From: Candidatus Kryptoniota bacterium
GTDB taxonomy: Bacteria; Bacteroidota; Ignavibacteria; Kryptoniales; JAKASW01
Length of the DNA: 64,000 bases
Assembly: GCA_046705025.1 (NCBI GenBank)
Contig: JBJKQU010000043.1
Coordinates: 104,961 to 168,960 of the forward strand
Reading direction: 5' to 3'
Notes under the pieces: model-generated
Database searches by the model: none
The model's input: only the letters and a program-made list of their open reading frames with translations
Told to the model about the DNA's origin: nothing
Program-made: the position numbers and the translations under genes
Shown here: positions 1 through 64,000 of the stretch, in pieces
How the letters are laid out: each line of letters opens with the position of its first letter
How positions within the stretch are numbered: position 1 is the first letter of the stretch

Positions 1-276
1 AATATAACTGAAATGGGGCCTTTAAATCAAACTAACACCTGCCGAACGATAGCTTCACTTAAGAACAACAAAACATTTGAGTAAGAAATTGCAAACTGCA
101 CCGGGAATTTGTGAGCTTCCATCCGACTTTTCGTCCGGAGAAAGGCGGGTTGAAAGGGGCAGGTCGAAGAATAATGCTCTTATATAGGTTCAATCATGAA
201 CTCGATAAGCAGTGAGAGTTCAAAGCCTACACGTTGCAGATACGCTGAAGAAAACCTGGAATGGGTGGGTAAGGTT

Positions 277-1494
277 TCAGGTGTTTGAATTGCAGTCCAC
301 AAGCCTGAGCTTGATTCTGAAAGTCGATCCCTTGCCCGTCTTGCTGTCCTTCAGGAATATCTGCCCGCCGTGGTAAGACTCTATGATGCGCTTGGCAAGA
401 CTCAGCCCCAGTCCCCATCCTCTCTTCTTTGTGGAGTAACCAGGCCGGAAGACATCCCGTCTGAATTTCATATTGATTCCTTTTCCGGTGTCCGAGACGT
501 CGATGGCCACTAACTGGTCTTCTCTTGAAATATGCACAGTAATACTGCCTTCTCTATCTTCAGTTGCATCGAGCGCATTTTTTATAAGGTTCTCAAGCAC
601 CCACTCGAACAGCTCCGGGTTCAACTTCGCGCAGAGGGTCTCATCGCCGGTCAGCGACAACGAGACCGTCTTGCCTGTTTGCGGGATGCGCTTGCGAAAA
701 TAATCGAAGACGTTACCGATAACTTCTGCCGGCCGGACTTTTCGCAGCTCCGGGAGTGACCCGATCCGGGAAAACCTCATCGCTACCTTGTTAAGGCGAT
801 TAAGGTCCTGTTCTATATCCGATAGTATTTCAGATTTTCGATCGTCGTCAACATCTGACTTCAGAAGCTCTGTCCACCCCATCAGGCTGGAGAGGGGCGT
901 ACCGAGCTGGTGAGCGGTTTCCCTAGCCATGCCCACCCAGATGTTAGACTGCTCACTGCGTTTGATGTAACTGAATGCAACATAGCTGATCAGGATGAAG
1001 AGCCCGGCAACTGCAAATTCAACATAAGGGACGTAACGAAGCTGAGCAACCAGATTCGACTCACCATAATGAACATAGTTCAGGACGATAGGACCGGCGG
1101 AGACCTTGATGGGTTGGTCTTCCTTGTCCATCTGCTTTATCAGTCCGACGAGATAGTCGTACTGCTTCCGGACAGATTTTGTCGTGTCAAGTTTGATGTT
1201 TCTAATATTACGGGCGTATGGCTCGATGGGCTGATCATGACTGTCCGTGAGAATCATCGGAAAATCTATCGAGCTCAGAACATCGTCGAAAATGAAGCTA
1301 TAGTCCTGGTATGATGATGAGTCGCTGGCCAGGTATTGAAGCGAGCGGGCGTAAAGATGAGCGGTTCTTGCTTCGCGCTCGATCAGCCGATGCACTATCG
1401 ATTGTGTGTAGACAAGAATCCCGGCAGCAATCAGGGCGGCAAATGCCAACAACCCGGCTTTAATATTGACAGAAGAAGGATTCGAAGACGCCAT
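277..1494 (-). CDS. Membrane sensor histidine kinase
   Basis: Two TM segments, H-box ETAHQLGTPL, N-box LENLIKNALDA, DTGKGI and GWGLGL boxes. Start trimmed to ATG at 1494, which lies just after a -10 box. Confidence 0.92.
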   Translation of the reverse strand: MASSNPSSVNIKAGLLAFAALIAAGILVYTQSIVHRLIEREARTAHLYARSLQYLASDSSSYQDYSFIFDDVLSSIDFPMILTDSHDQPIEPYARNIRNIKLDTTKSVRKQYDYLVGLIKQMDKEDQPIKVSAGPIVLNYVHYGESNLVAQLRYVPYVEFAVAGLFILISYVAFSYIKRSEQSNIWVGMARETAHQLGTPLSSLMGWTELLKSDVDDDRKSEILSDIEQDLNRLNKVAMRFSRIGSLPELRKVRPAEVIGNVFDYFRKRIPQTGKTVSLSLTGDETLCAKLNPELFEWVLENLIKNALDATEDREGSITVHISREDQLVAIDVSDTGKGINMKFRRDVFRPGYSTKKRGWGLGLSLAKRIIESYHGGQIFLKDSKTGKGSTFRIKLRLVDCNSNT

Positions 1495-1502
1495 CTTTTT
1501 GG

Positions 1503-1531
1503 AGTATAAACCCGACAAGCTCCAGTTTCAA
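1503..1531 (-). promoter_or_regulatory. Sigma70-type promoter of the histidine kinase (TTGAAA-17-TATACT)
   Basis: Direct reading of the minus strand; 17-nt spacer; ATG follows 8 nt after the -10. Confidence 0.55.
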
Positions 1532-1720
1532 GACAGCTTGGAACACCGTCACGCGTCGCCGGTAGCGAGTGCGCATTGCCCTGGATTCCGATTCTGGTTC
1601 CGGGTTAGAACATCGACCGACCGGTCGACGCAGCGTTATTGCCCGATGTATCTAACAGCCGTTCTCTACATCAAATATTTCTAGAGGATGTCCGGACGGC
1701 GTATCCAGTTCCCGTTATCC

Positions 1721-1749
1721 TTGATTAGGTGCCGTCAAAAGGTTAAATT
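1721..1749 (+). promoter_or_regulatory. Sigma70-type promoter upstream of hrcA (TTGATT-17-TAAATT)
   Basis: Hexamers with 17-nt spacing; no CIRCE inverted repeat seen. Confidence 0.45.
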
Positions 1750-1777
1750 CAGTTTGATTTCTACTATATAAGTGCCT

Positions 1778-2797
1778 ATGACACACGAACTTACTCAAAG
1801 AGAAAGAGAGGTGTTGCGGGCGGTCGTACACAATTTCATACTCACGGCGACCCCTGTAGCCTCAAAATTCATAGCTCAGAAGCCTGACGTCGATCTAAGC
1901 CCGGCTTCAATCAGACACGTCATGGCACAACTTGAGGAGCAAGGATATCTTAACCACCCGCACACGTCAGCTGGCCGAGTCCCGACGGACAAGGGATACA
2001 GGTTCTACCTGGATTCTCTCATGTCGCTCGAAGAGCTCCGGGAGGACGAGCAGGCGCGCATAGCCCTGGGATTAGATGCTCCTTTCGATTCCACTGAGCT
2101 CTTGAGCGAAGCTTCCAAACTGCTGGGAAAAGTATCGAGACAGCTGAGCCTTGTCTCCGCACCCTACATGGGAGACGCCGTCCTGACAAAGCTAGAGCTG
2201 ATATCTTTGAACCGCTCGAAGATACTCGTCGTGTTGTCACTCAAGACGGGACTGATAAAGACGATCGTCATGGAAATCGAATCGGAGGTGAAGCCCGATC
2301 GTCTCGGGAATGTGAACTCCCTGCTGAACGAACGGCTGGCCGGTCTGAAGCTCTCCGAAATTCGTGAGACGATATTTGAACGGGTCGGCGATTATGCCGA
2401 CGAGGAGGTCATAAGCAGGTTCACGAGCATGCGTGAGAAGATCTTTTCCGCCAGGCCTGAGCCGGACAAAGTTCACATCGGGATGCCTCAAGGGCTTCTG
2501 TCACATCCTGAGTTTGACCTGCCCGAGAACCTCAGGGGAATTCTGGAAATCCTGGGAGACGAGGACGTCATACTTCACATCCTGGAGAAGGGCGCCGCCA
2601 GCGAACCTGTGACCGTGAAGGTCGGGAGCGAGAACGAGGATGAGAAGCTTAAGGACTACAGTCTGATAACGGCGCGCTATGAAACGAGCGGGGTCAAAGG
2701 AACGGTGGGCATAGTCGGTCCGCGGCGGATGCAGTATTCGCGCCTGATACCGCTGGTGGATTTTGTCGCCAAGGTCATTACAAGCAAATTCGAATAA
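1778..2797 (+). CDS. hrcA: Heat-inducible transcription repressor HrcA
   Basis: SPASIRHVMAQLE, PHTSAGRVPTDKGYRFY and GIVGPRRMQY motifs; precedes grpE. Confidence 0.97.
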   Translation: MTHELTQREREVLRAVVHNFILTATPVASKFIAQKPDVDLSPASIRHVMAQLEEQGYLNHPHTSAGRVPTDKGYRFYLDSLMSLEELREDEQARIALGLDAPFDSTELLSEASKLLGKVSRQLSLVSAPYMGDAVLTKLELISLNRSKILVVLSLKTGLIKTIVMEIESEVKPDRLGNVNSLLNERLAGLKLSEIRETIFERVGDYADEEVISRFTSMREKIFSARPEPDKVHIGMPQGLLSHPEFDLPENLRGILEILGDEDVILHILEKGAASEPVTVKVGSENEDEKLKDYSLITARYETSGVKGTVGIVGPRRMQYSRLIPLVDFVAKVITSKFE

Positions 2798-2817
2798 TAA
2801 ATCGTCGTGTTTGAGAA

Positions 2818-3453
2818 ATGGACGATAAGGAACAAAACGAGGACAAAGAACGCCAAATGAGTGAACAGAAAAGAGAGGCTGGACAGCCGCGGGAAACAGA
2901 AGAACCACTGTCGGCACCCGGCACCGAAAACGAGCTCGAAACCGATCTGGAGAAGATGCAGAAGCAATTGGCGGAGTCTGAGACTCTCATAGCTTCGTAT
3001 AAAGACCAGCTGCTGAGACTTGCCGCGGATTTCGAGAATTTCAGGAAAAGAGTGGAAATCGATAAAGCGGATTTCGTCAAATTCTCAAATGAGAAGATCA
3101 TGAGGGATTTACTTCCTATCCTCGACGACTTCAACAGGGCCCTCGCAAACGGGCAGTCAAAATCCGACTTTGAGTCTTTCTATAAGGGAATCGAGATGAT
3201 CCATCAGAAGCTCTACAAGCTTCTAGAAGACAAAGGGCTGAAACCTATCGAGTCAGTCGGCAAGGAATTCGACGTCATGTATCACGATGTACTGATGCAG
3301 GTGCAGCGTCCCGACGTTAAGCCCCACACTATAGTAGAGGAAGTAGAGCGGGGTTACATGCTGCACGGTAAGGTAATCAAACATGCGAAAGTAATAGTAG
3401 CCGCGGATAGTCCGGAGCACCCGGAATCCACGGACGAGAACCGACCTAGTTAA
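2818..3453 (+). CDS. grpE: Nucleotide exchange factor GrpE
   Basis: [40 protein letters not shown] motifs. Confidence 0.97.
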
Positions 3454-3461
3454 GGAACGAG

Positions 3462-4607
3462 ATGGCAAAAAGAGATTACTATGACGTTTTAGGCTTGTCG
3501 AGAAGTGCATCCGTCGACGATATCAAGAAGGCATATCGGAAACTCGCGATGCAATATCATCCCGATCGCAACCCCGGGAACAAACAGGCCGAAGAAAAAT
3601 TCAAGGAGGCAACGGAGGCATACGAAGTCCTGAGTGACCAGGACAAGCGCTCCCGCTACGACAGGTTCGGCCATGAAGGCGTCAGACAGGGTGCCGATTT
3701 TCACGACTGGACCAACACGAATGCTAACGACATCTTCACGGTGTTCAACGATATATTCGGAGGCGGACTCGGCGGATCGATATTCGGTGATTTCTTCGGC
3801 GGAGGCACGCGAACGAGGTCACGCTCAGGCGCATCAACGGGTGAAAGAGGAAGCGATCTGAAGATTTCCGTCAAGCTGACGCTTGAAGAGATTTCCACAG
3901 GAATAGATAAAAAGATCAAAATAAAGCGTCAGGAGAAATGCCAGACTTGCGGAGGCTCGGGTGCAAAGTCCGGCTCCGGCATGTCGACGTGCCCGACATG
4001 CGGAGGGAGCGGTGAGATACGGAAAGCAACCAGGACTATGTTCGGCCAGTTTGTCAACATCGTTCAATGCTCTACATGCGGAGGAATCGGCAAGATAATA
4101 AAGGAGCCCTGCCCCGCATGCGGGGGCACTGGCCGGTTAAACGGCGAATCTACTATCAAGGTAAAGATCCCCCCGGGAGTCGGTGAAGGGAACTACCTGA
4201 CCCTTCGCGGTGAGGGGAACGCCGGACGACGCGGCGGACCTAACGGAGATCTCATTGTGGTAATTGAAGAGGCTGCCCACGAGCATTTCAAGCGGGACGG
4301 CGACGACATTATTTTTGAGCTCGAACTCAGCTTCCCTGAGGCAGCACTCGGAAGTGAAGTCGAGGTCCCGACTCTCATCGGCAGGGCGAAACTGAAAATC
4401 GAGCCCGGCATTCAATCGGGGAAAATTCTGAGGATGCGAGAAAAGGGCCTCCCCCATTTGAACGGGTACGGCAAAGGCGACCAGCTCGTGACCATAAGTG
4501 TTTACACCCCGACAAAGCTGAGCCAGCGTGACAAGGATTTGCTGAAAGATCTCGGTCGTTCTTCTAACATCAGGCCGCCGTCCAGAAACGGCAAGACGGC
4601 TGACTGA
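3462..4607 (+). CDS. dnaJ: Molecular chaperone DnaJ
   Basis: J-domain with HPD, G/F region, four CxxCxGxG repeats. Confidence 0.98.
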
Positions 4608-4707
4608 AACCATCTCACACCGGCCCCGACAACTCGCTCAGATTGACTTGCGGGCTGTTTTTCCCGATATTCCCTTTAGAATCCGACTGATACTATATTG
4701 AATTGAA

Positions 4708-5172
4708 ATGTTACGCAAGGTAGTTCGCATCATCCAGGAAAAGTTCGGTCTCACAAAGAGCGAAGCCGGAGTCATACTTTTCCTTGCGTTCGGCTTGGTT
4801 CTTGGAGGTGTCGCGAAGTTTCTTGATCTCGGCAAATCTACCGAAAGATATGATTTCAGCGACTCGGACTCTTTTTTCGCCGCCGCCTCATCAAAGATAG
4901 ACTCCGCTATCGCTGCGGAGGAGGACACAGGCAAGAGCGCGTCGCCAGTGAGCGGGAGGAAGGAAGCATTGGCGACATCCCCCGTTGATTTGAACAGGGC
5001 CGGACTGAACGACCTTGTAGCCGTGCCGGGAATCGGGAGTGTAACCGCACAGAGGATTATCGACTACAGGACCGCGAACGGAAGATTCACAACTGTAGAC
5101 GATCTGCTGAAGGTAAAAGGAATCGGCGCTAAGAAACTTGAACAGATAAAACGGTACGTGAGAGCGGACTAG
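4708..5172 (+). CDS. comEA: ComEA-family helix-hairpin-helix DNA-binding protein
   Basis: N-terminal TM segment; C-terminal VDLNRA...VPGIG...RIIDYR...LLKVKGIG double HhH. Confidence 0.88.
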   Translation: MLRKVVRIIQEKFGLTKSEAGVILFLAFGLVLGGVAKFLDLGKSTERYDFSDSDSFFAAASSKIDSAIAAEEDTGKSASPVSGRKEALATSPVDLNRAGLNDLVAVPGIGSVTAQRIIDYRTANGRFTTVDDLLKVKGIGAKKLEQIKRYVRAD

Positions 5173-6042
5173 ATGGAACAATACAGAATAGTTCTCGGAC
5201 TCGAGATAGGAGAAGGCTTCCTGCGGGCCGCTGAAGTGGAACACAGGGAGGGCGAGTTCTTCCTTTCGAGAATTGCCCGGCGAAAATTGGACAGCCTGAA
5301 AGTGGACGACCTGGTGCAGGCTATCTCTCTGCTCATTAATGAAGAAGCGATTCTAAGCCGGATCGTGTCCGCTGCAATCGATTCGAGGCTCCTGGATAAG
5401 GACACGATCGACGTCGACTCAGATCTGCGGCATGATGAGGTAGTGAACTTTCTCGAAGCGGAAACAGCTTTTCACCGCGGCCTGACTGAAAAACAATATC
5501 GGCCTGCGTATGACGTGCTGAAGATCAAGGGGAACTCCTACAAGGAGGTGTTCTATGCGGCAGTTGAGAAGGAGCTCCTGAGCTCGCTCAAGAATGCATG
5601 TACAAGATGCGGCCTCGATCTCCATTTCATCGACCTGGATCACTCTTGCAGCGAACTCGCGGTGAACAAACTTGTTCAATCTGCCGAAAACAACTACGTG
5701 CTCATCACAGTGAAAGAGAAGCAGATCGAAGGCAGCTTCTGCCGAAAAGGCGAACGGGTCACATATAAGTATGTCCGGTATGCAGACGAGCCGTTCTATT
5801 TCGTTACCAAGCTGGCAAACGATCTGGAGTCCCTGGCTGACGATTACGCCGAGAAGATATACATCACCGGAACGGCGGCAGACGGCTTCTTGATCGATCT
5901 ACTTCAGAAGAGCGCCGATGAGCGGTATGAGCTATTACTGCCGGGTCAGAGGCTGCTTCTCTCACCGGTAGTCTCCACAAACCAGGAACTCAATCCCCTT
6001 CCCCATTACTTCTCCTCAGTTATCGGCGCAGCGCTGAAATAG
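5173..6042 (+). CDS. Hypothetical protein, possibly divergent PilM/actin-fold
   Basis: N-terminal VLGLEIG..LRAAEV, late IYITG and C-terminal VIGAALK resemble PilM/FtsA patterns; translationally coupled to neighbours. Confidence 0.5.
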   Translation: MEQYRIVLGLEIGEGFLRAAEVEHREGEFFLSRIARRKLDSLKVDDLVQAISLLINEEAILSRIVSAAIDSRLLDKDTIDVDSDLRHDEVVNFLEAETAFHRGLTEKQYRPAYDVLKIKGNSYKEVFYAAVEKELLSSLKNACTRCGLDLHFIDLDHSCSELAVNKLVQSAENNYVLITVKEKQIEGSFCRKGERVTYKYVRYADEPFYFVTKLANDLESLADDYAEKIYITGTAADGFLIDLLQKSADERYELLLPGQRLLLSPVVSTNQELNPLPHYFSSVIGAALK

Positions 6043-6044
6043 AG

Positions 6045-6599
6045 ATGAGAATTACAGGCGGAACACTTAGAAGCAGAAAACTGCTGTCGATCGAATCTGC
6101 GAAGTTAAGGCCCGCAACAGACAGACTCCGCGAAACGATGTTTGCTATCGTGATGAACATCGTTGATCTGGAAGGTGCCGCAGTGCTCGACCTGTATGCA
6201 GGCACAGGAAGCGTCGGCTTCGAGGCAGTCAGCAGGGGAGCCGGGCGCGCCGTCTTTGTAGAAGCTGACCCGAAGATAGCAGGCGTACTCAGGAGAAATG
6301 CCATCGCACTCGGAGTACCGGAAACATGCGATGTCAGAGTAATGAAAGTCGAGAGGTTCCTCAGGATAAACAGCGACCAATTCGACGTTGTGTTCGTCGA
6401 TCCTCCGTATGCTGTCAACGCGTCAACCGACAGCATCATTGATAAGATCCTCTCAAGCGGAGCCGTCGGCAAATCGGGGCTCATCTGCGTCGAACACTCC
6501 AAGTCATATTCACCGGATCCTTCCCTGTTGATTCGACAGAAGATTTTTGGTTCAACTATGCTGTCCCTTTTAAAGCCGGAGAAAAAATGTCTAAATTGA
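6045..6599 (+). CDS. rsmD: 16S rRNA m2G966 methyltransferase RsmD
   Basis: MRITGG, LRPATDRLRE, DLYAGTG, SRGA and DPPY motifs; adjacent to coaD. Confidence 0.95.
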   Translation: MRITGGTLRSRKLLSIESAKLRPATDRLRETMFAIVMNIVDLEGAAVLDLYAGTGSVGFEAVSRGAGRAVFVEADPKIAGVLRRNAIALGVPETCDVRVMKVERFLRINSDQFDVVFVDPPYAVNASTDSIIDKILSSGAVGKSGLICVEHSKSYSPDPSLLIRQKIFGSTMLSLLKPEKKCLN

Positions 6600-7111
6600 T
6601 CCCCCTGGAAAAAGTAGTGATATACCCGGGCACTTTCGATCCGGTTACATACGGTCATGTCGACGTTGCCAAACGTGCCGCCCAATTGTTTGACAGAGTC
6701 ATAATCTGCGTCGCGGTTAATACGCTGAAGGCCCCACTGTTTTCGGGAGCGGAGCGCGTCAGGCTCATAGAGCAGGCAGTGAAAGACATCCGTAATATCG
6801 ACGTGGAAAAATTCGAGGGGCTGCTGGTCGACTATGCCCTCGAAAAAAAGGCCAACGCAATCGTCCGCGGGTTGAGGGCCGTGTCCGACTTCGAATATGA
6901 GTTCCAGATGGCGTTGACAAACAGGAAGTTGAGCGCGGACATCGACACGGTCTTTCTCATGCCGGACGAGAAGTACACATACCTCAACAGCACCATCGTC
7001 CGGGAAATCGCCAGGTTCGGAGGGGATGTCAGCGAGTTTGTACCACTACACGTAAAGAATGAACTTATAAATAAATTCAGAGATGCAGAAACCAAAGACG
7101 GAAGGAAGTAA
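6587..7111 (+). CDS. coaD: Pantetheine-phosphate adenylyltransferase
   Basis: YPGTFDPVTYGH and RGLRAVSDFEYE motifs. Confidence 0.98.
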   Translation: MSKLIPLEKVVIYPGTFDPVTYGHVDVAKRAAQLFDRVIICVAVNTLKAPLFSGAERVRLIEQAVKDIRNIDVEKFEGLLVDYALEKKANAIVRGLRAVSDFEYEFQMALTNRKLSADIDTVFLMPDEKYTYLNSTIVREIARFGGDVSEFVPLHVKNELINKFRDAETKDGRK

Positions 7112-7116
7112 CCTAG

Positions 7117-8310
7117 ATGACCTCGCTTTCTAAGAAAGTAGACAGAGTCCAAGAGTCTCAAACGATAGCAATAACATCTCTCGCTAAGAAATTGCGGGCC
7201 GAAGGCAAGAAGATTATCAGCCTGAGTGCGGGAGAACCGGATTTCCCAACGCCCGAAAACGTGAAGCAGGCAGCGATAAAGGCTATTCAGGACAACTTCA
7301 CAAAATACACGCAGAACGAAGGCATTCCGGAATTAAGGGAAGCAGTTGCGGAGAAATTCAGGAAGGAAAACGGTTTCAACGTGAAATCGTCGAACGTGCT
7401 GGTCTCAAACGGAGGCAAGCACTCGATCTTCAACGCACTTCAGGCGATCTGCAACCCCGGAGATGAGGTGATAATCCCGGCTCCGTACTGGGTCAGCTTT
7501 CCCGAGATCGTGAAACTCGCAGACGCAACACCAGTTGTCCTTCAGACAAAAGAAGAAAACGGATTCACGCTCAGGACCGAAGACCTGAAACCACTTCTGA
7601 CTCCAAAGACCAAAGCACTGATTATAAACTCGCCGTCGAATCCGACTGGAAGCGTCACCAGCGAAGCGACACTCCGTGAAATCGCGGCGCTCGCGAAGGA
7701 AAGGGATTTCTATATCATATCCGACGAGATCTATGAGAAGATTATTTACGACGGCAATAAGCATTTCTCGGTCGGGTCGATCCGCGAGATCCAGGACAGG
7801 GTGATCACTGCCAGCGGAGTTTCGAAGGCCTATTCGATGACAGGATGGCGCATCGGTTTCATGCTGGCAAACGAAGACATAGTCAGACGTGCGGCCAAGA
7901 TCCAAAGCCAGATGACCTCAAACGCTTCGTCCATATCGCAGGCAGCGGCGCTCGAAGCCCTGACGGGACCTCAGACCGATGTCGAGAAAATGAAGGCGTC
8001 TTTCCAGCACAGACGCGACGTCATGCTGGCCCGCCTCTCTCAGATCGATGGGGTCACGGTCAGAAAACCTGGAGGAGCATTCTACTTCTTCCCGTCGGTA
8101 AAGGGCCTGTTCGGAAAGAAGGGCGACGGAAAGGTACTGAAGGGTTCATCCGATGTCGCTCATTATTTCCTGACGGAGGCTCAGGTTGCACTCGTACCCG
8201 GCATCGCGTTCGGCTCGGACGAACACGTGAGAATCTCATACGCATATTCAGAAAGGGAATTGACGGAAGCCGTCGACAGGATCGCCAGCGCCGTCTCGAA
8301 ACTTAAATGA
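7117..8310 (+). CDS. PLP-dependent aspartate aminotransferase (class I)
   Basis: GEPDF, NSPSNPTG, SDEIYE and SKAYSMTGWRIG motifs. Confidence 0.93.
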   Translation: MTSLSKKVDRVQESQTIAITSLAKKLRAEGKKIISLSAGEPDFPTPENVKQAAIKAIQDNFTKYTQNEGIPELREAVAEKFRKENGFNVKSSNVLVSNGGKHSIFNALQAICNPGDEVIIPAPYWVSFPEIVKLADATPVVLQTKEENGFTLRTEDLKPLLTPKTKALIINSPSNPTGSVTSEATLREIAALAKERDFYIISDEIYEKIIYDGNKHFSVGSIREIQDRVITASGVSKAYSMTGWRIGFMLANEDIVRRAAKIQSQMTSNASSISQAAALEALTGPQTDVEKMKASFQHRRDVMLARLSQIDGVTVRKPGGAFYFFPSVKGLFGKKGDGKVLKGSSDVAHYFLTEAQVALVPGIAFGSDEHVRISYAYSERELTEAVDRIASAVSKLK

Positions 8311-9476
8311 CTATTCCAATAGTTCGGCTGAAGCCCAAGGAAAACAGGAGAATTCAGGCCGGTCATCTTTGGGTCTTCAGTAACGAAATCGCGACAATTG
8401 AAGGCACGCCGACCGCCGGTGATGTCGTGGAAATCAGAAAGCACGGGGGCGGTCCAATCGGTTACGGGTTTTACAATCCCAGGACACTCATAGCCGTCAG
8501 ACTCTTCTCGAAAGAATTCGTCGAACCGGACAAAGAGTTTTTCATGAAGAGGCTGAGCGCCGCCCTTTCGCTTCGCAACACCCTGTTTGATATCCCCTTC
8601 TATCGGCTTGTCCACAGTGAGAGCGATTTCCTTCCCGGGCTGGTTGTCGACAGGTTCGGCTCTCTCTTCAGTGTCCAAATCCTCTCGATTGCAATGGAAA
8701 GGAGAAAGGAAACAATTTACGAGTGCCTGCACGAGATGTTCTCTGCGGAAGCCATCTACGAGCGAAATGAAAGCAGCTCACGAGAACTGGAAGGTCTGCC
8801 CAGGTCGACTTCGATCGTCTTCGGAGAGGATCGGACGACTGATTACCGTGAAGATGGAGTTACCTTCAGAATAAATCCGTTTAGAGGTCAGAAGACAGGC
8901 TTCTACTTCGACCAGCGCCTGAACAGGATTTTCTCCAGACAATTTGCTGATCGCTCTTCTGTGCTTGATCTGTTTTCAAACGAGGGAGGATTTGCCGTGA
9001 ACATGGCGCACTCTGGAGCTCAGACTGTTGTTGCCGTGGATTCGTCGGCTGCCGCGATTGAAAATCTCAGATCGAATTTGAAATTGAACTTACTTGATAA
9101 CGTCCAGGGTATCACGTCGGATGTAAATGCTTATCTGGCGAAAGCGGTCGCGTCAGGAGAAAGATTCGACGTGGTCGTCTGCGATCCACCCAGCTTCACG
9201 AAGAACAGAAAGAGTGTCCCGACGGCAAAAGCCGGCTACAGACATTTGCATGAAAGCCTGTATGGCGTATTGAAAAGCGGCGGAATTTTAATGACCGCAT
9301 CGTGCTCCCACCACATCTTCAGGGAAACATTCGAGGAGATTATTGCTGCGGCGGCGGATAGGACGGGCCGGACGCTCCAATTGCTGCATCGAGCCGGCGC
9401 CTCGCCAGACCACCCCGTCCTGCCGGGCATGCCCGAGACCGAGTACCTGAAATTCAACGTTTACAGGGTTTTCTGA
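8307..9476 (+). CDS. RlmI-like SAM-dependent rRNA methyltransferase
   Basis: GHLWVFSNEI PUA-like N-terminus, GQKTGFYFDQR, DPPSF, SCSHH, PETEYLK. Confidence 0.9.
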   Translation: MTIPIVRLKPKENRRIQAGHLWVFSNEIATIEGTPTAGDVVEIRKHGGGPIGYGFYNPRTLIAVRLFSKEFVEPDKEFFMKRLSAALSLRNTLFDIPFYRLVHSESDFLPGLVVDRFGSLFSVQILSIAMERRKETIYECLHEMFSAEAIYERNESSSRELEGLPRSTSIVFGEDRTTDYREDGVTFRINPFRGQKTGFYFDQRLNRIFSRQFADRSSVLDLFSNEGGFAVNMAHSGAQTVVAVDSSAAAIENLRSNLKLNLLDNVQGITSDVNAYLAKAVASGERFDVVVCDPPSFTKNRKSVPTAKAGYRHLHESLYGVLKSGGILMTASCSHHIFRETFEEIIAAAADRTGRTLQLLHRAGASPDHPVLPGMPETEYLKFNVYRVF

Positions 9477-9616
9477 GGATGTAGGACGTTCACAGCACGT
9501 TTCTGGAACTATTTGACGCAATTTCGTATTGAACCTAGCAAAACACCATGTCGTCCAAAGATATGATGAAAATGACTCACAGACCTACTAAATTGACTAC
9601 CACTAGGTATGAGAAC

Positions 9617-10306
9617 ATGAAAATATTACCCTTTTTGCTCCTGATTGTCTTCGCAGCTACAGCGACTGTAGCGCAAGCACAGGAGCGAAATTATTCGGCC
9701 CAACCGGACTCCGAATATAACTATATGCCGGTAAGAGACATTTCGCAACCTGATTCGGTTGTGAAGCCGAACGCGCTCGGTCTTGACCTCATGATAGGTA
9801 ATACGGGATTTGGTTTGGGATTTTCATACAGGCATGCAATCACCAGCACCATGTTCTGGACAGTTAACGTGACGGCTTCAGAGGCGAAGGCCCCTAATGA
9901 AATTGACTACATAGACCCGTTTACCGGACAGAAGTTTGTTCCCGGAAAGATCAACCAACTCTTTGTATTTCCTGCGATGGTCGGTTTGCAGTACAGGCTT
10001 TTCAAAAACCAGATCACCGATTCTTTCCGCCCTTATGTTTTTGCAGGGCTGGGTCCGAACGCGGTCCTGGCTGCACCTTATGATCAGCCCCTTGGATACA
10101 GCTTCTCTCACAGCAGAGGATACTTTGGGATGGGTGCTTATTTCGGCGCGGGAGCATATTTCGGTCTTGACCCCCACAACCTGGTAGGGGTAAGCCTGCG
10201 GTATTACGTATTGCCTATGTCTCACGGCATTGAGAGTCTCCAGAATGAGCCGATGGCCAACTTCAACACCTTCTTCATCGCCTTCAACATAGCCACCCAA
10301 TACTGA
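9617..10306 (+). CDS. Secreted probable outer-membrane beta-barrel protein
   Basis: Signal peptide from ATG 9617; alternating G/aromatic beta-strands; terminal Tyr. Confidence 0.6.
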   Translation: MKILPFLLLIVFAATATVAQAQERNYSAQPDSEYNYMPVRDISQPDSVVKPNALGLDLMIGNTGFGLGFSYRHAITSTMFWTVNVTASEAKAPNEIDYIDPFTGQKFVPGKINQLFVFPAMVGLQYRLFKNQITDSFRPYVFAGLGPNAVLAAPYDQPLGYSFSHSRGYFGMGAYFGAGAYFGLDPHNLVGVSLRYYVLPMSHGIESLQNEPMANFNTFFIAFNIATQY

Positions 10307-10307
10307 G

Positions 10308-13112
10308 CTAGCCCAGGACTTTCTTCAAAGCTGCACCGGTTCTCGATTCACCGACGAGCATTATTTCCTCCGGCGTTCCCTTCGCCATGACCTTCCCGCC
10401 GTCTTCTCCGGCTTCCGGTCCCAGGTCGATGACGTAGTCGGCACATTTGATGACGTCGAGGTTGTGCTCGACCACGATCACGCTGTTCCCGCGATCACGG
10501 AGCTCGAGAAGTACATCCAGCAGTTTCGATATCTCTTCGAAGTGAAGGCCCGTTGTGGGCTCGTCCAGGACAAACAGCACCTCTCTCTCACTGCTGCCGG
10601 AAAGGTAGCTGGAAATCTTCAGCCTCTGTGCTTCTCCGCCCGAAAGCGTGGAGAGTCTCTGTCCGAGTTTCAGGTAGCTCAGCCCGACTCTGTCGAGGAG
10701 TTTCAGAGGTTTGACGACATCCTTCTTGTCGCCAAAAAACTCAAGCGCCTCGGCAACGGTCAAGTCGAGAACATCTGCAATGTTCTTCCCGCGATACTTT
10801 ATCTCGAGGGCTTCTGAGCTGTATCTTTTCCCGTTGCATGCCTCACACTCCAGGGTGACATCCGCAAGGAACTGCATCTCGACAACCTGTATCCCTTCGC
10901 CGTTGCATGCTTCGCATCGTCCTCCCCAGCCGACATTGAAGGAAAAGTAGCTTGCCGTGAGCCCCCTTTCTCTGGAGAGAGGTGTATCGGCAAAAATGCT
11001 CCTTATCGAATCAAAGGTACCGCTGTAGGTAGCCACATTGGATCTAGAGACTCTTCCCACGGCGCTCTGGTCTATCAGCTCAACAGATTCGGGCATATAA
11101 TCAAACGAGATCCCCTTCACGCGACTGGTGGAGATTTCCACGTTTTCAGGCGAACCTGCAACTGAGGCCTCAATACCTTTTTCCTTCAGCGCATCATAAA
11201 GGATGTCGTAAACAAGAGTACTCTTCCCGGAGCCGCTCACACCTGTTATGCAAACGAACGAGTAAAGGGGAATATCGACATTCAGGTTGTCCAGGTTATG
11301 CATCCTGGCTCCCCTGATTCGAATAAACTTCTCAACCGGCTTTCTTTTCTTGGGAATTGCGATTTTCTTCTCGCCGCGCAGGTACTTGCCGGTCAAAGAT
11401 TTCTTCGACCTGAGTAATCCCCTGAACGTCCCCTCATACATTATTTCTCCGCCCATCGCTCCCGATCCGGGGCCCAGATCTATTATGTAGTCGGCATTCT
11501 TCATCATCTCTGCATCGTGCTCGACTACGATCACCGTGTTCTCGTAGGCACGAAGATTCTTCAAGATCGACACCAGCCTGTCCATGTCGCGCGGGTGCAG
11601 GCCGATGCTCGGTTCGTCCAGGACGTATGCCGTCGCGACCAGCGTTGAAGCCAGACTGGTGGCAAGATTGACTCTTTGCGCTTCTCCGCCGGATAACGTT
11701 GACGAGAGCCGATCGAGTGTAAGGTACCCCAGTCCTATCTGATACAGGTAGCCGATCCTCTTCCGTATTTCTTCGAGCACCTGTTCGGCTATTACGGCGC
11801 TCTCACCTTCCAACTTGACCAATTCAAAGAACTTGTGTGCCCTCACAACCGTCATCGACACGATGCCTGCCATGTTCTGGCCGTCGATCTCTACTGCGAG
11901 AGCTTCGCTGCGCAATCTCGCTCCGTTGCAACTCGGACAGGTCACATAGCCGCGGTACTTATCGAGGAAGTACCTTACGGAGAAAGAATGGGATTTTTTT
12001 TCAAGGTTCTTAACGAAACCCCGTAAGCCTATGAAAGCATCGTCACCGTTTATTAGGAACCGCCATTCCTTTTCGGTCAGATCCCGAATCGGTACATCGA
12101 GCCGAATCTTTCCGGCATTTGCCGCCTTCAAGAGCGAACGCCGGTACAGGTCGAATGCCGGCGCGGAGATCAAGCTGTTGCCGCCGTGCAGAATGCTGAG
12201 GAATGGGTTCGCCACCGTCCTTTCCCAGTCGTAACCCATGATGGTTCCGAATCCCTGGCATTCAGGGCAGGCACCATAGGGATTATTGAAAGAGAAAAGT
12301 CTCGGCTCGGGCTCGAGGTAGCTTCTTCCACACCGGGAGCACTCGAAGCTGTTTGAGAAACGGTGCGTTTTGCCTTCGTCAACTTCATGGATATATATGC
12401 TGTCCGAACCGTTAAGAAACCCCTGTTCGCAGGCTTCAGTTACACGCTCTTCGTAGCCCTCACTCCCTACAACAAGCCTATCGGCAAGAACGAGGAATTC
12501 ATTTCCCAATTCGTACACCTTCTCATCCGAATCGATGATTTGACCCGGCTTTTTCGGGTCGGTAAACCTGAAGAATCCCCGGCGCCGCAGATCTGCAATC
12601 AGCGACTTGTTGTCACCATTCCCGACGCGAAAGAGAATGTGTATCCGCTTGTCTTTCTGGAAGTTACTTATTGATTTCAATATCGACTGAGGTGAGTATT
12701 TCACGACCGGAAGGCGGCAGTTTGTGCAAAATACGGTTCCGGCTCTGCCGAACAGAAGCCTCAGGTAGTCGTATATCTCAGTCATGGTAGCCACTGTCGA
12801 CCTCGGATTCCTGCTCAAACGGCGCTGCTCGATTGCGACGGTAGGGGAGATACCATGAACGGAATCGACATCAGGCCTTTCCATACGCTCGAGGAACTGT
12901 CTGACATACGCTGAAAGGCTCTCAATGTACCTCCTTTGACCTTCGGCGTAGATCGTATCGAAAGCCAGACTGGACTTCCCGCTTCCTGAAGGTCCGGTGA
13001 CGACGGTAATCTTGCCTTTGGGTATACTCACCGTAATGTTCTTCAGGTTATGTGTGCGTACACCCTCGAGAACTAATAAATCGTCTTCGATTAACTCTGT
13101 CGCTCCGCTCAT
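10308..13112 (-). CDS. uvrA: Excinuclease ABC subunit UvrA
   Basis: Two ABC cassettes ([31 protein letters not shown] twice) and zinc-binding CxxC pairs. Confidence 0.97.
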
Positions 13113-13298
13113 CCTGGAAATTGCCTCATCTCAACTCAATAGTTTCCGGTAAATTTCGTAAACACTTCCGCATGACTCTCTGTTAATTTAATAAAGAGAC
13201 AACAATGTTTGGAGCACGGTGGTTCACCTCCCTCACCTGCCAGCGGCGGCAGAACATCCATTTTCCCGTCGGGCAGGATGTGGCTCAATTTAAAAATA

Positions 13299-13396
13299 TT
13301 CAACGCAGAGGACGAAAAGAAGGCGCAAAGCACGCAGAACAACTATATTCTTTCGCGGTCTCTGCGATTATTTGTCTTTGCGAACTCTGCGTTAAA
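13299..13396. repeat. Nested palindromic intergenic element (AACGCAGAG...CTCTGCGTT)
   Basis: Outer arms AACGCAGAG 13302-13310 and CTCTGCGTT 13385-13393, with inner CGCAAAG/CTTTGCG and CGCAGA/TCTGCG arms. Confidence 0.7.
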
Positions 13397-13429
13397 TCAA
13401 ACCGAGCCAGTACCTCGGGCCGGTGAAAC

Positions 13430-13458
13430 TTGAAACCTATCTCTCCAAAAACTATATT
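13430..13458 (+). promoter_or_regulatory. Sigma70-type promoter (TTGAAA-17-TATATT) of the kinase-regulator-dacB operon
   Basis: 17-nt spacing; in-frame GTG 6 nt downstream. Confidence 0.5.
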
Positions 13459-13464
13459 TTTCGC

Positions 13465-15042
13465 GTGAAGTTAGGAATGCCAGCCCCCTCGTTGCGGACA
13501 AGAATCACAGCTGTCGTCGTACTCATCCTGTTTGCAACGGGTCTGTTGATTACGTATTTCAACTCGATTGCCACTGAGCAGATGCTTTTCCGTGACGCTG
13601 AAAGCAGCGCTCATCTGATTGCAGCTGAATTCAATCTGGCGACGCGGTCGACCATGAAGATCAACACCATGACCCTTGAAGTCAATGCCAGGCTCGCTCT
13701 CAGACTGCTGCACGAGGCGGAATTCATCGCATTCTTCCAAAGAGTGGGACCGGATTCCCTGCGGTTGGTTGCTTCTGCGGGGACGCGACCCGCGGAAGCA
13801 CAACTCGCTTTCGTCCGAACGACACTTGTCAAGGACCTCTTGAAGAAGTCACCTGTGTCCTCTGTGCGGCACGGCAACACCGTTTTTTCATATTCGGTTC
13901 TGCTGCGTGACAGCGACCAGGTCTGGGGTTATGCTGTAACTGAGGTGACCCTCCGAAGTGTTAGGCAGACTGTAAGACGGAGCCAGGTAATAGGAGCGAC
14001 GATTACTCTGGCGGTCAGCGTTTTCGCCTCTTTCCTTCTCCTCTTCGCAATGCGTCTGACCTTCCTGAGGTCGTTCGGGGATCTGGAAGAAGCGATGCAG
14101 GAGGCCGCCGGCGGGAACATGGGAGTGCGGTTGTCATTGACTTCCGGTGCGGAATTTCGCACTCTCTCGTCGATCTACAATAAAATGATGACGGAGCTCC
14201 AACGCGCGCATGAGATAAGCCAGTCCGAGGTGAAGCGCCAGGAAGAATACAATGATCGCCTGAAGAGAGAGATTGCAGTAGCAACGGAGTCGTTGCGCGA
14301 AAAGAGTGACGAGATCATGTCGATGCAGGAAAAACTCCGCCTCTTCGAGTCGCAGGCATCACTCGGAAAAGTTGCATCAAAGCTCGCCCACGAACTCGGG
14401 AGTCCGCTCAACGCCATCTATACCTCCGTGCAACTGATGATGGAGAACAATATCGCGGAAAACAGCAAGAAAAAGCTCAAGGTCATCGAGAGACAGGTTG
14501 AGACTATGATTGGAATCATCAACCGTTCTCTCCAGGCCCGCAAGATCGCGATGCCGTCAAAACAGCGAGTCGTTTTGAAGAATCTCATCGAGGAAACGAA
14601 GTTGGTGATGGATCCAAAATTGAGGGAGAAATCAGTGGGTCTCACCGTCTGGCTTGACAACCCCATGGCTGTAGTAAACGTCGATGCCGTGCAAATACAA
14701 CAAGTTCTGATAAACCTCCTGAACAACTCTATTGAAGCAATCGGAGCGAGAAAGAATAAAGAGACGAAAGGCCATATCGCACTGAATGTCTACGAGGATA
14801 AGGAGGAGGGATTTGAGAACATAAGGTTCGACGTCTCCGACAACGGCGACGGGGTGCCGAAAGAAATTGTCGGACAGCTGTTCAGTGATTTCATAAACAG
14901 TACTAAGCCGAGCGGCAACGGGATCGGCCTTGTGATTTGTAAGGAAATTGTCGACAGGCACGGGGGACGAATATTCCTTTCCGAGACTTCCGAAACCGGA
15001 TCGACTTTCTCACTAATAATACCATTGAAAGATGAAAGATAA
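13465..15042 (+). CDS. HAMP-domain sensor histidine kinase
   Basis: Two TM segments, HAMP/coiled coil, LAHELGSPL, QQVLINLLNN, DNGDG, GNGIGL. Start uncertain (13465 GTG or 13477 ATG). Confidence 0.92.
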   Translation: MKLGMPAPSLRTRITAVVVLILFATGLLITYFNSIATEQMLFRDAESSAHLIAAEFNLATRSTMKINTMTLEVNARLALRLLHEAEFIAFFQRVGPDSLRLVASAGTRPAEAQLAFVRTTLVKDLLKKSPVSSVRHGNTVFSYSVLLRDSDQVWGYAVTEVTLRSVRQTVRRSQVIGATITLAVSVFASFLLLFAMRLTFLRSFGDLEEAMQEAAGGNMGVRLSLTSGAEFRTLSSIYNKMMTELQRAHEISQSEVKRQEEYNDRLKREIAVATESLREKSDEIMSMQEKLRLFESQASLGKVASKLAHELGSPLNAIYTSVQLMMENNIAENSKKKLKVIERQVETMIGIINRSLQARKIAMPSKQRVVLKNLIEETKLVMDPKLREKSVGLTVWLDNPMAVVNVDAVQIQQVLINLLNNSIEAIGARKNKETKGHIALNVYEDKEEGFENIRFDVSDNGDGVPKEIVGQLFSDFINSTKPSGNGIGLVICKEIVDRHGGRIFLSETSETGSTFSLIIPLKDER

Positions 15043-16375
15043 GATAGCAGTCATAGACGATCATGCGGACTCGCTTGAACTACTCCGGGAGGCCCTCTCG
15101 CCCTCATACGAGGTGCAGACATTTTCCGACCCTGTCGCTGCCCTTGAGGAACTGAAGAGGCATTCTTACTCCGCCGTAGTTACGGACGTGATGATGCCGG
15201 CGATGAACGGTATAGAACTCATGAGTCGCATCCTCAAATTCGAACCTACGCTCCCTGTCATCCTCATTACCGCGTTCGGAACACTCGAAACAGCCGCAAA
15301 CACCATCAAGAGCGGCGCATTCGACTACCTGAGCAAACCGCTCAATTTAAACGAGATAAGGTTAGTAGTCTCGAACGCGGTCTCGCATTTCCACGTGACC
15401 AAGGATGCCCAGGTTGAAATCACCGGGAAACAGAAGGAGATCAATGTCTCGAACGTCGTCGGAAAAAGCGAGAGCATGCTGAGAGTCTTCAAGGTCATTG
15501 GCCGTGCGGCACCGACAAATTCGAGCATCCTTATACAGGGCGAAAGCGGTACCGGGAAGGAGATTGTTGCCCGCTCCATTCATGTAAATAGCCCCCGCGC
15601 GGGGAAGCCGTTCATACCGATTAACGTGGCCGCTATCCCGGAACAGCTTCTTGAGGCGGAGCTGTTCGGCCATGAAAAGGGCGCATTCACCGGGGCGCTC
15701 TTCGCTCGTGACGGCCTGTTCACTGAGGCAGACGGCGGCACACTTTTCCTGGACGAGGTCGGGGAGATTCCGCTGCAACTTCAGCCGAAGCTGCTGAGAG
15801 TTCTGCAGGAACACGAGGTCAGAAGGATCGGCAGTACGGCTTCGAAACTGGTGGACGTCAGGATCATCGCCGCGACTAACAAGAACCTGGAAGAGCTCGT
15901 CCATGACAAGCTGTTCAGAGAGGACCTGTTCTACAGACTGAGCGTGATCAAAATTGAGCTCCCCCCTCTCCGAGAGAGGAGGGAGGATATTCCGCTTCTG
16001 ATAGAATACTTCATTAACAAGTATAATCGTCAGCATAATAAGCAGGTAACCGGAATGACCGACGAACTGGTTGCAAAGCTCATCAACCTGGAATGGCCAG
16101 GGAACGTCCGGGAACTGGAAAACTTTGTGGACCGTGCCATCGCGCTTGCCGCCGGGCCGGTCCTGACACTTTCCGATGCAGATATCCCCACTACGCGAAA
16201 AGTTGACGAAGAGTGGGCAGAAAGAATACCGATGAACCTCAGCCTCGATGAACTGGAAATAGAATACATGAAGCGCGTGCTAAGGGAGCATAACAACAAT
16301 TACGTCGAAGCCGCACAAGTACTCAAGATAAACAAAAGCACACTATACAGAAAGCTAGGCAAGCCACCGAAATGA
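15032..16375 (+). CDS. Sigma54-dependent response regulator (NtrC/AtoC family)
   Basis: Receiver domain, GESGTGKE, GAFTGA, WPGNVREL, C-terminal Fis-type HTH. Confidence 0.96.
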   Translation: MKDKIAVIDDHADSLELLREALSPSYEVQTFSDPVAALEELKRHSYSAVVTDVMMPAMNGIELMSRILKFEPTLPVILITAFGTLETAANTIKSGAFDYLSKPLNLNEIRLVVSNAVSHFHVTKDAQVEITGKQKEINVSNVVGKSESMLRVFKVIGRAAPTNSSILIQGESGTGKEIVARSIHVNSPRAGKPFIPINVAAIPEQLLEAELFGHEKGAFTGALFARDGLFTEADGGTLFLDEVGEIPLQLQPKLLRVLQEHEVRRIGSTASKLVDVRIIAATNKNLEELVHDKLFREDLFYRLSVIKIELPPLRERREDIPLLIEYFINKYNRQHNKQVTGMTDELVAKLINLEWPGNVRELENFVDRAIALAAGPVLTLSDADIPTTRKVDEEWAERIPMNLSLDELEIEYMKRVLREHNNNYVEAAQVLKINKSTLYRKLGKPPK

Positions 16376-17976
16376 GATCTGACAAGATTGCCCTGCTGAT
16401 ATTCTGCGCAGTATTGTTGAGTGTAATGACTGTTCAATCTCGTGTCAGGCAAACGAGATCGGAGCGCCTGCTCAAGCGACAGATCGGGTTCATCGTCAAA
16501 GAATCGAAATCACCGGAGACTATAAAAGCAATAGAGGTCTATTCACGACGGCACAGAAGGATCCTTTACCATTCGTATTCACAACTGCTGCTTCACCCCG
16601 CCAGCAACCTGAAGATCGTGACGACTTCATGTGCCCTGCAGAATCTGAGCGGTAACTATAATTTCAAGACGATGTTCGAGGCAGCAGGTGACCAAAGAGC
16701 GGATACTCTCTTCGGCAATCTGGTCGCGGTCGGAGGCGGCGATCCGATACTGAGTTATTCGGACCTGGATTCCGCTGCGGGAGTTATCTCAAACACCGGC
16801 ATCAGGTACGTCACGGGGAATCTTGTAATCGATATCGCTAAGTTCGACTCAATACAGTGGGGAAACGGATGGATGTGGGACGACGAGCCCTCTTCGTTTG
16901 CAATGTTCATCAGCCCTACTTGCCTTGACCACAACACCATTACAGTCAATGTTTCTCTTGACCCTTTCGTCCACAGGCTGCTGGTGACGACTCAGCCTGA
17001 GACACAATTTGTCAAGATAGCGTGCGAGGCTGTCCCGGGCGCTACCGACAGCTTGTACGTCACGAGAATAATGCTGAATGACACCAATACCATATACGTG
17101 GGAGGAACTTATACGGACGATCTCGCCCCTTCGACCTATGATTTCTCCGTAAGGCATCCTGCTCATTACTTCGGTACCGTTCTTCGTGAACTCCTGCGAA
17201 AAAATGATGTCGAGATTGACGGCCAGTTGGTCGTGACCCGGAGTGTCCCCGACCCTTTTGGACTGAGGGATATTTTTACATTCAGACATTCGATCGACAC
17301 AGTGATTACATACACAAACAAAGTCTCTGACAACCTCGGTGCGGAATGCTTTCTTCGGGAGGTCCCTCCCGAAGTCTACGGGGAAATCGGGAGCGCAAAG
17401 AACGGGATTGACATCGAGAAGCAATACTTACACGAGTGCGGCATCGACACCACGCAGTATTATATCGTCGACGGGTCCGGGGTTTCTCATTACGACCTGA
17501 TTACTCCGAACGCGATTGTGAAGGTCTTGATTCACATGCTTGACGAGCCTACAAGGGGAATATTCTTTCACAGCCTACCGATTGCGGGGTATGACGGTTC
17601 CCTTGCAAACAGAATGACAGAAAGCTACGTACGAGGGAGGGTGCACGCCAAGACGGGTTCAATAAGCGGAGTAAGCACCTTGTCCGGATATGTGATAATC
17701 CCAAGGGACACGCTCGTTTTTTCGATGATGATGCAAAATTTCGTAGGAAGCGAGGACTCAATGCTCGCATTGCAGAACAGGCTGTGTGCTATTCTCGCGC
17801 AATACAATGACAACTCGCGAATCTTCTCACGCAACCTCAGAAGGTACCGAATTGGGACATATGGCATAACGAGGGAAGCATACTACCGAAGGAGGCACGA
17901 GAGCTTGCAGGCTCATGATAGGCCGGTCGAGACTCGGTCCCCGGGAATGACCCAAAAACGCGGTGAAAAGCGTTGA
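16372..17976 (+). CDS. dacB: D-Ala-D-Ala carboxypeptidase/endopeptidase PBP4 (peptidase S13)
   Basis: PASNLK (SxxK), SDN (SxN), DGSG and AKTG motifs. Confidence 0.93.
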   Translation: MRSDKIALLIFCAVLLSVMTVQSRVRQTRSERLLKRQIGFIVKESKSPETIKAIEVYSRRHRRILYHSYSQLLLHPASNLKIVTTSCALQNLSGNYNFKTMFEAAGDQRADTLFGNLVAVGGGDPILSYSDLDSAAGVISNTGIRYVTGNLVIDIAKFDSIQWGNGWMWDDEPSSFAMFISPTCLDHNTITVNVSLDPFVHRLLVTTQPETQFVKIACEAVPGATDSLYVTRIMLNDTNTIYVGGTYTDDLAPSTYDFSVRHPAHYFGTVLRELLRKNDVEIDGQLVVTRSVPDPFGLRDIFTFRHSIDTVITYTNKVSDNLGAECFLREVPPEVYGEIGSAKNGIDIEKQYLHECGIDTTQYYIVDGSGVSHYDLITPNAIVKVLIHMLDEPTRGIFFHSLPIAGYDGSLANRMTESYVRGRVHAKTGSISGVSTLSGYVIIPRDTLVFSMMMQNFVGSEDSMLALQNRLCAILAQYNDNSRIFSRNLRRYRIGTYGITREAYYRRRHESLQAHDRPVETRSPGMTQKRGEKR

Positions 17977-18001
17977 GCTTTTAGCAGCGTTTCGTTAAAT
18001 T
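17973..18001 (+). promoter_or_regulatory. Sigma70-type promoter of tRNA-His (TTGAGC-17-TAAATT)
   Basis: 17-nt spacing, about 20 nt upstream of the tRNA. Confidence 0.5.
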
Positions 18002-18022
18002 AATACGCAAGTTTGTAGTTAT

Positions 18023-18097
18023 GCTGGCGTAGCTCAGTTTGGTTAGAGCGCCTGACTGTGGATCAGGAGGTCATGGGTTCGAATCCCCTCGCCAGTA
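18023..18097 (+). tRNA. tRNA-His (GUG), CCA not encoded
   Basis: Acceptor GCTGGCG/CGCCAGT, D arm GCTC/GAGC, anticodon arm CCTGA-CTGTGGA-TCAGG, T loop TTCGAAT, discriminator A. Confidence 0.96.
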
Positions 18098-18525
18098 CGT
18101 ACTTCGCAGGTTTTTGAAAAGTTGTGACAGGCTTGTGACGGACTGTTTTTATGACCGATACCACATCATCGCACACCTCCCTTTCCTGGATTTACCGTAC
18201 TTTCCATCTCCGACCGGCTGCTTTTTCGACGATCCTCTCTTACCTCGCCTAAAATCATGGTGGTCTCCCTTCGTGTTATGAGACGTCAACTTTCTCCCGG
18301 CCTTTTCCGGCAGTACACCGGGATACGAATGTGAGACCACCTTTTCTGATTTACCGGGACAGGACTTGTCCTGATAGACCGGATCGGGAAAAACACAAAA
18401 CTGGTGAACAGAATAGACCGGGAGTTTATATGCAAGTTGCATTTGATTTGGTTTCATTATTAAACTGCAATAGTTCATTCTCGTTTGTCATTACATATAA
18501 TTAGAGATAAAAAACGGGCACTTAC

Positions 18526-19995
18526 ATGCTACTGAATAATATTAATATGAAAATAACGATAGTTATCTCTGTGTTTATATTGTTCTTATTGCATCCGGAG
18601 GTAATACCTGCCAAACAAAAGATCAAAAATGAAGGCAATACTATAGAACTCATTTCTTCTGATAATCCTTTAGATACGGCATTTTCATGGGCAAAGAAGA
18701 TCGCCCTGGGGTATGCAAGAGCTGGAGATCCAGTTGGCAGATGGTATGATGCCGCCTTGCCCGGAAGAGAATCTTTTTGTATGAGAGATGTATCGCATCA
18801 GGCGGTTGGAGCATATTTCTTGGGACTCGAAAGTTATACCAAGAACATGCTTGCTAAGTTTGCTCAGAATATCTCCGCTTCAAAAAAATGGTGTTCATAT
18901 TGGGAAATCAACAAGTACAATAAGCCGACTCCGGTCGATTATGTTTCCGATAATCATTTTTGGTATGATCTCCCCGCAAACTTTGATGTTATGCAGGCAT
19001 GTTATGAAATGTATAAATTGACGGGGGACTCTTCATTACTGCTAAGTGCTCCTTTCTATCCCTTTCACTATCACACGATTCATGATTATACGAAAACCTG
19101 GGATTCTAACCATGACGGTGTCATGAATGCTTCGGACGAATCCTCGATGGGGATAGCTTCTTACGTAGAAAGCGTAGGTGGTATTTTCACGGGGGCTGAT
19201 TTGCTTTTGGCACAGTCGAAGGGTTACAAGATCTTCTCGCACATTATGAAAATTAAGAACAAGTTGGACAGTGCAAAAATGTATATGAGTATGTCGAATA
19301 GATTAAAAGAAATGTTTGATCACAAATGGTGGGATACGAAGGATAAAAGATTCTATGATTATATAGATTTTAGCGGAAAATATGAAAACCTGAATTATAT
19401 TCCCGGAGCTTTAATTTTGGCTCTGCATTTCGGGTTGGTGACGGGAAAACATGAAAGAGAACATGTTATTTCTGTTTTGGATAAATGCATTAAGATGAAA
19501 AACAGAGTAGAAGAACATTCTTACTTAGCAATGTTTTTGTATCGGTATGATAAACCGGAAGAAGCCTATCGCAGTTTACTGTTTTCAGTCGACCCCTCTG
19601 TCAAAAGAAGGACGTATCCGGAGGTATCATACGCATTTATAGGAAGTGTCGTAGAAGGATTAATGGGAGTAAATCTGAATGCTCCAGGAAATATTGTAAC
19701 GACAATTCCAAGGCTTCCTGAAAACATGAAATATATAGAGCTGAAAAATATTCCGTGGAAAACCGGTTATATTACGGTTGAGCATAATGAATTGAAGTCG
19801 ACCACACTTATTTCCAATGCAAAGAGATCGTTTGTGTGGAGGGCAGTGTTCCCCGGTACAGGTACAAAACTATTCGTGAACCATAAGGAGGTGAAAGCAA
19901 AGGAACAATTGGATTTGTATGGTAAACCAGAGACTTATGTCGACGTAATAGTTAAGCCAGGAGTAAGTTGTATTGTGTCGAAATCAAGTCTGTGA
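18526..19995 (+). CDS. Secreted putative six-hairpin (alpha/alpha)6 glycoside hydrolase
   Basis: Signal peptide, FCMRDVSHQ motif, WW-D-x-x-x-F pattern, YPEVS, C-terminal beta-rich tail; adjacent to a GH27 gene. Fold is inference. Confidence 0.55.
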   Translation: MLLNNINMKITIVISVFILFLLHPEVIPAKQKIKNEGNTIELISSDNPLDTAFSWAKKIALGYARAGDPVGRWYDAALPGRESFCMRDVSHQAVGAYFLGLESYTKNMLAKFAQNISASKKWCSYWEINKYNKPTPVDYVSDNHFWYDLPANFDVMQACYEMYKLTGDSSLLLSAPFYPFHYHTIHDYTKTWDSNHDGVMNASDESSMGIASYVESVGGIFTGADLLLAQSKGYKIFSHIMKIKNKLDSAKMYMSMSNRLKEMFDHKWWDTKDKRFYDYIDFSGKYENLNYIPGALILALHFGLVTGKHEREHVISVLDKCIKMKNRVEEHSYLAMFLYRYDKPEEAYRSLLFSVDPSVKRRTYPEVSYAFIGSVVEGLMGVNLNAPGNIVTTIPRLPENMKYIELKNIPWKTGYITVEHNELKSTTLISNAKRSFVWRAVFPGTGTKLFVNHKEVKAKEQLDLYGKPETYVDVIVKPGVSCIVSKSSL

Positions 19996-20053
19996 TACCG
20001 GAAAATATTTTGAGCAATTAACCTTATCATCTAACCATTAAACCGGAATATCT

Positions 20054-21241
20054 ATGAAAAAAACCATCTTTACGCTTTTGATTTTTGCGGCGGCCGCATC
20101 AGTAGCTTTAGCACAAAAATACCCCGGACTCGCCTTGACGCCTCCAATGGGTTGGAACAGTTGGAATACTTTCCAGACTAACATCAACGAAAAAATGGTT
20201 GAAGAAATGGCCGATGCCATGGTCTCTTCCGGCATGCGTGATGCGGGATACAGGTATATCGTCATTGATGATGGCTGGGAGGCTCCCACGCGTGATTCGC
20301 TTCAAAATTTGGTGGCTGATCCCAAGAAATTTCCTCACGGGATAAAAGCGCTGGCAGATTACATACACTCAAGAGGCTTGAAATTCGGCATTTACAATTG
20401 TGCAGGCACTAAAACTTGTGCGGGATACCCGGGCGCTCATGGGCATGAATACCAGGATGCGCTTACCTATGCATCGTGGGGCGTGGACTATTTAAAATAC
20501 GACTGGTGCAATCATAAAGGTATCAATGCCGTTGATGCCTACACCACGATGAGCAAAGCATTGGCTGCCACACATCGTCCGATCGTATTCAGCATGTGCG
20601 AATGGGGAACCAACAAACCCTGGTTATGGGGAGCCCCAATTGCCGAATTGTGGCGGACCACAGATGATATTTATGCCCAGTGGGGACGGATCTGCCACAT
20701 CATCGACAAAGAAGCCAATTTACGCCAATATGCCGGACCGGGACATTGGAATGACCCTGACATGCTCGAAGTGGGTAACGGCATGCCGGTTAGTGAGGAT
20801 CGGGCGCATTTTTCAATGTGGGCAATGCTTGCCGCACCACTTATCGCAGGCAATGATTTACGCCAGATGAGCGAAGAAACACGTGAGATCTTAACCAATC
20901 GGAGTGTGATTGCGGTCGATCAGGATTCCTTAGGAATACAGGCATTACGATACACAGTCAAAGATAGCCTGGAAACATGGATGAAACCGCTGAAGAATGG
21001 AAATTGGGCTGTCTGTTTCCTGAACGAGGCGTTTGAACCTAAAGCTATTGATTTTGACTGGAAAGCAAACGTGGTGAAAGACACATTATCACACAGGGAC
21101 TTAAACGCCAATGCACAATCGTATAATATTGTGGATTTATGGACGAACAAAACGCTTGGAACAACCCAAAAGGAATTGAAAGGGACTGTTCCTCCTCATG
21201 ACGTGTTGATGATTCATCTATCAAAAGAAATAGAAAAATAG
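20054..21241 (+). CDS. Alpha-galactosidase, glycoside hydrolase family 27
   Basis: TPPMGWNSWN, IDDGW, WGVDYLKYDWC, WNDPDMLEVGN motifs; signal peptide. Confidence 0.96.
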   Translation: MKKTIFTLLIFAAAASVALAQKYPGLALTPPMGWNSWNTFQTNINEKMVEEMADAMVSSGMRDAGYRYIVIDDGWEAPTRDSLQNLVADPKKFPHGIKALADYIHSRGLKFGIYNCAGTKTCAGYPGAHGHEYQDALTYASWGVDYLKYDWCNHKGINAVDAYTTMSKALAATHRPIVFSMCEWGTNKPWLWGAPIAELWRTTDDIYAQWGRICHIIDKEANLRQYAGPGHWNDPDMLEVGNGMPVSEDRAHFSMWAMLAAPLIAGNDLRQMSEETREILTNRSVIAVDQDSLGIQALRYTVKDSLETWMKPLKNGNWAVCFLNEAFEPKAIDFDWKANVVKDTLSHRDLNANAQSYNIVDLWTNKTLGTTQKELKGTVPPHDVLMIHLSKEIEK

Positions 21242-21320
21242 GTCATCTAACATGTTCTGTGTTTTGCGGATACAATAATCGACAGGATTCTTGTTATTGA
21301 TATTTTGATCATTCATGGTT

Positions 21321-21351
21321 GAATCCCCCGCCGCTTGCGGAGGGAGGTTCA
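21321..21351. repeat. REP / IS200-IS605-end-like hairpin
   Basis: GAATCCCCCGCCGC-TT-GCGGAGGGAGGTTCA imperfect palindrome; no transposase nearby. Confidence 0.4.
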
Positions 21352-21523
21352 TTTGATCGCGCTGTATATCAGTTCACCCGACTTTTCCTTGATTGTTTCA
21401 ACGCGAAGTTGTAGAATATTTGCGTTTGAGACGTGAGGGCATGAGAAACAATATGTCAGGGACCTGTAGATACTGTTCTCCATGAACCTGTTAAGTGGTA
21501 CCGATTTGTAATGGAGTCTTATC

Positions 21524-22057
21524 ATGAGTGATACACGGATAACGTTTGCGAGGCTTTCGCTGAAGGCGATAGTTGTGCATACAGTCACCTATTTTGCAAT
21601 GGGACTGCCGGCCTTTCTTTTCATGGACTATGCAAATAGGTTCAGTCATCCTAGTTTTAGCGGGTTCATGCGGCTGACCAGCGATCCGCTGGTTGCTGCG
21701 GGACCCTTGTTTCAACCGATAAGGGGACTGCTGTTCGCTTCGGTGTTTTTCCCACTACAGGATGCTTTCTTCCACCGGAAGAACGGCTGGGCTTTAATGT
21801 GGCTCACGCTGGTGGTGATCGGAATACTCTCGACGTTCGGCCCCGCGCCGGGTTCCGTCGAGGGGATGATATACACGACTGTTCCGCTGGGTACGCAATT
21901 GATCGGACTTCCCGAGGTAATTCTTCAGTCGCTGCTCCTCTCCGTGATCCTCTGTTACTGGGTCGACCAAGGCAAGAGCAAGCGGCTCGCGTGGGTCATG
22001 GGAATAGCGTTCGGTCTGGTGGTGATCTTCTCATTGCTCGGAATTTTTGTGCGCTGA
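21524..22057 (+). CDS. Hypothetical integral membrane protein
   Basis: About five hydrophobic segments; GGAG RBS; upstream TTGATT-17-TAGAAT promoter-like sequence. Confidence 0.8.
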   Translation: MSDTRITFARLSLKAIVVHTVTYFAMGLPAFLFMDYANRFSHPSFSGFMRLTSDPLVAAGPLFQPIRGLLFASVFFPLQDAFFHRKNGWALMWLTLVVIGILSTFGPAPGSVEGMIYTTVPLGTQLIGLPEVILQSLLLSVILCYWVDQGKSKRLAWVMGIAFGLVVIFSLLGIFVR

Positions 22058-22091
22058 CCTTCAAGCCGCAGCAGTCGGAAATAAAGCACAC

Positions 22092-22877
22092 CTAGTCGAG
22101 CACGTGGATCCACGGCCTCATCTTCCTCCACTCTACATCAACCCTCCTTTGAAAGAAGTCGGTGAGATTGGACTTCGTCAGTATTTGCTGCGTTTTCCCC
22201 AGTGAATGTACGCTTCCGTTCCGCAGCAGCAGCGTGCACCCGAAAACAGGAAGTATCTCTTCTACATGATGCGACACATAGAACAGCGTGGGGGCATTTC
22301 CAGTCTCGCTCAACCGGCCTATCAATATCAGGAGACTCTCCCTCGCGAATATATCCAATCCGGTGCAAGGCTCATCCAGAATCAGTACCCTCGGGGAATT
22401 CATCAGAGCTCGGGCAATAAGAACCTTCTGCTTTTCACCCTGAGACAGAGTCGCATACCTGCGCTTCACAAGGCTAAGGCATCCGAATTGTCCCATCAGA
22501 TTCTCGGCCCGCTCCAGGTCTTTCTTGTTTGTTTTGTCGTAGAGTCCGATGCTGGCAAACTTGCCGCTCAGGACTATTTCTCCGACTGTCTCGCTCGTCA
22601 GGAGTCTTTCCTGCAATGCTGAACTGACCCAGCCGATAGATTTTCTTAGCTCACGGAGATCGTATGCCCCGAACTCTCGACCCAGCACGCTGACCTCGCC
22701 TTCGGATGGGAAAATATATCCGGTGATCATGTTTAGAAGTGATGTCTTCCCTGATCCGTTCAAGCCGACTATCGCCCAGTGTTCCCCGGGCTCGACGCGC
22801 CAGTTAATATCGGAAAGTATGCAAGATTCCTCCCGCCTCCAGGACACACCTTGCATATGAACTACGGGATCTCTCAT
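22092..22877 (-). CDS. Stand-alone ABC ATPase (ModF/YlmA-like)
   Basis: GLNGSGKT, LSQGEKQ, ILDEP, VSHHVEE motifs; start trimmed to ATG 22877. Confidence 0.9.
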   Translation of the reverse strand: MRDPVVHMQGVSWRREESCILSDINWRVEPGEHWAIVGLNGSGKTSLLNMITGYIFPSEGEVSVLGREFGAYDLRELRKSIGWVSSALQERLLTSETVGEIVLSGKFASIGLYDKTNKKDLERAENLMGQFGCLSLVKRRYATLSQGEKQKVLIARALMNSPRVLILDEPCTGLDIFARESLLILIGRLSETGNAPTLFYVSHHVEEILPVFGCTLLLRNGSVHSLGKTQQILTKSNLTDFFQRRVDVEWRKMRPWIHVLD

Positions 22878-23105
22878 TATGATTTTTGTTCTTTCGGCTA
22901 ATTTCGTTCGATATAACAAAAAATAATCCAATTTTGCATCCCAAGGCAAGCGCATTCCCCAGCCCCGTCACGTGAAATCTCAATGGGGAGATCGAATGTT
23001 TCTATTACTCAGGGAGTACACGGGAGGTTCAATCCGAATCCGTCGATCATGCCTTTGCGGACTTACGGCACGCTTGAGAAACTGCACCCGCTGCAGAAAA
23101 GAGTC

Positions 23106-23456
23106 TTATGCTATCCCAACCTTCGAAAGTACGGTTCTGCAGACAAGGTCAACCACACCCTCTCTGAATTTGTCTATGCGCACAGCGGGCAGTCCTGCTT
23201 CCACGAGCAATTTCATCTCTGCAATGTCCTTTTTTCCCTTCACAAACCACATAAAGTCATCCGGCGATATCTTTCCCGAAGCAACTTCTTCGATCCATCG
23301 GCTCAGATCATCTTTAATGGATTCAAGGAAGTTCTTCACGTCGTACTTCGCCTCGATCAGCGCCCCCCCAAGGATGCTCCTTGCAAGATCAGCGACACCC
23401 GCCGTAACCATTTCGGTGATTTCTTTCACATCCGGCCCGAGAGTTTCTTTCGGCAT
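23106..23456 (-). CDS. Small helical hypothetical protein
   Basis: GGAGGT RBS before ATG 23456; amphipathic-helix composition. Confidence 0.75.
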   Translation of the reverse strand: MPKETLGPDVKEITEMVTAGVADLARSILGGALIEAKYDVKNFLESIKDDLSRWIEEVASGKISPDDFMWFVKGKKDIAEMKLLVEAGLPAVRIDKFREGVVDLVCRTVLSKVGIA

Positions 23457-23759
23457 AGCCACCTCCGATTCCCTCCAGTAGACTGCGTTTGAATTACTTA
23501 GGACTGCTGTTATTTCGGCAAGAACTTGACCGAATACTTCAGAAGAATCACATGCTCCGATACATGTTAAATTATTCACTCCGACGTGTCAAGGGCAATT
23601 TTGAACGGGAGGCTTGCCCGAACACAATAAGACCGGAAATCAACCGGGCCGGCCGCACACGTTTCGGACAACGTTTGGCGGCAGAACCCATCACGCTGCC
23701 TATTGGCCGGTCCGTCGCTCCGGGAGGTGCAAGGGAGGCGGCCTTACTTCCCTTTTTGT

Positions 23760-25070
23760 CTAAGCCTCGACTGCAGCCCTGTCCTTTTTGCTGATATAAG
23801 CGTTGTAGAGTATCATCAAAAAAGTCGCGACAACTCCGATTCCGGTGAGTGACAGCCAGATGCCGGTCGGCTGACCAAGTACCCTAACCACGTTACCGGT
23901 CCTGACAAGGATCGATTGTGTCATCGTGGAATAAAGCCAGCCGCCGAATGCGCCCCCAACGAACCAGGCAATCGCAACCGGAAGAAACGCATAGCCCTGA
24001 AAGAGTGCCTCCTGTCCTTTGGGTGCGTGGTCGGCGATGTATTCGTAATAGCGCGGCGCCTGGGTCATCTCACCGATGGACCAGACAACCATTGCCGCAA
24101 TGATCGTCCATATGTTCGGCTGAATCGCGATAACGAGCCAGCTGAGAGTAGAGACCGCAAAACCGGCTACGATCGCCGTCACCGGCGGCGTCTTCCTGGT
24201 CATCCGGTTTACAACGACTTGCAGGAAAATTATTGCCCACGCATCTATCGATTCGATTATCTCGAATGGGGCGCTCTTGGAGATGAAGTCGGTCAGGTAG
24301 AACGGAATGATAACGAAGACCTGCCAGAACATGATCCAGTATAGGGAAAAGATGAGAAGGAATGCCATGAAACGTCCGTTCCCCATAACCTTCAACATAT
24401 CCTTTATCTTCTGCCCGAGCGACGGCTGTTCGAACGCAAGTGAAGCCTCAGGCTCCTTGAAGAAAATGAGAGTGCCGAAAAACATCAGGGCACAAGTGGA
24501 CGCCGACACGATATAAACCGAGTCAATACCGATCTTGTCTCTGAAGATATATGCGATCACGGGCCCGGTCGCCCCGCCTACGTTGACAAGCGTGTAATAT
24601 ATCGCGTAGCCGAGTGAGCGCGTTTCAGTCCTCGACGAAACCGCTATCGTCCCGAGAACGGAAGGCTTGATGAATGATTCGCCGATTGCGGTAAATATGA
24701 GCACAAAGACCAGTACCCAGAAGAGCGGCATCACATGAGAGAACGGTGCGTATAGAGGCGAGCCGACGGCAAATACGGCGAAATAGCCGATGGCCATCAC
24801 TAGAAAAGCAAAAGAAAAAGACTTGCGGAAGCCGTACTTGTCCGCAAATGTCCCGGCGAAAATCGGGAGAAGATAGACGAAACCTCCGAAGATAGAAGAG
24901 AGCGTCCCCGCATCGACCTCGCTGAACTTCAAGTGATTCCTGAGAAAGATACTCATGACGGCGGCCTGGGCGTAGTAGGCCAGGCGCTCGAACAGCTCCA
25001 GTGAATTAGCTACCCAGAAAGCTCGATGGAAACCTGAAAAGAATCTCTTGATGCGTGAGTCGCTGCTCAT
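23760..25070 (-). CDS. MFS transporter, POT/peptide-H+ symporter-like
   Basis: ELFERLAYY (ExxER-like), FADKYG, FIKPS, IYYTLVNVG; about 12 TM segments. Confidence 0.9.
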   Translation of the reverse strand: MSSDSRIKRFFSGFHRAFWVANSLELFERLAYYAQAAVMSIFLRNHLKFSEVDAGTLSSIFGGFVYLLPIFAGTFADKYGFRKSFSFAFLVMAIGYFAVFAVGSPLYAPFSHVMPLFWVLVFVLIFTAIGESFIKPSVLGTIAVSSRTETRSLGYAIYYTLVNVGGATGPVIAYIFRDKIGIDSVYIVSASTCALMFFGTLIFFKEPEASLAFEQPSLGQKIKDMLKVMGNGRFMAFLLIFSLYWIMFWQVFVIIPFYLTDFISKSAPFEIIESIDAWAIIFLQVVVNRMTRKTPPVTAIVAGFAVSTLSWLVIAIQPNIWTIIAAMVVWSIGEMTQAPRYYEYIADHAPKGQEALFQGYAFLPVAIAWFVGGAFGGWLYSTMTQSILVRTGNVVRVLGQPTGIWLSLTGIGVVATFLMILYNAYISKKDRAAVEA

Positions 25071-25333
25071 AAACCTTCCTTCGATTTTGTTTGTTACTAC
25101 AGTTATGAAATCTGTTTCGACCCATTTGGTGGAGACAACACCATCAAGCGCATGCCTGTTCGGTACAACCGGTATTTATACGAAACCCAATATAATGAAA
25201 AAGTGTTTCCTCCTCCAATGGCATGCGGCGGCTCCACGCACCATACGGAGGATCCTCTTTTTCAAACTGTAAAAAGAGCCGCAAAACTGCTAACTTATCA
25301 TCAATTCATGAAAGGAGTTCCCGTTTAATATAG

Positions 25334-26536
25334 ATGCCATACGTCCCTTATCATCTCATCGGCATAATGCTGTTCATTCTCCCGCTCGCTGCACAGGTTG
25401 TCTTATACAGAATTGTGTCGAACTATGTAGTTGACCTCGGCGCAAAAAGGAGCTTCACCAAGCGATTCCTACTGATCATATTCGTAGTCATCAACATCCC
25501 TTTCGTGCTGATCCGATTATTCCCTCAGATGTTCATCGCTGGTCTTCCGCGTCATCTGATAATGATCCCCTTCTATGCTTATGAAACGCTCAGTATGGCA
25601 ATACTTTTCGTCGCGCTCCTGGTCTACTTAACGAAGCTGCTGCTGGGACCGCTCTCAGCGTTGAAGAACAAGAACGTCCTTGAAAAGAGACGTGAGACCC
25701 AGCTCGAATCCCGCAGGCTCTTCCTGAAGAAGGCGGCTGTCGGGTTAGGCGCTTACACGTTCCTCGGATCGATGTACAGCATTTACAACCGAGACGATTA
25801 CCAGATTGAGAATGTTTCCCTGCGGCTTAGGAATCTTCCCGGCCGGCTGCAAGGACTCAGGATTGTGATGATCAGCGACGTTCATTCGGGGCTGTACATG
25901 ACGGAAGACGACATGACCAAATACAGTGAAGAAGTAAACAAACTGAAACCCGACCTCATCTTCATACCGGGAGATTTTGTGTCTACAAGGACAGACGAGA
26001 TACTGCCGTTTGTCAAGTCATTTTCGGGCCTCAAATCGAAATTCGGAACTTATGCCTGCCTCGGAAACCACGATTTCTTTGCAAACCCGAACGTAATAAC
26101 TGAAAAGCTTCGAGAAAACAACATAAACGTGTTGAGGAACGAAACCTGGGAGCTGGGCATCAACAATGCCAAACTCATGCTCTCCGGAGTTGATGACGGC
26201 AGCCATGCGGATTTCAGGAAAGTCGCATACGAGGCAAACTCCCTTAATACCGCTCGCATCCTCCTCTGCCACAAACCGTACTATTTCGACACGGCGGTAG
26301 AAGGAGGATACGACGCCATGCTCAGCGGCCATACGCATGGCGGCCAGATAGTCCTCGCCAGCCTTCTCGGATTCAAGCTGACGCCTGCTACCTTCGTGTC
26401 TCCCTACGTTTCCGGCAAATACTATCGAGGCGACTCGGTCATGTATGTCAGCCGGGGCGTCGGAACCGTCGGCCTCCCTGTCCGTTTGAATTGTCCCCCG
26501 GAGATTACGATATTCACACTAGAAAAAAAGACGTGA
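25334..26536 (+). CDS. Membrane-anchored metallophosphoesterase (YkuE-like)
   Basis: SDVH, GDFV, GNHD, LLCH, SGHTHGGQ, VSRGVG motifs. Confidence 0.93.
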   Translation: MPYVPYHLIGIMLFILPLAAQVVLYRIVSNYVVDLGAKRSFTKRFLLIIFVVINIPFVLIRLFPQMFIAGLPRHLIMIPFYAYETLSMAILFVALLVYLTKLLLGPLSALKNKNVLEKRRETQLESRRLFLKKAAVGLGAYTFLGSMYSIYNRDDYQIENVSLRLRNLPGRLQGLRIVMISDVHSGLYMTEDDMTKYSEEVNKLKPDLIFIPGDFVSTRTDEILPFVKSFSGLKSKFGTYACLGNHDFFANPNVITEKLRENNINVLRNETWELGINNAKLMLSGVDDGSHADFRKVAYEANSLNTARILLCHKPYYFDTAVEGGYDAMLSGHTHGGQIVLASLLGFKLTPATFVSPYVSGKYYRGDSVMYVSRGVGTVGLPVRLNCPPEITIFTLEKKT

Positions 26537-26537
26537 G

Positions 26538-28616
26538 ATGAGGCTAGCAGCAAGAGTATTTGTTCTTGTTTCCTCTCTACTGGTAATTCTATATGGCATC
26601 CTTCCGGGCTTGTTCCATTCCCAAGGAAACTTTGTCGCGGCGTATGTAGTTGGCAAGGGTTTCCTTGGCGGCATCGACCCGACATCGTTCTACCGATTCC
26701 CGGATTTCCAGAAACTGGTCAATGCCAGCGGGCTTTCACACGCGCTCCTGTCGTTCTCCGCCTGGACGCCCGCTTTTATTCCGCTTGATTCGCTGATCTC
26801 TATCCCTCCACCATTAGTCTCTAAATTCATTCTTACGGCACTTAACATCGTCGCGCTGGTATTGCTTGTCCATGCGTCTGCAAAAGTGTCAAGGGTATCC
26901 GTGAGAATGTCATATTCAATTTTTCTGGCGTCCTCTTTCGCACTCGCATCGAACTTCGGTCCGAGCCAGCCGTACATCGTCCTCGCACTTCTTCTGGTAT
27001 TGGCCTTTTACGCCGCGTCCTTCGACGCAAACGGCACGGCAGGAGTAGCACTTGGAATCATTTTCCCGTTCAAGGTATTTGCCGCAATTCCAGCTGTGCT
27101 TTTTCTCATCTCGAAGAAATGGAGAGCTTTTTTCTTTTTCGTCGCGACTTCACTCGTCCTCATGGCAGTCACCTACCTGATCGTGGGAGAGCCGGTCATA
27201 AAATATTACCTGCAAAGGGTCTTCCCATTCTACCTCGACGGAAGAATCATGAATCCGTTTTCGACCTCGCACCAGACAGCATGGTCGTTTTTCAGAAACC
27301 TGTTTGTTTACAATGCCACTCTCAATGCGCGCCCCCTGCTCTCATCCATGGACGCATATATCCTCGCTGTGTCGATATTCAAGGCGATTGTAATAGTTCC
27401 GCCGTGCTATTTCTTTTACAAGGGCATCGAAAGGAAGGATCTCAGGGAATCCCTCATCGCGGCTTCGTTTCCAATTGTCTTCCTTTCGCCTACGGGGACC
27501 ACCGCTCAAATGATACTTCTGGCACCCGCCATCATCAGCATGGTTCAGATTGCTCTCGAAACTGAGCGAGTAAAGATGGCGCGGTTCTTCGTGATAGTGT
27601 ACGCTATGCTTTGTATACCTATCTATGCTGCCCTTGATACATACCTGGGTGTCACTACGCCGTTCCTGCTGTTTGAGAGGTTTTTGTTGCTGATTGTGCT
27701 GTATGTTACATATTTCGTTTTTCAACTTCATCTTGTTCCCAAGCACTTGTGGGTTGCGCGGGCCGCAGCGACTGCGGGGGTCGTTGTTGCCGTTTCAGTT
27801 ACACTGTACTTCGGAGACCATACGCCGGGGTACCACTTCCCCCCTTCGGTGAAATCTGCCATTACGGGTACCCAACTGAAGGGACCGGCATTCAGTCCCG
27901 GCTTAACTGAAGGGAGAATGACATATATTTCGCTCGACTCGAGTTCGAGGAGTCTTGTTCCACACGATGTCACAGTTCAGGCGGGCAGACCCTTCAACTG
28001 TTACAAATACGTTTCGGATAAGTATGGTGAGAGTTACGCTATTCAGATGGTCGAGAGAGGACGGAACAACTGCTATTTCAGAACCGAGAATGCCGAGGCT
28101 TCCTATGCAGGCAACTCTGTCTCGGTGAGTACGGACGGAAACTGGGGACTGTTCCTGAGGAATGGATCTCTATATCTCCTCGAAATGGAAAGAAAACGTA
28201 TCATGCTGTCCGATAGCCTTGATCTTATGCCGTTTAAGATTCTCGAGGCAAGTTTCAATTACGGCAAGAATAACGAGATCACTTTCGTCATCGATTCGCT
28301 AAACGGCTCGCAGGCTGTTGCCGCATACAACTTTCTGGACCGGAAGTTGACAACGTTTCACGCGCCATTTCATTTTTCTCTTCTCAGCTCGAACTCCAAT
28401 GACTTTTACGTTACTCGTGAGTACGGGGACTCGACCAGCATTTGGATGTTCAACGGAGAGGGTCTTCCCAAGAAACTGCTCTCTGTTCACGGAAATATTT
28501 CCGACGTTACCGTAATCGGTGGCCGCTTATACTTCTCTTCAGATTTCGGCAGAGGGTTGAACCTGCCAACTATTTACGAATACCTGCCTGCAGGCAGCTT
28601 CTCGCTTCGGAACTAG
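26538..28616 (+). CDS. GT87/GT-C-like polytopic membrane protein with C-terminal beta-rich domain
   Basis: About ten TM segments, early GNFVAAYV and mid FKVFAAIP patterns; soluble C-terminus ending RLYFSSDFGRGL. Family is inference. Confidence 0.55.
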   Translation: MRLAARVFVLVSSLLVILYGILPGLFHSQGNFVAAYVVGKGFLGGIDPTSFYRFPDFQKLVNASGLSHALLSFSAWTPAFIPLDSLISIPPPLVSKFILTALNIVALVLLVHASAKVSRVSVRMSYSIFLASSFALASNFGPSQPYIVLALLLVLAFYAASFDANGTAGVALGIIFPFKVFAAIPAVLFLISKKWRAFFFFVATSLVLMAVTYLIVGEPVIKYYLQRVFPFYLDGRIMNPFSTSHQTAWSFFRNLFVYNATLNARPLLSSMDAYILAVSIFKAIVIVPPCYFFYKGIERKDLRESLIAASFPIVFLSPTGTTAQMILLAPAIISMVQIALETERVKMARFFVIVYAMLCIPIYAALDTYLGVTTPFLLFERFLLLIVLYVTYFVFQLHLVPKHLWVARAAATAGVVVAVSVTLYFGDHTPGYHFPPSVKSAITGTQLKGPAFSPGLTEGRMTYISLDSSSRSLVPHDVTVQAGRPFNCYKYVSDKYGESYAIQMVERGRNNCYFRTENAEASYAGNSVSVSTDGNWGLFLRNGSLYLLEMERKRIMLSDSLDLMPFKILEASFNYGKNNEITFVIDSLNGSQAVAAYNFLDRKLTTFHAPFHFSLLSSNSNDFYVTREYGDSTSIWMFNGEGLPKKLLSVHGNISDVTVIGGRLYFSSDFGRGLNLPTIYEYLPAGSFSLRN

Positions 28617-28684
28617 TCCCTCCGCTGCTCCCCCCGTCGCTGCATGCACGAGACACCGGAGGTGCCGCGAAACCCGCAAAATCC

Positions 28685-28713
28685 TTGATTTTCTGCAGAG
28701 TCACTGGTATATT
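28685..28713 (+). promoter_or_regulatory. Sigma70-type promoter of the nucleoside operon (TTGATT-17-TATATT)
   Basis: 17-nt spacing; cdd ATG follows 7 nt after the -10. Confidence 0.55.
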
Positions 28714-28720
28714 TTTTCCA

Positions 28721-29143
28721 ATGCCGAAAGAATCTACCGCGTCAGAGTCTGTCCTGATCACCGCCGCGAACGAAGCAAAGGAAAAATCGGAAGCAAAATT
28801 CTCGCATTTTCGAGTTGGCGTCGCGCTCGAGACAAGCAGCGGAGGCATCTACTCTGCATTTAACATAGAAGCGAGCAGCTACGGGCTGTCGATGTGCGCG
28901 GAGAGGATCGCAATTTGGAAGGCGATCACATCGGGAGAATCTCACTTCACAAGGATCGCGATTGTGTCAGATGCAGAGGATTTTTGCACGCCGTGCGGCG
29001 CATGCAGGCAAGTGTTGTATGAACTCGCGGGCGACATACAGGTCTATATGACAAACGCAAAGGGTGAGCTGAAGAAGGAAAGACTGTCTTCGCTTCTTCC
29101 CGAGGCTTTCACATCAAATACTCTGTTGAATGGAAGAGATTAG
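28721..29143 (+). CDS. cdd: Cytidine deaminase
   Basis: SHFRVGVAL, NIE, CAER and PCGACRQ motifs; start at ATG 28721. Confidence 0.96.
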   Translation: MPKESTASESVLITAANEAKEKSEAKFSHFRVGVALETSSGGIYSAFNIEASSYGLSMCAERIAIWKAITSGESHFTRIAIVSDAEDFCTPCGACRQVLYELAGDIQVYMTNAKGELKKERLSSLLPEAFTSNTLLNGRD

Positions 29144-29705
29144 TTTACATTACGCGCCGCGGGAGACCGGGTGGATCGAGGTCATCTGCGGATGCATGTT
29201 TAGCGGTAAGACCGAAGAGTTGATCAGGCGGTTACGCCGCGCAGAAATCGCCCGCCAGAACGTTGCAACTTTCAAACCGCGCATAGACAAAAGATACAGT
29301 GACGACCATATAGTCTCACACAGCGACGACAGGTTAAAGTCAATAGTCGTCGACTCGGCACTCGAGATTCCTTCCCTGGCGGGTGATGCCCAGGTCGTCG
29401 GCGTTGACGAAGGACAGTTTTTCGGAATGGAGCTGGTAGATGTCTGCGAGTCGCTTGCTACCGCGGGAAAAAGAGTCATCGTCGCGGGACTTGATCAGGA
29501 CTTCAGGGGCAAGCCGTTTGAGCCTATCCCCCAGCTCCTTTCAGTTGCCGAGTACATAACGAAGACACTCGCTATCTGCATGGTTTGCGGAAACCCTGCA
29601 GACAGGACCCAGCGCAAGACGCATCAGGGCGAGCGTGTCCTGGTAGGTGCGAAGGATATATACGAAGCCCGATGCAGGAAATGTTTCGTCCCCCCTGCCG
29701 AATAA
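29130..29705 (+). CDS. tdk: Thymidine kinase
   Basis: GCMFSGKTEEL, DEGQF, AGLDQDF, YEARCRKC. Confidence 0.97.
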   Translation: MEEISLHYAPRETGWIEVICGCMFSGKTEELIRRLRRAEIARQNVATFKPRIDKRYSDDHIVSHSDDRLKSIVVDSALEIPSLAGDAQVVGVDEGQFFGMELVDVCESLATAGKRVIVAGLDQDFRGKPFEPIPQLLSVAEYITKTLAICMVCGNPADRTQRKTHQGERVLVGAKDIYEARCRKCFVPPAE

Positions 29706-29768
29706 GATGAAATTCTTTGATACTCATTTCTTAAGAGCCAACGTAATTCTTTCCAACAGGAGCCAGAA

Positions 29769-30794
29769 ATGAAGAATGGTATTGCGGTCGTTTTCACCTT
29801 TGTTTTGATAACCGGAGCAGCCCTGGTCTTTGAATCATGCGGAAAGAGTCGGCCTGCCGCCCCGCCAAACAGTGAAGTGGGGCTGGTTTTCGACGTCGGC
29901 GGTCGAGGCGATAAATCATTTAACGATCAGGCCTACCGCGGCTTAGTAATGGCCAAGGACAGTCTCGGGATCAAGTACCAGTATATAGAACCCGGCGGCG
30001 GCTCAGACCGAGAGTCGGCGTTGCGCCAGCTTGCAAGCCAGAAAAGCATTGGACTCATTTTCGGGGTGGGATTCATATTCACCGACGATATTACGGAAGT
30101 CGCCAAGGCTTTCCCGGACAAGAAGTTTGCCTGCATAGATTATACTTATGACTCTACGAAGGCTGTTCCGAAGAATCTGATCCCGATAGAGTTCCGCGAA
30201 AATGAAGGTTCTTTCTTAGTCGGCGCAATTGCGGGATTGATGACAAAGACAAACAAGGTCGGCTTCATCGGCGGCATGGAATCGCCGTTGATCAGAAAAT
30301 TCCAGGCAGGTTATCAGGCGGGAGTTAAATATGTCAACCCTAAGTGCAAGGTGCTCGTCGCGTATGCCGGAGTGACCGGCGACGCCTTCAAGAACCCCGC
30401 GAAGGGCAAGGAACTCGCACTGAGCCAGTTTTCACAGGGCGCCGACATCATCTACCATGCTGCCGGTGTTACGGGGCTCGGCGTGTTTGAAGCTGCGCGA
30501 GAAATGAAAAAGTATGCCATCGGAGTAGACATGGACCAGTGGAACGAGGCACCGGGCTACGTCCTGACCAGCATGGTGAAAAAGGGCGACGTCGCGGTCT
30601 ATGACATAATTAAAGAGTGGAAAGAAAGAAAGTTTGACGGCGGCAAACCGAGAGTGTTTGGGCTCAAGGATAACGGAGTAGACTTCGTTTACGACAAGAA
30701 TAATGCTCCCTTAATCCCGGAAAAAGTGTACAAGCGGGTTGAAGAATTGCGTAAGGACATTATTGACAGGAAAATCGACGTTCCCACTCAATAG
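29769..30794 (+). CDS. BMP-family nucleoside ABC substrate-binding lipoprotein
   Basis: Lipobox-like FESC, GDKSFN, GADIIYHAAG, AIGVD, LTSMVK. Confidence 0.93.
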   Translation: MKNGIAVVFTFVLITGAALVFESCGKSRPAAPPNSEVGLVFDVGGRGDKSFNDQAYRGLVMAKDSLGIKYQYIEPGGGSDRESALRQLASQKSIGLIFGVGFIFTDDITEVAKAFPDKKFACIDYTYDSTKAVPKNLIPIEFRENEGSFLVGAIAGLMTKTNKVGFIGGMESPLIRKFQAGYQAGVKYVNPKCKVLVAYAGVTGDAFKNPAKGKELALSQFSQGADIIYHAAGVTGLGVFEAAREMKKYAIGVDMDQWNEAPGYVLTSMVKKGDVAVYDIIKEWKERKFDGGKPRVFGLKDNGVDFVYDKNNAPLIPEKVYKRVEELRKDIIDRKIDVPTQ

Positions 30795-30809
30795 AAGTCC
30801 GCGAACGTA

Positions 30810-32345
30810 ATGCCCTACGCGATAGAACTTCTGAATATCACCAAACGCTTTGCGCGCACGGTTGCGAACGACGACGTTACCCTGAGGGTGCAGTCAGGAT
30901 CGATCCATGCCCTCGTGGGTGAAAACGGGGCCGGTAAAACCACACTTATGGAAACCCTCTACGGGTTATACCAGCCCGACGCCGGCAAGATCAAAATCCA
31001 CGAAAAAGAAATCGCCATTAAGTCTCCCCACGATTCCATCCGGCTCGGCATCGGGATGGTGCATCAACACTTCATGCTCGTTTCCCCGCTGACGGTCCTT
31101 GAAAATATCGTTCTCGGTGCAGAAACGACCAGGTATTCAGTCCTCGATCTCAAGAAGACCACCGCCGAGATATCGGAGATGGCCGGCAGGTTTTCTCTGT
31201 CGGTCCCCCTCACTGAAAAAGTCGAAAACGTCGGAGTGGGAATCCAGCAGCGAGTGGAGATCCTCAAAGCAATTTACAGAAAGGCAGACATACTCGTCCT
31301 GGACGAGCCGACTGCGGTCCTAACACCGCAGGAGTCCGTACAGTTGTTCAGAATCCTGTCTGAACTCAGAGGAGAAGGGAAAACGATCGTCCTCATAACT
31401 CACAAGCTTAACGAAGTCATGGAGATCAGCGACCATGTGTCGGTTATGCGCAAGGGAAAGATCGTAGGCAACGTCGAAACAGCAAGAACCAACCCGCAGG
31501 AGCTTGCACAGATGATGGTGGGAAGACCTGTGCTGCTCCGAGTCGAGAAACCCGAAAAGAAAGCCGGCGAGCCGGTTTTGATAGTCAAAGACCTCTCATA
31601 TATAGACCGTCGCGGAATCGGTGTATTGAAGAACGTTTCGCTCGAACTAGCCTCCGGAGAGATACTCGGAATAGCGGGTGTCGAGGGGAACGGACAATCA
31701 CAGCTTGTCGAGTGCATTGCCGGTCTGCTGAAGCCCGCGTCCGGCTCGATTACAGTTGAGGGTGTTCAGATAGCAGGACTTGGATCTAGAGAAGTTTTCG
31801 CGCGGGGCCTTGCACACGTGCCGGAGGACCGGATCAAGCGCGGACTCGTCATCGACATGGACGTAAAAGAAAACCTGATATTGGGGTTGCAGACACAGCC
31901 TCGATACGGTTCGCTCCTTTCGATGAACAGGAAGGCGATAACAGAAAATGCGAAGATCCTTATCACGAAATATGATATTCGGCCCACAAATCCGGACGCT
32001 CTCGCCCGCGGCCTTTCGGGCGGAAACCAGCAAAAAGTAATAATAGCGAGAGAACTCTCCCGCAATGCTCAAGTGATCGTCGCCAGCCAGCCGACACGCG
32101 GCGTGGATATAGGCGGGATCGAATTCATACACCGAACACTGGTCGAGGCTAGATACGCCGGAAAGGCAATCCTCCTTGTCTCCGCCGATCTCAACGAGAT
32201 CCTGAGCCTTTCAGACAGAATAGCAGTGATGTACGGCGGGCAGATAGCCAAGGTCTTCCCCGACAACAAAGTGGAGGAAAGCGAGCTTGGACTTTATATG
32301 ACGGGTTCAAAGGTCAGCGCCGGACAAAAGGCTTCCGATGGCTGA
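30810..32345 (+). CDS. Nucleoside/sugar ABC transporter ATP-binding protein (tandem domains)
   Basis: GENGAGKT, MVHQHF, LSGGNQQK, QPTRGVD. Confidence 0.95.
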   Translation: MPYAIELLNITKRFARTVANDDVTLRVQSGSIHALVGENGAGKTTLMETLYGLYQPDAGKIKIHEKEIAIKSPHDSIRLGIGMVHQHFMLVSPLTVLENIVLGAETTRYSVLDLKKTTAEISEMAGRFSLSVPLTEKVENVGVGIQQRVEILKAIYRKADILVLDEPTAVLTPQESVQLFRILSELRGEGKTIVLITHKLNEVMEISDHVSVMRKGKIVGNVETARTNPQELAQMMVGRPVLLRVEKPEKKAGEPVLIVKDLSYIDRRGIGVLKNVSLELASGEILGIAGVEGNGQSQLVECIAGLLKPASGSITVEGVQIAGLGSREVFARGLAHVPEDRIKRGLVIDMDVKENLILGLQTQPRYGSLLSMNRKAITENAKILITKYDIRPTNPDALARGLSGGNQQKVIIARELSRNAQVIVASQPTRGVDIGGIEFIHRTLVEARYAGKAILLVSADLNEILSLSDRIAVMYGGQIAKVFPDNKVEESELGLYMTGSKVSAGQKASDG

Positions 32346-33429
32346 CAAAGCCGGAGGAAAACGGCACTGGCTGGAACACCCGGCGACGCAGAACTTTCTC
32401 ATACCGATCTTCGCGGTAATCCTGTCGTTCGCCGTCGGCGCAATATTCATAGTCATAGTCGGGCAAAACCCGTTCGAGGTCTACTCTGTGCTTTTCTCGC
32501 AAACCCTCGGAACATCATATGGGGTCGGACAGCTTCTGTTCAAGACGACACCGCTGATTTTTGCCGGGCTTTCGGTCGCGATATGCTTCAAAGCCGGGCT
32601 CTTCAACATCGGCGCAGAAGGCCAGTTGCAGATCGGTGCATTCATGACGGCACTCGTCGGGATGTACACTGTCGGCGTTCCTGCGTTCCTGGAAGTGCCA
32701 CTTCTGATCCTCGCCGGCATGGTCGGCGGCGGAATCTGGGGATTCATACCCGGCTACCTTAAAGCAAAAACCGGGGCACACGAGGTGATCAACACCATAA
32801 TGCTCAACTTCGTCGCGGCGGCCCTCGTAAGCTTCTTCGTGACGAACCTCTTCAACGTACCGGCGACAGTGCACACTCCTTCCATTGCCTCGACCGGAAG
32901 GATACCCCGGTTTGACGCGCTATTCTCCGGTTTTGAGGGGTCCCCGGTCAATTTCTCGATAGTGATCGCCCTGCTCGCGGCGCTCTTCGTGTGGTACTAC
33001 ATAGACAAAACGAGGTACGGCTATGAGCTAAGAGTCGTAGGTTTGAACTCGAAGGCAGCGGAGTACGGCGGCATCAGCGTCTCGAAAAACATAATCCTCA
33101 GTATGACGATCGGCGGGGCGATAGCGGGGCTCGTCGGAACGAACTACGTAATGGGTTACAAATACTATTTCGAGGAAGGCTTCTCGACCGGCACAGGATT
33201 CATGGGAATCGCGGTTGCGCTTCTCGGGAACAATAACCCGTTCGGAGTCATACTCGCGGCACTTCTCTTCGGGATGCTCGAATACGGCGGACTCGTCATC
33301 AATACTATGGTTCCGAAGGAATTGGTGAACATACTTCAGGCGATCGTGATCATTTTCGTTATCTCGTCCAACAAGATCTTCCGGAAGATACTCGTGAACT
33401 TCCTGAAAAAAAGGACACTGAGCCTTTAA
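32338..33429 (+). CDS. Nucleoside ABC transporter permease
   Basis: GLFNIGAEGQ, EVINTIMLN, GIAVALLG. Confidence 0.93.
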   Translation: MADKAGGKRHWLEHPATQNFLIPIFAVILSFAVGAIFIVIVGQNPFEVYSVLFSQTLGTSYGVGQLLFKTTPLIFAGLSVAICFKAGLFNIGAEGQLQIGAFMTALVGMYTVGVPAFLEVPLLILAGMVGGGIWGFIPGYLKAKTGAHEVINTIMLNFVAAALVSFFVTNLFNVPATVHTPSIASTGRIPRFDALFSGFEGSPVNFSIVIALLAALFVWYYIDKTRYGYELRVVGLNSKAAEYGGISVSKNIILSMTIGGAIAGLVGTNYVMGYKYYFEEGFSTGTGFMGIAVALLGNNNPFGVILAALLFGMLEYGGLVINTMVPKELVNILQAIVIIFVISSNKIFRKILVNFLKKRTLSL

Positions 33430-34343
33430 TGATTAGCCAGTTATTTTCGCTCGCTTTCCTCGCACAGACCGTCAGGATTACTGTCCCTTATTCGCTGGCG
33501 TCCCTGGGAGGCGTATACAGCGAGAGAGGCGGAGTGGTAAATATCGCTCTCGAAGGGATTATACTTAACGGCGCCTTCTGCGCAACTGTCGGGACATACT
33601 ACACGGGCAGCCCCCTGTTCGGGGTAATCTGCGGCATAGCCGGCGGTCTCCTAACTGCCCTTATTCACGCAGTGGTCTCGATACATATCAAGGCCGATCA
33701 AATAATTTCGGGAATAGCGATAAACCTTTTCGCAGTCGGCATCACGAAGTTCGTGTTGGAAATACTCTTTCATAGCTCCAGCAACTCACCGAGAATAGTC
33801 GGCCTTCCCCACATAAAACTCGGATTCATAGAGAATCAGCCTGACGTGGCGCACCTGCTCGGAAACCCGCTCGTTCTTGTCACGATATTCATAGTCATCG
33901 CCAGTCAGCTCATAATCTTCAAGACACGATTCGGATTGAGGCTCAGGTCGGTTGGGGAGAATCCTGAAGCTGCCGACACGGTAGGAATCAGTGTGACCCT
34001 ATACAGATATTACGGCGTCCTCATAAGCGGCGTGCTGGCAGGCCTCGCAGGCGCCTGGCTTGCTTTCGACCAGCATTCGTTCACGGACGGGATGTCTGCC
34101 GGCCGCGGATATATTGCGCTGGCCGCCATGATCGTCGGAAAATGGAACCCGCTTGGAGCAGCTGCAGCCTGCCTCTTGTTCGGATTCGCCGAGAGCCTCC
34201 AGATACAGTTGCAGGGGGGTGGTTTGCCGACACAATTTATCCAGATGATACCCTACATTGCAACGATAGTTGTGTTGGCAGGATTTATCGGAAAAGCTGT
34301 CGCTCCCGGAGCGGACGGAATTCCATATGAGAAGGAAAAGTGA
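33429..34343 (+). CDS. Nucleoside ABC transporter permease
   Basis: SERGGVVNIALEG, GENPEAAD, GRGYIALAA. Confidence 0.93.
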   Translation: MISQLFSLAFLAQTVRITVPYSLASLGGVYSERGGVVNIALEGIILNGAFCATVGTYYTGSPLFGVICGIAGGLLTALIHAVVSIHIKADQIISGIAINLFAVGITKFVLEILFHSSSNSPRIVGLPHIKLGFIENQPDVAHLLGNPLVLVTIFIVIASQLIIFKTRFGLRLRSVGENPEAADTVGISVTLYRYYGVLISGVLAGLAGAWLAFDQHSFTDGMSAGRGYIALAAMIVGKWNPLGAAAACLLFGFAESLQIQLQGGGLPTQFIQMIPYIATIVVLAGFIGKAVAPGADGIPYEKEK

Positions 34344-35152
34344 AAGAGCCGAATCAATCACCGTTCCCAGGATCGTCTGAATACATCAACAAGCTTTTCA
34401 AGGGCACGGGCCACGATATCGCCATCGTCCTCGGCAGCGGGCTCGGCGGATTCGCTAACCATCTGTCGGATATAGTCACCCTGAGAACCTCAGACATCCC
34501 GGGCTATCCCCGCTCTACGGTCGCAGGGCACAGCGGGGAGATCATGAGCGCGAAGCTGGGCGGCAAAAGGATAGTGGTCTTCAGCGGCAGAGTGCATTAC
34601 TATGAATCTGCTTCCTCGACGAACGGTGCTGTCACGGCGATTATCTCGCATGAACTGGGAATACCCAGAATCGTCCTTACCAACGCTGCGGGGATCCTGA
34701 ACGAGTCGTTCAATCCGGGCGACCTGATGCTCATAAAAGACCAGATCAATTTCACTTTTAGAAATGTGCTTATCGGCCTGAGACCGCATCCCGTAAGTCT
34801 GCAGCCTGTCTATAGCGAGCACCTGGCCGACAAAGCCTACGCTGCGTCTGAGAAGTCGGGGGTTAACTTGAAGTCCGGTGTCTACATCGGACTGACGGGG
34901 CCTTCCTACGAAACACCCGCAGAGGTCAGGGTCTACAGGAACCTTGGGGGTGACGCGGTCGGGATGTCGACGGTTCAGGAGGCCATTTTCGCGAAGTCCG
35001 CAGGGATGGAGGTTGCAGGCATCAGCTGCCTCACCAACTACAGCACGGGAATCACATCACAGAAGCTTTCCCACGAAGAGGTAACTCAGATCGGGGCAAG
35101 GGTAGACAAAAAGTTCTCACGATTGTTGACGGCGTTTGTCGAACTACTGTAG
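34340..35152 (+). CDS. punA: Purine-nucleoside phosphorylase (trimeric type)
   Basis: VLGSGLG, GRVHYYE, GPSYETPAE, VGMST. Confidence 0.94.
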   Translation: MKEPNQSPFPGSSEYINKLFKGTGHDIAIVLGSGLGGFANHLSDIVTLRTSDIPGYPRSTVAGHSGEIMSAKLGGKRIVVFSGRVHYYESASSTNGAVTAIISHELGIPRIVLTNAAGILNESFNPGDLMLIKDQINFTFRNVLIGLRPHPVSLQPVYSEHLADKAYAASEKSGVNLKSGVYIGLTGPSYETPAEVRVYRNLGGDAVGMSTVQEAIFAKSAGMEVAGISCLTNYSTGITSQKLSHEEVTQIGARVDKKFSRLLTAFVELL

Positions 35153-35404
35153 GCTTATCACCCATATCGTGGAGACTCCGGATCCCCGGCTGAATTTCCG
35201 ACTGACCGGTACCCCATCTGCCGGCCTGTTCGCCCCAATGAAAGAATCGACCGGTGTTTCGTCTATACGTATTCTAATAATCTCGAGCTCAAAACCGCCT
35301 GACATAGTCCTAAAGCTGCAGAAAAAATAAGAGAAGAGTGAGTCCCCTATGACGGCATTGCCGACAGAAACAGGCCTTCACTCTCCTGGTGCGACAAACG
35401 CGAC

Positions 35405-35896
35405 TCACTTCTTCGCGTCCACAGAGCGAAGGTACTCAAGCACAGCCCGAGCATCCTGCTTCGTTATTCCCGGTACAATCATTGGAATGTGATATTCATT
35501 AAGGAGCGCCTTTGCGGCAGGATCCTTCGCCTCCATCACTGTGCTGTTTAAAATGAAGTTCATTATCCACTCGGGGCTCCGGCGATTCGTAACGCCTTTC
35601 AGCGCCGGGCCGACAAGTCGTGAGTCCAGCTGGTGACAGGACATACATCTCGCGTCAAAAACACTTTCGCCCTTTCCGGCAAGCTTCTTGTTAATGGGAC
35701 CAAGCTTAAGTTCTTTAATTGGACCGATTCCGAGGTCCTCGTTCTTGCTTTTTGTCGCCTTCTTCGCCTTCGTCGAATCCTGAACCTTAGTCTGATCCTG
35801 TTTCGTTCCAGAAGTCGTAACGGCCTGCTTGGCGGTAGGGGTATAGAAAGCAGCACCGATAAAAAGGACAAAGACGAGCGATGCTAATTGTTTCAT
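35405..35896 (-). CDS. Periplasmic monoheme cytochrome c (Rhodothermus marinus cytochrome c-like)
   Basis: Signal peptide, IGPIK, CMSCH, VGPALKGVTNRR, EY..PM, ARAVLEYLR; start at ATG 35896 after a GGAG RBS. Confidence 0.9.
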   Translation of the reverse strand: MKQLASLVFVLFIGAAFYTPTAKQAVTTSGTKQDQTKVQDSTKAKKATKSKNEDLGIGPIKELKLGPINKKLAGKGESVFDARCMSCHQLDSRLVGPALKGVTNRRSPEWIMNFILNSTVMEAKDPAAKALLNEYHIPMIVPGITKQDARAVLEYLRSVDAKK

Positions 35897-36151
35897 TTGT
35901 TTCTTTCTCCAGATTGATAGTAAATAATGCCGCCGCGTCTGAACCCGCCTCATGCCGGAAAGTTCCGCTCAATGCGCGGCGGTGAAATTCCTCGGCCATG
36001 ACTATGACTTCAAGTGTCTCATGGGCTCCTCCAGCTACAGACTCAGCGATGTTCCAAAGCGGTTCTGCAATTTAAGCAACGAACTCATGCCGTACATCCG
36101 ATGCCGCCTCGCGGTTCATCCTGGATGAGGCGGCGCACCCAATGACGCAAT

Positions 36152-36177
36152 GCCGGGACCCTTTCGCGGGCCCCGGC
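36152..36177 (-). terminator. GC-rich hairpin downstream of cyc2 (terminator or mRNA-stabilising stem)
   Basis: Minus strand GCCGGGGCCC-GCGAAA-GGGTCCCGGC; no U-tract. A second stem GCCGCCTC/GAGGCGGC lies at 36103-36134. Confidence 0.45.
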
Positions 36178-36231
36178 TTGCACAACATGAGTCCTGAATT
36201 TGATGTTAACTTTTACTCGCTTCAACCGATC

Positions 36232-37578
36232 TTACAGTAGGAACCACCAAGTAACGTAAAGCGTGTTATTGTCGGCGGCAGTTCTTCCGAAACCGTCATA
36301 ATTCGTGCTGCTTCCATTGAAGCTGCTATACATCACATATTGCAATGCTAATCTTGTGTTCTGCCACGGGTTGTAAGCCAATTCAGCTGTCAGACCACTG
36401 CTGTTCGGGCTTCCGGACAGGCTGCCGTCGACCGGATCGGGGGCGTAAAGTATGTTGTCGCTCGAGCCCGATGTATTGAAATACTGAAGCATGACGGCAA
36501 GTCCGCGGCAAAATGAAAATGCCCCGTCGACCCGGAATGTATTCAGCGCATTATTAAGGTTTTGGGAGGCACCTGCCGCATAGCTCGCATTGAGCTGCTG
36601 GTTTTCGTGAATCCAGGTGGAATGGAGAACCAACTCGTCGCTGCCAATCGCCTGCTCTAACTGGAAGTCCAGAGCAATATCGGTATAGTTGTCAGTAAGT
36701 CCGCTGATCCCGCCGGGAAAAATGTCCGCTGAAAGGCCGTACGTCCCTATTTCGGCGTAAGTGGTTGACCACTGCTTTTGGAGAGCCACTCTCCAGTATG
36801 GAGCAATTCCGTTTATCGTGAACTGAGAGCCGGAACCCGCAGGAAAAGGCCCACCCTGAGGAGTCGACTTGTAGCCCGAGAGGTCGGCATAGACAAGGTT
36901 ATCATACATCCCGTACGCTCCAAGTCCAGCAACGTTCCCGCCAAGTGCTCCGTCGACCAATGCTGCCGCGCCAGGAGTCGGTGCCGTGCCTGAAGAGGAG
37001 TACGGAAAACCCCAGGCCGGCGTGCTGTTCCAAAGATCTTCGACCGTCGGATTATTGTTCAGGTCAATCCCATAGTCGATCTCATGATTGGAGATGAAAC
37101 CCTGGTTCGAATAACGTATGTCTGTGTTGTCCCATCCGAATGCGGCTCCCTGATCATCGTAGGTAATCTGGGTGAATGCTCCGATATGGGGCGTAATCTG
37201 GCCGCCCAGAAACAGACTAAGCTGCTGGGGAAACTCGAAACTGCCGGTCTTCGTACCCGGCTCCGGCTTCGCGACGTTGTTATACGAGGTCTGAACCATT
37301 GCCGACATAAGGAAATTCTTCAAAAGGCTTAGGGCACCCTGATCGCCTTTGGCCGAATCGCTTATGGTTTGCCTCGTCGTCAACGTGTAGCCGTTGAGTT
37401 TGAATTTTCTCCCGAACGGGGTGAGCTCCGGGTAAGTATAGTGGCATGAACTACAAGGTAAGTTGGTTTGGCGTGCATAACTCGGTATCGCATAAGCATC
37501 AACCGGCAGCACCGATGAAACAGCAAATAATGCTCCGAACAAAAGCAGAGCACCTTTCTTTCCGTAATTTGAGAACAT
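36232..37578 (-). CDS. cyc2: Cyc2-family outer-membrane cytochrome c-porin fusion (candidate Fe(II) oxidase)
   Basis: Signal peptide, then AIPSYARQTNLPCSSCH..PELTPFGRKFKLNGY, followed by a beta-barrel region (FPQQLSLF.GQITPHIG, NNNPTVEDLWN, APYWR, SGSP, PWQNTR). Start at ATG 37578 with AGGA RBS. Confidence 0.9.
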   Translation of the reverse strand: MFSNYGKKGALLLFGALFAVSSVLPVDAYAIPSYARQTNLPCSSCHYTYPELTPFGRKFKLNGYTLTTRQTISDSAKGDQGALSLLKNFLMSAMVQTSYNNVAKPEPGTKTGSFEFPQQLSLFLGGQITPHIGAFTQITYDDQGAAFGWDNTDIRYSNQGFISNHEIDYGIDLNNNPTVEDLWNSTPAWGFPYSSSGTAPTPGAAALVDGALGGNVAGLGAYGMYDNLVYADLSGYKSTPQGGPFPAGSGSQFTINGIAPYWRVALQKQWSTTYAEIGTYGLSADIFPGGISGLTDNYTDIALDFQLEQAIGSDELVLHSTWIHENQQLNASYAAGASQNLNNALNTFRVDGAFSFCRGLAVMLQYFNTSGSSDNILYAPDPVDGSLSGSPNSSGLTAELAYNPWQNTRLALQYVMYSSFNGSSTNYDGFGRTAADNNTLYVTWWFLL

Positions 37579-38832
37579 TGTTATGGTCCTTCGTTTTGTT
37601 ATAGCACTATGTAATCGTTCTTCCGCTCGGCGTTTCTCTGATCGAATCATCGAAATGACCGAAACACACTCTCTCTTCACACATATGGTGAATGACAGCG
37701 AGTCTTGACAAATTCAGATGGCGGAACACACAGAGCGGGCAATCATCTTCCTGTCCACGCCATGAGTCTTCTCTTCCCTGACTCCTGAACATATCAAAAC
37801 CGACAACATAAAGCGCATGGTGCCTCAGTCAATCTGATTCTGCTCAACGGTTCCGAGCGGGAAACCGAAAGATGGCGGCAGAATGTCAACTATTATGAGA
37901 ATGAGGTCAATAAGCATGCCGCATAAACAGGCTGAAATCACGCAAAAAAAGGTAGCCAATCTGCACGTTGCAGTCAAGAGACGGGACTCTGCGGGGCATT
38001 CTCCCCCACCGTAACGTCGAATCTCACGACCATTTTCAAGCGAGTCCTCGGCCTGTTTACCAACTCTGGTTACGTTTCTGATTAACGCACCGGGTAGAGG
38101 GAACGTTTCTCAGCGCGACAAACAGTGCGCTTTTCGCCGATCTCGGGCACATTTGGTCCGAGTGAATCTGGTTTCTGCTTCTCTGTTGAGTCGGAAACCT
38201 CACGGATTAAACGGAGTGAAATCCCCAGCCAACCCTTTTGAAAGCTAAATCTACACATTCTCTTGGCGTTTCAGGTCCAAATGGAACATTTTGACACAAA
38301 AACCTGTTGTTTAATTCTGTACGATTGATTATATATCGTCGAGGATTGACAGCCGAGAAAATACAGAGCAGATTCACAAAATGATATTGTTAGTTACCTT
38401 CTCCGATTTGTTGCCGGGGGGGGTTTTTCATGTTAGTAACAGCAAATCGACACCGATCCGATGTGCCGCAAACTTTCTCCGAAGGCAATGTTGACATACG
38501 ACATTTTCCCGGCATCGTGCCGCCTAACGCCGCTCGGGGAACACCATTGAGCGGATATCGTTTTAGGATTGAATGTGAACCGCTTATAGACGTGCTGGCA
38601 TTCGCACACCGGTTCCCGACAAGTGAAACGACGAGACGTTACGGATGTTAGTCTGTACGGCTCCGCTCGCTTGCGAGAGATATCGTCCGGGTGAAGAACG
38701 CGCGGTACTCCACCCCGTTCACGCCGTAAGATATGCCACAAGACGGCCGCTTAGTCCTGGTCTTCGAATCAGTTTTGAAACTTCAAGGGCTAGCGGCATA
38801 CAACAAAGAAAACAAATCTCAAAGGAAGGGCT

Positions 38833-39369
38833 ATGGCAAACAGAGAAGATCCCCAACTACCAGAAAAGATTGATCCATCACGCCGAAGCTTTCTTAAAAT
38901 CAGCACGAACGTCATCGCAGGGTTTGCAACTCTCATCCTTGCGATTCCCTTTTTAGACGCCCTCATCAGCCCATCACTCAGAGTCAAAGTCGGAAGATTC
39001 GTCAAAGCAGGTCCTGTTTCAGTGCTTCCGGACGATAACCCGCATAAGGTCTTTTTCGACGAGCGCGAGAAAGACGCCTACATTGAACAGACAGAAAGGC
39101 GGGATGTTTGGGCGATCAAACATACTTCATCGGAAGTCACAATTTTCTCGCCGATTTGTCCTCACCTCGGTTGCCGCTACAATTGGCTCCCAACCGAAGA
39201 AATCTTCGCATGCCCATGTCACGGAAGTGAATGGACAAAAGAGGGAAAGATTTTACGCGGTCCGACCCCGCGCCCTCTCGACACCCTTCCTCACAAGATC
39301 GAGGAAGGTGACCTTTATGTGAAATGGGAACGATTCAAACTCGGCGTTCCTAAGAAGATCGTAATATAG
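38833..39369 (+). CDS. Rieske iron-sulfur subunit of a Rieske/cytochrome b complex
   Basis: Tat motif SRRSFLK plus TM; CPHLGC and CPCHGS boxes; GPTPRPL. Confidence 0.96.
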   Translation: MANREDPQLPEKIDPSRRSFLKISTNVIAGFATLILAIPFLDALISPSLRVKVGRFVKAGPVSVLPDDNPHKVFFDEREKDAYIEQTERRDVWAIKHTSSEVTIFSPICPHLGCRYNWLPTEEIFACPCHGSEWTKEGKILRGPTPRPLDTLPHKIEEGDLYVKWERFKLGVPKKIVI

Positions 39370-39380
39370 GAGGAACGCAA

Positions 39381-41420
39381 ATGTTATCGAAACTAAGTGA
39401 TTGGATCGAAAAGAGGTGGCCGCTTCAGACTTTTTGGAAGACTGCTACTGAAGAAGACATCCCGGGCGGTTCCAGCTATGCCTACACGATGGGAAGTGCG
39501 ACTCTTTTTCTATTTCTTCTGCAAATAGTAACAGGCATATGGCAGCTGTTTTACTACGTGCCAACGACAGATCATGCCTACCAGAGCCTCTCTTATCTTC
39601 GGCTCGAAGTCCCGTTTGGATGGCTGATTCACGGCCTACATTTCTGGGGCGCTACAGCCATGGTAATACTGCTCGCAGCACACCTTGCCAGAGTATACAT
39701 ATGGGGTGCTTACAAGAAGCCGCGTGAGCTTACCTGGCTGCTGGGCGTATTCCTTTTTCTGTTTACAATGGCTATGAGCTTCACCGGTGCCGCCCTTCCG
39801 TGGGACGAGACAGGCTACTGGGCGTCTGAGGTGGGCACCAGCATAGCCGGTACTACTCCAGTGATCGGCAGCCTTGCGGAAAACATTCTCCGCGGTGGAG
39901 CTCAAATGACACAGCTCACGCTGTCGCGTTTCTTTATCCTCCACGTAGCCATACTCCCTGCTATCCTTCTCGGTTTCATCGCTCTCCATCTTGTCGCCTT
40001 CCGGCGCAACGGGAGCGTCGGCCCGTGGAAAGAGGAAAGACGTAAACGAGTCGGTCAGTTTTGGCCGGACCAGGTATTCAAGGATGCATTCGTGTTCACT
40101 TTGATTCTTCTGGTGCTGATCGGCCTCGCTGCCTTCTTAGCCCCGCCCTTCTCCGGAGCCGCAGACGCAATCGATACCACTTTCCACCCGAAGCCTGAGT
40201 GGAATTTCCTCTTCTTGTACCAGGCCATCAAAGCCTTCCAGGGACCATGGGAGCCTGTCGGTACTATAGGAATTCCCACCGTCGCTTTCATCGTACTCTT
40301 CACTTTGCCTTTCTTCGATAGAAACCGCGAACGCAATCCGCTCAAAAGGCCCGTTGCCATGATAATGGGATTTATCGTTGCCGCAGGAGTTATCACGCTG
40401 TCGATCACAGGTTACTACAGCCACCCGGGTTCACAGAAAACCGGTACCGCGGCAAAAACGGCCTCAGCCGTGATGCTCAAGACAGCAGACAAGGTGGATC
40501 CTGCTCCTTCTCCGGCTTCACAAGCTGCCCCGCTTACCGCGGCACAGAAAGCGGGTGCCAGGCAAGGCGCCCAGCTGTTCTCGAAGATGGGGTGCGCGGC
40601 CTGTCACACAGTAAACGGTGTCGGAGGGCACGTAGGACCCAACCTGTCAGGTGAAGGTTTGGCAGGACATTCGACAGCATGGCTTGCCCAGCAAATCATG
40701 GATCCTAAGTCACATGATCCGAAGACGGTAATGCCCCCGTTTACCATGTTGAATGACCCACAGGTGGATCATCTCGTTGACTACTTAATAAGCCTTCGCA
40801 ACAAGGTTGCTCCCACCGCCGAGAAGCCTACTTCGGTAGCCTCCGCTCAATCGATGTCGACCACCCCACCTCCAAATCAAAGTGTCATTCAGCTTCCGAG
40901 CGAGGTGGGCGAGCCCGGGAGGGCGGTAAATATGGTCGGAAATGTAGAACACGGGAAGAAATTGTTTGATGCCAATTGCGCCAGCTGCCACGGCCAAGCC
41001 GGCAAGGGCGGAGTGCCTAACCCCGGTTCTTACCTCGGGACAGTCCCCGCGCTGAATCCCGTACGGAAGGAACTCTTCAGCAAGGTTCCGGCTGTCTTTG
41101 CCGAAAATCTCGACCGGTTCATAGAGAATGGAGCTGTCCCGCCCGGACCTAGTCCCCAGAAGCACATGGCTGCTATGAGCATGATAGGATACGGAAAAAC
41201 CCAGTCTCTGACTCAACAGGAGATCTCAAATGTGATTGCCTACATTATGCACCTCAATGGAGTCAGCCGGGCCGAGATTCAGCATCCTGGAATACCCCCA
41301 AAGACATTCTTCTTTATATCGCTCGGAATTTTCGTGGTTCTGTGGATAATTCTCGGAATGATGCGACTGGTCTCAACGCAAGGAAAGACCAGAACGTCGG
41401 ATGACCGTAACTCAGTTTAA
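39381..41420 (+). CDS. Cytochrome b fused to two cytochrome c domains and a C-terminal TM anchor
   Basis: Heme b His motifs (GLHFWG, AHLARV, ILHV, LHLV), LPWD, PEWN; CAACH and CASCH domains separated by P/A/T-rich linkers. Confidence 0.94.
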   Translation: MLSKLSDWIEKRWPLQTFWKTATEEDIPGGSSYAYTMGSATLFLFLLQIVTGIWQLFYYVPTTDHAYQSLSYLRLEVPFGWLIHGLHFWGATAMVILLAAHLARVYIWGAYKKPRELTWLLGVFLFLFTMAMSFTGAALPWDETGYWASEVGTSIAGTTPVIGSLAENILRGGAQMTQLTLSRFFILHVAILPAILLGFIALHLVAFRRNGSVGPWKEERRKRVGQFWPDQVFKDAFVFTLILLVLIGLAAFLAPPFSGAADAIDTTFHPKPEWNFLFLYQAIKAFQGPWEPVGTIGIPTVAFIVLFTLPFFDRNRERNPLKRPVAMIMGFIVAAGVITLSITGYYSHPGSQKTGTAAKTASAVMLKTADKVDPAPSPASQAAPLTAAQKAGARQGAQLFSKMGCAACHTVNGVGGHVGPNLSGEGLAGHSTAWLAQQIMDPKSHDPKTVMPPFTMLNDPQVDHLVDYLISLRNKVAPTAEKPTSVASAQSMSTTPPPNQSVIQLPSEVGEPGRAVNMVGNVEHGKKLFDANCASCHGQAGKGGVPNPGSYLGTVPALNPVRKELFSKVPAVFAENLDRFIENGAVPPGPSPQKHMAAMSMIGYGKTQSLTQQEISNVIAYIMHLNGVSRAEIQHPGIPPKTFFFISLGIFVVLWIILGMMRLVSTQGKTRTSDDRNSV

Positions 41421-41440
41421 CTGAATATTGCAGGACAAGA

Positions 41441-41465
41441 CGTGCCTGGCCTCATGCCAGGCACG
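41441..41465. terminator. Hairpin terminator between the convergent cytochrome b gene and oxidase operon
   Basis: Perfect 10-bp stem CGTGCCTGGC-CTCAT-GCCAGGCACG followed by a pyrimidine-rich tail. Confidence 0.7.
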
Positions 41466-41705
41466 CATCCTTTTCCCTCCCACCCCTTGAATAGACAAGT
41501 TCTACCTTTCAGGGTGCGCATCAATCCAATCGTGCGAGAAATCCGTCATAGTTATCTTTAGACAAAGCTAAGGGGAGGGAGCATACGAAACACCCGTGGA
41601 GGCATTGTGGCACAAACATCGTATCAGGAATCGGAGCTTCGCACTTGCCTGAAGGACCGCCTTGCCCCCCGTTCGAGATTCTGTCAGCCGAACTTTCATA
41701 AGACC

Positions 41706-43091
41706 CTATTGTGAGTAGGTCACGGTCCCGTTCTTCTTCTCAGCGAGGTAAACGTTCATGATATACTCGGCGACAGCGTGAACTTGTGCCCGGTTCAATC
41801 CCTGTTTGGGCATCGGCGGATATCCTTTCAAAATAGGTGTCGGATTCATAATGAAGGCCTCAAGGTCGTTCATCTTCCCGACATAGTCCGGAAGGACCAT
41901 ATTGTAAGGAGGGCCCACAAGTTTTGTGTTGAACTTATGACATGCGCCGCACGTGTGCGTGTAGATCTCTTTCCCGCTGATCTTCTCCGTCGATACCGTC
42001 GGGAGATTCGCCAACATTTTATTATAGTTGCTGGTTAGGAGTTGATAGTGTGACGAATTAGACTCGCTGAACGAGACTCCGTTACGCGCCATCCATGCAC
42101 CCACCATGACAACGACTCCGACGAAAGCGTATGTACCGAAATTCAGCCTGGTCCGTTTCAGCATCGAGTAGAAGAAGTGAAGGAGGACGAAGACAACCAC
42201 GAGGGCCAGAGCTCCCAACCCGAAGACTACTCCCGCAAGCGCACCGGAGGGAATCTCTGCAAGGTCCAGGAAAATCAGCAGCGGCTGTGCCAAAACAAAG
42301 ATGAGGGCTGTCATAACTGAGAACCGCTTGACAAATGCCTCGTAGTGATCGTCTTCGATCCCTATGCCTCCATCCCAGATAAAGAAGAAGAAGATCGTGG
42401 CCGCAGACTCGATCACCGCTGCCGCTGTTATGAAATGAAGAAGACTGAGTATTGCCGGTCCCGAAAAGAGAATCACCAGATAGTCGGAGCTGCCGTATGC
42501 CCCGGGTCCTCCGATCGCTAGAGCAGTGCCCGCCAGAAAAACCCACGACCCCAGCCAGAGAAGCACGGTTCCGAATATTCCGGCTCGGCGCCGGGTCTGG
42601 TGTGCGGAGACTTCCATCGCGTGAAGATCTACCGAGCTTGCGGAATCGATTTCTTCCCTCTGTGATTCGCTGAGCATCGTATATGACTTGATAAATCCTT
42701 CGAGCCGGAAGCTGTACTTGTACGCAAGCAAAAACATGAACCCAAGGACAAAGAGTACCGTGCTGGCTGCCATATAATTCGTAACGGTCGCGTTTGTATT
42801 GTAAAGCAGCTGCGCGTAGATAAGGAGAACCGTTATGATCGGCAGTATCCCTAAAGCCGTGAATGCGCCTTTTCCCGGGATCGCCATGTCGATGAGATTC
42901 CTCGAGAACCTGTGGTAAATCGGATTGTTGTGCTTTCTGCCTGCACCGTTGAAATATAGCGACAAAGTTGCTCCGACGACGCAGATGCTGACATACATAA
43001 TCATCATTGTCGAGACGAAAGCAAGCAAGTAGTACAGAAGAGTAAGGCGCTCGCCGGATTCCGGAATTACAAGATTGTTGAGGAAATGCAT
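41706..43091 (-). CDS. Polytopic membrane protein with C-terminal monoheme cytochrome c
   Basis: About nine TM segments, then CGACH..LVGP..PPMP class I cytochrome c domain; last gene of the oxidase operon. Confidence 0.85.
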   Translation of the reverse strand: MHFLNNLVIPESGERLTLLYYLLAFVSTMMIMYVSICVVGATLSLYFNGAGRKHNNPIYHRFSRNLIDMAIPGKGAFTALGILPIITVLLIYAQLLYNTNATVTNYMAASTVLFVLGFMFLLAYKYSFRLEGFIKSYTMLSESQREEIDSASSVDLHAMEVSAHQTRRRAGIFGTVLLWLGSWVFLAGTALAIGGPGAYGSSDYLVILFSGPAILSLLHFITAAAVIESAATIFFFFIWDGGIGIEDDHYEAFVKRFSVMTALIFVLAQPLLIFLDLAEIPSGALAGVVFGLGALALVVVFVLLHFFYSMLKRTRLNFGTYAFVGVVVMVGAWMARNGVSFSESNSSHYQLLTSNYNKMLANLPTVSTEKISGKEIYTHTCGACHKFNTKLVGPPYNMVLPDYVGKMNDLEAFIMNPTPILKGYPPMPKQGLNRAQVHAVAEYIMNVYLAEKKNGTVTYSQ

Positions 43092-43095
43092 CGTG

Positions 43096-44109
43096 CTAGA
43101 ACCTCCATGGTGAGATCAGGTTGAGAAGCGCAGCGACCAGTATGACAACGGTAACTGCCAGAACATAAACGTTAATCTTCATGAACGCGGCTTTATACAC
43201 CTTTTTGTTGCCGTGATCCCTGACAATACCCACAGTGCTCAGGGCCAACCAAATGCCCAATCCCACGACGATTCCTGCAGCACCTGTCCCCCGGACGACA
43301 CCTGTAGTCAAGAAGAGTCCGGATAGCAATACGAGGGAGACTGTCCACGCATAAGTCGTAACAGCAAATGTCCTTTCCGACATGATTCTCTTCAGCGTAG
43401 GGAATCCCGCCCGTTCATAATCAGCTGTGTAAATGTCCATAAGCAGCCAGAAATGCGGGATTTGCCAGACGAAGAAATATAGAGAGAGGGCTATAAGCCT
43501 TGGATCCAGAATACTCCCTCCGGCGGCAGCCCAGCCGGCCATTATCGGCAGAGAACCTACAAACGATCCCGGAATAACCGCAAACGCAGTTTTCTTTTTC
43601 AAAGGAGTGTATATGCCGTTGTACCAGACAAGCGCGAGAAGTGCGAGGACAAGCGCCGGTGCATTTCCCCACACGTAGGTGACGGCGGAACCCACGACAG
43701 TCAGTGCTATTAACACTGTCAGCGCCGCGCGCGAGCTCACGATTCCCGAAGGAAGAGGACGCCGCATTGTACGGTGCATCAACCCATCCGTGAGCCGTTC
43801 CTGATAGTGGTTCAAGACTGCAGAGCCACACGCAACGAGGAAGATTCCAAGGGTAGCCATCAGCATCCTGAAGGAAATGTCGTTTGCAGCCAGGACGTAT
43901 CCGAACAAAGCGGACATGCCCACGAAGAAAGTGATCTTAATCTTGACGAGTTCCAGGAAAGCCCTCGACAGATCCTTAATGCGTTCCACATGTCCTGTGA
44001 CGGGAAGCTCCAGCGCGGCAGATCCCTCCCCGGCAATTCTTCTCAGAGGAACGCCGGGCCCGCCGACGGTTCCCGTGATCTTTCCAGTGCGATCGGAGTT
44101 AGTATTCAT
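43096..44109 (-). CDS. ctaB: Protoheme IX farnesyltransferase (heme O synthase)
   Basis: N..ER..D.LM.RT..RPLPSG, YTPLKK, WQIPHFW, DYERAG. Confidence 0.95.
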   Translation of the reverse strand: MNTNSDRTGKITGTVGGPGVPLRRIAGEGSAALELPVTGHVERIKDLSRAFLELVKIKITFFVGMSALFGYVLAANDISFRMLMATLGIFLVACGSAVLNHYQERLTDGLMHRTMRRPLPSGIVSSRAALTVLIALTVVGSAVTYVWGNAPALVLALLALVWYNGIYTPLKKKTAFAVIPGSFVGSLPIMAGWAAAGGSILDPRLIALSLYFFVWQIPHFWLLMDIYTADYERAGFPTLKRIMSERTFAVTTYAWTVSLVLLSGLFLTTGVVRGTGAAGIVVGLGIWLALSTVGIVRDHGNKKVYKAAFMKINVYVLAVTVVILVAALLNLISPWRF

Positions 44110-44127
44110 TTGGGCCTCTGTCCCTTA

Positions 44128-44784
44128 TCAGAAATACGTCGTCTTGTACTTATCGGCAACTTCGGGCATCGATGTGCTGCTAGAGCCAAGCCAGGAGTCG
44201 AATACACTGTCCGGAAGGACAACCATCTTCGTCCTCATGTTGGCATGGCCGAACCCGCAATACTTGGCGCAGAGTATATCGTAATCACCCAGCTTCTCCG
44301 GATAAAGCATCATGTGACGCACCCTGTCCGGGAGCGCATCCTGCTTCTCTCTGAAAGCGGGCAAATAAAAGCTGTGGATGACGTCAAGTGATTCTATTAA
44401 ACACTCCAACGGTCTTCCCTGTGGGACGTAGAGGGTGTCGGTGCGTTTGCCGTTCTGATACTCGAAGGACCACTTCCATTGTTGGGCAAAGACTCTGACG
44501 GGCAGAGAATTCTTCGGGATGACGTTCATTTGTGCGTATGCCACCCACCCGTAGTAGAACATCACGAGCACGAGCAGCGTCGGAACAACGGTCCAGATTA
44601 CCTCGAGCGCGACGTTGTTCGGGATACTCGTCGCGACGGGATGCCTCTTGTGATTGTACTTGAAGACGAAGAGCAGCATGAAGAATATGACGATCAAGAA
44701 CAGAACAATTGACGCGATCACCATGAATCTCATGTCGTCGTCCACGGCCTGAGCGTGATTCAATGCGTATGGCAGCAATCTCAT
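44128..44784 (-). CDS. coxB: Cytochrome c oxidase subunit II (CuA), no fused cytochrome c
   Basis: Two TM segments, LEVIWT, QQWKW, DVIHSF, CAKYCGFGHANM. Confidence 0.95.
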   Translation of the reverse strand: MRLLPYALNHAQAVDDDMRFMVIASIVLFLIVIFFMLLFVFKYNHKRHPVATSIPNNVALEVIWTVVPTLLVLVMFYYGWVAYAQMNVIPKNSLPVRVFAQQWKWSFEYQNGKRTDTLYVPQGRPLECLIESLDVIHSFYLPAFREKQDALPDRVRHMMLYPEKLGDYDILCAKYCGFGHANMRTKMVVLPDSVFDSWLGSSSTSMPEVADKYKTTYF

Positions 44785-44793
44785 TTGTTACAC

Positions 44794-45093
44794 CTATCTC
44801 CTGAAATAAACGTCTGCAAAAGTGAGGAAAAAGATCACGAACAGGGTACTCCCCGCAATGACGAGAAATACCTTAAAGATTCTATCTCCGAACTTCACAT
44901 GCATGAAGACATTAACCACAAGGGATGACTTCACCGCAGCAATCAGCAAAGCAATGATCAATGTGAATGCTGCCAGGTTGATGCCCGCAACAACGGCGGT
45001 AATCGCCGTGAGCGCCATAAGCGCCAACCATACGAGCACATAGATGCCGAATGTTATCGGTGCCTCGTGCTCTTCAGTCTCGGTTTCTTTCAT
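44794..45093 (-). CDS. coxD: Cytochrome c oxidase subunit IV
   Basis: Three TM segments, K..LV...FMHVK motif. Confidence 0.92.
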   Translation of the reverse strand: MKETETEEHEAPITFGIYVLVWLALMALTAITAVVAGINLAAFTLIIALLIAAVKSSLVVNVFMHVKFGDRIFKVFLVIAGSTLFVIFFLTFADVYFRR

Positions 45094-45104
45094 TGTCTTC
45101 TCCC

Positions 45105-45749
45105 TCAGTTAACCAGGTAGAATAGCGGGAACAGGAATATCCAGATAATGTCGATCAGGTGCCAGTACAGGCCTGCCGCTTCAAGCCTTACCGAATCTTG
45201 CTGGTTAATCTTTCCCTTTAGAATGAATATGAGCATGGTTGTCAGGAGGCCGCATCCCACCAGCACGTGGAGGCCGTGCAGGCCTGTCATCAGGTAGTAC
45301 ATGGCGAAGAAGAGCTCGAATCCCCTCGGATGCTGAAAGAGTTTGGCAGAGCCGGGATAAATGCCGTCGGCTATCTCCGTCGACCATTCCGCATACTTGA
45401 TAACCAGGAAGCCAAGTCCTAAAGCTATCGTAGAGGAGAGGAAAGTAACGGAGAGCCACTTCTTCCCTCTTTCAATAGCGGTGATAGAAAGAGCCATGGT
45501 AAGACTGCTCGTCAGCAGCACCATCGTGTTTACGGTGCCGTACATCGTGTGGGTTTCCATCGCGGCTTGGTGGAACTCCTTCGTATAGAAATATCGATAC
45601 GCGGAATATAGCAGGAACATTCCGCTGAAGAGAAGCAGCTCGGTCATGAGGAACAGCCACATCCCCATTTTTATTCCCTTTACATCCTTGGCGGGATGCT
45701 CTTCGTGCCGGAGCGGCTCAGCCCTTTCGGGCAACGACAATTCACTCAC
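45105..45749 (-). CDS. coxC: Cytochrome c oxidase subunit III (short form)
   Basis: GMWLFLMTE, NTMVLLTSS, TGLHGLHV, LYWHLIDIIW. Confidence 0.96.
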   Translation of the reverse strand: MSELSLPERAEPLRHEEHPAKDVKGIKMGMWLFLMTELLLFSGMFLLYSAYRYFYTKEFHQAAMETHTMYGTVNTMVLLTSSLTMALSITAIERGKKWLSVTFLSSTIALGLGFLVIKYAEWSTEIADGIYPGSAKLFQHPRGFELFFAMYYLMTGLHGLHVLVGCGLLTTMLIFILKGKINQQDSVRLEAAGLYWHLIDIIWIFLFPLFYLVN

Positions 45750-47397
45750 TTCGTTAACGCCTCCTCGTGGTAATACGGCTCATGGGTGATAACAGGTTCT
45801 ACTTCGAAATTTTCATGTGCGGGCGGCGACGGGATGGTCCATTCAAGCGTGGTACCACCCCATGGATTCTTTCCGATGCGCGGCCCTTTCATCATCCCGT
45901 GAATGAGATTGACGAACATCACGATAAGCGCCGGCACCAGAATCCAGGACCCGATGATGCTGATTCGCTGAAGTGTTTCAAAGTGCAATGGGTAGGTGTA
46001 GTATCTCCGCGGCATCCCTTCGTATCCCATGATGAACATCGGGAAATAAAGCAGATTGAATCCGATAAACATTACAAGGAGTGCCCAGCTGGCCAGCTTC
46101 TTGCTGTACATTCGGCCCGACATTTTGGGAAGCCAGTAGTGGAGCGCGCCGAAAAAGATGAACATACCACCGCCGAAAATGATGTAGTGAAAATGAGCGA
46201 CTACAAAATATGTAGACGTGAGGTGGACGTCGGTAGCCAGCGAACCCAGGACGAGACCGCTCAGTCCTCCGATGGAGAAAAGCGCCATAAAGGCCATAAC
46301 GAAGAGAAAGGGAGGCTGCGGATCAATCGACCCCTTGTACATGGAGGCGACCCAGTTGAATACTTTTATGCCGCTCGGAATTGCGACCATAAACGTCAGG
46401 AAAGAAAAGATCATATCCGCCTGCTGAGACATCCCGGCTACAAACATGTGGTGTCCCCATACAAGGTAACCTATGAAGGCAATAGCCAGGCTGGACATCG
46501 CTATCATTTTGTATCCGAATATCGTTCGGTGACTGAAGGTTGCGATAATTTCCGAAACTATTCCCATCGGCGGCAGTATCATTATGTAGACCGCAGGGTG
46601 CGAATATATCCAAAAGAGGTGCTGGTACATGACAGGATCACCTCCGGCGGCCGCATTGAAAATTCCGACTCCGAATATGCGGGATATCATAATGAGCATA
46701 AGCGTGATTGCGAGAACCGGCGTAGCGATAATCTGTACCCACGCCGTCGCGTAAAGAGCCCACACAAACAGCGGCATCTTGAACCACGTCATGCCTGGAG
46801 CTCTCAGCCTGTGGATCGTGGTGAGGAAGTTGATGCCGGTGAGAATCGATGAGAAACCGACGATGAAAACTCCCCACACGGCAATCGTTACTCCCGTTGT
46901 CGTATTCAGACTGTAAGGAACGTAGAAGGTCCATCCAGTGTGTCCGGAAGTCCATTGATGAACAGGGAAAGAAGAATCACGATTGCGCCTGTTACGTAGA
47001 GATACCACGAGAAAAGATTCAGTCTCGGAAACGCCACGTCTTTCGCCCCGATCTGCAAAGGCAGGAAGAAATTCCCCAAGGTCACGGGAATTCCGGGGAT
47101 GACAACGAGAAACATCATTATGACCCCGTGAAGCGTGAACATAGCGTTGTAAACCTGAGCACCGACAAGCTTGCCGCCCGGGGTCAGCATCTCAAGACGC
47201 ATCAAGACACCGAGCACTACTCCGACGGAGAAGAAACTGAACAGGACCACCATGTACATGATGCCGATGCGCTTGTGGTCGGTAGAAAGCAGCCATGCCG
47301 CCAGGCCCTTGTGCTTCCCCGTATTTTCCAGATAGCTACCTTTTATGACGGACGACTCCGTCGGCGGAATTGCCTCTGGTAGAGCGATCTCAGCCAT
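45746..47397 (-). pseudogene. coxA: Cytochrome c oxidase subunit I (A2 type), split by a 2-bp frameshift near 46940; real lesion or assembly error
   Basis: 5' ORF has STDHKRIG, FTLHG, DVAFPRLN; 3' ORF has GWTFY, WIYSHPAVY, WGHHM, AHFHY, MPRRY. Removing 2 nt from 1652 nt gives 550 codons. Confidence 0.92.
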
Positions 47398-47400
47398 TTC

Positions 47401-48225
47401 TCAGTTTCCTCCTCTGGCGTGTTTGAGTTTTTTCGTCCTCCACAGGAACACACCGACTCCCAGCAGGAAGATTGTGGTTCCCCAACCGACCACTTCCAGA
47501 GTATCGAGTCCATAACCCTTCTCAGAGGGATCGTAACTGAAACACATCTTCAGTACCGTCCCTATGATTGGAGCAAACTTGTTTTGCTTAGCGTTCAGAA
47601 TCGCCATTTCGACATCGATCGCGTTAAAGGTCGTTCCGTATATGTACCTTGTGATTTTCCCTTCTTTGCTGACAAAGATGAGTGCAGTCGGATGCGTGAA
47701 TGTCTTGCCGTCTTTATTCCTGATGAAGTAGAATCCCAGTTCGTTTGTAAGCTTGTAAATATTCGCGCTGTCACCGGTCAGGAATCTCCATGCATCCGAA
47801 GGGAATGGACGATTCATCATACCGACGAAAGAACCTTTTTTTTGACGCGCGCGGGCCGGTGTATCGGTGGTGTCAAAACTGATGGTCGCCACCCTGTAAT
47901 CTTTGCCTGGAGCGTCGCTGATCTTTTCGAGAACATCCTGAACGCCGCCAAAGACCGCGTCGCAAATGCCCGGACACGTATAATATGCCATGTCTATTAT
48001 GAGAGGTTTCCCGTCGGACAAATCGGCAAGGGTCATCCGTTTTCCATTCGAGTCGATGAAACTCAAGTTCATATCTATTTTTTTGCCGAGGTGCTGGACA
48101 ATGCCGACGGCCGGATGGCTCGCGTCCTCTGCCGATGCAAACGGAGGGGACCCTGTTAACATGAACATGACAGCGGAACTGAAAACTGCAATTACTAACG
48201 GATTAATAACTCTCTTCATCTTCAT
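47401..48225 (-). CDS. SCO-family copper chaperone
   Basis: Signal peptide, YYTCPGIC (CxxxC), WRFLTG, FTHP, C-terminal TM; start uncertain. Confidence 0.92.
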   Translation of the reverse strand: MKMKRVINPLVIAVFSSAVMFMLTGSPPFASAEDASHPAVGIVQHLGKKIDMNLSFIDSNGKRMTLADLSDGKPLIIDMAYYTCPGICDAVFGGVQDVLEKISDAPGKDYRVATISFDTTDTPARARQKKGSFVGMMNRPFPSDAWRFLTGDSANIYKLTNELGFYFIRNKDGKTFTHPTALIFVSKEGKITRYIYGTTFNAIDVEMAILNAKQNKFAPIIGTVLKMCFSYDPSEKGYGLDTLEVVGWGTTIFLLGVGVFLWRTKKLKHARGGN

Positions 48226-48267
48226 TCTCCCAATATACTTCGTACTCAAACCTCCAAAAGGGATTGT

Positions 48268-48981
48268 TCAGTCATTGCCCTGTGCAGTTCCGCCCGCCTT
48301 CGAGGCCATTTTGGCCAGTTTCTCGACGTCGGCTTTTGTCTCTTTGGGAAATCCCTCGAAGGTTCTGATGTAGCTTATTATATCAATCCTGTCGTTGATT
48401 GAAATGGTGCTGAAAGGAGGCATGGGGCTTCCGGGTATTCCGTCGGTTAGAGTCTTGAACATGCCCGACGCCATCCGGCCGTTTATCCAGCCCTTAGCCG
48501 AATGAAAGTCACGCGGCTTCGGCTTCAAAGCTGCTGCTGCAGGTCCGTCGCCTTCGCCATTCGCTCCGTGGCAGGCGACACAGTTGTTCATGTAGAGGTT
48601 CTTCCCCTTCTCTATCATCTCTTCCGACGGCGACATCAGGCCAGCATACCTTTTGAAATCGACAGACGCTTCAGACGCCGATGAAGGTGCGGGGGCTGCA
48701 CCGGACACCGCCGAAGCTTCTGATGACTTCGACGTCGCAGGAGTTGCGGCGGCGGATTCTGAAGCGTTCGAACTCGGTTGAGTTAGTGCTGCCTGACTGG
48801 TAGCGGCCGCTGGGGTGGAGACGGGGCTCTGCTTAGCTTGCCGATGGGCTGAATAAAGGAAACCCACTCCGACGACTACACCGACGAAATACACATAATA
48901 CAGCGCGCGCCACCATGACTTCCTTTCGAAGAATGATGCCTCCGGATCCGGATTACCTCTCTGTAATTGTCCTTCCATCAA
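48268..48981 (-). CDS. Membrane-anchored monoheme cytochrome c with flexible A/S/T/P linker
   Basis: N-terminal TM, low-complexity linker, CVACHG..G.GDGP, PKPRDF, GIPGSPMP; first gene of the oxidase operon. Confidence 0.92.
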   Translation of the reverse strand: MMEGQLQRGNPDPEASFFERKSWWRALYYVYFVGVVVGVGFLYSAHRQAKQSPVSTPAAATSQAALTQPSSNASESAAATPATSKSSEASAVSGAAPAPSSASEASVDFKRYAGLMSPSEEMIEKGKNLYMNNCVACHGANGEGDGPAAAALKPKPRDFHSAKGWINGRMASGMFKTLTDGIPGSPMPPFSTISINDRIDIISYIRTFEGFPKETKADVEKLAKMASKAGGTAQGND

Positions 48982-49785
48982 TTGCCTTTCCGATTGTTAG
49001 AGATCTGAAGGAGACTGTCATCTCAGTTTCAGACGACCGCCAGTTACTGTGTTTTCTCCAAAGTGGACATATTTATATGGAAAAAGCATCAACATACTGA
49101 ACGCTAACAGAAAACTACTGGGCAATTGTGAAGCTAGGGACTCGCCGCGCCGAACTTGAGATTCCCGGTACGTGCCGTGAGTTTGGAAACGGCCCCTGGG
49201 GAAATCATCATGCAAAGAAGGCGATTGCCGAAGATCCGTGCTAACGGAAACGAGGGACAATCGTTTTGCACCGTCATTCGGCTCGGAAGGCGACAATGAG
49301 GTGCCAGACTGCAATAAACTCACTACTCCGTTCCTCCACTCTGGCTGGATAGCCTTAGTGGACCCGGAATACATATTGCCATACATAACATTTCAACAAA
49401 CATCAAAACAGTTTTCAACAGATCCATTTTTGTCATAAGAATCACCGAGGCAGTCCTATTGAATCGTTTCCGCCGGACATGGTGAGAGAAACGCCGCGCA
49501 AGCCGGCAGGACGGTTGCCTGCATAAGCTGCTTCCGAGAGCTTATCTTCCTGTTCCTTCATTGCAGCGGACTTGGATAATTTGTACCCATCGCTAGAATT
49601 GCATTTCCTTAGTTTTCTGCCGAGACTCCGGATGAAGGCAACCCTCAGATGCCAATAATCGCATCCGGTATGCATTTACTGCCCCCGATTCCAGGAACCT
49701 CGTATTGCAAATTGAGATCATTATCATATCTCTCAATGCAGAATCCCCTAAAAAGTTCCCCAGGAAGGGGTTTTGCGGATTTTTT

Positions 49786-50274
49786 TTAATGCAATCTGAA
49801 GATAATTTGCCCTTTTTCCACGACATCCCCGCTCTTTACGAGGACATCAGCAACTTCCGCGTCCTGAGCTGTCCGTATCTCGTTCTCCATCTTCATGGCT
49901 TCCAGAATCGCTAGTGTTGAGCCGCGCTTGACGGTGTCCCCCTTACTCACCAGAATCTTTACTACCAGTCCCGGCATCGGAGCCCTCATCTCGGCATTCA
50001 TCCTACGACCGGCTCCCACCGACTGAAATTTCTTCAGGAGCAAGTCACGGTCACTCAGCACCTTGAATTTTATCTTCTCATCCGTCGAACAGACTTCGAT
50101 CTCGTCCAAAGTACGGGAGTACACTATCTCCCTGATCGCGTCCCCAACCTTCACCAACAGACGCCCCGCGTCGGCATCGAGCACTTCGAATTTCAGCTTG
50201 CCGCCCTCAAACGAGACACCCCCGTTTTCAAGACTGAACTCAATAAGCTTATCTGCTACCTCAATGCCCGGCAT
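49786..50274 (-). CDS. Biotin carboxyl carrier protein of an acyl-CoA carboxylase
   Basis: APMPG and EAMKMEN biotinylation motif. Confidence 0.94.
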   Translation of the reverse strand: MPGIEVADKLIEFSLENGGVSFEGGKLKFEVLDADAGRLLVKVGDAIREIVYSRTLDEIEVCSTDEKIKFKVLSDRDLLLKKFQSVGAGRRMNAEMRAPMPGLVVKILVSKGDTVKRGSTLAILEAMKMENEIRTAQDAEVADVLVKSGDVVEKGQIIFRLH

Positions 50275-51779
50275 CAGCCCTCATGCCTCCCTCTGATCCA
50301 CTCGGAGGTTTTTGAAACTGCTGCGTGTCCGTTCCTATTCAGACTTACCCCGCTCGTAAGGGTATGGGCAGCCACTATGAGCGCATCTTCTAATCCGCGG
50401 CCTGAAACATCGAGAGAGGCTGCCCCGTCTTTGTTCCAGTTCTTCTCCACAAAACTCGTCGAGTATTTCCCGTCCCTGAAGTCGTCGCTCCGAAGGACGA
50501 ACCTGCAGAACGGTATGGTGGTTTTGACGCCGCCTATGACATAGTCTTCGAGAGCCCGGAGCATCTTTTGAATCGCCAGTTCCCTTGTAGAGTCCCACAC
50601 ACTGAGTTTGGCAATCATCGGGTCATAGTAAACCGAAATATCGTTGCCGGCCTCGACACCCGAATCCACTCGAACATTATTCCCCGCGGGTTCGCGCATG
50701 CCGTTCAACGTGCCGGTGTCCGGCAAAAAGTTGTTGACGGCGTCCTCAGCATAAATCCGGCACTCAATCGCATGGCCCCGCCGGGTTACCTGCTGCTGCG
50801 CGAAAGCAAGATCTGATCCTTCTGCTATGTTTATCTGTTCACGGACAATATCGAGTCCGGTCGTAAGCTCAGTAATCGGATGCTCGACCTGGAGCCGGGT
50901 GTTCATTTCAAGAAAATAGTATTTGCCATCCTCACCCAGAATGAACTCCACCGTCCCGGCATTCCGGTAGCCGCATGATTTCGCCGCATTGACGGCGGCT
51001 TCGCCCATTTCCTTGCGCAGCTGTGGGGTCAACGCGGTCGAGGGAGTCTCTTCCACGACCTTTTGATGACGACGCTGAATTGAGCATTCGCGCTCAAAAA
51101 GATGAATTGTCCTGCCGTAATTGTCCGCAAGGATCTGGAACTCTATGTGGCGAGGGTTGACGATGTACTTCTCTATGAAGGTCCTCTTGTCTCCGAACGC
51201 GGAAAGAGCTTCCGACTGCGCACCCCGCAGGCTGGCCTCAAGGTCTGCTTCATCCTGAACTAGTCTCATTCCCTTTCCGCCGCCGCCGGCCGCCGCCTTG
51301 ATCAAAACAGGGTAGCCCACCTTTTTCGCAACTTCTCTGGCCTGATCCACGCCTTCAACCGGTTCAGAAATACCTGGGACCACCGGCACTCCCTGACTGC
51401 TGACTATTTTGCGCGCCTCGGTCTTGTCTCCCATTGCCCGGATCGTGTCGGACTTCGGCCCGATAAAAACCAGCCCCGCTCTCTCGACTTCAGAGGCAAA
51501 CTCAGAATTCTCAGACAAAAAGCCATAGCCGGGATGGATTGCGTCGGCCCCGGCCTTCCGGGCGATCCGCATTACCTTTTCAATATCGAGGTAAGTCTCG
51601 CGCGCCTCCTTGCCGACGAGCGGGTAAGCCTCATCCGCATAGCGGACGAAGGGCATCATGATGTCCACGTCCGAATAGATGGCGACGGAGCTTTTCCCCA
51701 TCTCCCTTATCGTGCGCATGATCCTGAGGGTAATTTCCCCCCGATTTGCCACAAGGATTTTGGAAATCTGTCCCTTCAT
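50274..51779 (-). CDS. accC: Biotin carboxylase subunit
   Basis: ANRGEI, HPGYGFLSEN, GGGGKGMR, RECSIQRRHQK, EMNTRLQVEHP. Confidence 0.96.
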   Translation of the reverse strand: MKGQISKILVANRGEITLRIMRTIREMGKSSVAIYSDVDIMMPFVRYADEAYPLVGKEARETYLDIEKVMRIARKAGADAIHPGYGFLSENSEFASEVERAGLVFIGPKSDTIRAMGDKTEARKIVSSQGVPVVPGISEPVEGVDQAREVAKKVGYPVLIKAAAGGGGKGMRLVQDEADLEASLRGAQSEALSAFGDKRTFIEKYIVNPRHIEFQILADNYGRTIHLFERECSIQRRHQKVVEETPSTALTPQLRKEMGEAAVNAAKSCGYRNAGTVEFILGEDGKYYFLEMNTRLQVEHPITELTTGLDIVREQINIAEGSDLAFAQQQVTRRGHAIECRIYAEDAVNNFLPDTGTLNGMREPAGNNVRVDSGVEAGNDISVYYDPMIAKLSVWDSTRELAIQKMLRALEDYVIGGVKTTIPFCRFVLRSDDFRDGKYSTSFVEKNWNKDGAASLDVSGRGLEDALIVAAHTLTSGVSLNRNGHAAVSKTSEWIRGRHEG

Positions 51780-51826
51780 ATCATCATGATCCGCATTCCA
51801 TAAGTTTGAAAGATACGGCCGCCCTC

Positions 51827-54187
51827 CTATTCGGCCTTCATTGAAACGATCGTGACACCCTGGCCGCCCTCTCCCATCTCTCCGGACCGGAAAGAGGCAA
51901 CGAACGGATGTACTTTCAGCAGCTGCTCCACCGCTTTCCGCAGCGAGCCCGTTCCCGTACCATGAACCACTTCTACCTGCTTCAGACCGCTGAGGTATGC
52001 CTCGTCCAGAAATTTTTCTACAGAGGTTTGGATTTCGTAAGGCCTCATTCCGCGAATATCCATCTTGGTCGACGTACCTGATTTCACCTCTACGGTGACC
52101 TCGCGCTTCTTGATCCTGCCGCGGGTCGTTCTCTGAAGCTCACTTTCGTGGACGCGCATCTTCAGTCCGTTCACCTCAACGACCAGTTCACCTTTATCGT
52201 TCGCTTTCTCAACCACTTCCCCTGATAGCAACGTACCCTTCAAGAGCACCGGCTCGCCTATTTCTAAATTCGCCGACCGCTGCGCTTTGTGCTCCTCTTT
52301 CATGTTTGCGACATGCTGCTTCATCTCGCCGATCTGCGCTCTGGCGCGCTTTATGGTCTCCTTTTCCGCGTTCGTCTCGCGAATCTCCCTAACCATATTC
52401 TCTATCTGCCTGTTCAGGTTGCCAACAATCTTCTCTGATTCGTCTGCCGCGCTTTTCTTTATCTCCGCAGCTTCTTTTTTTGCGGTGTAAAGCTTCTTTT
52501 CATACTCCTGCCGCATCGTTTCGGCTAGCTCCTGCTCCTTCTTTATCTCGGAAACCCTGTCGCGTAGCTCGTTCTCCAGCTGCTCGACTTTCAAAAGCAA
52601 GCTCTCCAGCTTATCCCTGCCTTCACCGACGTACTTACGCGCCCGTTCCACCGTGTGGTCTGCTATCCCCGTACGCTGGGCTATTTCAAATGCATAGCTC
52701 GAACCCGGCCTCCCGAGAACAAGCTTGTACGTCGGCATAAGAGTCTTTTGGTCGAATTCCATTGCCGCGTTCAGCATTCCGTCTGCTTCGCTCGCAAACA
52801 CCTTCAGACCGGAATTGTGCGTCGTGACGAATGACATGGTCCCCTTGTCCCGCAGCTCCTCGAGTATTGCGGAAGCCAATGCAGCACCTTCAGCTGGCTC
52901 GGTCTCCTCACCGAACTCGTCAACCAGGACCAACGACTTATCATCCGCCTTCCCTAGCACTTCAACAAAATGTTTTATTCTAGACGTGAAGGTACTCAGG
53001 TCGTTTTCGATCGACTGCTCGTCCCCGATATCCGTGAATAGAGCCCCGTAGATCGGGAGCTCGGTTCCCGGGTCGGCTGTCAAAGGAACCGCAGCAAGAG
53101 TACACAGCGCGAAGATGCCGACCGTCTTCAACGTAACCGTCTTTCCGCCGGAGTTTGGACCGCTGATCACGACGACGCGGTTCGTATCATCCAAAAACAT
53201 GTCAACAGGTGTCACCTTCTCGCGTCCCAACTTTATTACAAGCAGCGGATGACGGGCCTTCACCAGCCGGGGAACCGGTGCCGCTCCGGCTGCAGGGACG
53301 ACAGCGTTGAGACGCACGGAGTACATCGCACGCGAGTAGAGGCTGTCCAGGTACGCAAGGATGTCGAGGTTCTGCAACAGCTGCGGAACTACCTCCCTCA
53401 CCGAGTCTGTCAGTTCGCGCAGTATTCTCTCTATCTCCCTCTGCTCTTCGAATTGCAGAGAGATTACCTCATTGTTAAGATCGACCGTGCCGGACGGTTC
53501 GATGAAAACCGTCTGCCCGGTCGCGCTCGAGCCGTGAATCAACCCCTCTATCTGACGCTTGAATTCCGCCTTTACAGGAAGAACAAGTCTCCCGTCGCGC
53601 TGTGTGAAAATATCGTCCTCCGAATAATCCAACTCTGAAAACGAACGCCCTATCGACATTATTTTCTTGCGCGCCGCCGTCCGGGTGCGATAGAGCTTGC
53701 TTCTTATCTGGCGCAGCTCTTTGCTTGCGTCGTCGAGGATGTTGCCCTCCTCGTCGACAGCCCTGTTGATGTTGAACTCGAGAATTGAGTCGGGATAAAG
53801 CCTGAAACCCATTTCGGAAATCTCCCGCAGTTCCGTCTTTTGTTTCAGGAGACTCTTGCGGGTGGACTCAGACACGTGTAGAAGCACAGAAATGTCACGA
53901 AGCTCCTTGCCCGGAAGAAAGCTTCCGGGTTTTGACGCTCGACTGAGGGACGTGCGCACATCCTTGGCTCCTGTCAAGTCCGGAAAAATATTCCGGGCCA
54001 CCAAAGAATGCGCCTGGTCTACCAGAAGGTATTCATTAGCAAGCGAGTCCCTGTCGAAAATGATCGGAATATCGTCGAGATACCTCTCGCCAAGTTCCGT
54101 CTGACAAAGTGACTTAAGGTATGAAATCAGTTTGGGAAATTCGAGTTTCTCCAGTGACCGCTGTAATTCAGGATCCCGCTGTATCAT
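51827..54187 (-). CDS. mutS2: Endonuclease MutS2
   Basis: SGPNSGGKT, DIGDEQSIE, LSTF, coiled coil, C-terminal Smr domain (HGTGTG.LR). Confidence 0.96.
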   Translation of the reverse strand: MIQRDPELQRSLEKLEFPKLISYLKSLCQTELGERYLDDIPIIFDRDSLANEYLLVDQAHSLVARNIFPDLTGAKDVRTSLSRASKPGSFLPGKELRDISVLLHVSESTRKSLLKQKTELREISEMGFRLYPDSILEFNINRAVDEEGNILDDASKELRQIRSKLYRTRTAARKKIMSIGRSFSELDYSEDDIFTQRDGRLVLPVKAEFKRQIEGLIHGSSATGQTVFIEPSGTVDLNNEVISLQFEEQREIERILRELTDSVREVVPQLLQNLDILAYLDSLYSRAMYSVRLNAVVPAAGAAPVPRLVKARHPLLVIKLGREKVTPVDMFLDDTNRVVVISGPNSGGKTVTLKTVGIFALCTLAAVPLTADPGTELPIYGALFTDIGDEQSIENDLSTFTSRIKHFVEVLGKADDKSLVLVDEFGEETEPAEGAALASAILEELRDKGTMSFVTTHNSGLKVFASEADGMLNAAMEFDQKTLMPTYKLVLGRPGSSYAFEIAQRTGIADHTVERARKYVGEGRDKLESLLLKVEQLENELRDRVSEIKKEQELAETMRQEYEKKLYTAKKEAAEIKKSAADESEKIVGNLNRQIENMVREIRETNAEKETIKRARAQIGEMKQHVANMKEEHKAQRSANLEIGEPVLLKGTLLSGEVVEKANDKGELVVEVNGLKMRVHESELQRTTRGRIKKREVTVEVKSGTSTKMDIRGMRPYEIQTSVEKFLDEAYLSGLKQVEVVHGTGTGSLRKAVEQLLKVHPFVASFRSGEMGEGGQGVTIVSMKAE

Positions 54188-54720
54188 CTTTGAGTTTTTG
54201 AACCACTCTTATGGATGGGAGAGAAAAAGTCGTTTATGTACTTCTCGGTCGTCCTGCTGGTAGTAAAAAACTCGTAGACCTGCCCGGCGAATCCCTTCAG
54301 GGGCTTGTAAATTATAGACCTCTGCAAGGAAGGCCCATTGGGCGGAACATCGAACAGTGAAAGGAGAAGGAGAAGCAAGCTTAAGAAGAGGGCACCCTCG
54401 AGTACACCGAAGAGCGCTCCTCCGAACTTGTCCCAGAGCTGCAGGATGGGGACTTTCCTGAATCCTTTCGCAAGAAGCGATGCGACGATGAACAGTGCGG
54501 CGAAGATTGCTACCAGCCCTATCACTATGCTCGTCATTTCACCCACATCGAGCAGCCTGCCTACAAACGCGGCAATCTCTTTTGAATCCTTAGCGGCGAT
54601 GTAGATGCCTATCAGCAAAGCAAGGAGTGAGAAGACCTTTCGGAAAAATCCCTTCGCAAATCCGTGCATCGCGAAAGCTATCAGGACCACGATAAGGATA
54701 ATGTCGATAAAGCTCATCAA
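54184..54720 (-). CDS. CvpA-family membrane protein
   Basis: D.I......GF.KGF N-terminus and DKFGGALFG; next to mutS2. Confidence 0.9.
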   Translation of the reverse strand: MMSFIDIILIVVLIAFAMHGFAKGFFRKVFSLLALLIGIYIAAKDSKEIAAFVGRLLDVGEMTSIVIGLVAIFAALFIVASLLAKGFRKVPILQLWDKFGGALFGVLEGALFLSLLLLLLSLFDVPPNGPSLQRSIIYKPLKGFAGQVYEFFTTSRTTEKYINDFFSPIHKSGSKTQR

Positions 54721-55169
54721 CTAAGCTTTGCCTTCACAATCTCTTGCACAATCCTGCCGTCTGCCTTTCCGCGCAGGTCCTTCATAGCAGCGCCCATAAG
54801 CTTGCCGAATTCTTTCTGATCCCGGACGCCCAGCTTTGCGGCAAGTTCGTCCACGAACTTGACTACCTCCTCGCGGCTCAACTGTCTGGGAAGGTATTCC
54901 TGGATTATTTCAAGCTCTTTCCGTTCCTTGTCCGCAAGGTCCTTGCGGCCGGCTTTGTCGAACTCCTCTATCGATTCCTTTCTCATTTTGGCCGAACTAA
55001 GAAGAACCTGCATCTCGTCCTCCTCAGTCATCCCCTCCGGTGTCGTACGCTTTTCGACTTCCTTTTCCAAAAGCTTTGCTTTGACCATTCGCAACGTCTC
55101 AAGGCGAAGGGTATCCCTCTTCAACATTGCGGTCTTGATGTGATCACTGATAGTATCTTTGATTGACAT
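54717..55169 (-). CDS. GatB/YqeY domain protein
   Basis: RKESIEEF..AGR.DLA..E, YLPRQLS, GKADG; start at ATG 55169 overlapping the upstream stop. Confidence 0.93.
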   Translation of the reverse strand: MSIKDTISDHIKTAMLKRDTLRLETLRMVKAKLLEKEVEKRTTPEGMTEEDEMQVLLSSAKMRKESIEEFDKAGRKDLADKERKELEIIQEYLPRQLSREEVVKFVDELAAKLGVRDQKEFGKLMGAAMKDLRGKADGRIVQEIVKAKLS

Positions 55170-55876
55170 TACAGTTTCCCTGGAAATTTCATTATTGTTC
55201 CGTTTAGCGATCCGCCGGAGCCGCACAAGAACAGGACTGCGTCTACTATCTCCTGCATCCCGACCCATTTGCTCTTGTCCGCCCCGGCCATGGATTTCCT
55301 GTTGCTTTCTGTGTCGATTATCGACGGGGCAACACCATTTACCGAAATGCCGTACTCCTTGTATTCCTCAGCCGCAGCCTTCGTTAACGCAAGCACGGCC
55401 GATTTCGAGGCGGCATAGACCGCACTCCCCGCACCCGTTCCGAAAACCTGAAGTGAAACGAAGTTAACTATCCGGCCGAACTTTCTCTCCACCATTATAG
55501 GCAGGACCGAAGCCATTATGTTGAACGCCGGCACGACGTCGATAGAAAACATCGTCCGTAAATCAGAATCGGTATGCTCGTGGAGTCTCTTGCCGCCGAT
55601 CCACCCGCCGAGCGAGTTTGCGAGAAAATCTATCCGCCCGTAGTTCTTGACCGTTGAATCGGTCGCTTTCCGTGCCTCATCAAGATTCGACAGGTCGGCT
55701 CGTATCGATTGGAAGGCATTCCCATATCGCTCAAATGCCTCTTTGAGCCCCTTTTCCCGTCCGGTACTTCTGTAGACAAATGCGACTTTCGATCCGGCTT
55801 CCAGGAAAGCTTGGGCCAGCGCGTTCCCTACCGAGCCACCGGTGACAAGAGCGATTCTTCCAGAGAGACTCATCAT
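55169..55876 (-). CDS. Short-chain dehydrogenase/reductase
   Basis: ALVTGG (shortened Gly loop), YAASK, N.VAPSIIDT. Confidence 0.9.
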   Translation of the reverse strand: MMSLSGRIALVTGGSVGNALAQAFLEAGSKVAFVYRSTGREKGLKEAFERYGNAFQSIRADLSNLDEARKATDSTVKNYGRIDFLANSLGGWIGGKRLHEHTDSDLRTMFSIDVVPAFNIMASVLPIMVERKFGRIVNFVSLQVFGTGAGSAVYAASKSAVLALTKAAAEEYKEYGISVNGVAPSIIDTESNRKSMAGADKSKWVGMQEIVDAVLFLCGSGGSLNGTIMKFPGKL

Positions 55877-55881
55877 GTGAA

Positions 55882-55910
55882 AATTTATTTTTAAGACCGA
55901 TAAAAAGCAA
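55882..55910 (-). promoter_or_regulatory. Sigma70-type promoter of the SDR-yqeY-cvpA-mutS2 operon (TTGCTT-17-TAAATT)
   Basis: 17-nt spacing; tandem ATGs 5 and 8 nt after the -10. Confidence 0.5.
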
Positions 55911-56332
55911 TTTGCGCGGGCCGGCAGACTTTGTTAGCAGGATCAAATACGCTACATTATGAGGTCAACTACTAAAAAAACGCACAAAGGACAACCAAAC
56001 AGCCGTTGCCGAATTTTGTTTAGTGAATCCCAAAAACACCTCAACAGCAGATTAGTAATCCAGCAGCACTTTGATTAGTCTAAATTCCGCGGATGGCACA
56101 GCCTATGTTTGGCAAACAGGGGGTAAATCCTCTAAACGCCTGTATGACTATCTCCGGGGATGGGTTTCTTTTGGCCTGCCCCTGAACCTCCCGCAACTGC
56201 CTTCGTCATGCACACAAAAGCGCCGTCTGCTAAACAGCGGCATTCACACCCACGTTCCAGTATGCGATCAATCGTTTATTGCCATACATTCATCCTTATG
56301 TATACGAACAAACAAAAAGGAAAGGAACGCCG

Positions 56333-58399
56333 ATGAAATTCGCCGGTATGTTTTCGAGGCTCATCCTGCTTGGGTTTCTTTTTGCCGCCGTGGGACAGAA
56401 TTCTAACGCAATGGCACAGGAGAAATCTGCAATGAAGAGAAGTCCAGCACTTGACCCCGCCAACATTGACCACAACGTTAAGCCATCTCAAAACTTCTAC
56501 CTCTTCGCAAACGGGAAGTGGCTGAAAAAGAATCCCATCCCGCCCGAATACAGCAGATGGGGAAGCTTTTCAGAGCTATATGATCGCAACATGAACATTC
56601 TTCACGAAATCGTCGAGAATGCAGCAGCGACAAAGTCTAAGAAAGAAGGAAGCGACCTACAGCTCGTGGGGGACTTCTATTCCAGTGGAATGGATTCGAG
56701 TGCGATCGAGAAAGAGGGTATTTCCCCGCTGAAACCTTACTTTGACGAGATTGATGCTATCAAAACCAAGAGCGAGCTCGAAGAGACGATAGCCAGGCTG
56801 CAGAGAATGGGTGTGAATATCCTGTTTTACTTCACTTCCGAACAGGATTTCAAGAACAGCGACCTGATGATAGCCGGCGTTCACCAGTCCGGACTGAGCC
56901 TGCCCGACCGCGACTATTACACCAACACCGACAAGCAATCAAAGGAGATCCTGAACGAGTACGGCAAATACGTAAAGAGGATGTTCTCAACGGTCGGTGA
57001 GAACTCGAAACAGGCTTCCGAAGACGCGCAGGTGGTGTTGAAGATAGAAAAACGCCTCGCAAAGGCATCCATGACCCGAGTGGAGCGCCGGAATCCGAAG
57101 GCCACCTACAACATGATGACCATAGGGAAGATCAATTCGATGACGCCGGGTTTCTCCTGGAACACGTACCTCCGGTATTTCAACATTGTGGACGTCAAGA
57201 AGATTAACGTCGGGCAGCCGAGATTCATCGCCGAAGCAGGAAAGATGCTGAACCAGGTCCGCCTGGACGACTGGAAGATTTACCTAAAATGGCACCTCCT
57301 AAACGCCATGGCACCGTATCTTAACGATAAGTTCGTTGCCGAACGCTTCAACTTCTACGGTAAGACGTTAACAGGTGCGAAGGTGCTGCAGCCCAGGTGG
57401 AAACGAGTCCTGGGAACCATAGACCGAGAGGTCGGTTTCCCTCTTGGGAAACTATATGTTCAGAAGCACTTTTCCCCGGAGGCAAAGGCCCGGGCCGAGG
57501 AGATGGTGCATAATCTTGAAGCCGCTTTCGCACACAGAATCAAGAACGTCGATTGGATGAGCGAGACCACGAAAAAGCAGGCACTCACAAAGCTGAAAGC
57601 CATCGTAAACAAGATCGGTTATCCCGACAAGTGGAAGAGCTACGCAGGGCTCGAGATTAATAGAGGCCCGTACGTGCTCAATGTCATTCGCTCAAACGAA
57701 TTCGACTTCAACTTCGAGGTAAGCAAGATTGGGAAGCCTGTCGACCGCAGCGAGTGGGGAATGACTCCCCCTACTGTCAATGCTTATTATGATCCGTCGA
57801 TGAATGAGATTGTATTTCCTGCCGGGATTCTGCAGCCCCCCTTCTTTAATCCTGCCGCTGACGACGCGGTCAATTACGGCGGCATGGGTGCCGTGATCGG
57901 ACATGAGATGACACACGGCTTCGACGACCAGGGGAGCCAGTTCGACGCGAAGGGAAATTTGAAGGACTGGTGGACAAAGCAAGATGCCGCAAACTTCAAG
58001 AAGAAAGCTGAGGTATTAGTCCATCAGTTCGATAGTTACGCTGTTGTCGACTCACTCCACATTAATGGAAATTTGACCGAAGGCGAAAACATTGCAGACC
58101 TTGGCGGGGTATCAATCGCTTACGAGGCGTTTGAGAACACGTTGAAGGGCAAAGCGCATCCGACCAGGATCGATGGTTTCACCCCGGAGCAAAGGTTCTT
58201 CCTCGCCTGGGCTCAAATGTGGCGGGAGAACGACACGCCACAGGCCCTCAGGCAGCGGCTCATCGTAGATCCGCACTCGCCAAATGTGTATCGCTGTAAC
58301 GGTCCCCTGTCCGACTTCCCCGCCTTCTATGAGGCGTTCGATGTCAAGCCGGGCGACCCGATGTACCGGCCAGACAGTGTAAGAGCGAAGATCTGGTAG
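56333..58399 (+). CDS. Secreted M13-family (neprilysin/PepO) metallopeptidase
   Basis: VNAYY, GHEMTHGFD (HExxH), ENIADLGG, DPHSP; signal peptide from ATG 56333. Confidence 0.96.
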   Translation: MKFAGMFSRLILLGFLFAAVGQNSNAMAQEKSAMKRSPALDPANIDHNVKPSQNFYLFANGKWLKKNPIPPEYSRWGSFSELYDRNMNILHEIVENAAATKSKKEGSDLQLVGDFYSSGMDSSAIEKEGISPLKPYFDEIDAIKTKSELEETIARLQRMGVNILFYFTSEQDFKNSDLMIAGVHQSGLSLPDRDYYTNTDKQSKEILNEYGKYVKRMFSTVGENSKQASEDAQVVLKIEKRLAKASMTRVERRNPKATYNMMTIGKINSMTPGFSWNTYLRYFNIVDVKKINVGQPRFIAEAGKMLNQVRLDDWKIYLKWHLLNAMAPYLNDKFVAERFNFYGKTLTGAKVLQPRWKRVLGTIDREVGFPLGKLYVQKHFSPEAKARAEEMVHNLEAAFAHRIKNVDWMSETTKKQALTKLKAIVNKIGYPDKWKSYAGLEINRGPYVLNVIRSNEFDFNFEVSKIGKPVDRSEWGMTPPTVNAYYDPSMNEIVFPAGILQPPFFNPAADDAVNYGGMGAVIGHEMTHGFDDQGSQFDAKGNLKDWWTKQDAANFKKKAEVLVHQFDSYAVVDSLHINGNLTEGENIADLGGVSIAYEAFENTLKGKAHPTRIDGFTPEQRFFLAWAQMWRENDTPQALRQRLIVDPHSPNVYRCNGPLSDFPAFYEAFDVKPGDPMYRPDSVRAKIW

Positions 58400-58793
58400 A
58401 TGTGCAAGAGCTATGCGGAGGCAACCACAGGCACCCTTCGCATGGCTCCCTTTAGCGGGCAACGTCGTTGTCCAGAGTGTGCTGCCTGCGGATGGCAGGT
58501 GGACGCCAATTGCAGGCGAATAAGTCTCAACATTGTCCATAAGGCTCAGCAAACCAAGGTGATGGGCCTCATCGACAAGCAGACATGTTGTCAGAATGAG
58601 GGAGTGAGTTCCAGTATTTCTCGGGGCAGCTTTGCACGCCTGAGACAGCGCATTTCCCCCTCGACTCTTGATTCTGCCGAGATTAGGATGTAGTTTTAAC
58701 CACATTTCAGGGAACAGGCTGTAGTTCATTACGAAGTTGACGAAGCACCAGTTAATTCGATAATGACGTCTTCAAGTTGAAGGGAATTATGTC

Positions 58794-59510
58794 ATGGGGA
58801 AAGCTGTATTTGGGATGCTCGTTGCGGCGGCATTGTTGTGGGGATGCTCACCGACCGACAGCGGCAACGGCACCGCGGATCATCCAACGCCAAACGCACA
58901 AATAATGGTCGCGTGCTACGCTACGGTCCAGACTCCCGCGCAGTCGGGGAGAGCGAGCTACACTGTTGACTGCATGTTTCTGAATCAGGATACAACAAAG
59001 AGCAATAGCGAATTCAATTCTGCGGCAGTGACAGTCAACGGGGTGACACTAGGACGATATTCAGACGGGGTCTTTGTCAATGTCGGCAGCATGGAGTTTA
59101 CTGAGGGTGATTCGCTAGAGTTTGTCATCAAACATCCGAAAATTGGCACTGTAAGGCAGGTCCTGCGTATACCTGAGTCCGTGCCCGACTACACCTTGGC
59201 GCCCGCTCTTCCGGCAAAAAATTTCGCCAATAGTGTCGGGAATTTTTTAGTCAAGTGGAGCGCGGTTGATGCTGATCTCTATTATGCACAGTTCGATTGC
59301 TATGACGCGCGAGAATTTTACATGGGCAACTACGGTTATTTCACGCCCACGGACAGCATGGCGGTTGTCGTGCAGGACAGCGTAGGCGACCCGTTTCCCT
59401 TTTTGGAAGTCAGGTTAATGTCGTTCAACTACGTACCCGTTGCTGGTTTTGCTCCCGGCTCCGGATTCTATGTGGGATGCGCGAATTACAAGGTGTACTC
59501 AAACTTGTGA
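58794..59510 (+). CDS. Hypothetical lipoprotein
   Basis: Lipobox LWGC after a hydrophobic stretch; beta-rich mature part. Confidence 0.78.
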   Translation: MGKAVFGMLVAAALLWGCSPTDSGNGTADHPTPNAQIMVACYATVQTPAQSGRASYTVDCMFLNQDTTKSNSEFNSAAVTVNGVTLGRYSDGVFVNVGSMEFTEGDSLEFVIKHPKIGTVRQVLRIPESVPDYTLAPALPAKNFANSVGNFLVKWSAVDADLYYAQFDCYDAREFYMGNYGYFTPTDSMAVVVQDSVGDPFPFLEVRLMSFNYVPVAGFAPGSGFYVGCANYKVYSNL

Positions 59511-59599
59511 GGAGCCTGGTCCGGAACAAACACAAGGCATAATTCCGCCCCGGCAGCTCCCCCGCTGCTCGAAGCTAGGACCCCGGGCTCGATAATCCT

Positions 59600-59676
59600 T
59601 CTTGCTCCCCGCCTCTCGTCTCCTGCCCCGGGTTTCGCGTTTCTGACCTCTGACTTCTTGTTTCTGAATCCCAGCT
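59600..59676. repeat. Degenerate heptamer tandem array (11 units, YCNNRNY)
   Basis: TCTTGCT CCCCGCC TCTCGTC TCCTGCC CCGGGTT TCGCGTT TCTGACC TCTGACT TCTTGTT TCTGAAT CCCAGCT. Confidence 0.6.
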
Positions 59677-59679
59677 TCC

Positions 59680-60675
59680 TTACTTCACCACTTCGCCAAC
59701 CACGAATGCCTTCTCCTTCGACTTCCTCAGGCTCGACAAGAGGCCATCAGCGTCCTTCGAAGAGACGACGATCACCAGCCCGACTCCCATATTCATGGCT
59801 CTCCTCGCATCGCCATCGGGTACACGTCCCAGCTGCTGTATAAGCCTAAAGATAGGCGGCACTTCCCAGTTCTCCCAGAAGATCTTGAACTTCCTCGGTG
59901 GTCGGATGACCCGAACCGTGTTGCCTTCGATCCCCCCGCCGGTTATGTGCGACATTCCGTGGACAGTGAATTTTTTCGTTGCAGCCTGCATCAGCCTCAG
60001 GTATGATCGGTGAGTTTTGAGCAGCGCTTCACCGAGGGTTCCGCCGAGCTCCTCCACGTAGCTGTCAACCTTGTATTTTGAAAGGAGAACCTTCCTTGCC
60101 AGGGAGTAGCCGTTAGTATGCAGCCCGGTGGAGGCCACGCCGATCAGAACATCTCCCTTCTTTACCTTCTTTCCATCGATGACCTTCGACCTGTCCACCA
60201 CCCCGACTATCGTCCCCGCCAGATCGTAGTCATTCTCAGAATAGACCCCGGGCATCTCTGCCGTCTCGCCACCGATCAAGGCAAGTCCATTCTGCTTGCA
60301 GGCTATAGACAAGCCCTCGACGACCTTGGCCGCAACATCTGCGTTCAGCTTGCCGCACGCAAAGTAGTCGAGAAAGAACAGTGGGACCGCTCCACCGACG
60401 CCGATATCGTTTACGCAATGGTTCACGAGGTCCTGACCTATCGTGTCATGTTTGCCGATCTCAACGGCTATCTTAACCTTGGTTCCGACTCCGTCGATGC
60501 TCGAAACCAGGATGGGGTCGCGGTAACCTGGGAACTTTCCGTTAAAAAACCCTCCGAAGAATCCTATGTCGGACAATACGTTCCGGTTGAAAGTCTGCCT
60601 GGCCAGAGGTTTTATTCTCCTCACCAGTCTATCCGCTTCGTCGATATTAACGCCGCTCTGTTTATAAGTTGTCAT
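59680..60675 (-). CDS. purM: Phosphoribosylformylglycinamidine cyclo-ligase
   Basis: TYKQSGVNI, DGVGTK, GGETAEMPG, GLHTNGYSL, HITGGG. Confidence 0.98.
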   Translation of the reverse strand: MTTYKQSGVNIDEADRLVRRIKPLARQTFNRNVLSDIGFFGGFFNGKFPGYRDPILVSSIDGVGTKVKIAVEIGKHDTIGQDLVNHCVNDIGVGGAVPLFFLDYFACGKLNADVAAKVVEGLSIACKQNGLALIGGETAEMPGVYSENDYDLAGTIVGVVDRSKVIDGKKVKKGDVLIGVASTGLHTNGYSLARKVLLSKYKVDSYVEELGGTLGEALLKTHRSYLRLMQAATKKFTVHGMSHITGGGIEGNTVRVIRPPRKFKIFWENWEVPPIFRLIQQLGRVPDGDARRAMNMGVGLVIVVSSKDADGLLSSLRKSKEKAFVVGEVVK

Positions 60676-60695
60676 ACTTCTGATTCTCGCCTGAT

Positions 60696-61781
60696 TCAGT
60701 TCAAGGACAGGAGTCCGTCTGCTGCAACGAATTTCATTGCGCCGACGATGTTCTTCGTTGACACATCGTCGCGCAAGACGACGCGCCCTATTCCGGTCGG
60801 CAGTACGAACCGTACCTTCCCCGCCTTCATTTTCTTATCATAACTCAAACGTTCCACCACCTCATCGACATTGACGGCCGTCCTCGACTGTCGGGCGATC
60901 TGTCTCACCATTTTCAGGATGCGTTCGAAGCTTGACGGACGGATGAGTTTCATGTGCATAGCTATGTGCGATTCCGCAACCAAACCGATGAGTACCGCTT
61001 CGCCGTGCTTGAAGGTCCCGTATCCGGTAGCGGCTTCTATCGCGTGGCCGATCGTGTGGCCCAGGTTAAGATGCGCGCGGATGCCCGCTTCGAGAACGTC
61101 CCTTTCCACATAGCGCTTTTTGGTGTCTACCGAGATTTTTATGGTCTTCTCCAACGTTTTTCTCTCCTTGTTCAGGAGCCTGGCAGTATTCTTTTCGACG
61201 AAGTCAAAGAAAGGCTCTCCCCTAAGGACTGCATATTTGGCTATTTCACCTAAGCCGCAAGTTAGCTCCTCTTTGGGAAGAGTATCCAGAAAACCGGTAT
61301 TCATGATCACCGAACTAGGCTGGTGGAACGCTCCGATAAGGTTCTTGCCCAGACTGTGATTCACCCCCACCTTTCCGCCTATGGAACTGTCGACCATTGC
61401 GAGAAGGGTGGTAGGAACATGGACATATTCTATTCCGCGCTGAAAGACCGATGCGACGAATCCGGCAAGATCGCCCGTAATGCCGCCGCCGATGGCAAAA
61501 AGGACTGAATCACGGCGGATATTTCTTTCGAGAAAGTAAGTGAGAATTTCCTCGACATGTCCTATATCCTTATTTCCTTCAGAGGCGGGGAATGTCGCTA
61601 TTACAACTCCGTCGATGTTCCCGATGTCCTTAATCAACCCCCTGTAAATATCAGCAACTCTGGAATCCACCACTACCGCAGCCTTGCCGGCTGAACCGAG
61701 CTGCGACAGCAGGAGCGAATCCGAATCTCCGATGTGGATAGGCACCCTCGATGAATTTACCCGGTAACTGAAAGTCTTCAT
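60696..61781 (-). CDS. aroB: 3-dehydroquinate synthase
   Basis: GGGITGDLAGF, PTTLLAMVDSSIGGK, LNLGHT, HGEAV, DKK. Confidence 0.97.
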   Translation of the reverse strand: MKTFSYRVNSSRVPIHIGDSDSLLLSQLGSAGKAAVVVDSRVADIYRGLIKDIGNIDGVVIATFPASEGNKDIGHVEEILTYFLERNIRRDSVLFAIGGGITGDLAGFVASVFQRGIEYVHVPTTLLAMVDSSIGGKVGVNHSLGKNLIGAFHQPSSVIMNTGFLDTLPKEELTCGLGEIAKYAVLRGEPFFDFVEKNTARLLNKERKTLEKTIKISVDTKKRYVERDVLEAGIRAHLNLGHTIGHAIEAATGYGTFKHGEAVLIGLVAESHIAMHMKLIRPSSFERILKMVRQIARQSRTAVNVDEVVERLSYDKKMKAGKVRFVLPTGIGRVVLRDDVSTKNIVGAMKFVAADGLLSLN

Positions 61782-62329
61782 ACGATTTTTCCCCGCAATT
61801 TTGCAACAATTTCCTCTACAGTCTCAGACACACTCATATTGGAAGTATTAACCACGATGCCTGCCTCAAGATAGTCTCTCTCACGTTCCCGGAGAAGTGA
61901 TCTAACTCTCACCGAAAGTTCGTCGTCCGTGAGCATATGTCCGTCTTCCGAAAGAAGCATCGGTCTGGTGTTTCGCGTCCTCACGCGTTTCACTATCTCA
62001 TCGGCATCGGATTTCAAATAGACAAGGATTCCGTTCTCTCGGACCAGGTCCCGATTGTCTTTAGAGGAGAGGGCTCCGCCGCCCAGTGCAAAAACCATAT
62101 ACTCGTCTCGCACGACAGTTTCTCGCAGTGTGCGTATTTCGACGTCACGGAAATATTGTTCGCCTTGTTTCTTGAAAATCTCGCGGATAGGCAAACGTTC
62201 CTTTTCTTCGATGACCTCGTCGATGTCTGTAAAGCCGTAGCGGATTCTTTGGGCAAGAAGCGGCCCGATCGTGCTCTTTCCGCTGCCCATAAATCCGGCA
62301 AGAAATACGCGTCGCTTCAGTTCATTCAC
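61778..62329 (-). CDS. aroK: Shikimate kinase
   Basis: GFMGSGKST, GEQYFR, LGGG, RPML. Confidence 0.96.
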   Translation of the reverse strand: MNELKRRVFLAGFMGSGKSTIGPLLAQRIRYGFTDIDEVIEEKERLPIREIFKKQGEQYFRDVEIRTLRETVVRDEYMVFALGGGALSSKDNRDLVRENGILVYLKSDADEIVKRVRTRNTRPMLLSEDGHMLTDDELSVRVRSLLRERERDYLEAGIVVNTSNMSVSETVEEIVAKLRGKIV

Positions 62330-63578
62330 CTCTACTCACCGGGCCTGAATATAACTGTCGAAGCCTAACTTGCAAAACAGTTTTTGGTGTCGCCTGTTCT
62401 ACCTCAAATTCGAAACCGCCGATCTTGAGTTTCGTTCCCACTCTGGGCACCGATTCGTGCAGACCTATCAACAGTGAAGAGACAGTATCCCCGGGTTCAA
62501 AGTCGAAATCGAATCCACCCACCTCTCCTGAAATCTCCTCGAGCCTGGCAGTGCCTTTGACCGCGAAGCTCTCATCGGAAAACTTCGTCACGAGTGTGCT
62601 TTCTCGCGGCATCTCCGCACTCGAGCCGAATATCTCGCGGACCACATCGGAGAGTGTCACGATGCCGGCCAGTCCGCCGAACTCGTCGACGACTACTGCT
62701 ATGTGGATCCTGTTTGCCCTGAAAGTCTCCAGAAGCCCTTCGAGGGACTGCGTCTCCGGTACGAACACGGGCTTGCGCATGAGTGTCCTGACGTCGAATT
62801 TTCGTTTGGCGATCTTCTTTCTCATCACGGGCAGGACATCGCGAGCGTACAGCATTCCCACAATGTTATCGGGAGCGTCGGAGTACACGGGCAGCCGCGA
62901 ACGCCCGCACTTGTTGAAAGTCTCGACCACAGCGTCGAACTTGCTCGAGTCCGGAAGGCTGACGATTTCTGTTCTAAGAGTCATCGTATCACGGACGTTC
63001 TTCTCCCCGAGAAATGAGATCTTGCCGAGCAGCTCCGCCTCGTTTTGCTCAATCACTCCCACGCTTCCGGCCACCTTCGACAGCGTTTTCAGCCCGCGGT
63101 TATCAATCGTCAATAGCGGCTTCCTCCTCTTTGCCGTTATTCTCGACAGAAAAGAATTGAGCGGGTAGACAATCGGGATTTCAACTACAAGAAGAAATGT
63201 AAGAAGCGGCAGGCAGATCGTGGCTACGAGTTTCGGGTTACGGGATGCCACAATCTTCGGAACTGAATCAGCAAAAAGAATCAGCAGCGAAGAGACAATC
63301 ACAACCTCGCCCGCGATGGCAAGCGTTTTATCAAAGGAGAACCGGACAGCAAGATCCAGTGCAAGCGAAGCTCCGATCAACGTGAACAGAAAAACGGCGA
63401 CCGAATTCGATACCAGAATTGTCGACAGTAGCAGCTGGGGAGCACCATAAACGCGCGACGAGATCCTTCCTTTGAGTTTTTCCCCTGAACTCGTGATCGA
63501 ATAGAGTGCTACCTCTGCCGCCGACAACGTAAACGCGAGAATGAGAAGTACGAATATGATTAGAATCTTGATTGCCAC
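62322..63578 (-). CDS. CNNM/DUF21-CBS-CorC (hemolysin/GldE-like) membrane protein
   Basis: SAAEVAL, VPK, SRLPVY, FVPE, VVDEFGG motifs and a C-terminal CorC-like domain. Confidence 0.92.
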   Translation of the reverse strand: MAIKILIIFVLLILAFTLSAAEVALYSITSSGEKLKGRISSRVYGAPQLLLSTILVSNSVAVFLFTLIGASLALDLAVRFSFDKTLAIAGEVVIVSSLLILFADSVPKIVASRNPKLVATICLPLLTFLLVVEIPIVYPLNSFLSRITAKRRKPLLTIDNRGLKTLSKVAGSVGVIEQNEAELLGKISFLGEKNVRDTMTLRTEIVSLPDSSKFDAVVETFNKCGRSRLPVYSDAPDNIVGMLYARDVLPVMRKKIAKRKFDVRTLMRKPVFVPETQSLEGLLETFRANRIHIAVVVDEFGGLAGIVTLSDVVREIFGSSAEMPRESTLVTKFSDESFAVKGTARLEEISGEVGGFDFDFEPGDTVSSLLIGLHESVPRVGTKLKIGGFEFEVEQATPKTVLQVRLRQLYSGPVSRGE

Positions 63579-63639
63579 TCTTTATAACAAATTGTATAAA
63601 AAAAAGGAAATTTCCACGATTTCTGACGGAAAAAATCTC

Positions 63640-64000
63640 ATCAGGTGCAGACAGGCACCCCAGCTCACTCACCTGCGCTGCGGTTTACTGCAAACCACCC
63701 GGGGCTAAAGCTGCCGGGTGGACCGGCCTGAATCGGGGGAGAGAACTACAGACAATTGCCGCTGCGAGAGAAAACCGGATTACCCGTTTGCTCTCGCCAG
63801 CAAACGCACGCTGCACGGGATGTTCAGAACTACGGAGCGAGCCTCCGTATCTCCCAATCCCCGCTACTGGTCATAGTGTAGAGAAGTCTGTCGTGTAGCC
63901 TGTTGGGCCTTCCCTGCCAGAACTCAAAGCTTTTCGGTTTAATCCTGATTCCCCCCCAGTTCCGGGGCCGCGGTACGTCGCTACCGGAAAAGCGCTTCTC
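63640..64000. ncRNA. Candidate structured non-coding RNA, unclassified, truncated by the window edge
   Basis: At least six back-to-back stems in about 360 nt and no protein-like ORF; no familiar RNA family motif recognised. Confidence 0.4.

What the first reader, a model, noticed from the sequence alone, without database searches (positions are those of the whole stretch)
35405..48981. Co-located Cyc2 - cytochrome c - Rieske/cytochrome b - heme-copper oxidase cluster: candidate complete Fe(II)-oxidation chain in an FCB-type bacterium
Seen: within 13.6 kb, with no recognisable unrelated gene inside, lie an outer-membrane Cyc2, a periplasmic cytochrome c, a divergent Rieske plus cytochrome b-c-c pair, and an operon cytc-SCO-coxA-C-D-B-ctaB-membrane cytc (six CxxCH motifs in total). 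Established: Acidithiobacillus ferrooxidans passes electrons from Cyc2 downhill to an aa3 oxidase and uphill through a bc1 complex, encoded in separate rus and pet operons. Inference: both branches are clustered here, rusticyanin is absent, and the host looks like an Ignavibacteria/Kryptonia-type organism with peptide, nucleoside and glycoside catabolism genes. That would imply an unrecognised mixotrophic iron oxidiser or electron-uptake architecture.
Basis: partly seen in the sequence, partly recalled or inferred. Interest (0 to 1): 0.9.

Follow-up and report, generated by a model that had tools for sequence, protein, structure and literature searches.

The report
Iron-oxidase-like porin joined to respiratory chain
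A sediment bacterium of the little-known Kryptonia group keeps a gene for an outer-membrane iron-oxidase-type cytochrome right beside its oxygen-respiring machinery, which makes it a good candidate for an overlooked iron-oxidising organic-matter feeder, although one key oxidase gene is broken in this assembly.

Summary

The 448-aa protein meets the published sequence criteria for Cyc2 and models as a roughly 16-strand porin. No validated Cyc2 sequence could be compared.

All five congeners with the same cluster read through it. This is the only haem-copper O2 reductase found in the genome.

The host is a Kryptonia-type heterotroph. No RuBisCO was found.

- **Cluster conservation:** the whole cluster is conserved in 6 of 26 genus genomes.
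- **Complex III:** those six lack the alternative complex III (ACIII) that sits beside cox in other congeners. The Rieske/cytochrome b-dihaem c complex is therefore most simply their forward complex III, not an uphill branch.
- **Cyc2 wiring:** Cyc2-type genes in this lineage recur beside oxidases, this bc type or Qrc-like complexes.

Verdict: a new variant of the known Cyc2 pathway. Fe(II) oxidation is plausible but unproven. Interest 0.6.

The parts
35405..35953 (-). Small c-type cytochrome, the constant partner of cyc2. It has an N-terminal signal or anchor, a Lys-rich linker and one CxxCH. The likely start is M20 at 35896.
   Evidence: PF00034, E 2.9e-12. Sequence and hydrophobic segment. 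A homologue lies 25-320 nt downstream of cyc2 in all 14 genus loci examined and in 27 of the 80 wider loci.
36232..37578 (-). Cyc2-family fused monohaem cytochrome-porin of 448 aa. It has a signal peptide, then AIPSYARQTNLPCSSCHYTYPEL, then a barrel of about 16 strands.
   Evidence: Sequence. Family consensus carries the Keffer motif with F. Motif definition read in PMC8406198. AF2 model: pLDDT 72.7, pTM 0.75, about 16 long strands. Foldseek top hits are 16-strand porins, E 7e-9. No Pfam, NCBIfam or PDB sequence hit.
37579..38832 (.). Divergent spacer between cyc2 and the Rieske gene. Conserved blocks lie at about 37957-37980 and 38283-38336. These are presumed regulatory or promoter regions; their function is not shown.
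   Evidence: Alignment of 5 genomes: mean identity 51%, with invariant runs in these blocks. No Rfam family. Promoter-like scan gave no more hits than shuffles.
38833..39369 (+). Rieske [2Fe-2S] subunit with a twin-arginine signal.
   Evidence: PF00355, E 5e-9. TIGR01416, E 8e-18, below cut-off. The CPHLGC and CPCHGS boxes are seen in the sequence.
39381..41420 (+). Cytochrome b plus subunit IV, fused to two cytochrome c domains and a C-terminal membrane anchor (679 aa).
   Evidence: PF00033 E 1.5e-49, PF00032 E 6.6e-9, PF00034 x2. CxxCH at residues 405 and 533, eight hydrophobic segments.
41441..41465 (+). Terminator-like hairpin after the bc genes, between the two convergent operons.
   Evidence: 10-pair stem with 8 GC pairs. 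This is a consensus scan only.
41706..43091 (-). Membrane protein of 461 aa and unknown family (about 8-9 helices) with a C-terminal cytochrome c domain. It is the last gene of the cox operon.
   Evidence: Only the cytochrome c domain matches Pfam, even at E<=10. Atlas scores are at most 0.86. It is conserved after ctaB in 10 congeners at 40-74% identity. The AF2 model is poor, pLDDT 56.5.
43096..44109 (-). Haem O synthase CtaB.
   Evidence: PF01040, E 1.8e-39. TIGR01473, E 3e-52, below cut-off.
44128..44784 (-). Cytochrome c oxidase subunit II with CuA ligands and no fused cytochrome c.
   Evidence: TIGR02866, 161.4 bits, above the 147.7 cut-off. H...CAKYCGFGHANM seen in the sequence.
44794..45093 (-). 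Oxidase subunit IV (CoxD).
   Evidence: PF03626, E 4.4e-11.
45105..45749 (-). Oxidase subunit III (CoxC).
   Evidence: PF00510, E 2.9e-21.
45746..47397 (-). Oxidase subunit I (CoxA), broken by a +2 frameshift at the (AC)3 run 46938-46943. The two ORFs are 46906-47397 and 45746-47008.
   Evidence: PF00115 positions 1-106 fall in one ORF and 103-436 in the other. Four congeners read LPDTGWTFY in one frame. In G041 the two matches also share one frame (coordinates). The matching frame is 541-651 aa in 22 of 23 other genus genomes, against 481 aa here.
47401..48249 (-). SCO-type copper chaperone with a CPGIC motif and a C-terminal anchor.
   Evidence: PF02630, E 2.2e-10. Sequence.
48268..48981 (-). 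Membrane-anchored monohaem cytochrome c with an Ala/Ser-rich linker. It is the first gene of the cox operon and the likely electron donor to CuA.
   Evidence: PF00034, E 2.3e-16. One hydrophobic segment and one CxxCH. It precedes SCO-cox in all congeners examined.

Best explanation
The 13.6-kb cluster is this clade's only high-potential aerobic respiratory branch, with an outer-membrane Cyc2-type module attached.

**Shown**
- Gene identities.
- Conservation of the gene order in five congeners.
- Loss, in this clade, of the ACIII that sits beside cox in other congeners.

**Inferred: routine heterotrophic respiration**
- Quinol passes electrons to the Rieske/cytochrome b-dihaem c complex.
- That complex passes them to the tethered c-type cytochromes (the 237-aa protein, and perhaps the 461-aa protein).
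- These feed the A-family cytochrome c oxidase, which reduces O2.

**Inferred: iron input**
- Cyc2 oxidises a small soluble reductant at the cell surface, most probably Fe(II).
- It hands the electron to the adjacent small cytochrome c.
- That cytochrome feeds the same c-cytochrome pool and oxidase.
- This would give a facultative, mixotrophic energy supplement. It resembles the downhill arm of the Acidithiobacillus rus operon, but without rusticyanin.

The bc complex is primarily the forward complex III. Reverse flow is possible but not required.

In this particular assembly coxA carries a +2 frameshift. It is either an assembly error or strain-level variant, or the oxidase arm is inactive in this strain.
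For: **Gene identities:**

**Cyc2 criteria of Keffer et al. (PMC8406198; passages read)**
- Signal peptide, a single CxxCH, and a length of at least 365 aa are all met.
- The upstream AxPxFAR[Q/K][T/Y] motif is present. The window protein has Y in place of F. The 33-sequence family consensus has F.
- PxL lies 4 residues after CxxCH.
- A porin barrel is predicted.
- The Atlas neighbour that carries a Pfam family has Porin_O_P, in 20% of its members.

**Synteny in the genus**
- The full cluster is present in G007, G008, G014, G020 and G041.
- The canonical ActC is found in 0 of 6 cluster-bearing genomes, against 4 of 4 other congeners.
- ACIII beside cox in G001 was verified with Pfam, including ActD PF11821 at E 2e-58.

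**Cyc2 genes beside oxidases elsewhere**
- G006, G018 and G024 have ACIII-cox-ctaB-461aa, then a third Cyc2 type, then a dihaem c.
- Three of 4 sister-family loci have coxB, then coxA fused to an SCO-like part, then a Cyc2-like gene, then a dihaem c.

**Only cytochrome c oxidase in the genome**
- The PF00115 search gave the window gene, a qNOR on contig C216 and one sub-threshold hit.

**Heterotrophy**
- No RuBisCO was found.
Against: - No expression, activity or redox data exist for any of these proteins.
- No sequence comparison with a validated Cyc2 was possible. The only links are the motif, the architecture and survey papers.
- The spacing between the motif and CxxCH is 3 residues here. 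The paper's text says '5 amino acids upstream', and its Fig. S8 could not be seen.
- coxA is broken in this assembly, and no reads could be laid on it.
- cyc2 and the oxidase operon are separate transcription units here. They are separated by the divergent bc genes and a terminator-like hairpin.
- No haem A synthase (PF02628) was found in the genome, so 'aa3' is unproven.
- The genome also has 13 ORFs with 3-18 CxxCH motifs. The Kryptonia founding paper proposed ferric iron respiration, so outward electron transfer is a live alternative.
- In 56 of 80 wider Cyc2 loci no complex III-type neighbour was detected. Among Gemmatimonadota-labelled loci only 1 of 30 had one.
Confidence: 0.5

Rival explanations
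1. Outward conduit. The Cyc2-type protein is the exit of an anaerobic respiration. Electrons run from quinol to the bc complex (or a Qrc/ACIII-like complex), then to cytochrome c, then to Cyc2, then to a soluble high-potential extracellular acceptor such as chelated Fe(III). Cyc2 would then not mark iron oxidation in these heterotrophs.
For: - Cyc2 genes sit directly in operons with quinone-linked complexes. 23 of 80 wider loci have one within 3 kb. Among FCB-labelled loci, 21 of 42 have one within 10 kb.
- In the genus, 8 loci have a Qrc-like set and 1 has Rieske/cytb-cc downstream of cyc2-cytc.
- The fused cytb-cc type occurs at 10 genus loci, and 9 of them lie beside a Cyc2-family gene.
- The host is heterotrophic and rich in multihaem cytochromes.
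- The Kryptonia paper proposed ferric iron respiration.
- The cytochrome b scores close to ExtP of a Geobacter selenite/tellurite-reduction operon: 208 bits against a cut-off of 290.
Against: - Co-location with cytochrome c oxidase genes in three different layouts ties the module to O2 respiration.
- The only measured neutrophilic Cyc2 potential is +208 mV (abstract of PMC8406198). That is too high to reduce most Fe(III) forms at neutral pH (inference).
- All validated Cyc2 proteins act as oxidases, according to the same paper.
Confidence: 0.2
2. This is a bifurcated lithotroph-style chain in which the clustered bc complex works mainly in reverse, pushing Fe(II) electrons uphill to the quinone pool and NAD, as the petI complex does in Acidithiobacillus.
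For: - All components are co-located.
- cyc2-cytc-Rieske-cytb operons are frequent in FCB MAGs.
- The published neutrophile model links Cyc2, Cyc1 and ACIII or bc1 (PMC5566968; passages read).
Against: - No RuBisCO was found. No ATP-citrate-lyase domain was found either, but the control for that search was silent.
- Heterotrophic genes surround the cluster.
- The bc complex replaces the ACIII that otherwise serves the oxidase, so a forward role is needed and is sufficient.
Confidence: 0.1
3. The neighbourhood carries no iron function. The Cyc2-like protein is a porin-cytochrome with another role, such as oxidising or sensing some other small redox species. Its adjacency to cox and bc reflects only shared regulation of periplasmic cytochromes. 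In this strain the oxidase arm is a decaying pseudogene.
For: - coxA is frameshifted in G000 alone among the genus genomes.
- Cyc2 homologues are common in organisms not known to oxidise iron (PMC6344600).
- Cyc2 presence is patchy within the genus: 17 of 24 genomes have any match.
Against: - The conserved motif is stated to be unique to Cyc2.
- Three diverged Cyc2 types keep the motif and keep the respiratory neighbours.
- All other cluster genes are intact here, and the cluster is conserved in five congeners.
Confidence: 0.15

Closest known systems
rus operon of Acidithiobacillus ferrooxidans (cyc2-cyc1-cup-coxBACD-rus), with the separate petI bc1 operon
   Same: An outer-membrane Cyc2, a periplasmic c-type cytochrome and an A-family cytochrome c oxidase are encoded together. 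A Rieske/cytochrome b complex belongs to the same scheme (table and text of PMC10654088).
   Different: - There is no rusticyanin or other PF00127 cupredoxin.
- The partner cytochrome is monohaem here.
- The bc genes lie inside the cluster and carry a fused dihaem c.
- The host is a neutrophile-type heterotroph without RuBisCO.
- cyc2 is transcribed apart from cox.
- Sequence relatedness to the Acidithiobacillus protein was not tested.
Neutrophilic Cyc2 pathway (Mariprofundus PV-1, Gallionellaceae: Cyc2 to Cyc1 to cbb3 oxidase, with ACIII or bc1 for reverse flow)
   Same: - The fused cytochrome-porin architecture and the N-terminal motif are shared.
- Both propose hand-over to a small periplasmic cytochrome c.
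- Both link to complex III-type enzymes.
   Different: - In those genomes the link to ACIII or bc1 is described as co-occurrence in the passages I read (PMC5566968). Here it is physical adjacency.
- The oxidase here is A-family, not cbb3.
- The organism is not an autotroph.
ACIII-cytochrome c oxidase gene supercluster of Bacteroidota (ACIII-aa3 supercomplex of Flavobacterium johnsoniae; recalled, not checked here)
   Same: Congeners G001, G009, G018, G024 and G006 have ActA-F, then cytochrome c, SCO, coxACDB and ctaB in one row. The window keeps the cox part of that row.
   Different: In the window clade ACIII is gone (0 of 6 genomes). A Rieske/cytb-dihaem c complex plus cyc2-cytc sits at the far end of the row.
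bc complexes with dihaem cytochrome c (actinobacterial QcrCAB type)
   Same: A Rieske protein, a cytochrome b and two c-type haem domains are present. NF050122 QcrC matches at E 2.5e-12.
   Different: - The score of 46.7 bits is far below the cut-off of 200.
- The dihaem c is fused to the C-terminus of cytochrome b.
- This fused type was found in 0 of 300 other genomes of a phylum-wide sample at E<=1e-90.
Qrc menaquinone reductase of sulfate reducers (relevant to the congeners' other cyc2 loci)
   Same: Downstream of cyc2-cytc in 8 genus loci lie a c7-type multihaem protein, a molybdopterin-like subunit, a separate 4-cluster FeS subunit and one NrfD subunit. Their best NCBIfam hits are QrcA, QrcB and QrcC.
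   Different: - All scores are below the cut-offs (97/180, 245/440, 269/400). The membrane subunit scores better as DsrP.
- The set is not present in the window cluster itself. G000 has such a set on contig C167 without cyc2.

Membership tests
Cyc2 fused cytochrome-porin (criteria of Keffer et al. 2021, FeGenie) | Signal peptide and a single N-terminal CxxCH | tested here: met
   There is a hydrophobic N-terminus ending in AYA, and one CSSCH at residue 42 of 448.
Cyc2 fused cytochrome-porin (criteria of Keffer et al. 2021, FeGenie) | AxPxFAR[Q/K][T/Y] upstream of CxxCH, and PxL 4 residues downstream | tested here: met
   The window protein has AIPSYARQT, with a conservative F-to-Y change, and PEL. 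The consensus of 33 relatives has AIPSFARQT. Two other Kryptonia types have the exact motif. The spacer to the first Cys is 3 residues. The paper's '5 amino acids upstream' could not be checked against its Fig. S8.
Cyc2 fused cytochrome-porin (criteria of Keffer et al. 2021, FeGenie) | Length of at least 365 aa, with a C-terminal porin barrel of about 16 strands | tested here: met
   The protein is 448 aa. The AF2 model has about 16 long strands, pLDDT 72.7. Foldseek top hits are 16-strand porins, E 7e-9, TM about 0.6 on the target. OprO and OprP, named in the paper, were not among the hits listed.
Cyc2 fused cytochrome-porin (criteria of Keffer et al. 2021, FeGenie) | Score above cut-off with a FeGenie Cyc2 HMM, or significant similarity to a validated Cyc2 (PV-1, A. 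ferrooxidans, Cyt572) | not testable with these tools
   No FeGenie models and no validated sequence were obtainable. Searches returned only unnamed proteins or ones called 'cytochrome C'.
Cyc2 fused cytochrome-porin (criteria of Keffer et al. 2021, FeGenie) | Fe(II) oxidase activity and outer-membrane location | not testable with these tools
   This needs an experiment.
Rieske/cytochrome b (bc-type) complex | A Rieske 2Fe-2S subunit with Tat signal, plus a cytochrome b with N- and C-terminal domains, plus a c-type haem subunit | tested here: met
   PF00355, PF00033, PF00032 and two PF00034 stretches are above Pfam cut-offs. No NCBIfam equivalog cut-off is reached, so this is a divergent subtype.
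A-family haem-copper cytochrome c oxidase ('aa3') | Subunits I, II (CuA), III and IV | tested here: met
   PF00115, PF00116 with PF02790, PF00510 and PF03626 all match. CoxB is above the TIGR02866 cut-off. CuA ligands are present.
A-family haem-copper cytochrome c oxidase ('aa3') | Intact catalytic subunit I | tested here: not met
   There is a +2 frameshift at 46938-46943 in this assembly. The gene is intact in congeners.
A-family haem-copper cytochrome c oxidase ('aa3') | Haem A supply (CtaA/COX15) | tested here: not met
   PF02628 was not found in the 97.85%-complete genome, while the control search hit 7 named genomes. Only CtaB is present, so the haem type is open.
rus-type iron oxidation operon | Rusticyanin as the periplasmic carrier | tested here: not met
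   No cupredoxin is in the cluster. PF00127 is absent from the genome. Whether rusticyanin falls under PF00127 is recalled, not checked.

The most novel reading that the evidence does not exclude
Kryptonia and many other FCB-group heterotrophs carry modular Cyc2 cassettes. These are hard-wired either to a cytochrome c oxidase or to menaquinone-linked complexes (a dedicated Rieske/cytb-dihaem c complex, or a Qrc-like complex under a sigma-54 two-component system).

This would be an unrecognised trans-envelope link between soluble extracellular iron and the respiratory chain in organotrophs. It could act as widespread facultative Fe(II) oxidation. Where it is wired to quinone-linked complexes, it could act as electron uptake into, or discharge from, the quinone pool.

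Cyc2 would then not be a one-way marker of lithotrophic iron oxidation.
Probability: 0.3. Interest if true: 0.8.

Novelty: new variant of a known kind. Interest (0 to 1): 0.6.

Why it matters
Cyc2 is the main gene marker used to infer iron oxidation from metagenomes. Most of its homologues, however, lie in uncultured organisms that are not known iron oxidisers, and their role there is open.

Here the gene context gives a concrete, testable wiring diagram in a heterotrophic lineage. The Cyc2-cytochrome c pair is repeatedly and independently joined to cytochrome c oxidases and to quinone-linked complexes.

If Fe(II) oxidation is confirmed, mixotrophic iron oxidation by common sediment and soil FCB bacteria would need to be added to iron and carbon budgets. 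If the flow is outward, the use of Cyc2 as an oxidation marker would need revision.

The clade also shows a clean replacement of ACIII by a rare fused bc complex beside the same oxidase operon.

Tried and rejected
**Sequence and family searches on the Cyc2-like protein**
- Pfam found nothing, also at E<=10. NCBIfam and the PDB sequence search found nothing.
- The Atlas gave only unnamed 'cytochrome c' clusters, plus one cluster in which 20% of members carry Porin_O_P.
- A region-limited homologue search with the N-terminus of the third Cyc2 type aimed to reach named iron oxidisers. It returned only Kryptonia-type proteins.
- The link to validated Cyc2 therefore rests on the motif and the architecture.

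**Rejected readings**
- *The contig C216 oxidase is a cbb3 enzyme.* It is a qNOR, with a NorB cytochrome c-like domain.
- *The complex beside the congeners' other cyc2 loci is ACIII.* It has separate B and C subunits and one NrfD subunit, and its best hits are Qrc. I now call it Qrc-like.
- *The bc complex is an uphill branch.* I downgraded this after finding that ACIII is missing in all six cluster-bearing genomes.
- *The 461-aa protein is a substitute haem A synthase.* No invariant membrane histidine was found, the model is poor at pLDDT 56.5, and I did not send that model to a fold search. Its function stays unknown.
- *Programmed frameshift in coxA.* I saw no slippery heptamer at the site and the congeners are in frame, so I treat it as a mutation or an error.

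**Searches that found nothing useful**
- Rfam found no family in the cluster; the one hit had E 0.42.
- The promoter-like scan gave 13 hits against 12.7 expected.
- nosZ propeller (PF18764) and ATP-citrate lyase (PF16114) searches were empty, but their controls were silent, so they are uninformative. NrfA was not found.

**Literature**
- Searches, and passages from 13 papers, turned up no description of cyc2 operonic with bc, Qrc or ACIII, or with cox, in FCB bacteria.
- Supplements were not seen, including Fig. S8 of PMC8406198 and Supplementary Fig. 8 of PMC4737851. They may bear on the motif spacing and on what the Kryptonia authors called the iron pathway.

**Jobs not run**
- Complex prediction was not run, because a transient electron-transfer pair is a poor case for it.

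Full report
**1. What is in the window**

On the minus strand lie a small cytochrome c (35405-35953) and a 448-aa protein (36232-37578). The latter has no Pfam, NCBIfam or PDB sequence match.

Across a 1.25-kb spacer, on the plus strand, lie two genes:
- a Tat-signal Rieske protein (38833-39369);
- a 679-aa fusion of cytochrome b, subunit IV, two cytochrome c domains and a C-terminal anchor (39381-41420).

A minus-strand operon converges on these. In order it reads:
- membrane-anchored cytochrome c (48268-48981);
- SCO;
- coxA, coxC, coxD and coxB;
- ctaB;
- a 461-aa polytopic protein with a C-terminal cytochrome c (41706-43091).

A script counted six CxxCH motifs. CoxB exceeds the curated CoxB cut-off and keeps the CuA ligands.

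The flanks are ordinary:
- on one side, a nucleoside-type ABC transporter and purine nucleoside phosphorylase;
- on the other side, biotin carboxyl carrier protein and biotin carboxylase;
- further out, an M13 peptidase, a rhamnosidase-like protein, MutS2 and other housekeeping genes.

**2. The broken oxidase gene**

coxA is in two overlapping ORFs. PF00115 positions 1-106 fall in one and 103-436 in the other.

Comparison with four congeners shows that the window has two extra bases, an (AC)3 run at 46938-46943. The congeners read LPDTGWTFY in a single frame there. In G041 the two coxA matches also share one frame, judging from the coordinates.

Across the genus, coxA was found in 24 of 26 genomes. 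The matching open frame is 541-651 aa in 22 of the 23 other genomes, 375 aa in G017, and 481 aa here.

The genome-wide PF00115 search found only this gene, one gene on contig C216 and one sub-threshold hit. The C216 gene is a quinol NO reductase. A bd oxidase is present.

So the window holds the only cytochrome c oxidase found in a 97.85%-complete genome, and it is broken as assembled. The read tools did not complete, so I could not tell error from mutation.

**3. Is the 448-aa protein a Cyc2?**

Keffer et al. (PMC8406198; passages read) define the family by these features:
- a signal peptide;
- one CxxCH;
- an AxPxFAR[Q/K][T/Y] motif upstream, which they call unique to Cyc2;
- PxL four residues downstream;
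- a length of at least 365 aa;
- a 16-strand porin.

The window protein reads AIPSYARQTNLPCSSCHYTYPEL after an AYA cleavage-type site. The consensus of 33 relatives has F where it has Y.

An AlphaFold2 model from that alignment (pLDDT 72.7, pTM 0.75) has a signal helix, a small low-confidence helical domain and about 16 long strands. Foldseek's best PDB matches are 16-strand general porins, at E 7e-9.

The family is large. At least 6965 proteins scored E<=0.001 among 8000 candidates. Sources name them only 'cytochrome C', from Bacteroidetes, Kryptoniota, Ignavibacteriaceae, Calditrichia and Zixibacteria MAGs.

I could not obtain any validated Cyc2 sequence or the FeGenie models. Membership therefore rests on the published sequence criteria, all met, and not on direct similarity.

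Survey papers already report FeGenie Cyc2 hits in Ignavibacteriales and Zixibacteria MAGs (PMC8478452). They also report Cyc2 homologues in Ignavibacteriaceae and Bacteroidetes MAGs (PMC6344600).

**4. Host**

The nearest loci are titled as follows:
- 'Bacteroidetes bacterium' (80% identity);
- 'Candidatus Kryptoniota bacterium' (74%);
- a congener's protein is named 'Candidatus Kryptonia bacterium';
- the sister family's protein closely resembles one from 'Candidatus Kryptobacter tengchongensis'.

No RuBisCO was found. The ATP-citrate lyase search was empty but had no working control.

The genome has 13 ORFs with 3 to 18 CxxCH motifs.

The Kryptonia founding paper describes motile heterotrophs with aerobic respiration. 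It proposes ferric iron respiration through a pathway 'non-homologous' to Mtr (PMC4737851; passages read). Its Supplementary Fig. 8 was not seen.

**5. Synteny in the genus**

The whole cluster recurs in five congeners: G007, G008, G014, G020 and G041. It runs from the nucleoside phosphorylase to the biotin carboxylase. Protein identities are 51-61% for the two small cytochromes, 72-80% for Cyc2 and 89-92% for CoxA. That makes 6 of 26 genus genomes.

Other congeners show what the locus looked like before.
- G001, G009, G018, G024 and G006 have, in one row: a canonical ACIII, cytochrome c, SCO, coxACDB, ctaB and the 461-aa protein.
- The ACIII was verified in G001: a c7-type ActA, a 1029-aa fused ActB, an NrfD-type ActC, and ActD (PF11821, E 2e-58) fused to a cytochrome c.
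- In G018, G024 and G006 a third Cyc2 type of about 406 aa and a dihaem cytochrome c follow. In G018 the nucleoside phosphorylase gene comes next.
- That third type carries AIPLFARKYHVSCFRCH. It is homologous to the window family over the N-terminal 137 columns (hhalign probability 99%, E 9e-18).

The window clade therefore keeps the resident cox operon. In the slot before the phosphorylase gene it has a different Cyc2-cytochrome c pair plus the Rieske/cytb-dihaem c genes.

The canonical ActC was found in 0 of 6 cluster-bearing genomes. One of these, G041, is only 84% complete. It was found in 4 of 4 other congeners tested, at 78-100% identity.

The simplest reading is that the bc complex has replaced ACIII as the complex III serving this oxidase.

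**6. Cyc2 genes and respiratory complexes more widely**

*Other Cyc2 loci in the genus (49-56% identity).*
- Eight loci read: histidine kinase, cyc2, cytochrome c, then a Qrc-like set.
- That set has a c7-type multihaem protein, a molybdopterin-like subunit, a separate FeS subunit and one NrfD subunit.
- In the example annotated in detail (L120), a sigma-54 response regulator and a receiver protein lie between the kinase gene and cyc2.
- The best NCBIfam hits are QrcA, QrcB and QrcC, all below cut-off.
- One locus (G005:C73) has cyc2, cytochrome c, Rieske and cytb-cc instead. One locus is cut by a contig end.

*The fused cytb-cc type.*
- It occurs at 10 genus loci. Nine lie beside a Cyc2-family gene. 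The tenth is a 5.5-kb contig cut just upstream.
- One of the nine is a second copy in the window's own genome. On contig C35 it is followed by a paralogue of about 480 aa with the exact motif.
- This type is rare elsewhere. It was found in 0 of 300 other genomes of a phylum sample at E<=1e-90. In a class sample of 201 genomes, matches above 60% identity came only from this genus.

*The 80 best loci from species-representative genomes.*

| Group of loci | Rieske/cytb or Qrc-like set within 10 kb |
|---|---|
| All | 24 of 80 |
| FCB-labelled | 21 of 42 |
| Gemmatimonadota-labelled | 1 of 30 |
| Acidobacteriota-labelled | 2 of 4 |
| Others | 0 of 4 |

- 23 of the 80 have such a neighbour within 3 kb.
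- Only the two congeners among the 80 have cox nearby.
- The detection used tblastn with FCB queries, and many loci have short flanks. Only 46 of 80 have at least 5 kb on both sides. Absences are therefore soft.
- With a few such complexes per genome of about 4 Mb, chance adjacency within 3 kb would be well under 1% per locus. This is my estimate. Related genomes are not independent.

*The sister family.* Three of 4 loci hold a compact row: coxB, then coxA fused to an SCO-like part, then a Cyc2-like gene, then a dihaem cytochrome c.

**7. Mechanism**

Identities, order, conservation and the ACIII replacement are shown. The electron path is inferred.

*Forward respiration.* Because the bc complex is the only complex III-type partner left for the only cytochrome c oxidase, its main job is probably forward. 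Electrons would go from quinol to the bc complex, then to the tethered cytochromes c, then to the oxidase.

*Iron input.* The Cyc2-cytochrome c pair would add a side entry. Fe(II), or another small soluble reductant that fits a narrow barrel, is oxidised at the surface. Its electron joins the c-cytochrome pool. This parallels the downhill arm of the Acidithiobacillus rus operon (PMC10654088) and the neutrophile model Cyc2-Cyc1-oxidase (PMC5566968).

*Why inward flow is favoured.* Three different layouts place a Cyc2 type beside a cytochrome c oxidase. That argues for flow to O2.

*Why the rival stays open.* The frequent operons with quinone-linked complexes in heterotrophs have no obvious role in simple downhill oxidation. 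They keep the outward-conduit rival alive, or imply electron entry into the quinone pool.

**8. Novelty**

The parts and the pathway idea are known. Cyc2 homologues in FCB MAGs are in print, and iron respiration has been proposed for Kryptonia.

In six literature searches and passages from 13 papers I found no description of three things:
- the physical joining of Cyc2 genes to oxidase operons and to dedicated bc or Qrc-like complexes in these lineages;
- the ACIII-to-bc swap beside a conserved cox operon;
- a Cyc2 assignment in Kryptonia.

I rate this a new variant of a known kind. It is interesting mainly because it turns the open question of what Cyc2 does in non-lithotrophs into a testable wiring diagram.

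**9. Limits**

- There are no reads, no expression data and no validated reference sequences.
- Tallies come from tblastn with queries from this lineage.
- Genus counts involve related genomes.
- The haem type of the oxidase is unknown, because no CtaA was found.
- The 461-aa protein remains unassigned.

Noticed in passing
window 41706-43091 (-); congener loci L015-L018, L129, L131-L135: A 461-aa polytopic membrane protein with a C-terminal cytochrome c closes the cox operon in every congener examined (40-74% identity). It has no family match. The genome has ctaB but no CtaA/COX15, so the haem type of the oxidase and the role of this protein are open.
   Followed up: partly
G000 contig C35 (L038: 103-654 and 934-2631): The same genome holds a second, truncated copy of the fused cytochrome b-dihaem c gene (65% identity). 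It is followed directly by a Cyc2 paralogue of about 480 aa (29% identity) with the exact AIPSFARQT motif. G011:C92 has the same pair, preceded by cytochrome c and Rieske genes.
   Followed up: partly
L137 9022-13901 (G028), also L139 and L140: The sister family resembles Ca. Kryptobacter. It has a compact row: coxB, then coxA fused to an SCO-like C-terminal part (738 aa), then a Cyc2-like protein (387 aa), then a dihaem cytochrome c. This is a minimal rus-operon-like set.
   Followed up: partly
L120 5373-18360; L021-L028; G000 contig C167 (L136 2614-7474): In congeners a second Cyc2 type lies in one row with a histidine kinase, a small cytochrome c and a Qrc-like four-subunit complex. In the example annotated in detail (L120) a sigma-54 response regulator and a receiver protein are also present. 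The window's own genome has a Qrc-like set with the regulators on contig C167, but no cyc2 beside it.
   Followed up: partly
G000 contigs C24, C223, C30, C198, C181: Thirteen ORFs carry 3 to 18 CxxCH motifs. Four of them lie on contig C24, with 18, 14, 6 and 4 motifs. This suggests multihaem extracellular electron-transfer machinery in the same organism.
   Followed up: no
G000 contig C216 (L039 8841-11144 -, 6604-7287 +): A quinol-type nitric oxide reductase (NorB with a cytochrome c-like N-terminal domain, 767 aa) lies next to a Crp/Fnr-type regulator and NADH dehydrogenase antiporter-like subunits.
   Followed up: partly
window 37957-37980 and 38283-38336: Two short blocks in the cyc2-Rieske spacer are nearly invariant in all five genomes aligned, while the rest of the spacer is unalignable. 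They are candidate promoter or operator sites for the divergent units. The 102-aa ORF at 38433-38741 is not conserved.
   Followed up: partly
window 18001-20000: G+C drops to 0.406 against about 0.51 elsewhere. The dip lies over a rhamnosidase-like ORF (18526-19995) and may mark a small acquired segment.
   Followed up: no
window 48268-48981: The anchored cytochrome c that heads the cox operon gives a weak partial match to NCBIfam 'cytochrome 579' of Leptospirillum: E 8.6e-10, 38.6 bits against a cut-off of 280. The match covers only the haem-binding region, so it is not membership.
   Followed up: no

Follow-up and report, generated by a model that had tools for sequence, protein, structure and literature searches.

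No other marker gene for microbial iron oxidation is used as widely as Cyc2. Three members of the family have been assayed, Cyc2 of Acidithiobacillus ferrooxidans, Cyt572 of Leptospirillum and Cyc2PV-1 of Mariprofundus ferrooxydans, and all three oxidize Fe(II) according to Keffer et al. (2021; PMC8406198). The same paper regards much of Clusters 2 and 3 as unverified in function and defines the family by a signal peptide, one CXXCH motif near the N-terminus with AXPXFAR[Q/K][T/Y] upstream of it, a PXL motif whose proline is the fourth residue past CXXCH, a length of at least 365 amino acids and a 16-strand porin (PMC8406198). Here we describe a cyc2-like gene in a 64,000-nucleotide stretch of DNA from a Candidatus Kryptoniota bacterium; this whole stretch is called the window.

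The cyc2-like gene lies at 36232..37578 on the minus strand (stop codon at 36232–36234), inside a full open reading frame of 36232..37680 on that strand that opens at a GTG. Translation from the ATG at 37578, which is also the start in the public gene call, yields 448 amino acids, and a Shine–Dalgarno-like GAAGGA box is found 8 nt 5' of this ATG. The hydrophobic N-terminal stretch, LLLFGALFAVSSVL, was read by eye as a signal peptide of residues 1–30 (37489..37578, minus strand) ending in AYA before IPS; the junction is kept in orthologues, and the region is modelled as a helix at residues 2–23. Next comes a monoheme cytochrome domain at residues ~31–70 (37369..37488, minus strand) that contains AIPSYARQT, CSSCH (37441–37455), PEL and FGRKFKLNGY in the context DAYAIPSYARQTNLPCSSCHYTYPELTPFGRKFKLNGY, with modelled helices at residues 33–38 and 54–61. 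The single CxxCH of the protein is C42–H46, with AIPSYARQT upstream and C357 as the sole other cysteine; a single N-terminal CxxCH in an ARQT context is what an earlier, sequence-only reading of this DNA had described. This domain is the best-conserved part of the protein, with 12 residues between positions 32 and 64 invariant across 44 aligned sequences (P32, Q37, C42, C45, H46, P50, L52, G56, R57, F59, K60 and Y64), of which P50 and L52 form the PXL motif in CSSCH-YTY-PEL. AIPSYARQT agrees with the upstream consensus at eight of nine positions, with Y in place of F, and was counted as a match. The literal PXFAR screen of PMC8406198 would drop the protein. Because only 32 of the 104 family open reading frames collected pass the literal string (72 fail it), and because a Cyc2 encoded in a rus operon (genome G406, FARQL) likewise fails it, we treated the motif as a consensus; both F and Y variants are present inside one clade.

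Residues ~88–448 (36235..37317, minus strand) form a beta-barrel porin domain in an AlphaFold2 model. Structure prediction had been proposed as a check on the sequence-only reading, and the barrel is confidently modelled (mean pLDDT 83.6, pTM 0.81), with 16 long strands of 9–17 residues each; a 16-strand porin is the fold described for Cyc2 by Keffer et al. (2021; PMC8406198). Foldseek matched the modelled barrel to the 16-strand porins OmpT, Omp32, OmpF and OprP (2o4v, rank 9) with E-values from 1e-9 to 1e-8. The barrel strings listed in the earlier reading are all present (FPQQLSLFLGGQITPHIGAFTQITY, GIDLNNNPTVEDLWNSTPAW, APYWRVALQKQW, SGSP and PWQNTRLALQYVMYSSFNG), and the dot spacing of the listed motifs slipped by one residue in two places only: the gap from CH to P is three residues and not two, and F.G.I should read F.G..I. 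No family in Pfam or NCBIfam covers the 448-aa protein, and a PDB sequence search returned nothing at E ≤ 10. The nearest clusters in the ESM Atlas are unnamed 'cytochrome c' proteins most frequent in Pseudomonadota, a lead only. Of 8000 database proteins scored, at least 6965 reach E ≤ 1e-3, and 455 clusters (50% clustering) match at E ≤ 1e-30; the motif likeness is thus far beyond chance. By its signal-like N-terminus, single CxxCH, motif, PEL and modelled barrel, the protein is the fused monoheme cytochrome-porin that had been claimed, and the gene is an expected member of the known Cyc2 family.

The barrel motifs had also been said to match the acidophile type. This likeness was tested on two Cyc2 proteins found by synteny in rus operons, those of genomes G406 and G456, A. 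ferrooxidans Cyc2 not being among them, and it holds for both: over the full length, identity is 34% to the G406 protein (E 1e-82) and 33% to the G456 protein (E 1e-63), and the same motif blocks are aligned. Against a profile built around the cyc2-like protein, rus-operon Cyc2 score 300–396 bits. The G406 operon runs cyc2, coxB, coxA, ctaA, ctaB, rusticyanin (136 bits), and its Cyc2 carries the name Acidihalobacter prosperus in one source; the G456 operon runs cyc2, diheme c4, coxB, coxA, heme o synthase, rusticyanin, ctaG, its rusticyanin scoring 200 bits against a cut-off of 146.7. Two further Cyc2-like types of the genus are far more distant from the window's protein (112–116 and 49–62 bits) than rus-operon Cyc2 is (200–250 bits). 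The genome's own 500-aa paralogue, with 29% identity and 116 bits, sits on a long separate branch in the tree. The lower range of scores belongs to a third type of ~410 aa, which matches over the heme domain only and carries a FARKY motif that we take to be the Cluster 1-like form of the Cyc2 motif. Membership of Cluster 2, judged through two rus-operon stand-ins, is plausible. As drawn from these sequences, the branch of the family that holds the cyc2-like protein is large and well conserved and also includes rus-operon Cyc2 of acidophilic iron oxidizers. Acidithiobacillus itself did not appear in a search with the G406 protein, which returned Acidihalobacter and then Burkholderiales-type matches of 37–45% identity; a word-index search with an Acidiphilium-type plasmid protein gave Acetobacteraceae names only, and the best 80 of 587 genome relatives include none from Acidithiobacillus, Mariprofundus or Leptospirillum. 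A further genome (G336) has a full-score rusticyanin on a contig that begins inside the operon, and two queries found no Cyc2 there.

Directly downstream of the cyc2-like gene lies a monoheme class I cytochrome c gene (CMSCH; 35405..35953, minus strand; PF00034, 48 bits), whose product is hydrophobic in an N-terminal segment and has a linker rich in Lys and Thr, and whose start is likely the second Met-Lys at ~35896. All 10 of the same-genus loci examined have a homologue in this position, and a 'c-type cytochrome' follows the cyc2-like gene in all five annotated proteobacterial plasmid loci. On the other side, a 1.25-kb divergent non-coding region (37579..38832) separates cyc2 from a Rieske gene. 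It contains a conserved block at ~38283–38350, and alignment with four same-genus loci shows invariant runs at positions 712–757 of the first sequence. No open reading frame with a family was found in this region, Rfam gave no match at E ≤ 0.1 over 34500–39500, and a promoter and terminator scan gave counts near shuffled expectation (4 vs. 2.6 and 6 vs. 3.9).

Respiratory genes adjoin. On the plus strand, the Rieske iron-sulfur subunit (38833..39369; PF00355; TIGR01416 at 65 bits, under its cut-off), collinear in four relatives, is followed by a cytochrome b fused to two cytochrome c domains (39381..41420; PF00033, PF13631, PF00032 and two PF00034). Beyond this bc-type complex an oxidase cluster lies on the minus strand. 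Its first gene encodes a 461-aa protein (41706..43091) with a C-terminal cytochrome c domain (PF00034, residues 373–446), no NCBIfam match and 61–74% identity in four collinear relatives. The cluster continues with a UbiA-family prenyltransferase (43096..44109; PF01040, 136 bits), whose position fits a role as the heme o synthase CtaB; cytochrome c oxidase subunit II (44128..44784), at 161 bits above the TIGR02866 equivalog cut-off of 147.7; subunit III (45105..45749; PF00510); subunit I (45746..47397; TIGR02891); a SCO1/SenC copper chaperone (47401..48249; PF02630); and a 237-aa cytochrome c (48268..48981; PF00034). Subunit I is in two frames, with TIGR02891 positions 1–117 in the open reading frame 46906–47397 and positions 115–504 in 45746–47008. 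The change was placed near 46939 by tblastn, and the gene has a single frame in a relative (G008); the oxidase is either disrupted in this genome or misassembled. Of the 10 same-genus loci examined, 4 keep this whole arrangement in collinear order, from the cytochrome c gene through cyc2, Rieske and cytochrome b to the oxidase cluster. Elsewhere in the genome, four PF01578 matches mark cytochrome c maturation genes. The gene set that defines a rus-operon system, with cyc2, rusticyanin, a diheme c4 Cyc1 and the cox genes sharing a single operon, was not found in the window's locus: the cox genes lie 4 kb from the cyc2-like gene, past the divergent bc-type complex, and the genome (97.85% complete) has no rusticyanin match to TIGR03095 at E ≤ 0.01.

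From the motifs, the sequence-only reading went on to propose that the gene was acquired horizontally and that the habitat is acidic or rich in iron. A Cyc2 of Cluster 2 and Acidithiobacillus type, gained in this way and marking such a habitat, would agree with the motif blocks common to the protein and rus-operon Cyc2, with how seldom the gene occurs in the phylum (at E ≤ 1e-60, in 2 of 300 other sampled genomes) and with a sister clade that includes Acidobacteriota MAGs, some of them titled 'palsa' or 'Acidiferrales'. The rest of the evidence makes this proposal very improbable. Orthologues are present in 13 of 24 same-genus genomes, the four fully collinear loci are the closest ones, and the gene's GC content of 0.511 is not deviant from that of its neighbors (~0.50–0.53). 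In the tree the protein belongs to a clade of Bacteroidota/Ignavibacteria/Kryptonia-type (FCB) and Gemmatimonadota sequences (SH-aLRT 98–99), and a clade joining that group to the rus-operon proteins is rejected by an AU test (p 3.4e-5, with the group defined once the tree had been inspected). The genome lacks a rusticyanin match, and the nearest named relatives bear no acid-habitat label. On sequence comparison the gene is shared by descent within the genus, and a recent transfer is already contradicted by the same-genus orthologues, collinearity, clade, AU test and GC content. Because the gene is rare across the phylum, its history includes some transfer or much loss, and there may have been an older transfer between phyla. 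Likeness to the acidophile-type Cyc2 thus tells nothing of habitat or of recent transfer. We found no sequence-by-sequence cluster assignment of Ignavibacteria- or Bacteroidota-type Cyc2 in the literature, as far as its available parts go; the trees of PMC8406198 and PMC7029218 may already hold the clade, and the supplement of PMC8478452, as searched, yields community totals alone.

As to what the protein does, we consider it fairly probable that it is a secreted monoheme c-type cytochrome joined to a 16-strand outer-membrane porin, a Cyc2-family member of the FCB/Gemmatimonadota clade, which oxidizes Fe(II) into the adjacent chain. Fe(II) oxidation feeding the neighboring chain would be its likeliest function by analogy, the putative Fe(II) substrate, outer-membrane location and electron path being modelled on what biochemical work has reported for A. 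ferrooxidans Cyc2, Cyt572 and Cyc2PV-1 (PMC8406198 and PMC7029218). Dissolved Fe(II) would be oxidized at the barrel-held heme in the outer membrane; the monoheme cytochrome c from the next gene downstream would take up the electron and hand it on to the aa3-type oxidase nearby or to the Rieske/cytochrome b complex. Several observations stand against this: subunit I of the neighboring oxidase is in two frames, rusticyanin and RuBisCO were both looked for in the genome and not found, and the gap of ~280–335 nt between the cyc2-like and cytochrome c genes weighs on co-transcription. In addition, close proteobacterial relatives (30–39% identity) occur in Ralstonia, Caballeronia, Methylocystis and Ideonella, which to our knowledge are not known iron oxidizers. 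A protein with the same fold and heme could instead serve reverse or other-partner electron transfer over the outer membrane, with soluble Fe(III) chelates, humic substances or other dissolved reductants as candidate partners, or it could detoxify iron or sense redox state with no gain of energy. We regard such another job as rather unlikely. [quoted passage not shown] The best 80 of 587 genome relatives include 27 Gemmatimonadota and 27 Acidobacteriota. Ignavibacteriales and Zixibacteria have both iron-oxidation and iron-reduction markers in surveys (PMC8478452), and additional Cyc2 functions are allowed by Keffer et al. (PMC8406198). Conversely, every assayed family member in that text oxidizes Fe(II) (PMC8406198), and the gene is invariably paired with one for a soluble or tethered cytochrome c and adjoins a cytochrome c oxidase, as suits electron uptake. 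The resemblance of the barrel to general and phosphate-selective porins would suit a porin for solute or iron/heme uptake, with a structural heme domain and no respiratory role; this is hardly probable, given that the heme domain and its invariant residues are best conserved and that a cytochrome c gene is always next downstream, with respiratory complexes adjoining. If the cyc2-like protein oxidizes iron, the activity is more likely supplementary (lithoheterotrophic) or protective than the basis of autotrophy.

Gemmatimonadota, Acidobacteriota and Bacteroidota-type genomes commonly carry the branch of the Cyc2 family to which the window's protein belongs. Most members of the clade fail the literal motif screen behind the published Cyc2 tree (the 72 of 104 noted above). 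It is tempting, though doubtful, to see in the FCB/Gemmatimonadota/Acidobacteriota clade a widespread, under-counted facultative and non-autotrophic Fe(II) oxidation by soil and sediment heterotrophs; in the window's genus this capacity would be coupled, through a single conserved locus, to a dedicated monoheme cytochrome c, to a bc-type complex and to an aa3 oxidase. If the clade's proteins oxidize Fe(II), ordinary heterotrophs oxidize iron more widely than cultivation has indicated; otherwise, surveys based on the marker count too many iron oxidizers. The conserved locus of cyc2, cytochrome c, bc-type complex and aa3 oxidase is a tidy candidate for testing this.

Among known systems, OprP/OprO, Omp32 and OmpF share the barrel fold of the cyc2-like protein, but at 9–14% sequence identity and without a heme domain. 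The Cluster 1 proteins of Gallionellaceae, Zetaproteobacteria and Chlorobium, with Cyc2PV-1 of M. ferrooxydans, fall under the same definition of signal peptide, single heme and 16-strand porin, and Cyt572 of Leptospirillum (Cluster 3) is also a fused cytochrome-porin oxidizing Fe(II); both are likened by their descriptions in PMC8406198. The same two-gene module as in the window is found in stand-alone cyc2-like and cytochrome c pairs of Burkholderiaceae, Acetobacteraceae and other Proteobacteria (30–39% identical across >90% of the length). They form separate proteobacterial lineages in the tree, several on plasmids or megaplasmids and one beside a transposase. The rus-operon Cyc2, of Acidihalobacter-type (G406) and Acidiferrobacter-type (G456) order, have the same architecture, ARQT-type heme context, PxL and barrel motif blocks, and their operons likewise place a c-type cytochrome gene after cyc2 and an aa3-type oxidase close by. 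They form, however, another clade than the window's protein, whose downstream cytochrome is monoheme and not a diheme c4, and whose oxidase cluster, unlike that of the rus operon, lies beyond the bc-type complex and outside the cyc2 operon.

The cyc2-like ORF of the window lies on the minus strand (36232..37680) and opens with GTG; the ATG at 37578, which has GAAGGA 8 nt upstream, starts a protein of 448 aa (P0001) that is the same as the product in the public record. Its hydrophobic, signal-like N-terminus ends in AYA, the next residues being IPSYARQTNLPCSSCHYTYPELTPFGRKFKLNGY, and a single CxxCH occupies residues 42–46. P0001 had no match in sequence searches of Pfam, NCBIfam and the PDB, as expected, because Cyc2 is without a model in those libraries. 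An AlphaFold2 model built on an alignment of 44 relatives (mean pLDDT 83.6, pTM 0.81) has a signal helix (residues 2–23), short heme-domain helices (33–38 and 54–61) and 16 long beta strands between residues 90 and 447. In a Foldseek search of the PDB, the model matched the 16-strand porins OmpT, Omp-Pst2, Omp32 and OmpF (E 1e-9 to 1e-8), with OprP (2o4v) at rank 9. The architecture and structural neighbour are those described for Cyc2 by Keffer et al. 2021 (PMC8406198). Structure prediction had been named as a check by the sequence-only reading, which took the gene for a Cyc2, and the modelled 16-strand barrel with its N-terminal heme domain agrees with it.

At the heme site, P0001 has Y in place of the F of the consensus AXPXFAR[Q/K][T/Y]. 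The published Cyc2 tree, as described in PMC8406198, required the literal string PXFAR[Q/K][T/Y]. Among the 104 family ORFs gathered (loci L002–L121), only 32 contain this string, and Y-for-F and S-for-A variants prevail in the sequences from Gemmatimonadota, Acidobacteriota and the Bacteroidota/Ignavibacteria/Kryptonia type (FCB). The string is also missed by the Cyc2 (FARQL) of the rusticyanin (rus) operon in G406, a rusticyanin-bearing comparison genome, and the motif is therefore best taken as a consensus. That tree may represent the clade of P0001 only sparsely. The source genome carries a second Cyc2-like gene on contig C35 (L002:1132-2634, plus strand), whose 500-aa product has the canonical AIPSFARQT..CASCH, shares 29% identity with P0001 (116 bits) and forms a long separate branch in the tree; a cytochrome c domain is encoded immediately upstream (C35:214-522). 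A third type of approximately 410 aa, PLFARKY..C..CH..PP.LN (L116–L119; genomes G006, G018, G038 and G028), aligns with P0001 in the heme domain only (49–62 bits) and is spread through the genus, its order and its class, even in genomes without the P0001 type. Its PLFARKY form presumably resembles the neutrophile cluster.

The cyc2 gene is followed on the same strand by a gene for a class I cytochrome c (PF00034) of 182 aa, whose N-terminus is hydrophobic and which has a Lys/Thr-rich linker; a c-type cytochrome also follows cyc2 at all five annotated plasmid loci (two more loci are without annotation) and in the rus operons compared here. On the other side, a divergent non-coding region of 1.25 kb (37579-38832) separates cyc2 from a short Rieske protein gene, and four same-genus loci retain such a region, 0.9–1.25 kb long. 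The region has no match in Rfam. A strongly conserved block within it (~38283-38350, TTTTGAC.CA......TGTTGT..AATT...) is possibly a shared regulatory site. Beyond the Rieske gene, a 679-aa protein (39381-41420, plus strand) carries two cytochrome c domains fused to a cytochrome b whose N and C parts are b6-like; this fusion after a short Rieske protein is an unusual layout for a bc-type complex. The oxidase cluster, on the minus strand, is headed by a 461-aa protein (41706-43091) with a cytochrome c match in its last 75 residues only; its first 370 residues have no match in Pfam or NCBIfam, and counterparts with 61–74% identity head the cluster in four relatives. A UbiA-family gene, CoxB (above cut-off), subunit III, subunit I, SCO1 and a cytochrome c of 237 aa (48268-48981) follow in that order. 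Subunit I (45746-47397) is in two frames, with a shift near 46939 and TIGR02891 positions 1–117 and 115–504 in overlapping ORFs, and is a single frame in the same-genus genome G008; the split reflects either a genuine frameshift or a mistake in the assembly. The 237-aa protein weakly matches the NCBIfam model for cytochrome 579, a Leptospirillum periplasmic carrier (38.6 bits; cut-off 280), which is probably no more than the general similarity of class I domains. The source genome has cytochrome c maturation genes, and a search of it for RuBisCO found none.

Only the parts list of this locus and its conservation are observed directly. We infer the substrate, location and electron path of P0001 from the three assayed Cyc2 relatives described in PMC8406198 and PMC7029218. 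In the best reading, Fe(II) would be oxidised at the outer-membrane heme of P0001, the electron would be handed to the partner cytochrome c encoded downstream, and this cytochrome would pass it to the oxidase or the bc-type complex. Against such a chain stand the subunit I in two frames, intact in the relative, the ~280–335 nt that separate cyc2 from its downstream cytochrome c gene, and the many plasmid tblastn relatives of P0001 in bacteria not known as iron oxidisers. The tblastn search gave 15 plasmid records, exclusively of Proteobacteria (30–39% identity across at least 90% of the query), and the hosts are Ralstonia (megaplasmids), Caballeronia, Paraburkholderia, Polymorphobacter, Methylocystis, Ideonella, Acidiphilium (two) and one labelled A. 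ferrooxidans. The last record (strain YQ-N3, L015, CP084173.1) equals the Acidiphilium cryptum JF-5 plasmid (NC_009469.1) in identity, E-value, bit score and query span, and a transposase gene adjoins its cyc2-like gene; whether the label is right or a transfer took place deserves a check.

The family is very large. At E<=1e-3, at least 6965 of 8000 scored candidates from a 90%-clustered database match P0001; the top match (80% identity) is named 'cytochrome C [Bacteroidota bacterium]', and further names include Zixibacteria, Calditrichia, Kryptoniota and Ignavibacteriaceae. A 50%-clustered library holds 3354 matching clusters at E<=1e-3, 1363 at 1e-10 and 455 at 1e-30. A scan of species genomes gave at least 601 pattern matches, at least 587 of them confirmed relatives; the best 80 of these (42–55% identity) belong to Gemmatimonadota (27), Acidobacteriota (27), Bacteroidota (16), Pseudomonadota (3) and Ignavibacteriota (2), with one each in Calditrichota, Kryptoniota, Chlorobiota, Verrucomicrobiota and an unlabelled genome. 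Cyc2 in Ignavibacteriales, Zixibacteria and Bacteroidota has already been reported by FeGenie-based surveys (PMC8478452).

The place of P0001 in the family was examined with two quick maximum-likelihood trees (63 and 56 rows; SH-aLRT support only), whose rows were drawn from the window protein and 104 profile-matching family ORFs (of 115 candidates); the ORFs outside this choice were chiefly additional Gemmatimonadota and Acidobacteriota. In both trees, four same-genus sequences join P0001 (support 100), and this group belongs to a clade of same-genus, 'Bacteroidetes bacterium', Ignavibacteriaceae and Kryptoniota sequences (98), itself inside an FCB + Gemmatimonadota clade (98–99); one of the same-genus sequences does not differ from a record with the title 'Bacteroidetes bacterium'. 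The sister of this clade comprises Acidobacteriota and a few Gammaproteobacteria (96–97). Three rus-operon proteins and a stand-alone G406 copy group together (87) among proteobacterial lineages at an unresolved base. An AU test, on a group chosen after inspection of a tree with long branches, rejects the union of the window's four-row group with the three rus-operon proteins (log-likelihood 73 lower, p 3.4e-5). Among 24 further genomes of the genus, 13 carry a full-length orthologue (E<=1e-140, 49–80% identity) and 11 lack one; none was found in 12 genomes of the order's next family. The four closest loci (72–80% identity) are collinear (ABC permease, PNP, cytochrome c, cyc2, Rieske, cytochrome b, 461-aa cytochrome, oxidase genes), and a cytochrome c gene directly follows cyc2 at all ten same-genus loci examined of the 13 (G002, G011 and G019 left out). 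GC at 36001-38000 is 0.511, similar to the surroundings. Elsewhere in the window, GC falls to 0.406 at 18001-20000, against ~0.50–0.53 over the rest. In a phylum sample, only two of 300 other genomes have the P0001 type at E<=1e-60; gene loss or an ancient inter-phylum transfer must therefore be part of its earlier past. Neither orthologues, collinearity, GC nor the phylum sample points to acidophiles as a recent donor, and a search for rusticyanin found none in the source genome (97.85% complete). The horizontal acquisition and the acidic habitat proposed in the sequence-only reading are not supported.

As stand-ins for A. ferrooxidans Cyc2, we used Cyc2 genes heading rus operons, located through the rusticyanin model TIGR03095 in 400 genomes from the class of a gammaproteobacterial relative; G336 scored above cut-off, and G406 and G250 were strong matches. 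Of the 19 genomes in the G336 family, 16 have a hit to the Cyc2 profile and nine have rusticyanin above cut-off. The Cyc2 match in G406 is 7 kb upstream of a rusticyanin gene that shares its strand, and the intervening genes (coxB, coxA, one resembling heme A synthase, and heme o synthase) give the Acidihalobacter gene order described in PMC10654088; a protein identical to this Cyc2 is recorded as Acidihalobacter prosperus. Another rusticyanin-bearing genome, G456 from the G336 family, has the Acidiferrobacter order of the same source: cyc2, a diheme c4-like cytochrome, an ORF, coxB, coxA, two short ORFs, heme o synthase, rusticyanin (200 bits) and ctaG. The alignments of P0001 with these two rus-operon proteins span its full length, at 34% identity for G406 (E 1e-82) and 33% for G456 (E 1e-63), compared with 29% for the second Cyc2-like protein of the source genome. 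The barrel strings quoted in the sequence-only reading are all found in P0001, with spacing slips of one residue, and these blocks align in both comparisons, e.g., EFPVQYSLFYAG..LGVFSQLTYD and EVPQQVSLFYAGEVTPHVGDFLHITY against FPQQLSLFLGGQITPHIGAFTQITY. The single CxxCH, the motif, the 16-strand model and these full-length alignments show that the assignment to the Cyc2 family was right. The acidophile-type resemblance is real for the rus-operon Cyc2 proteins, but it is common to a very large branch of the family.
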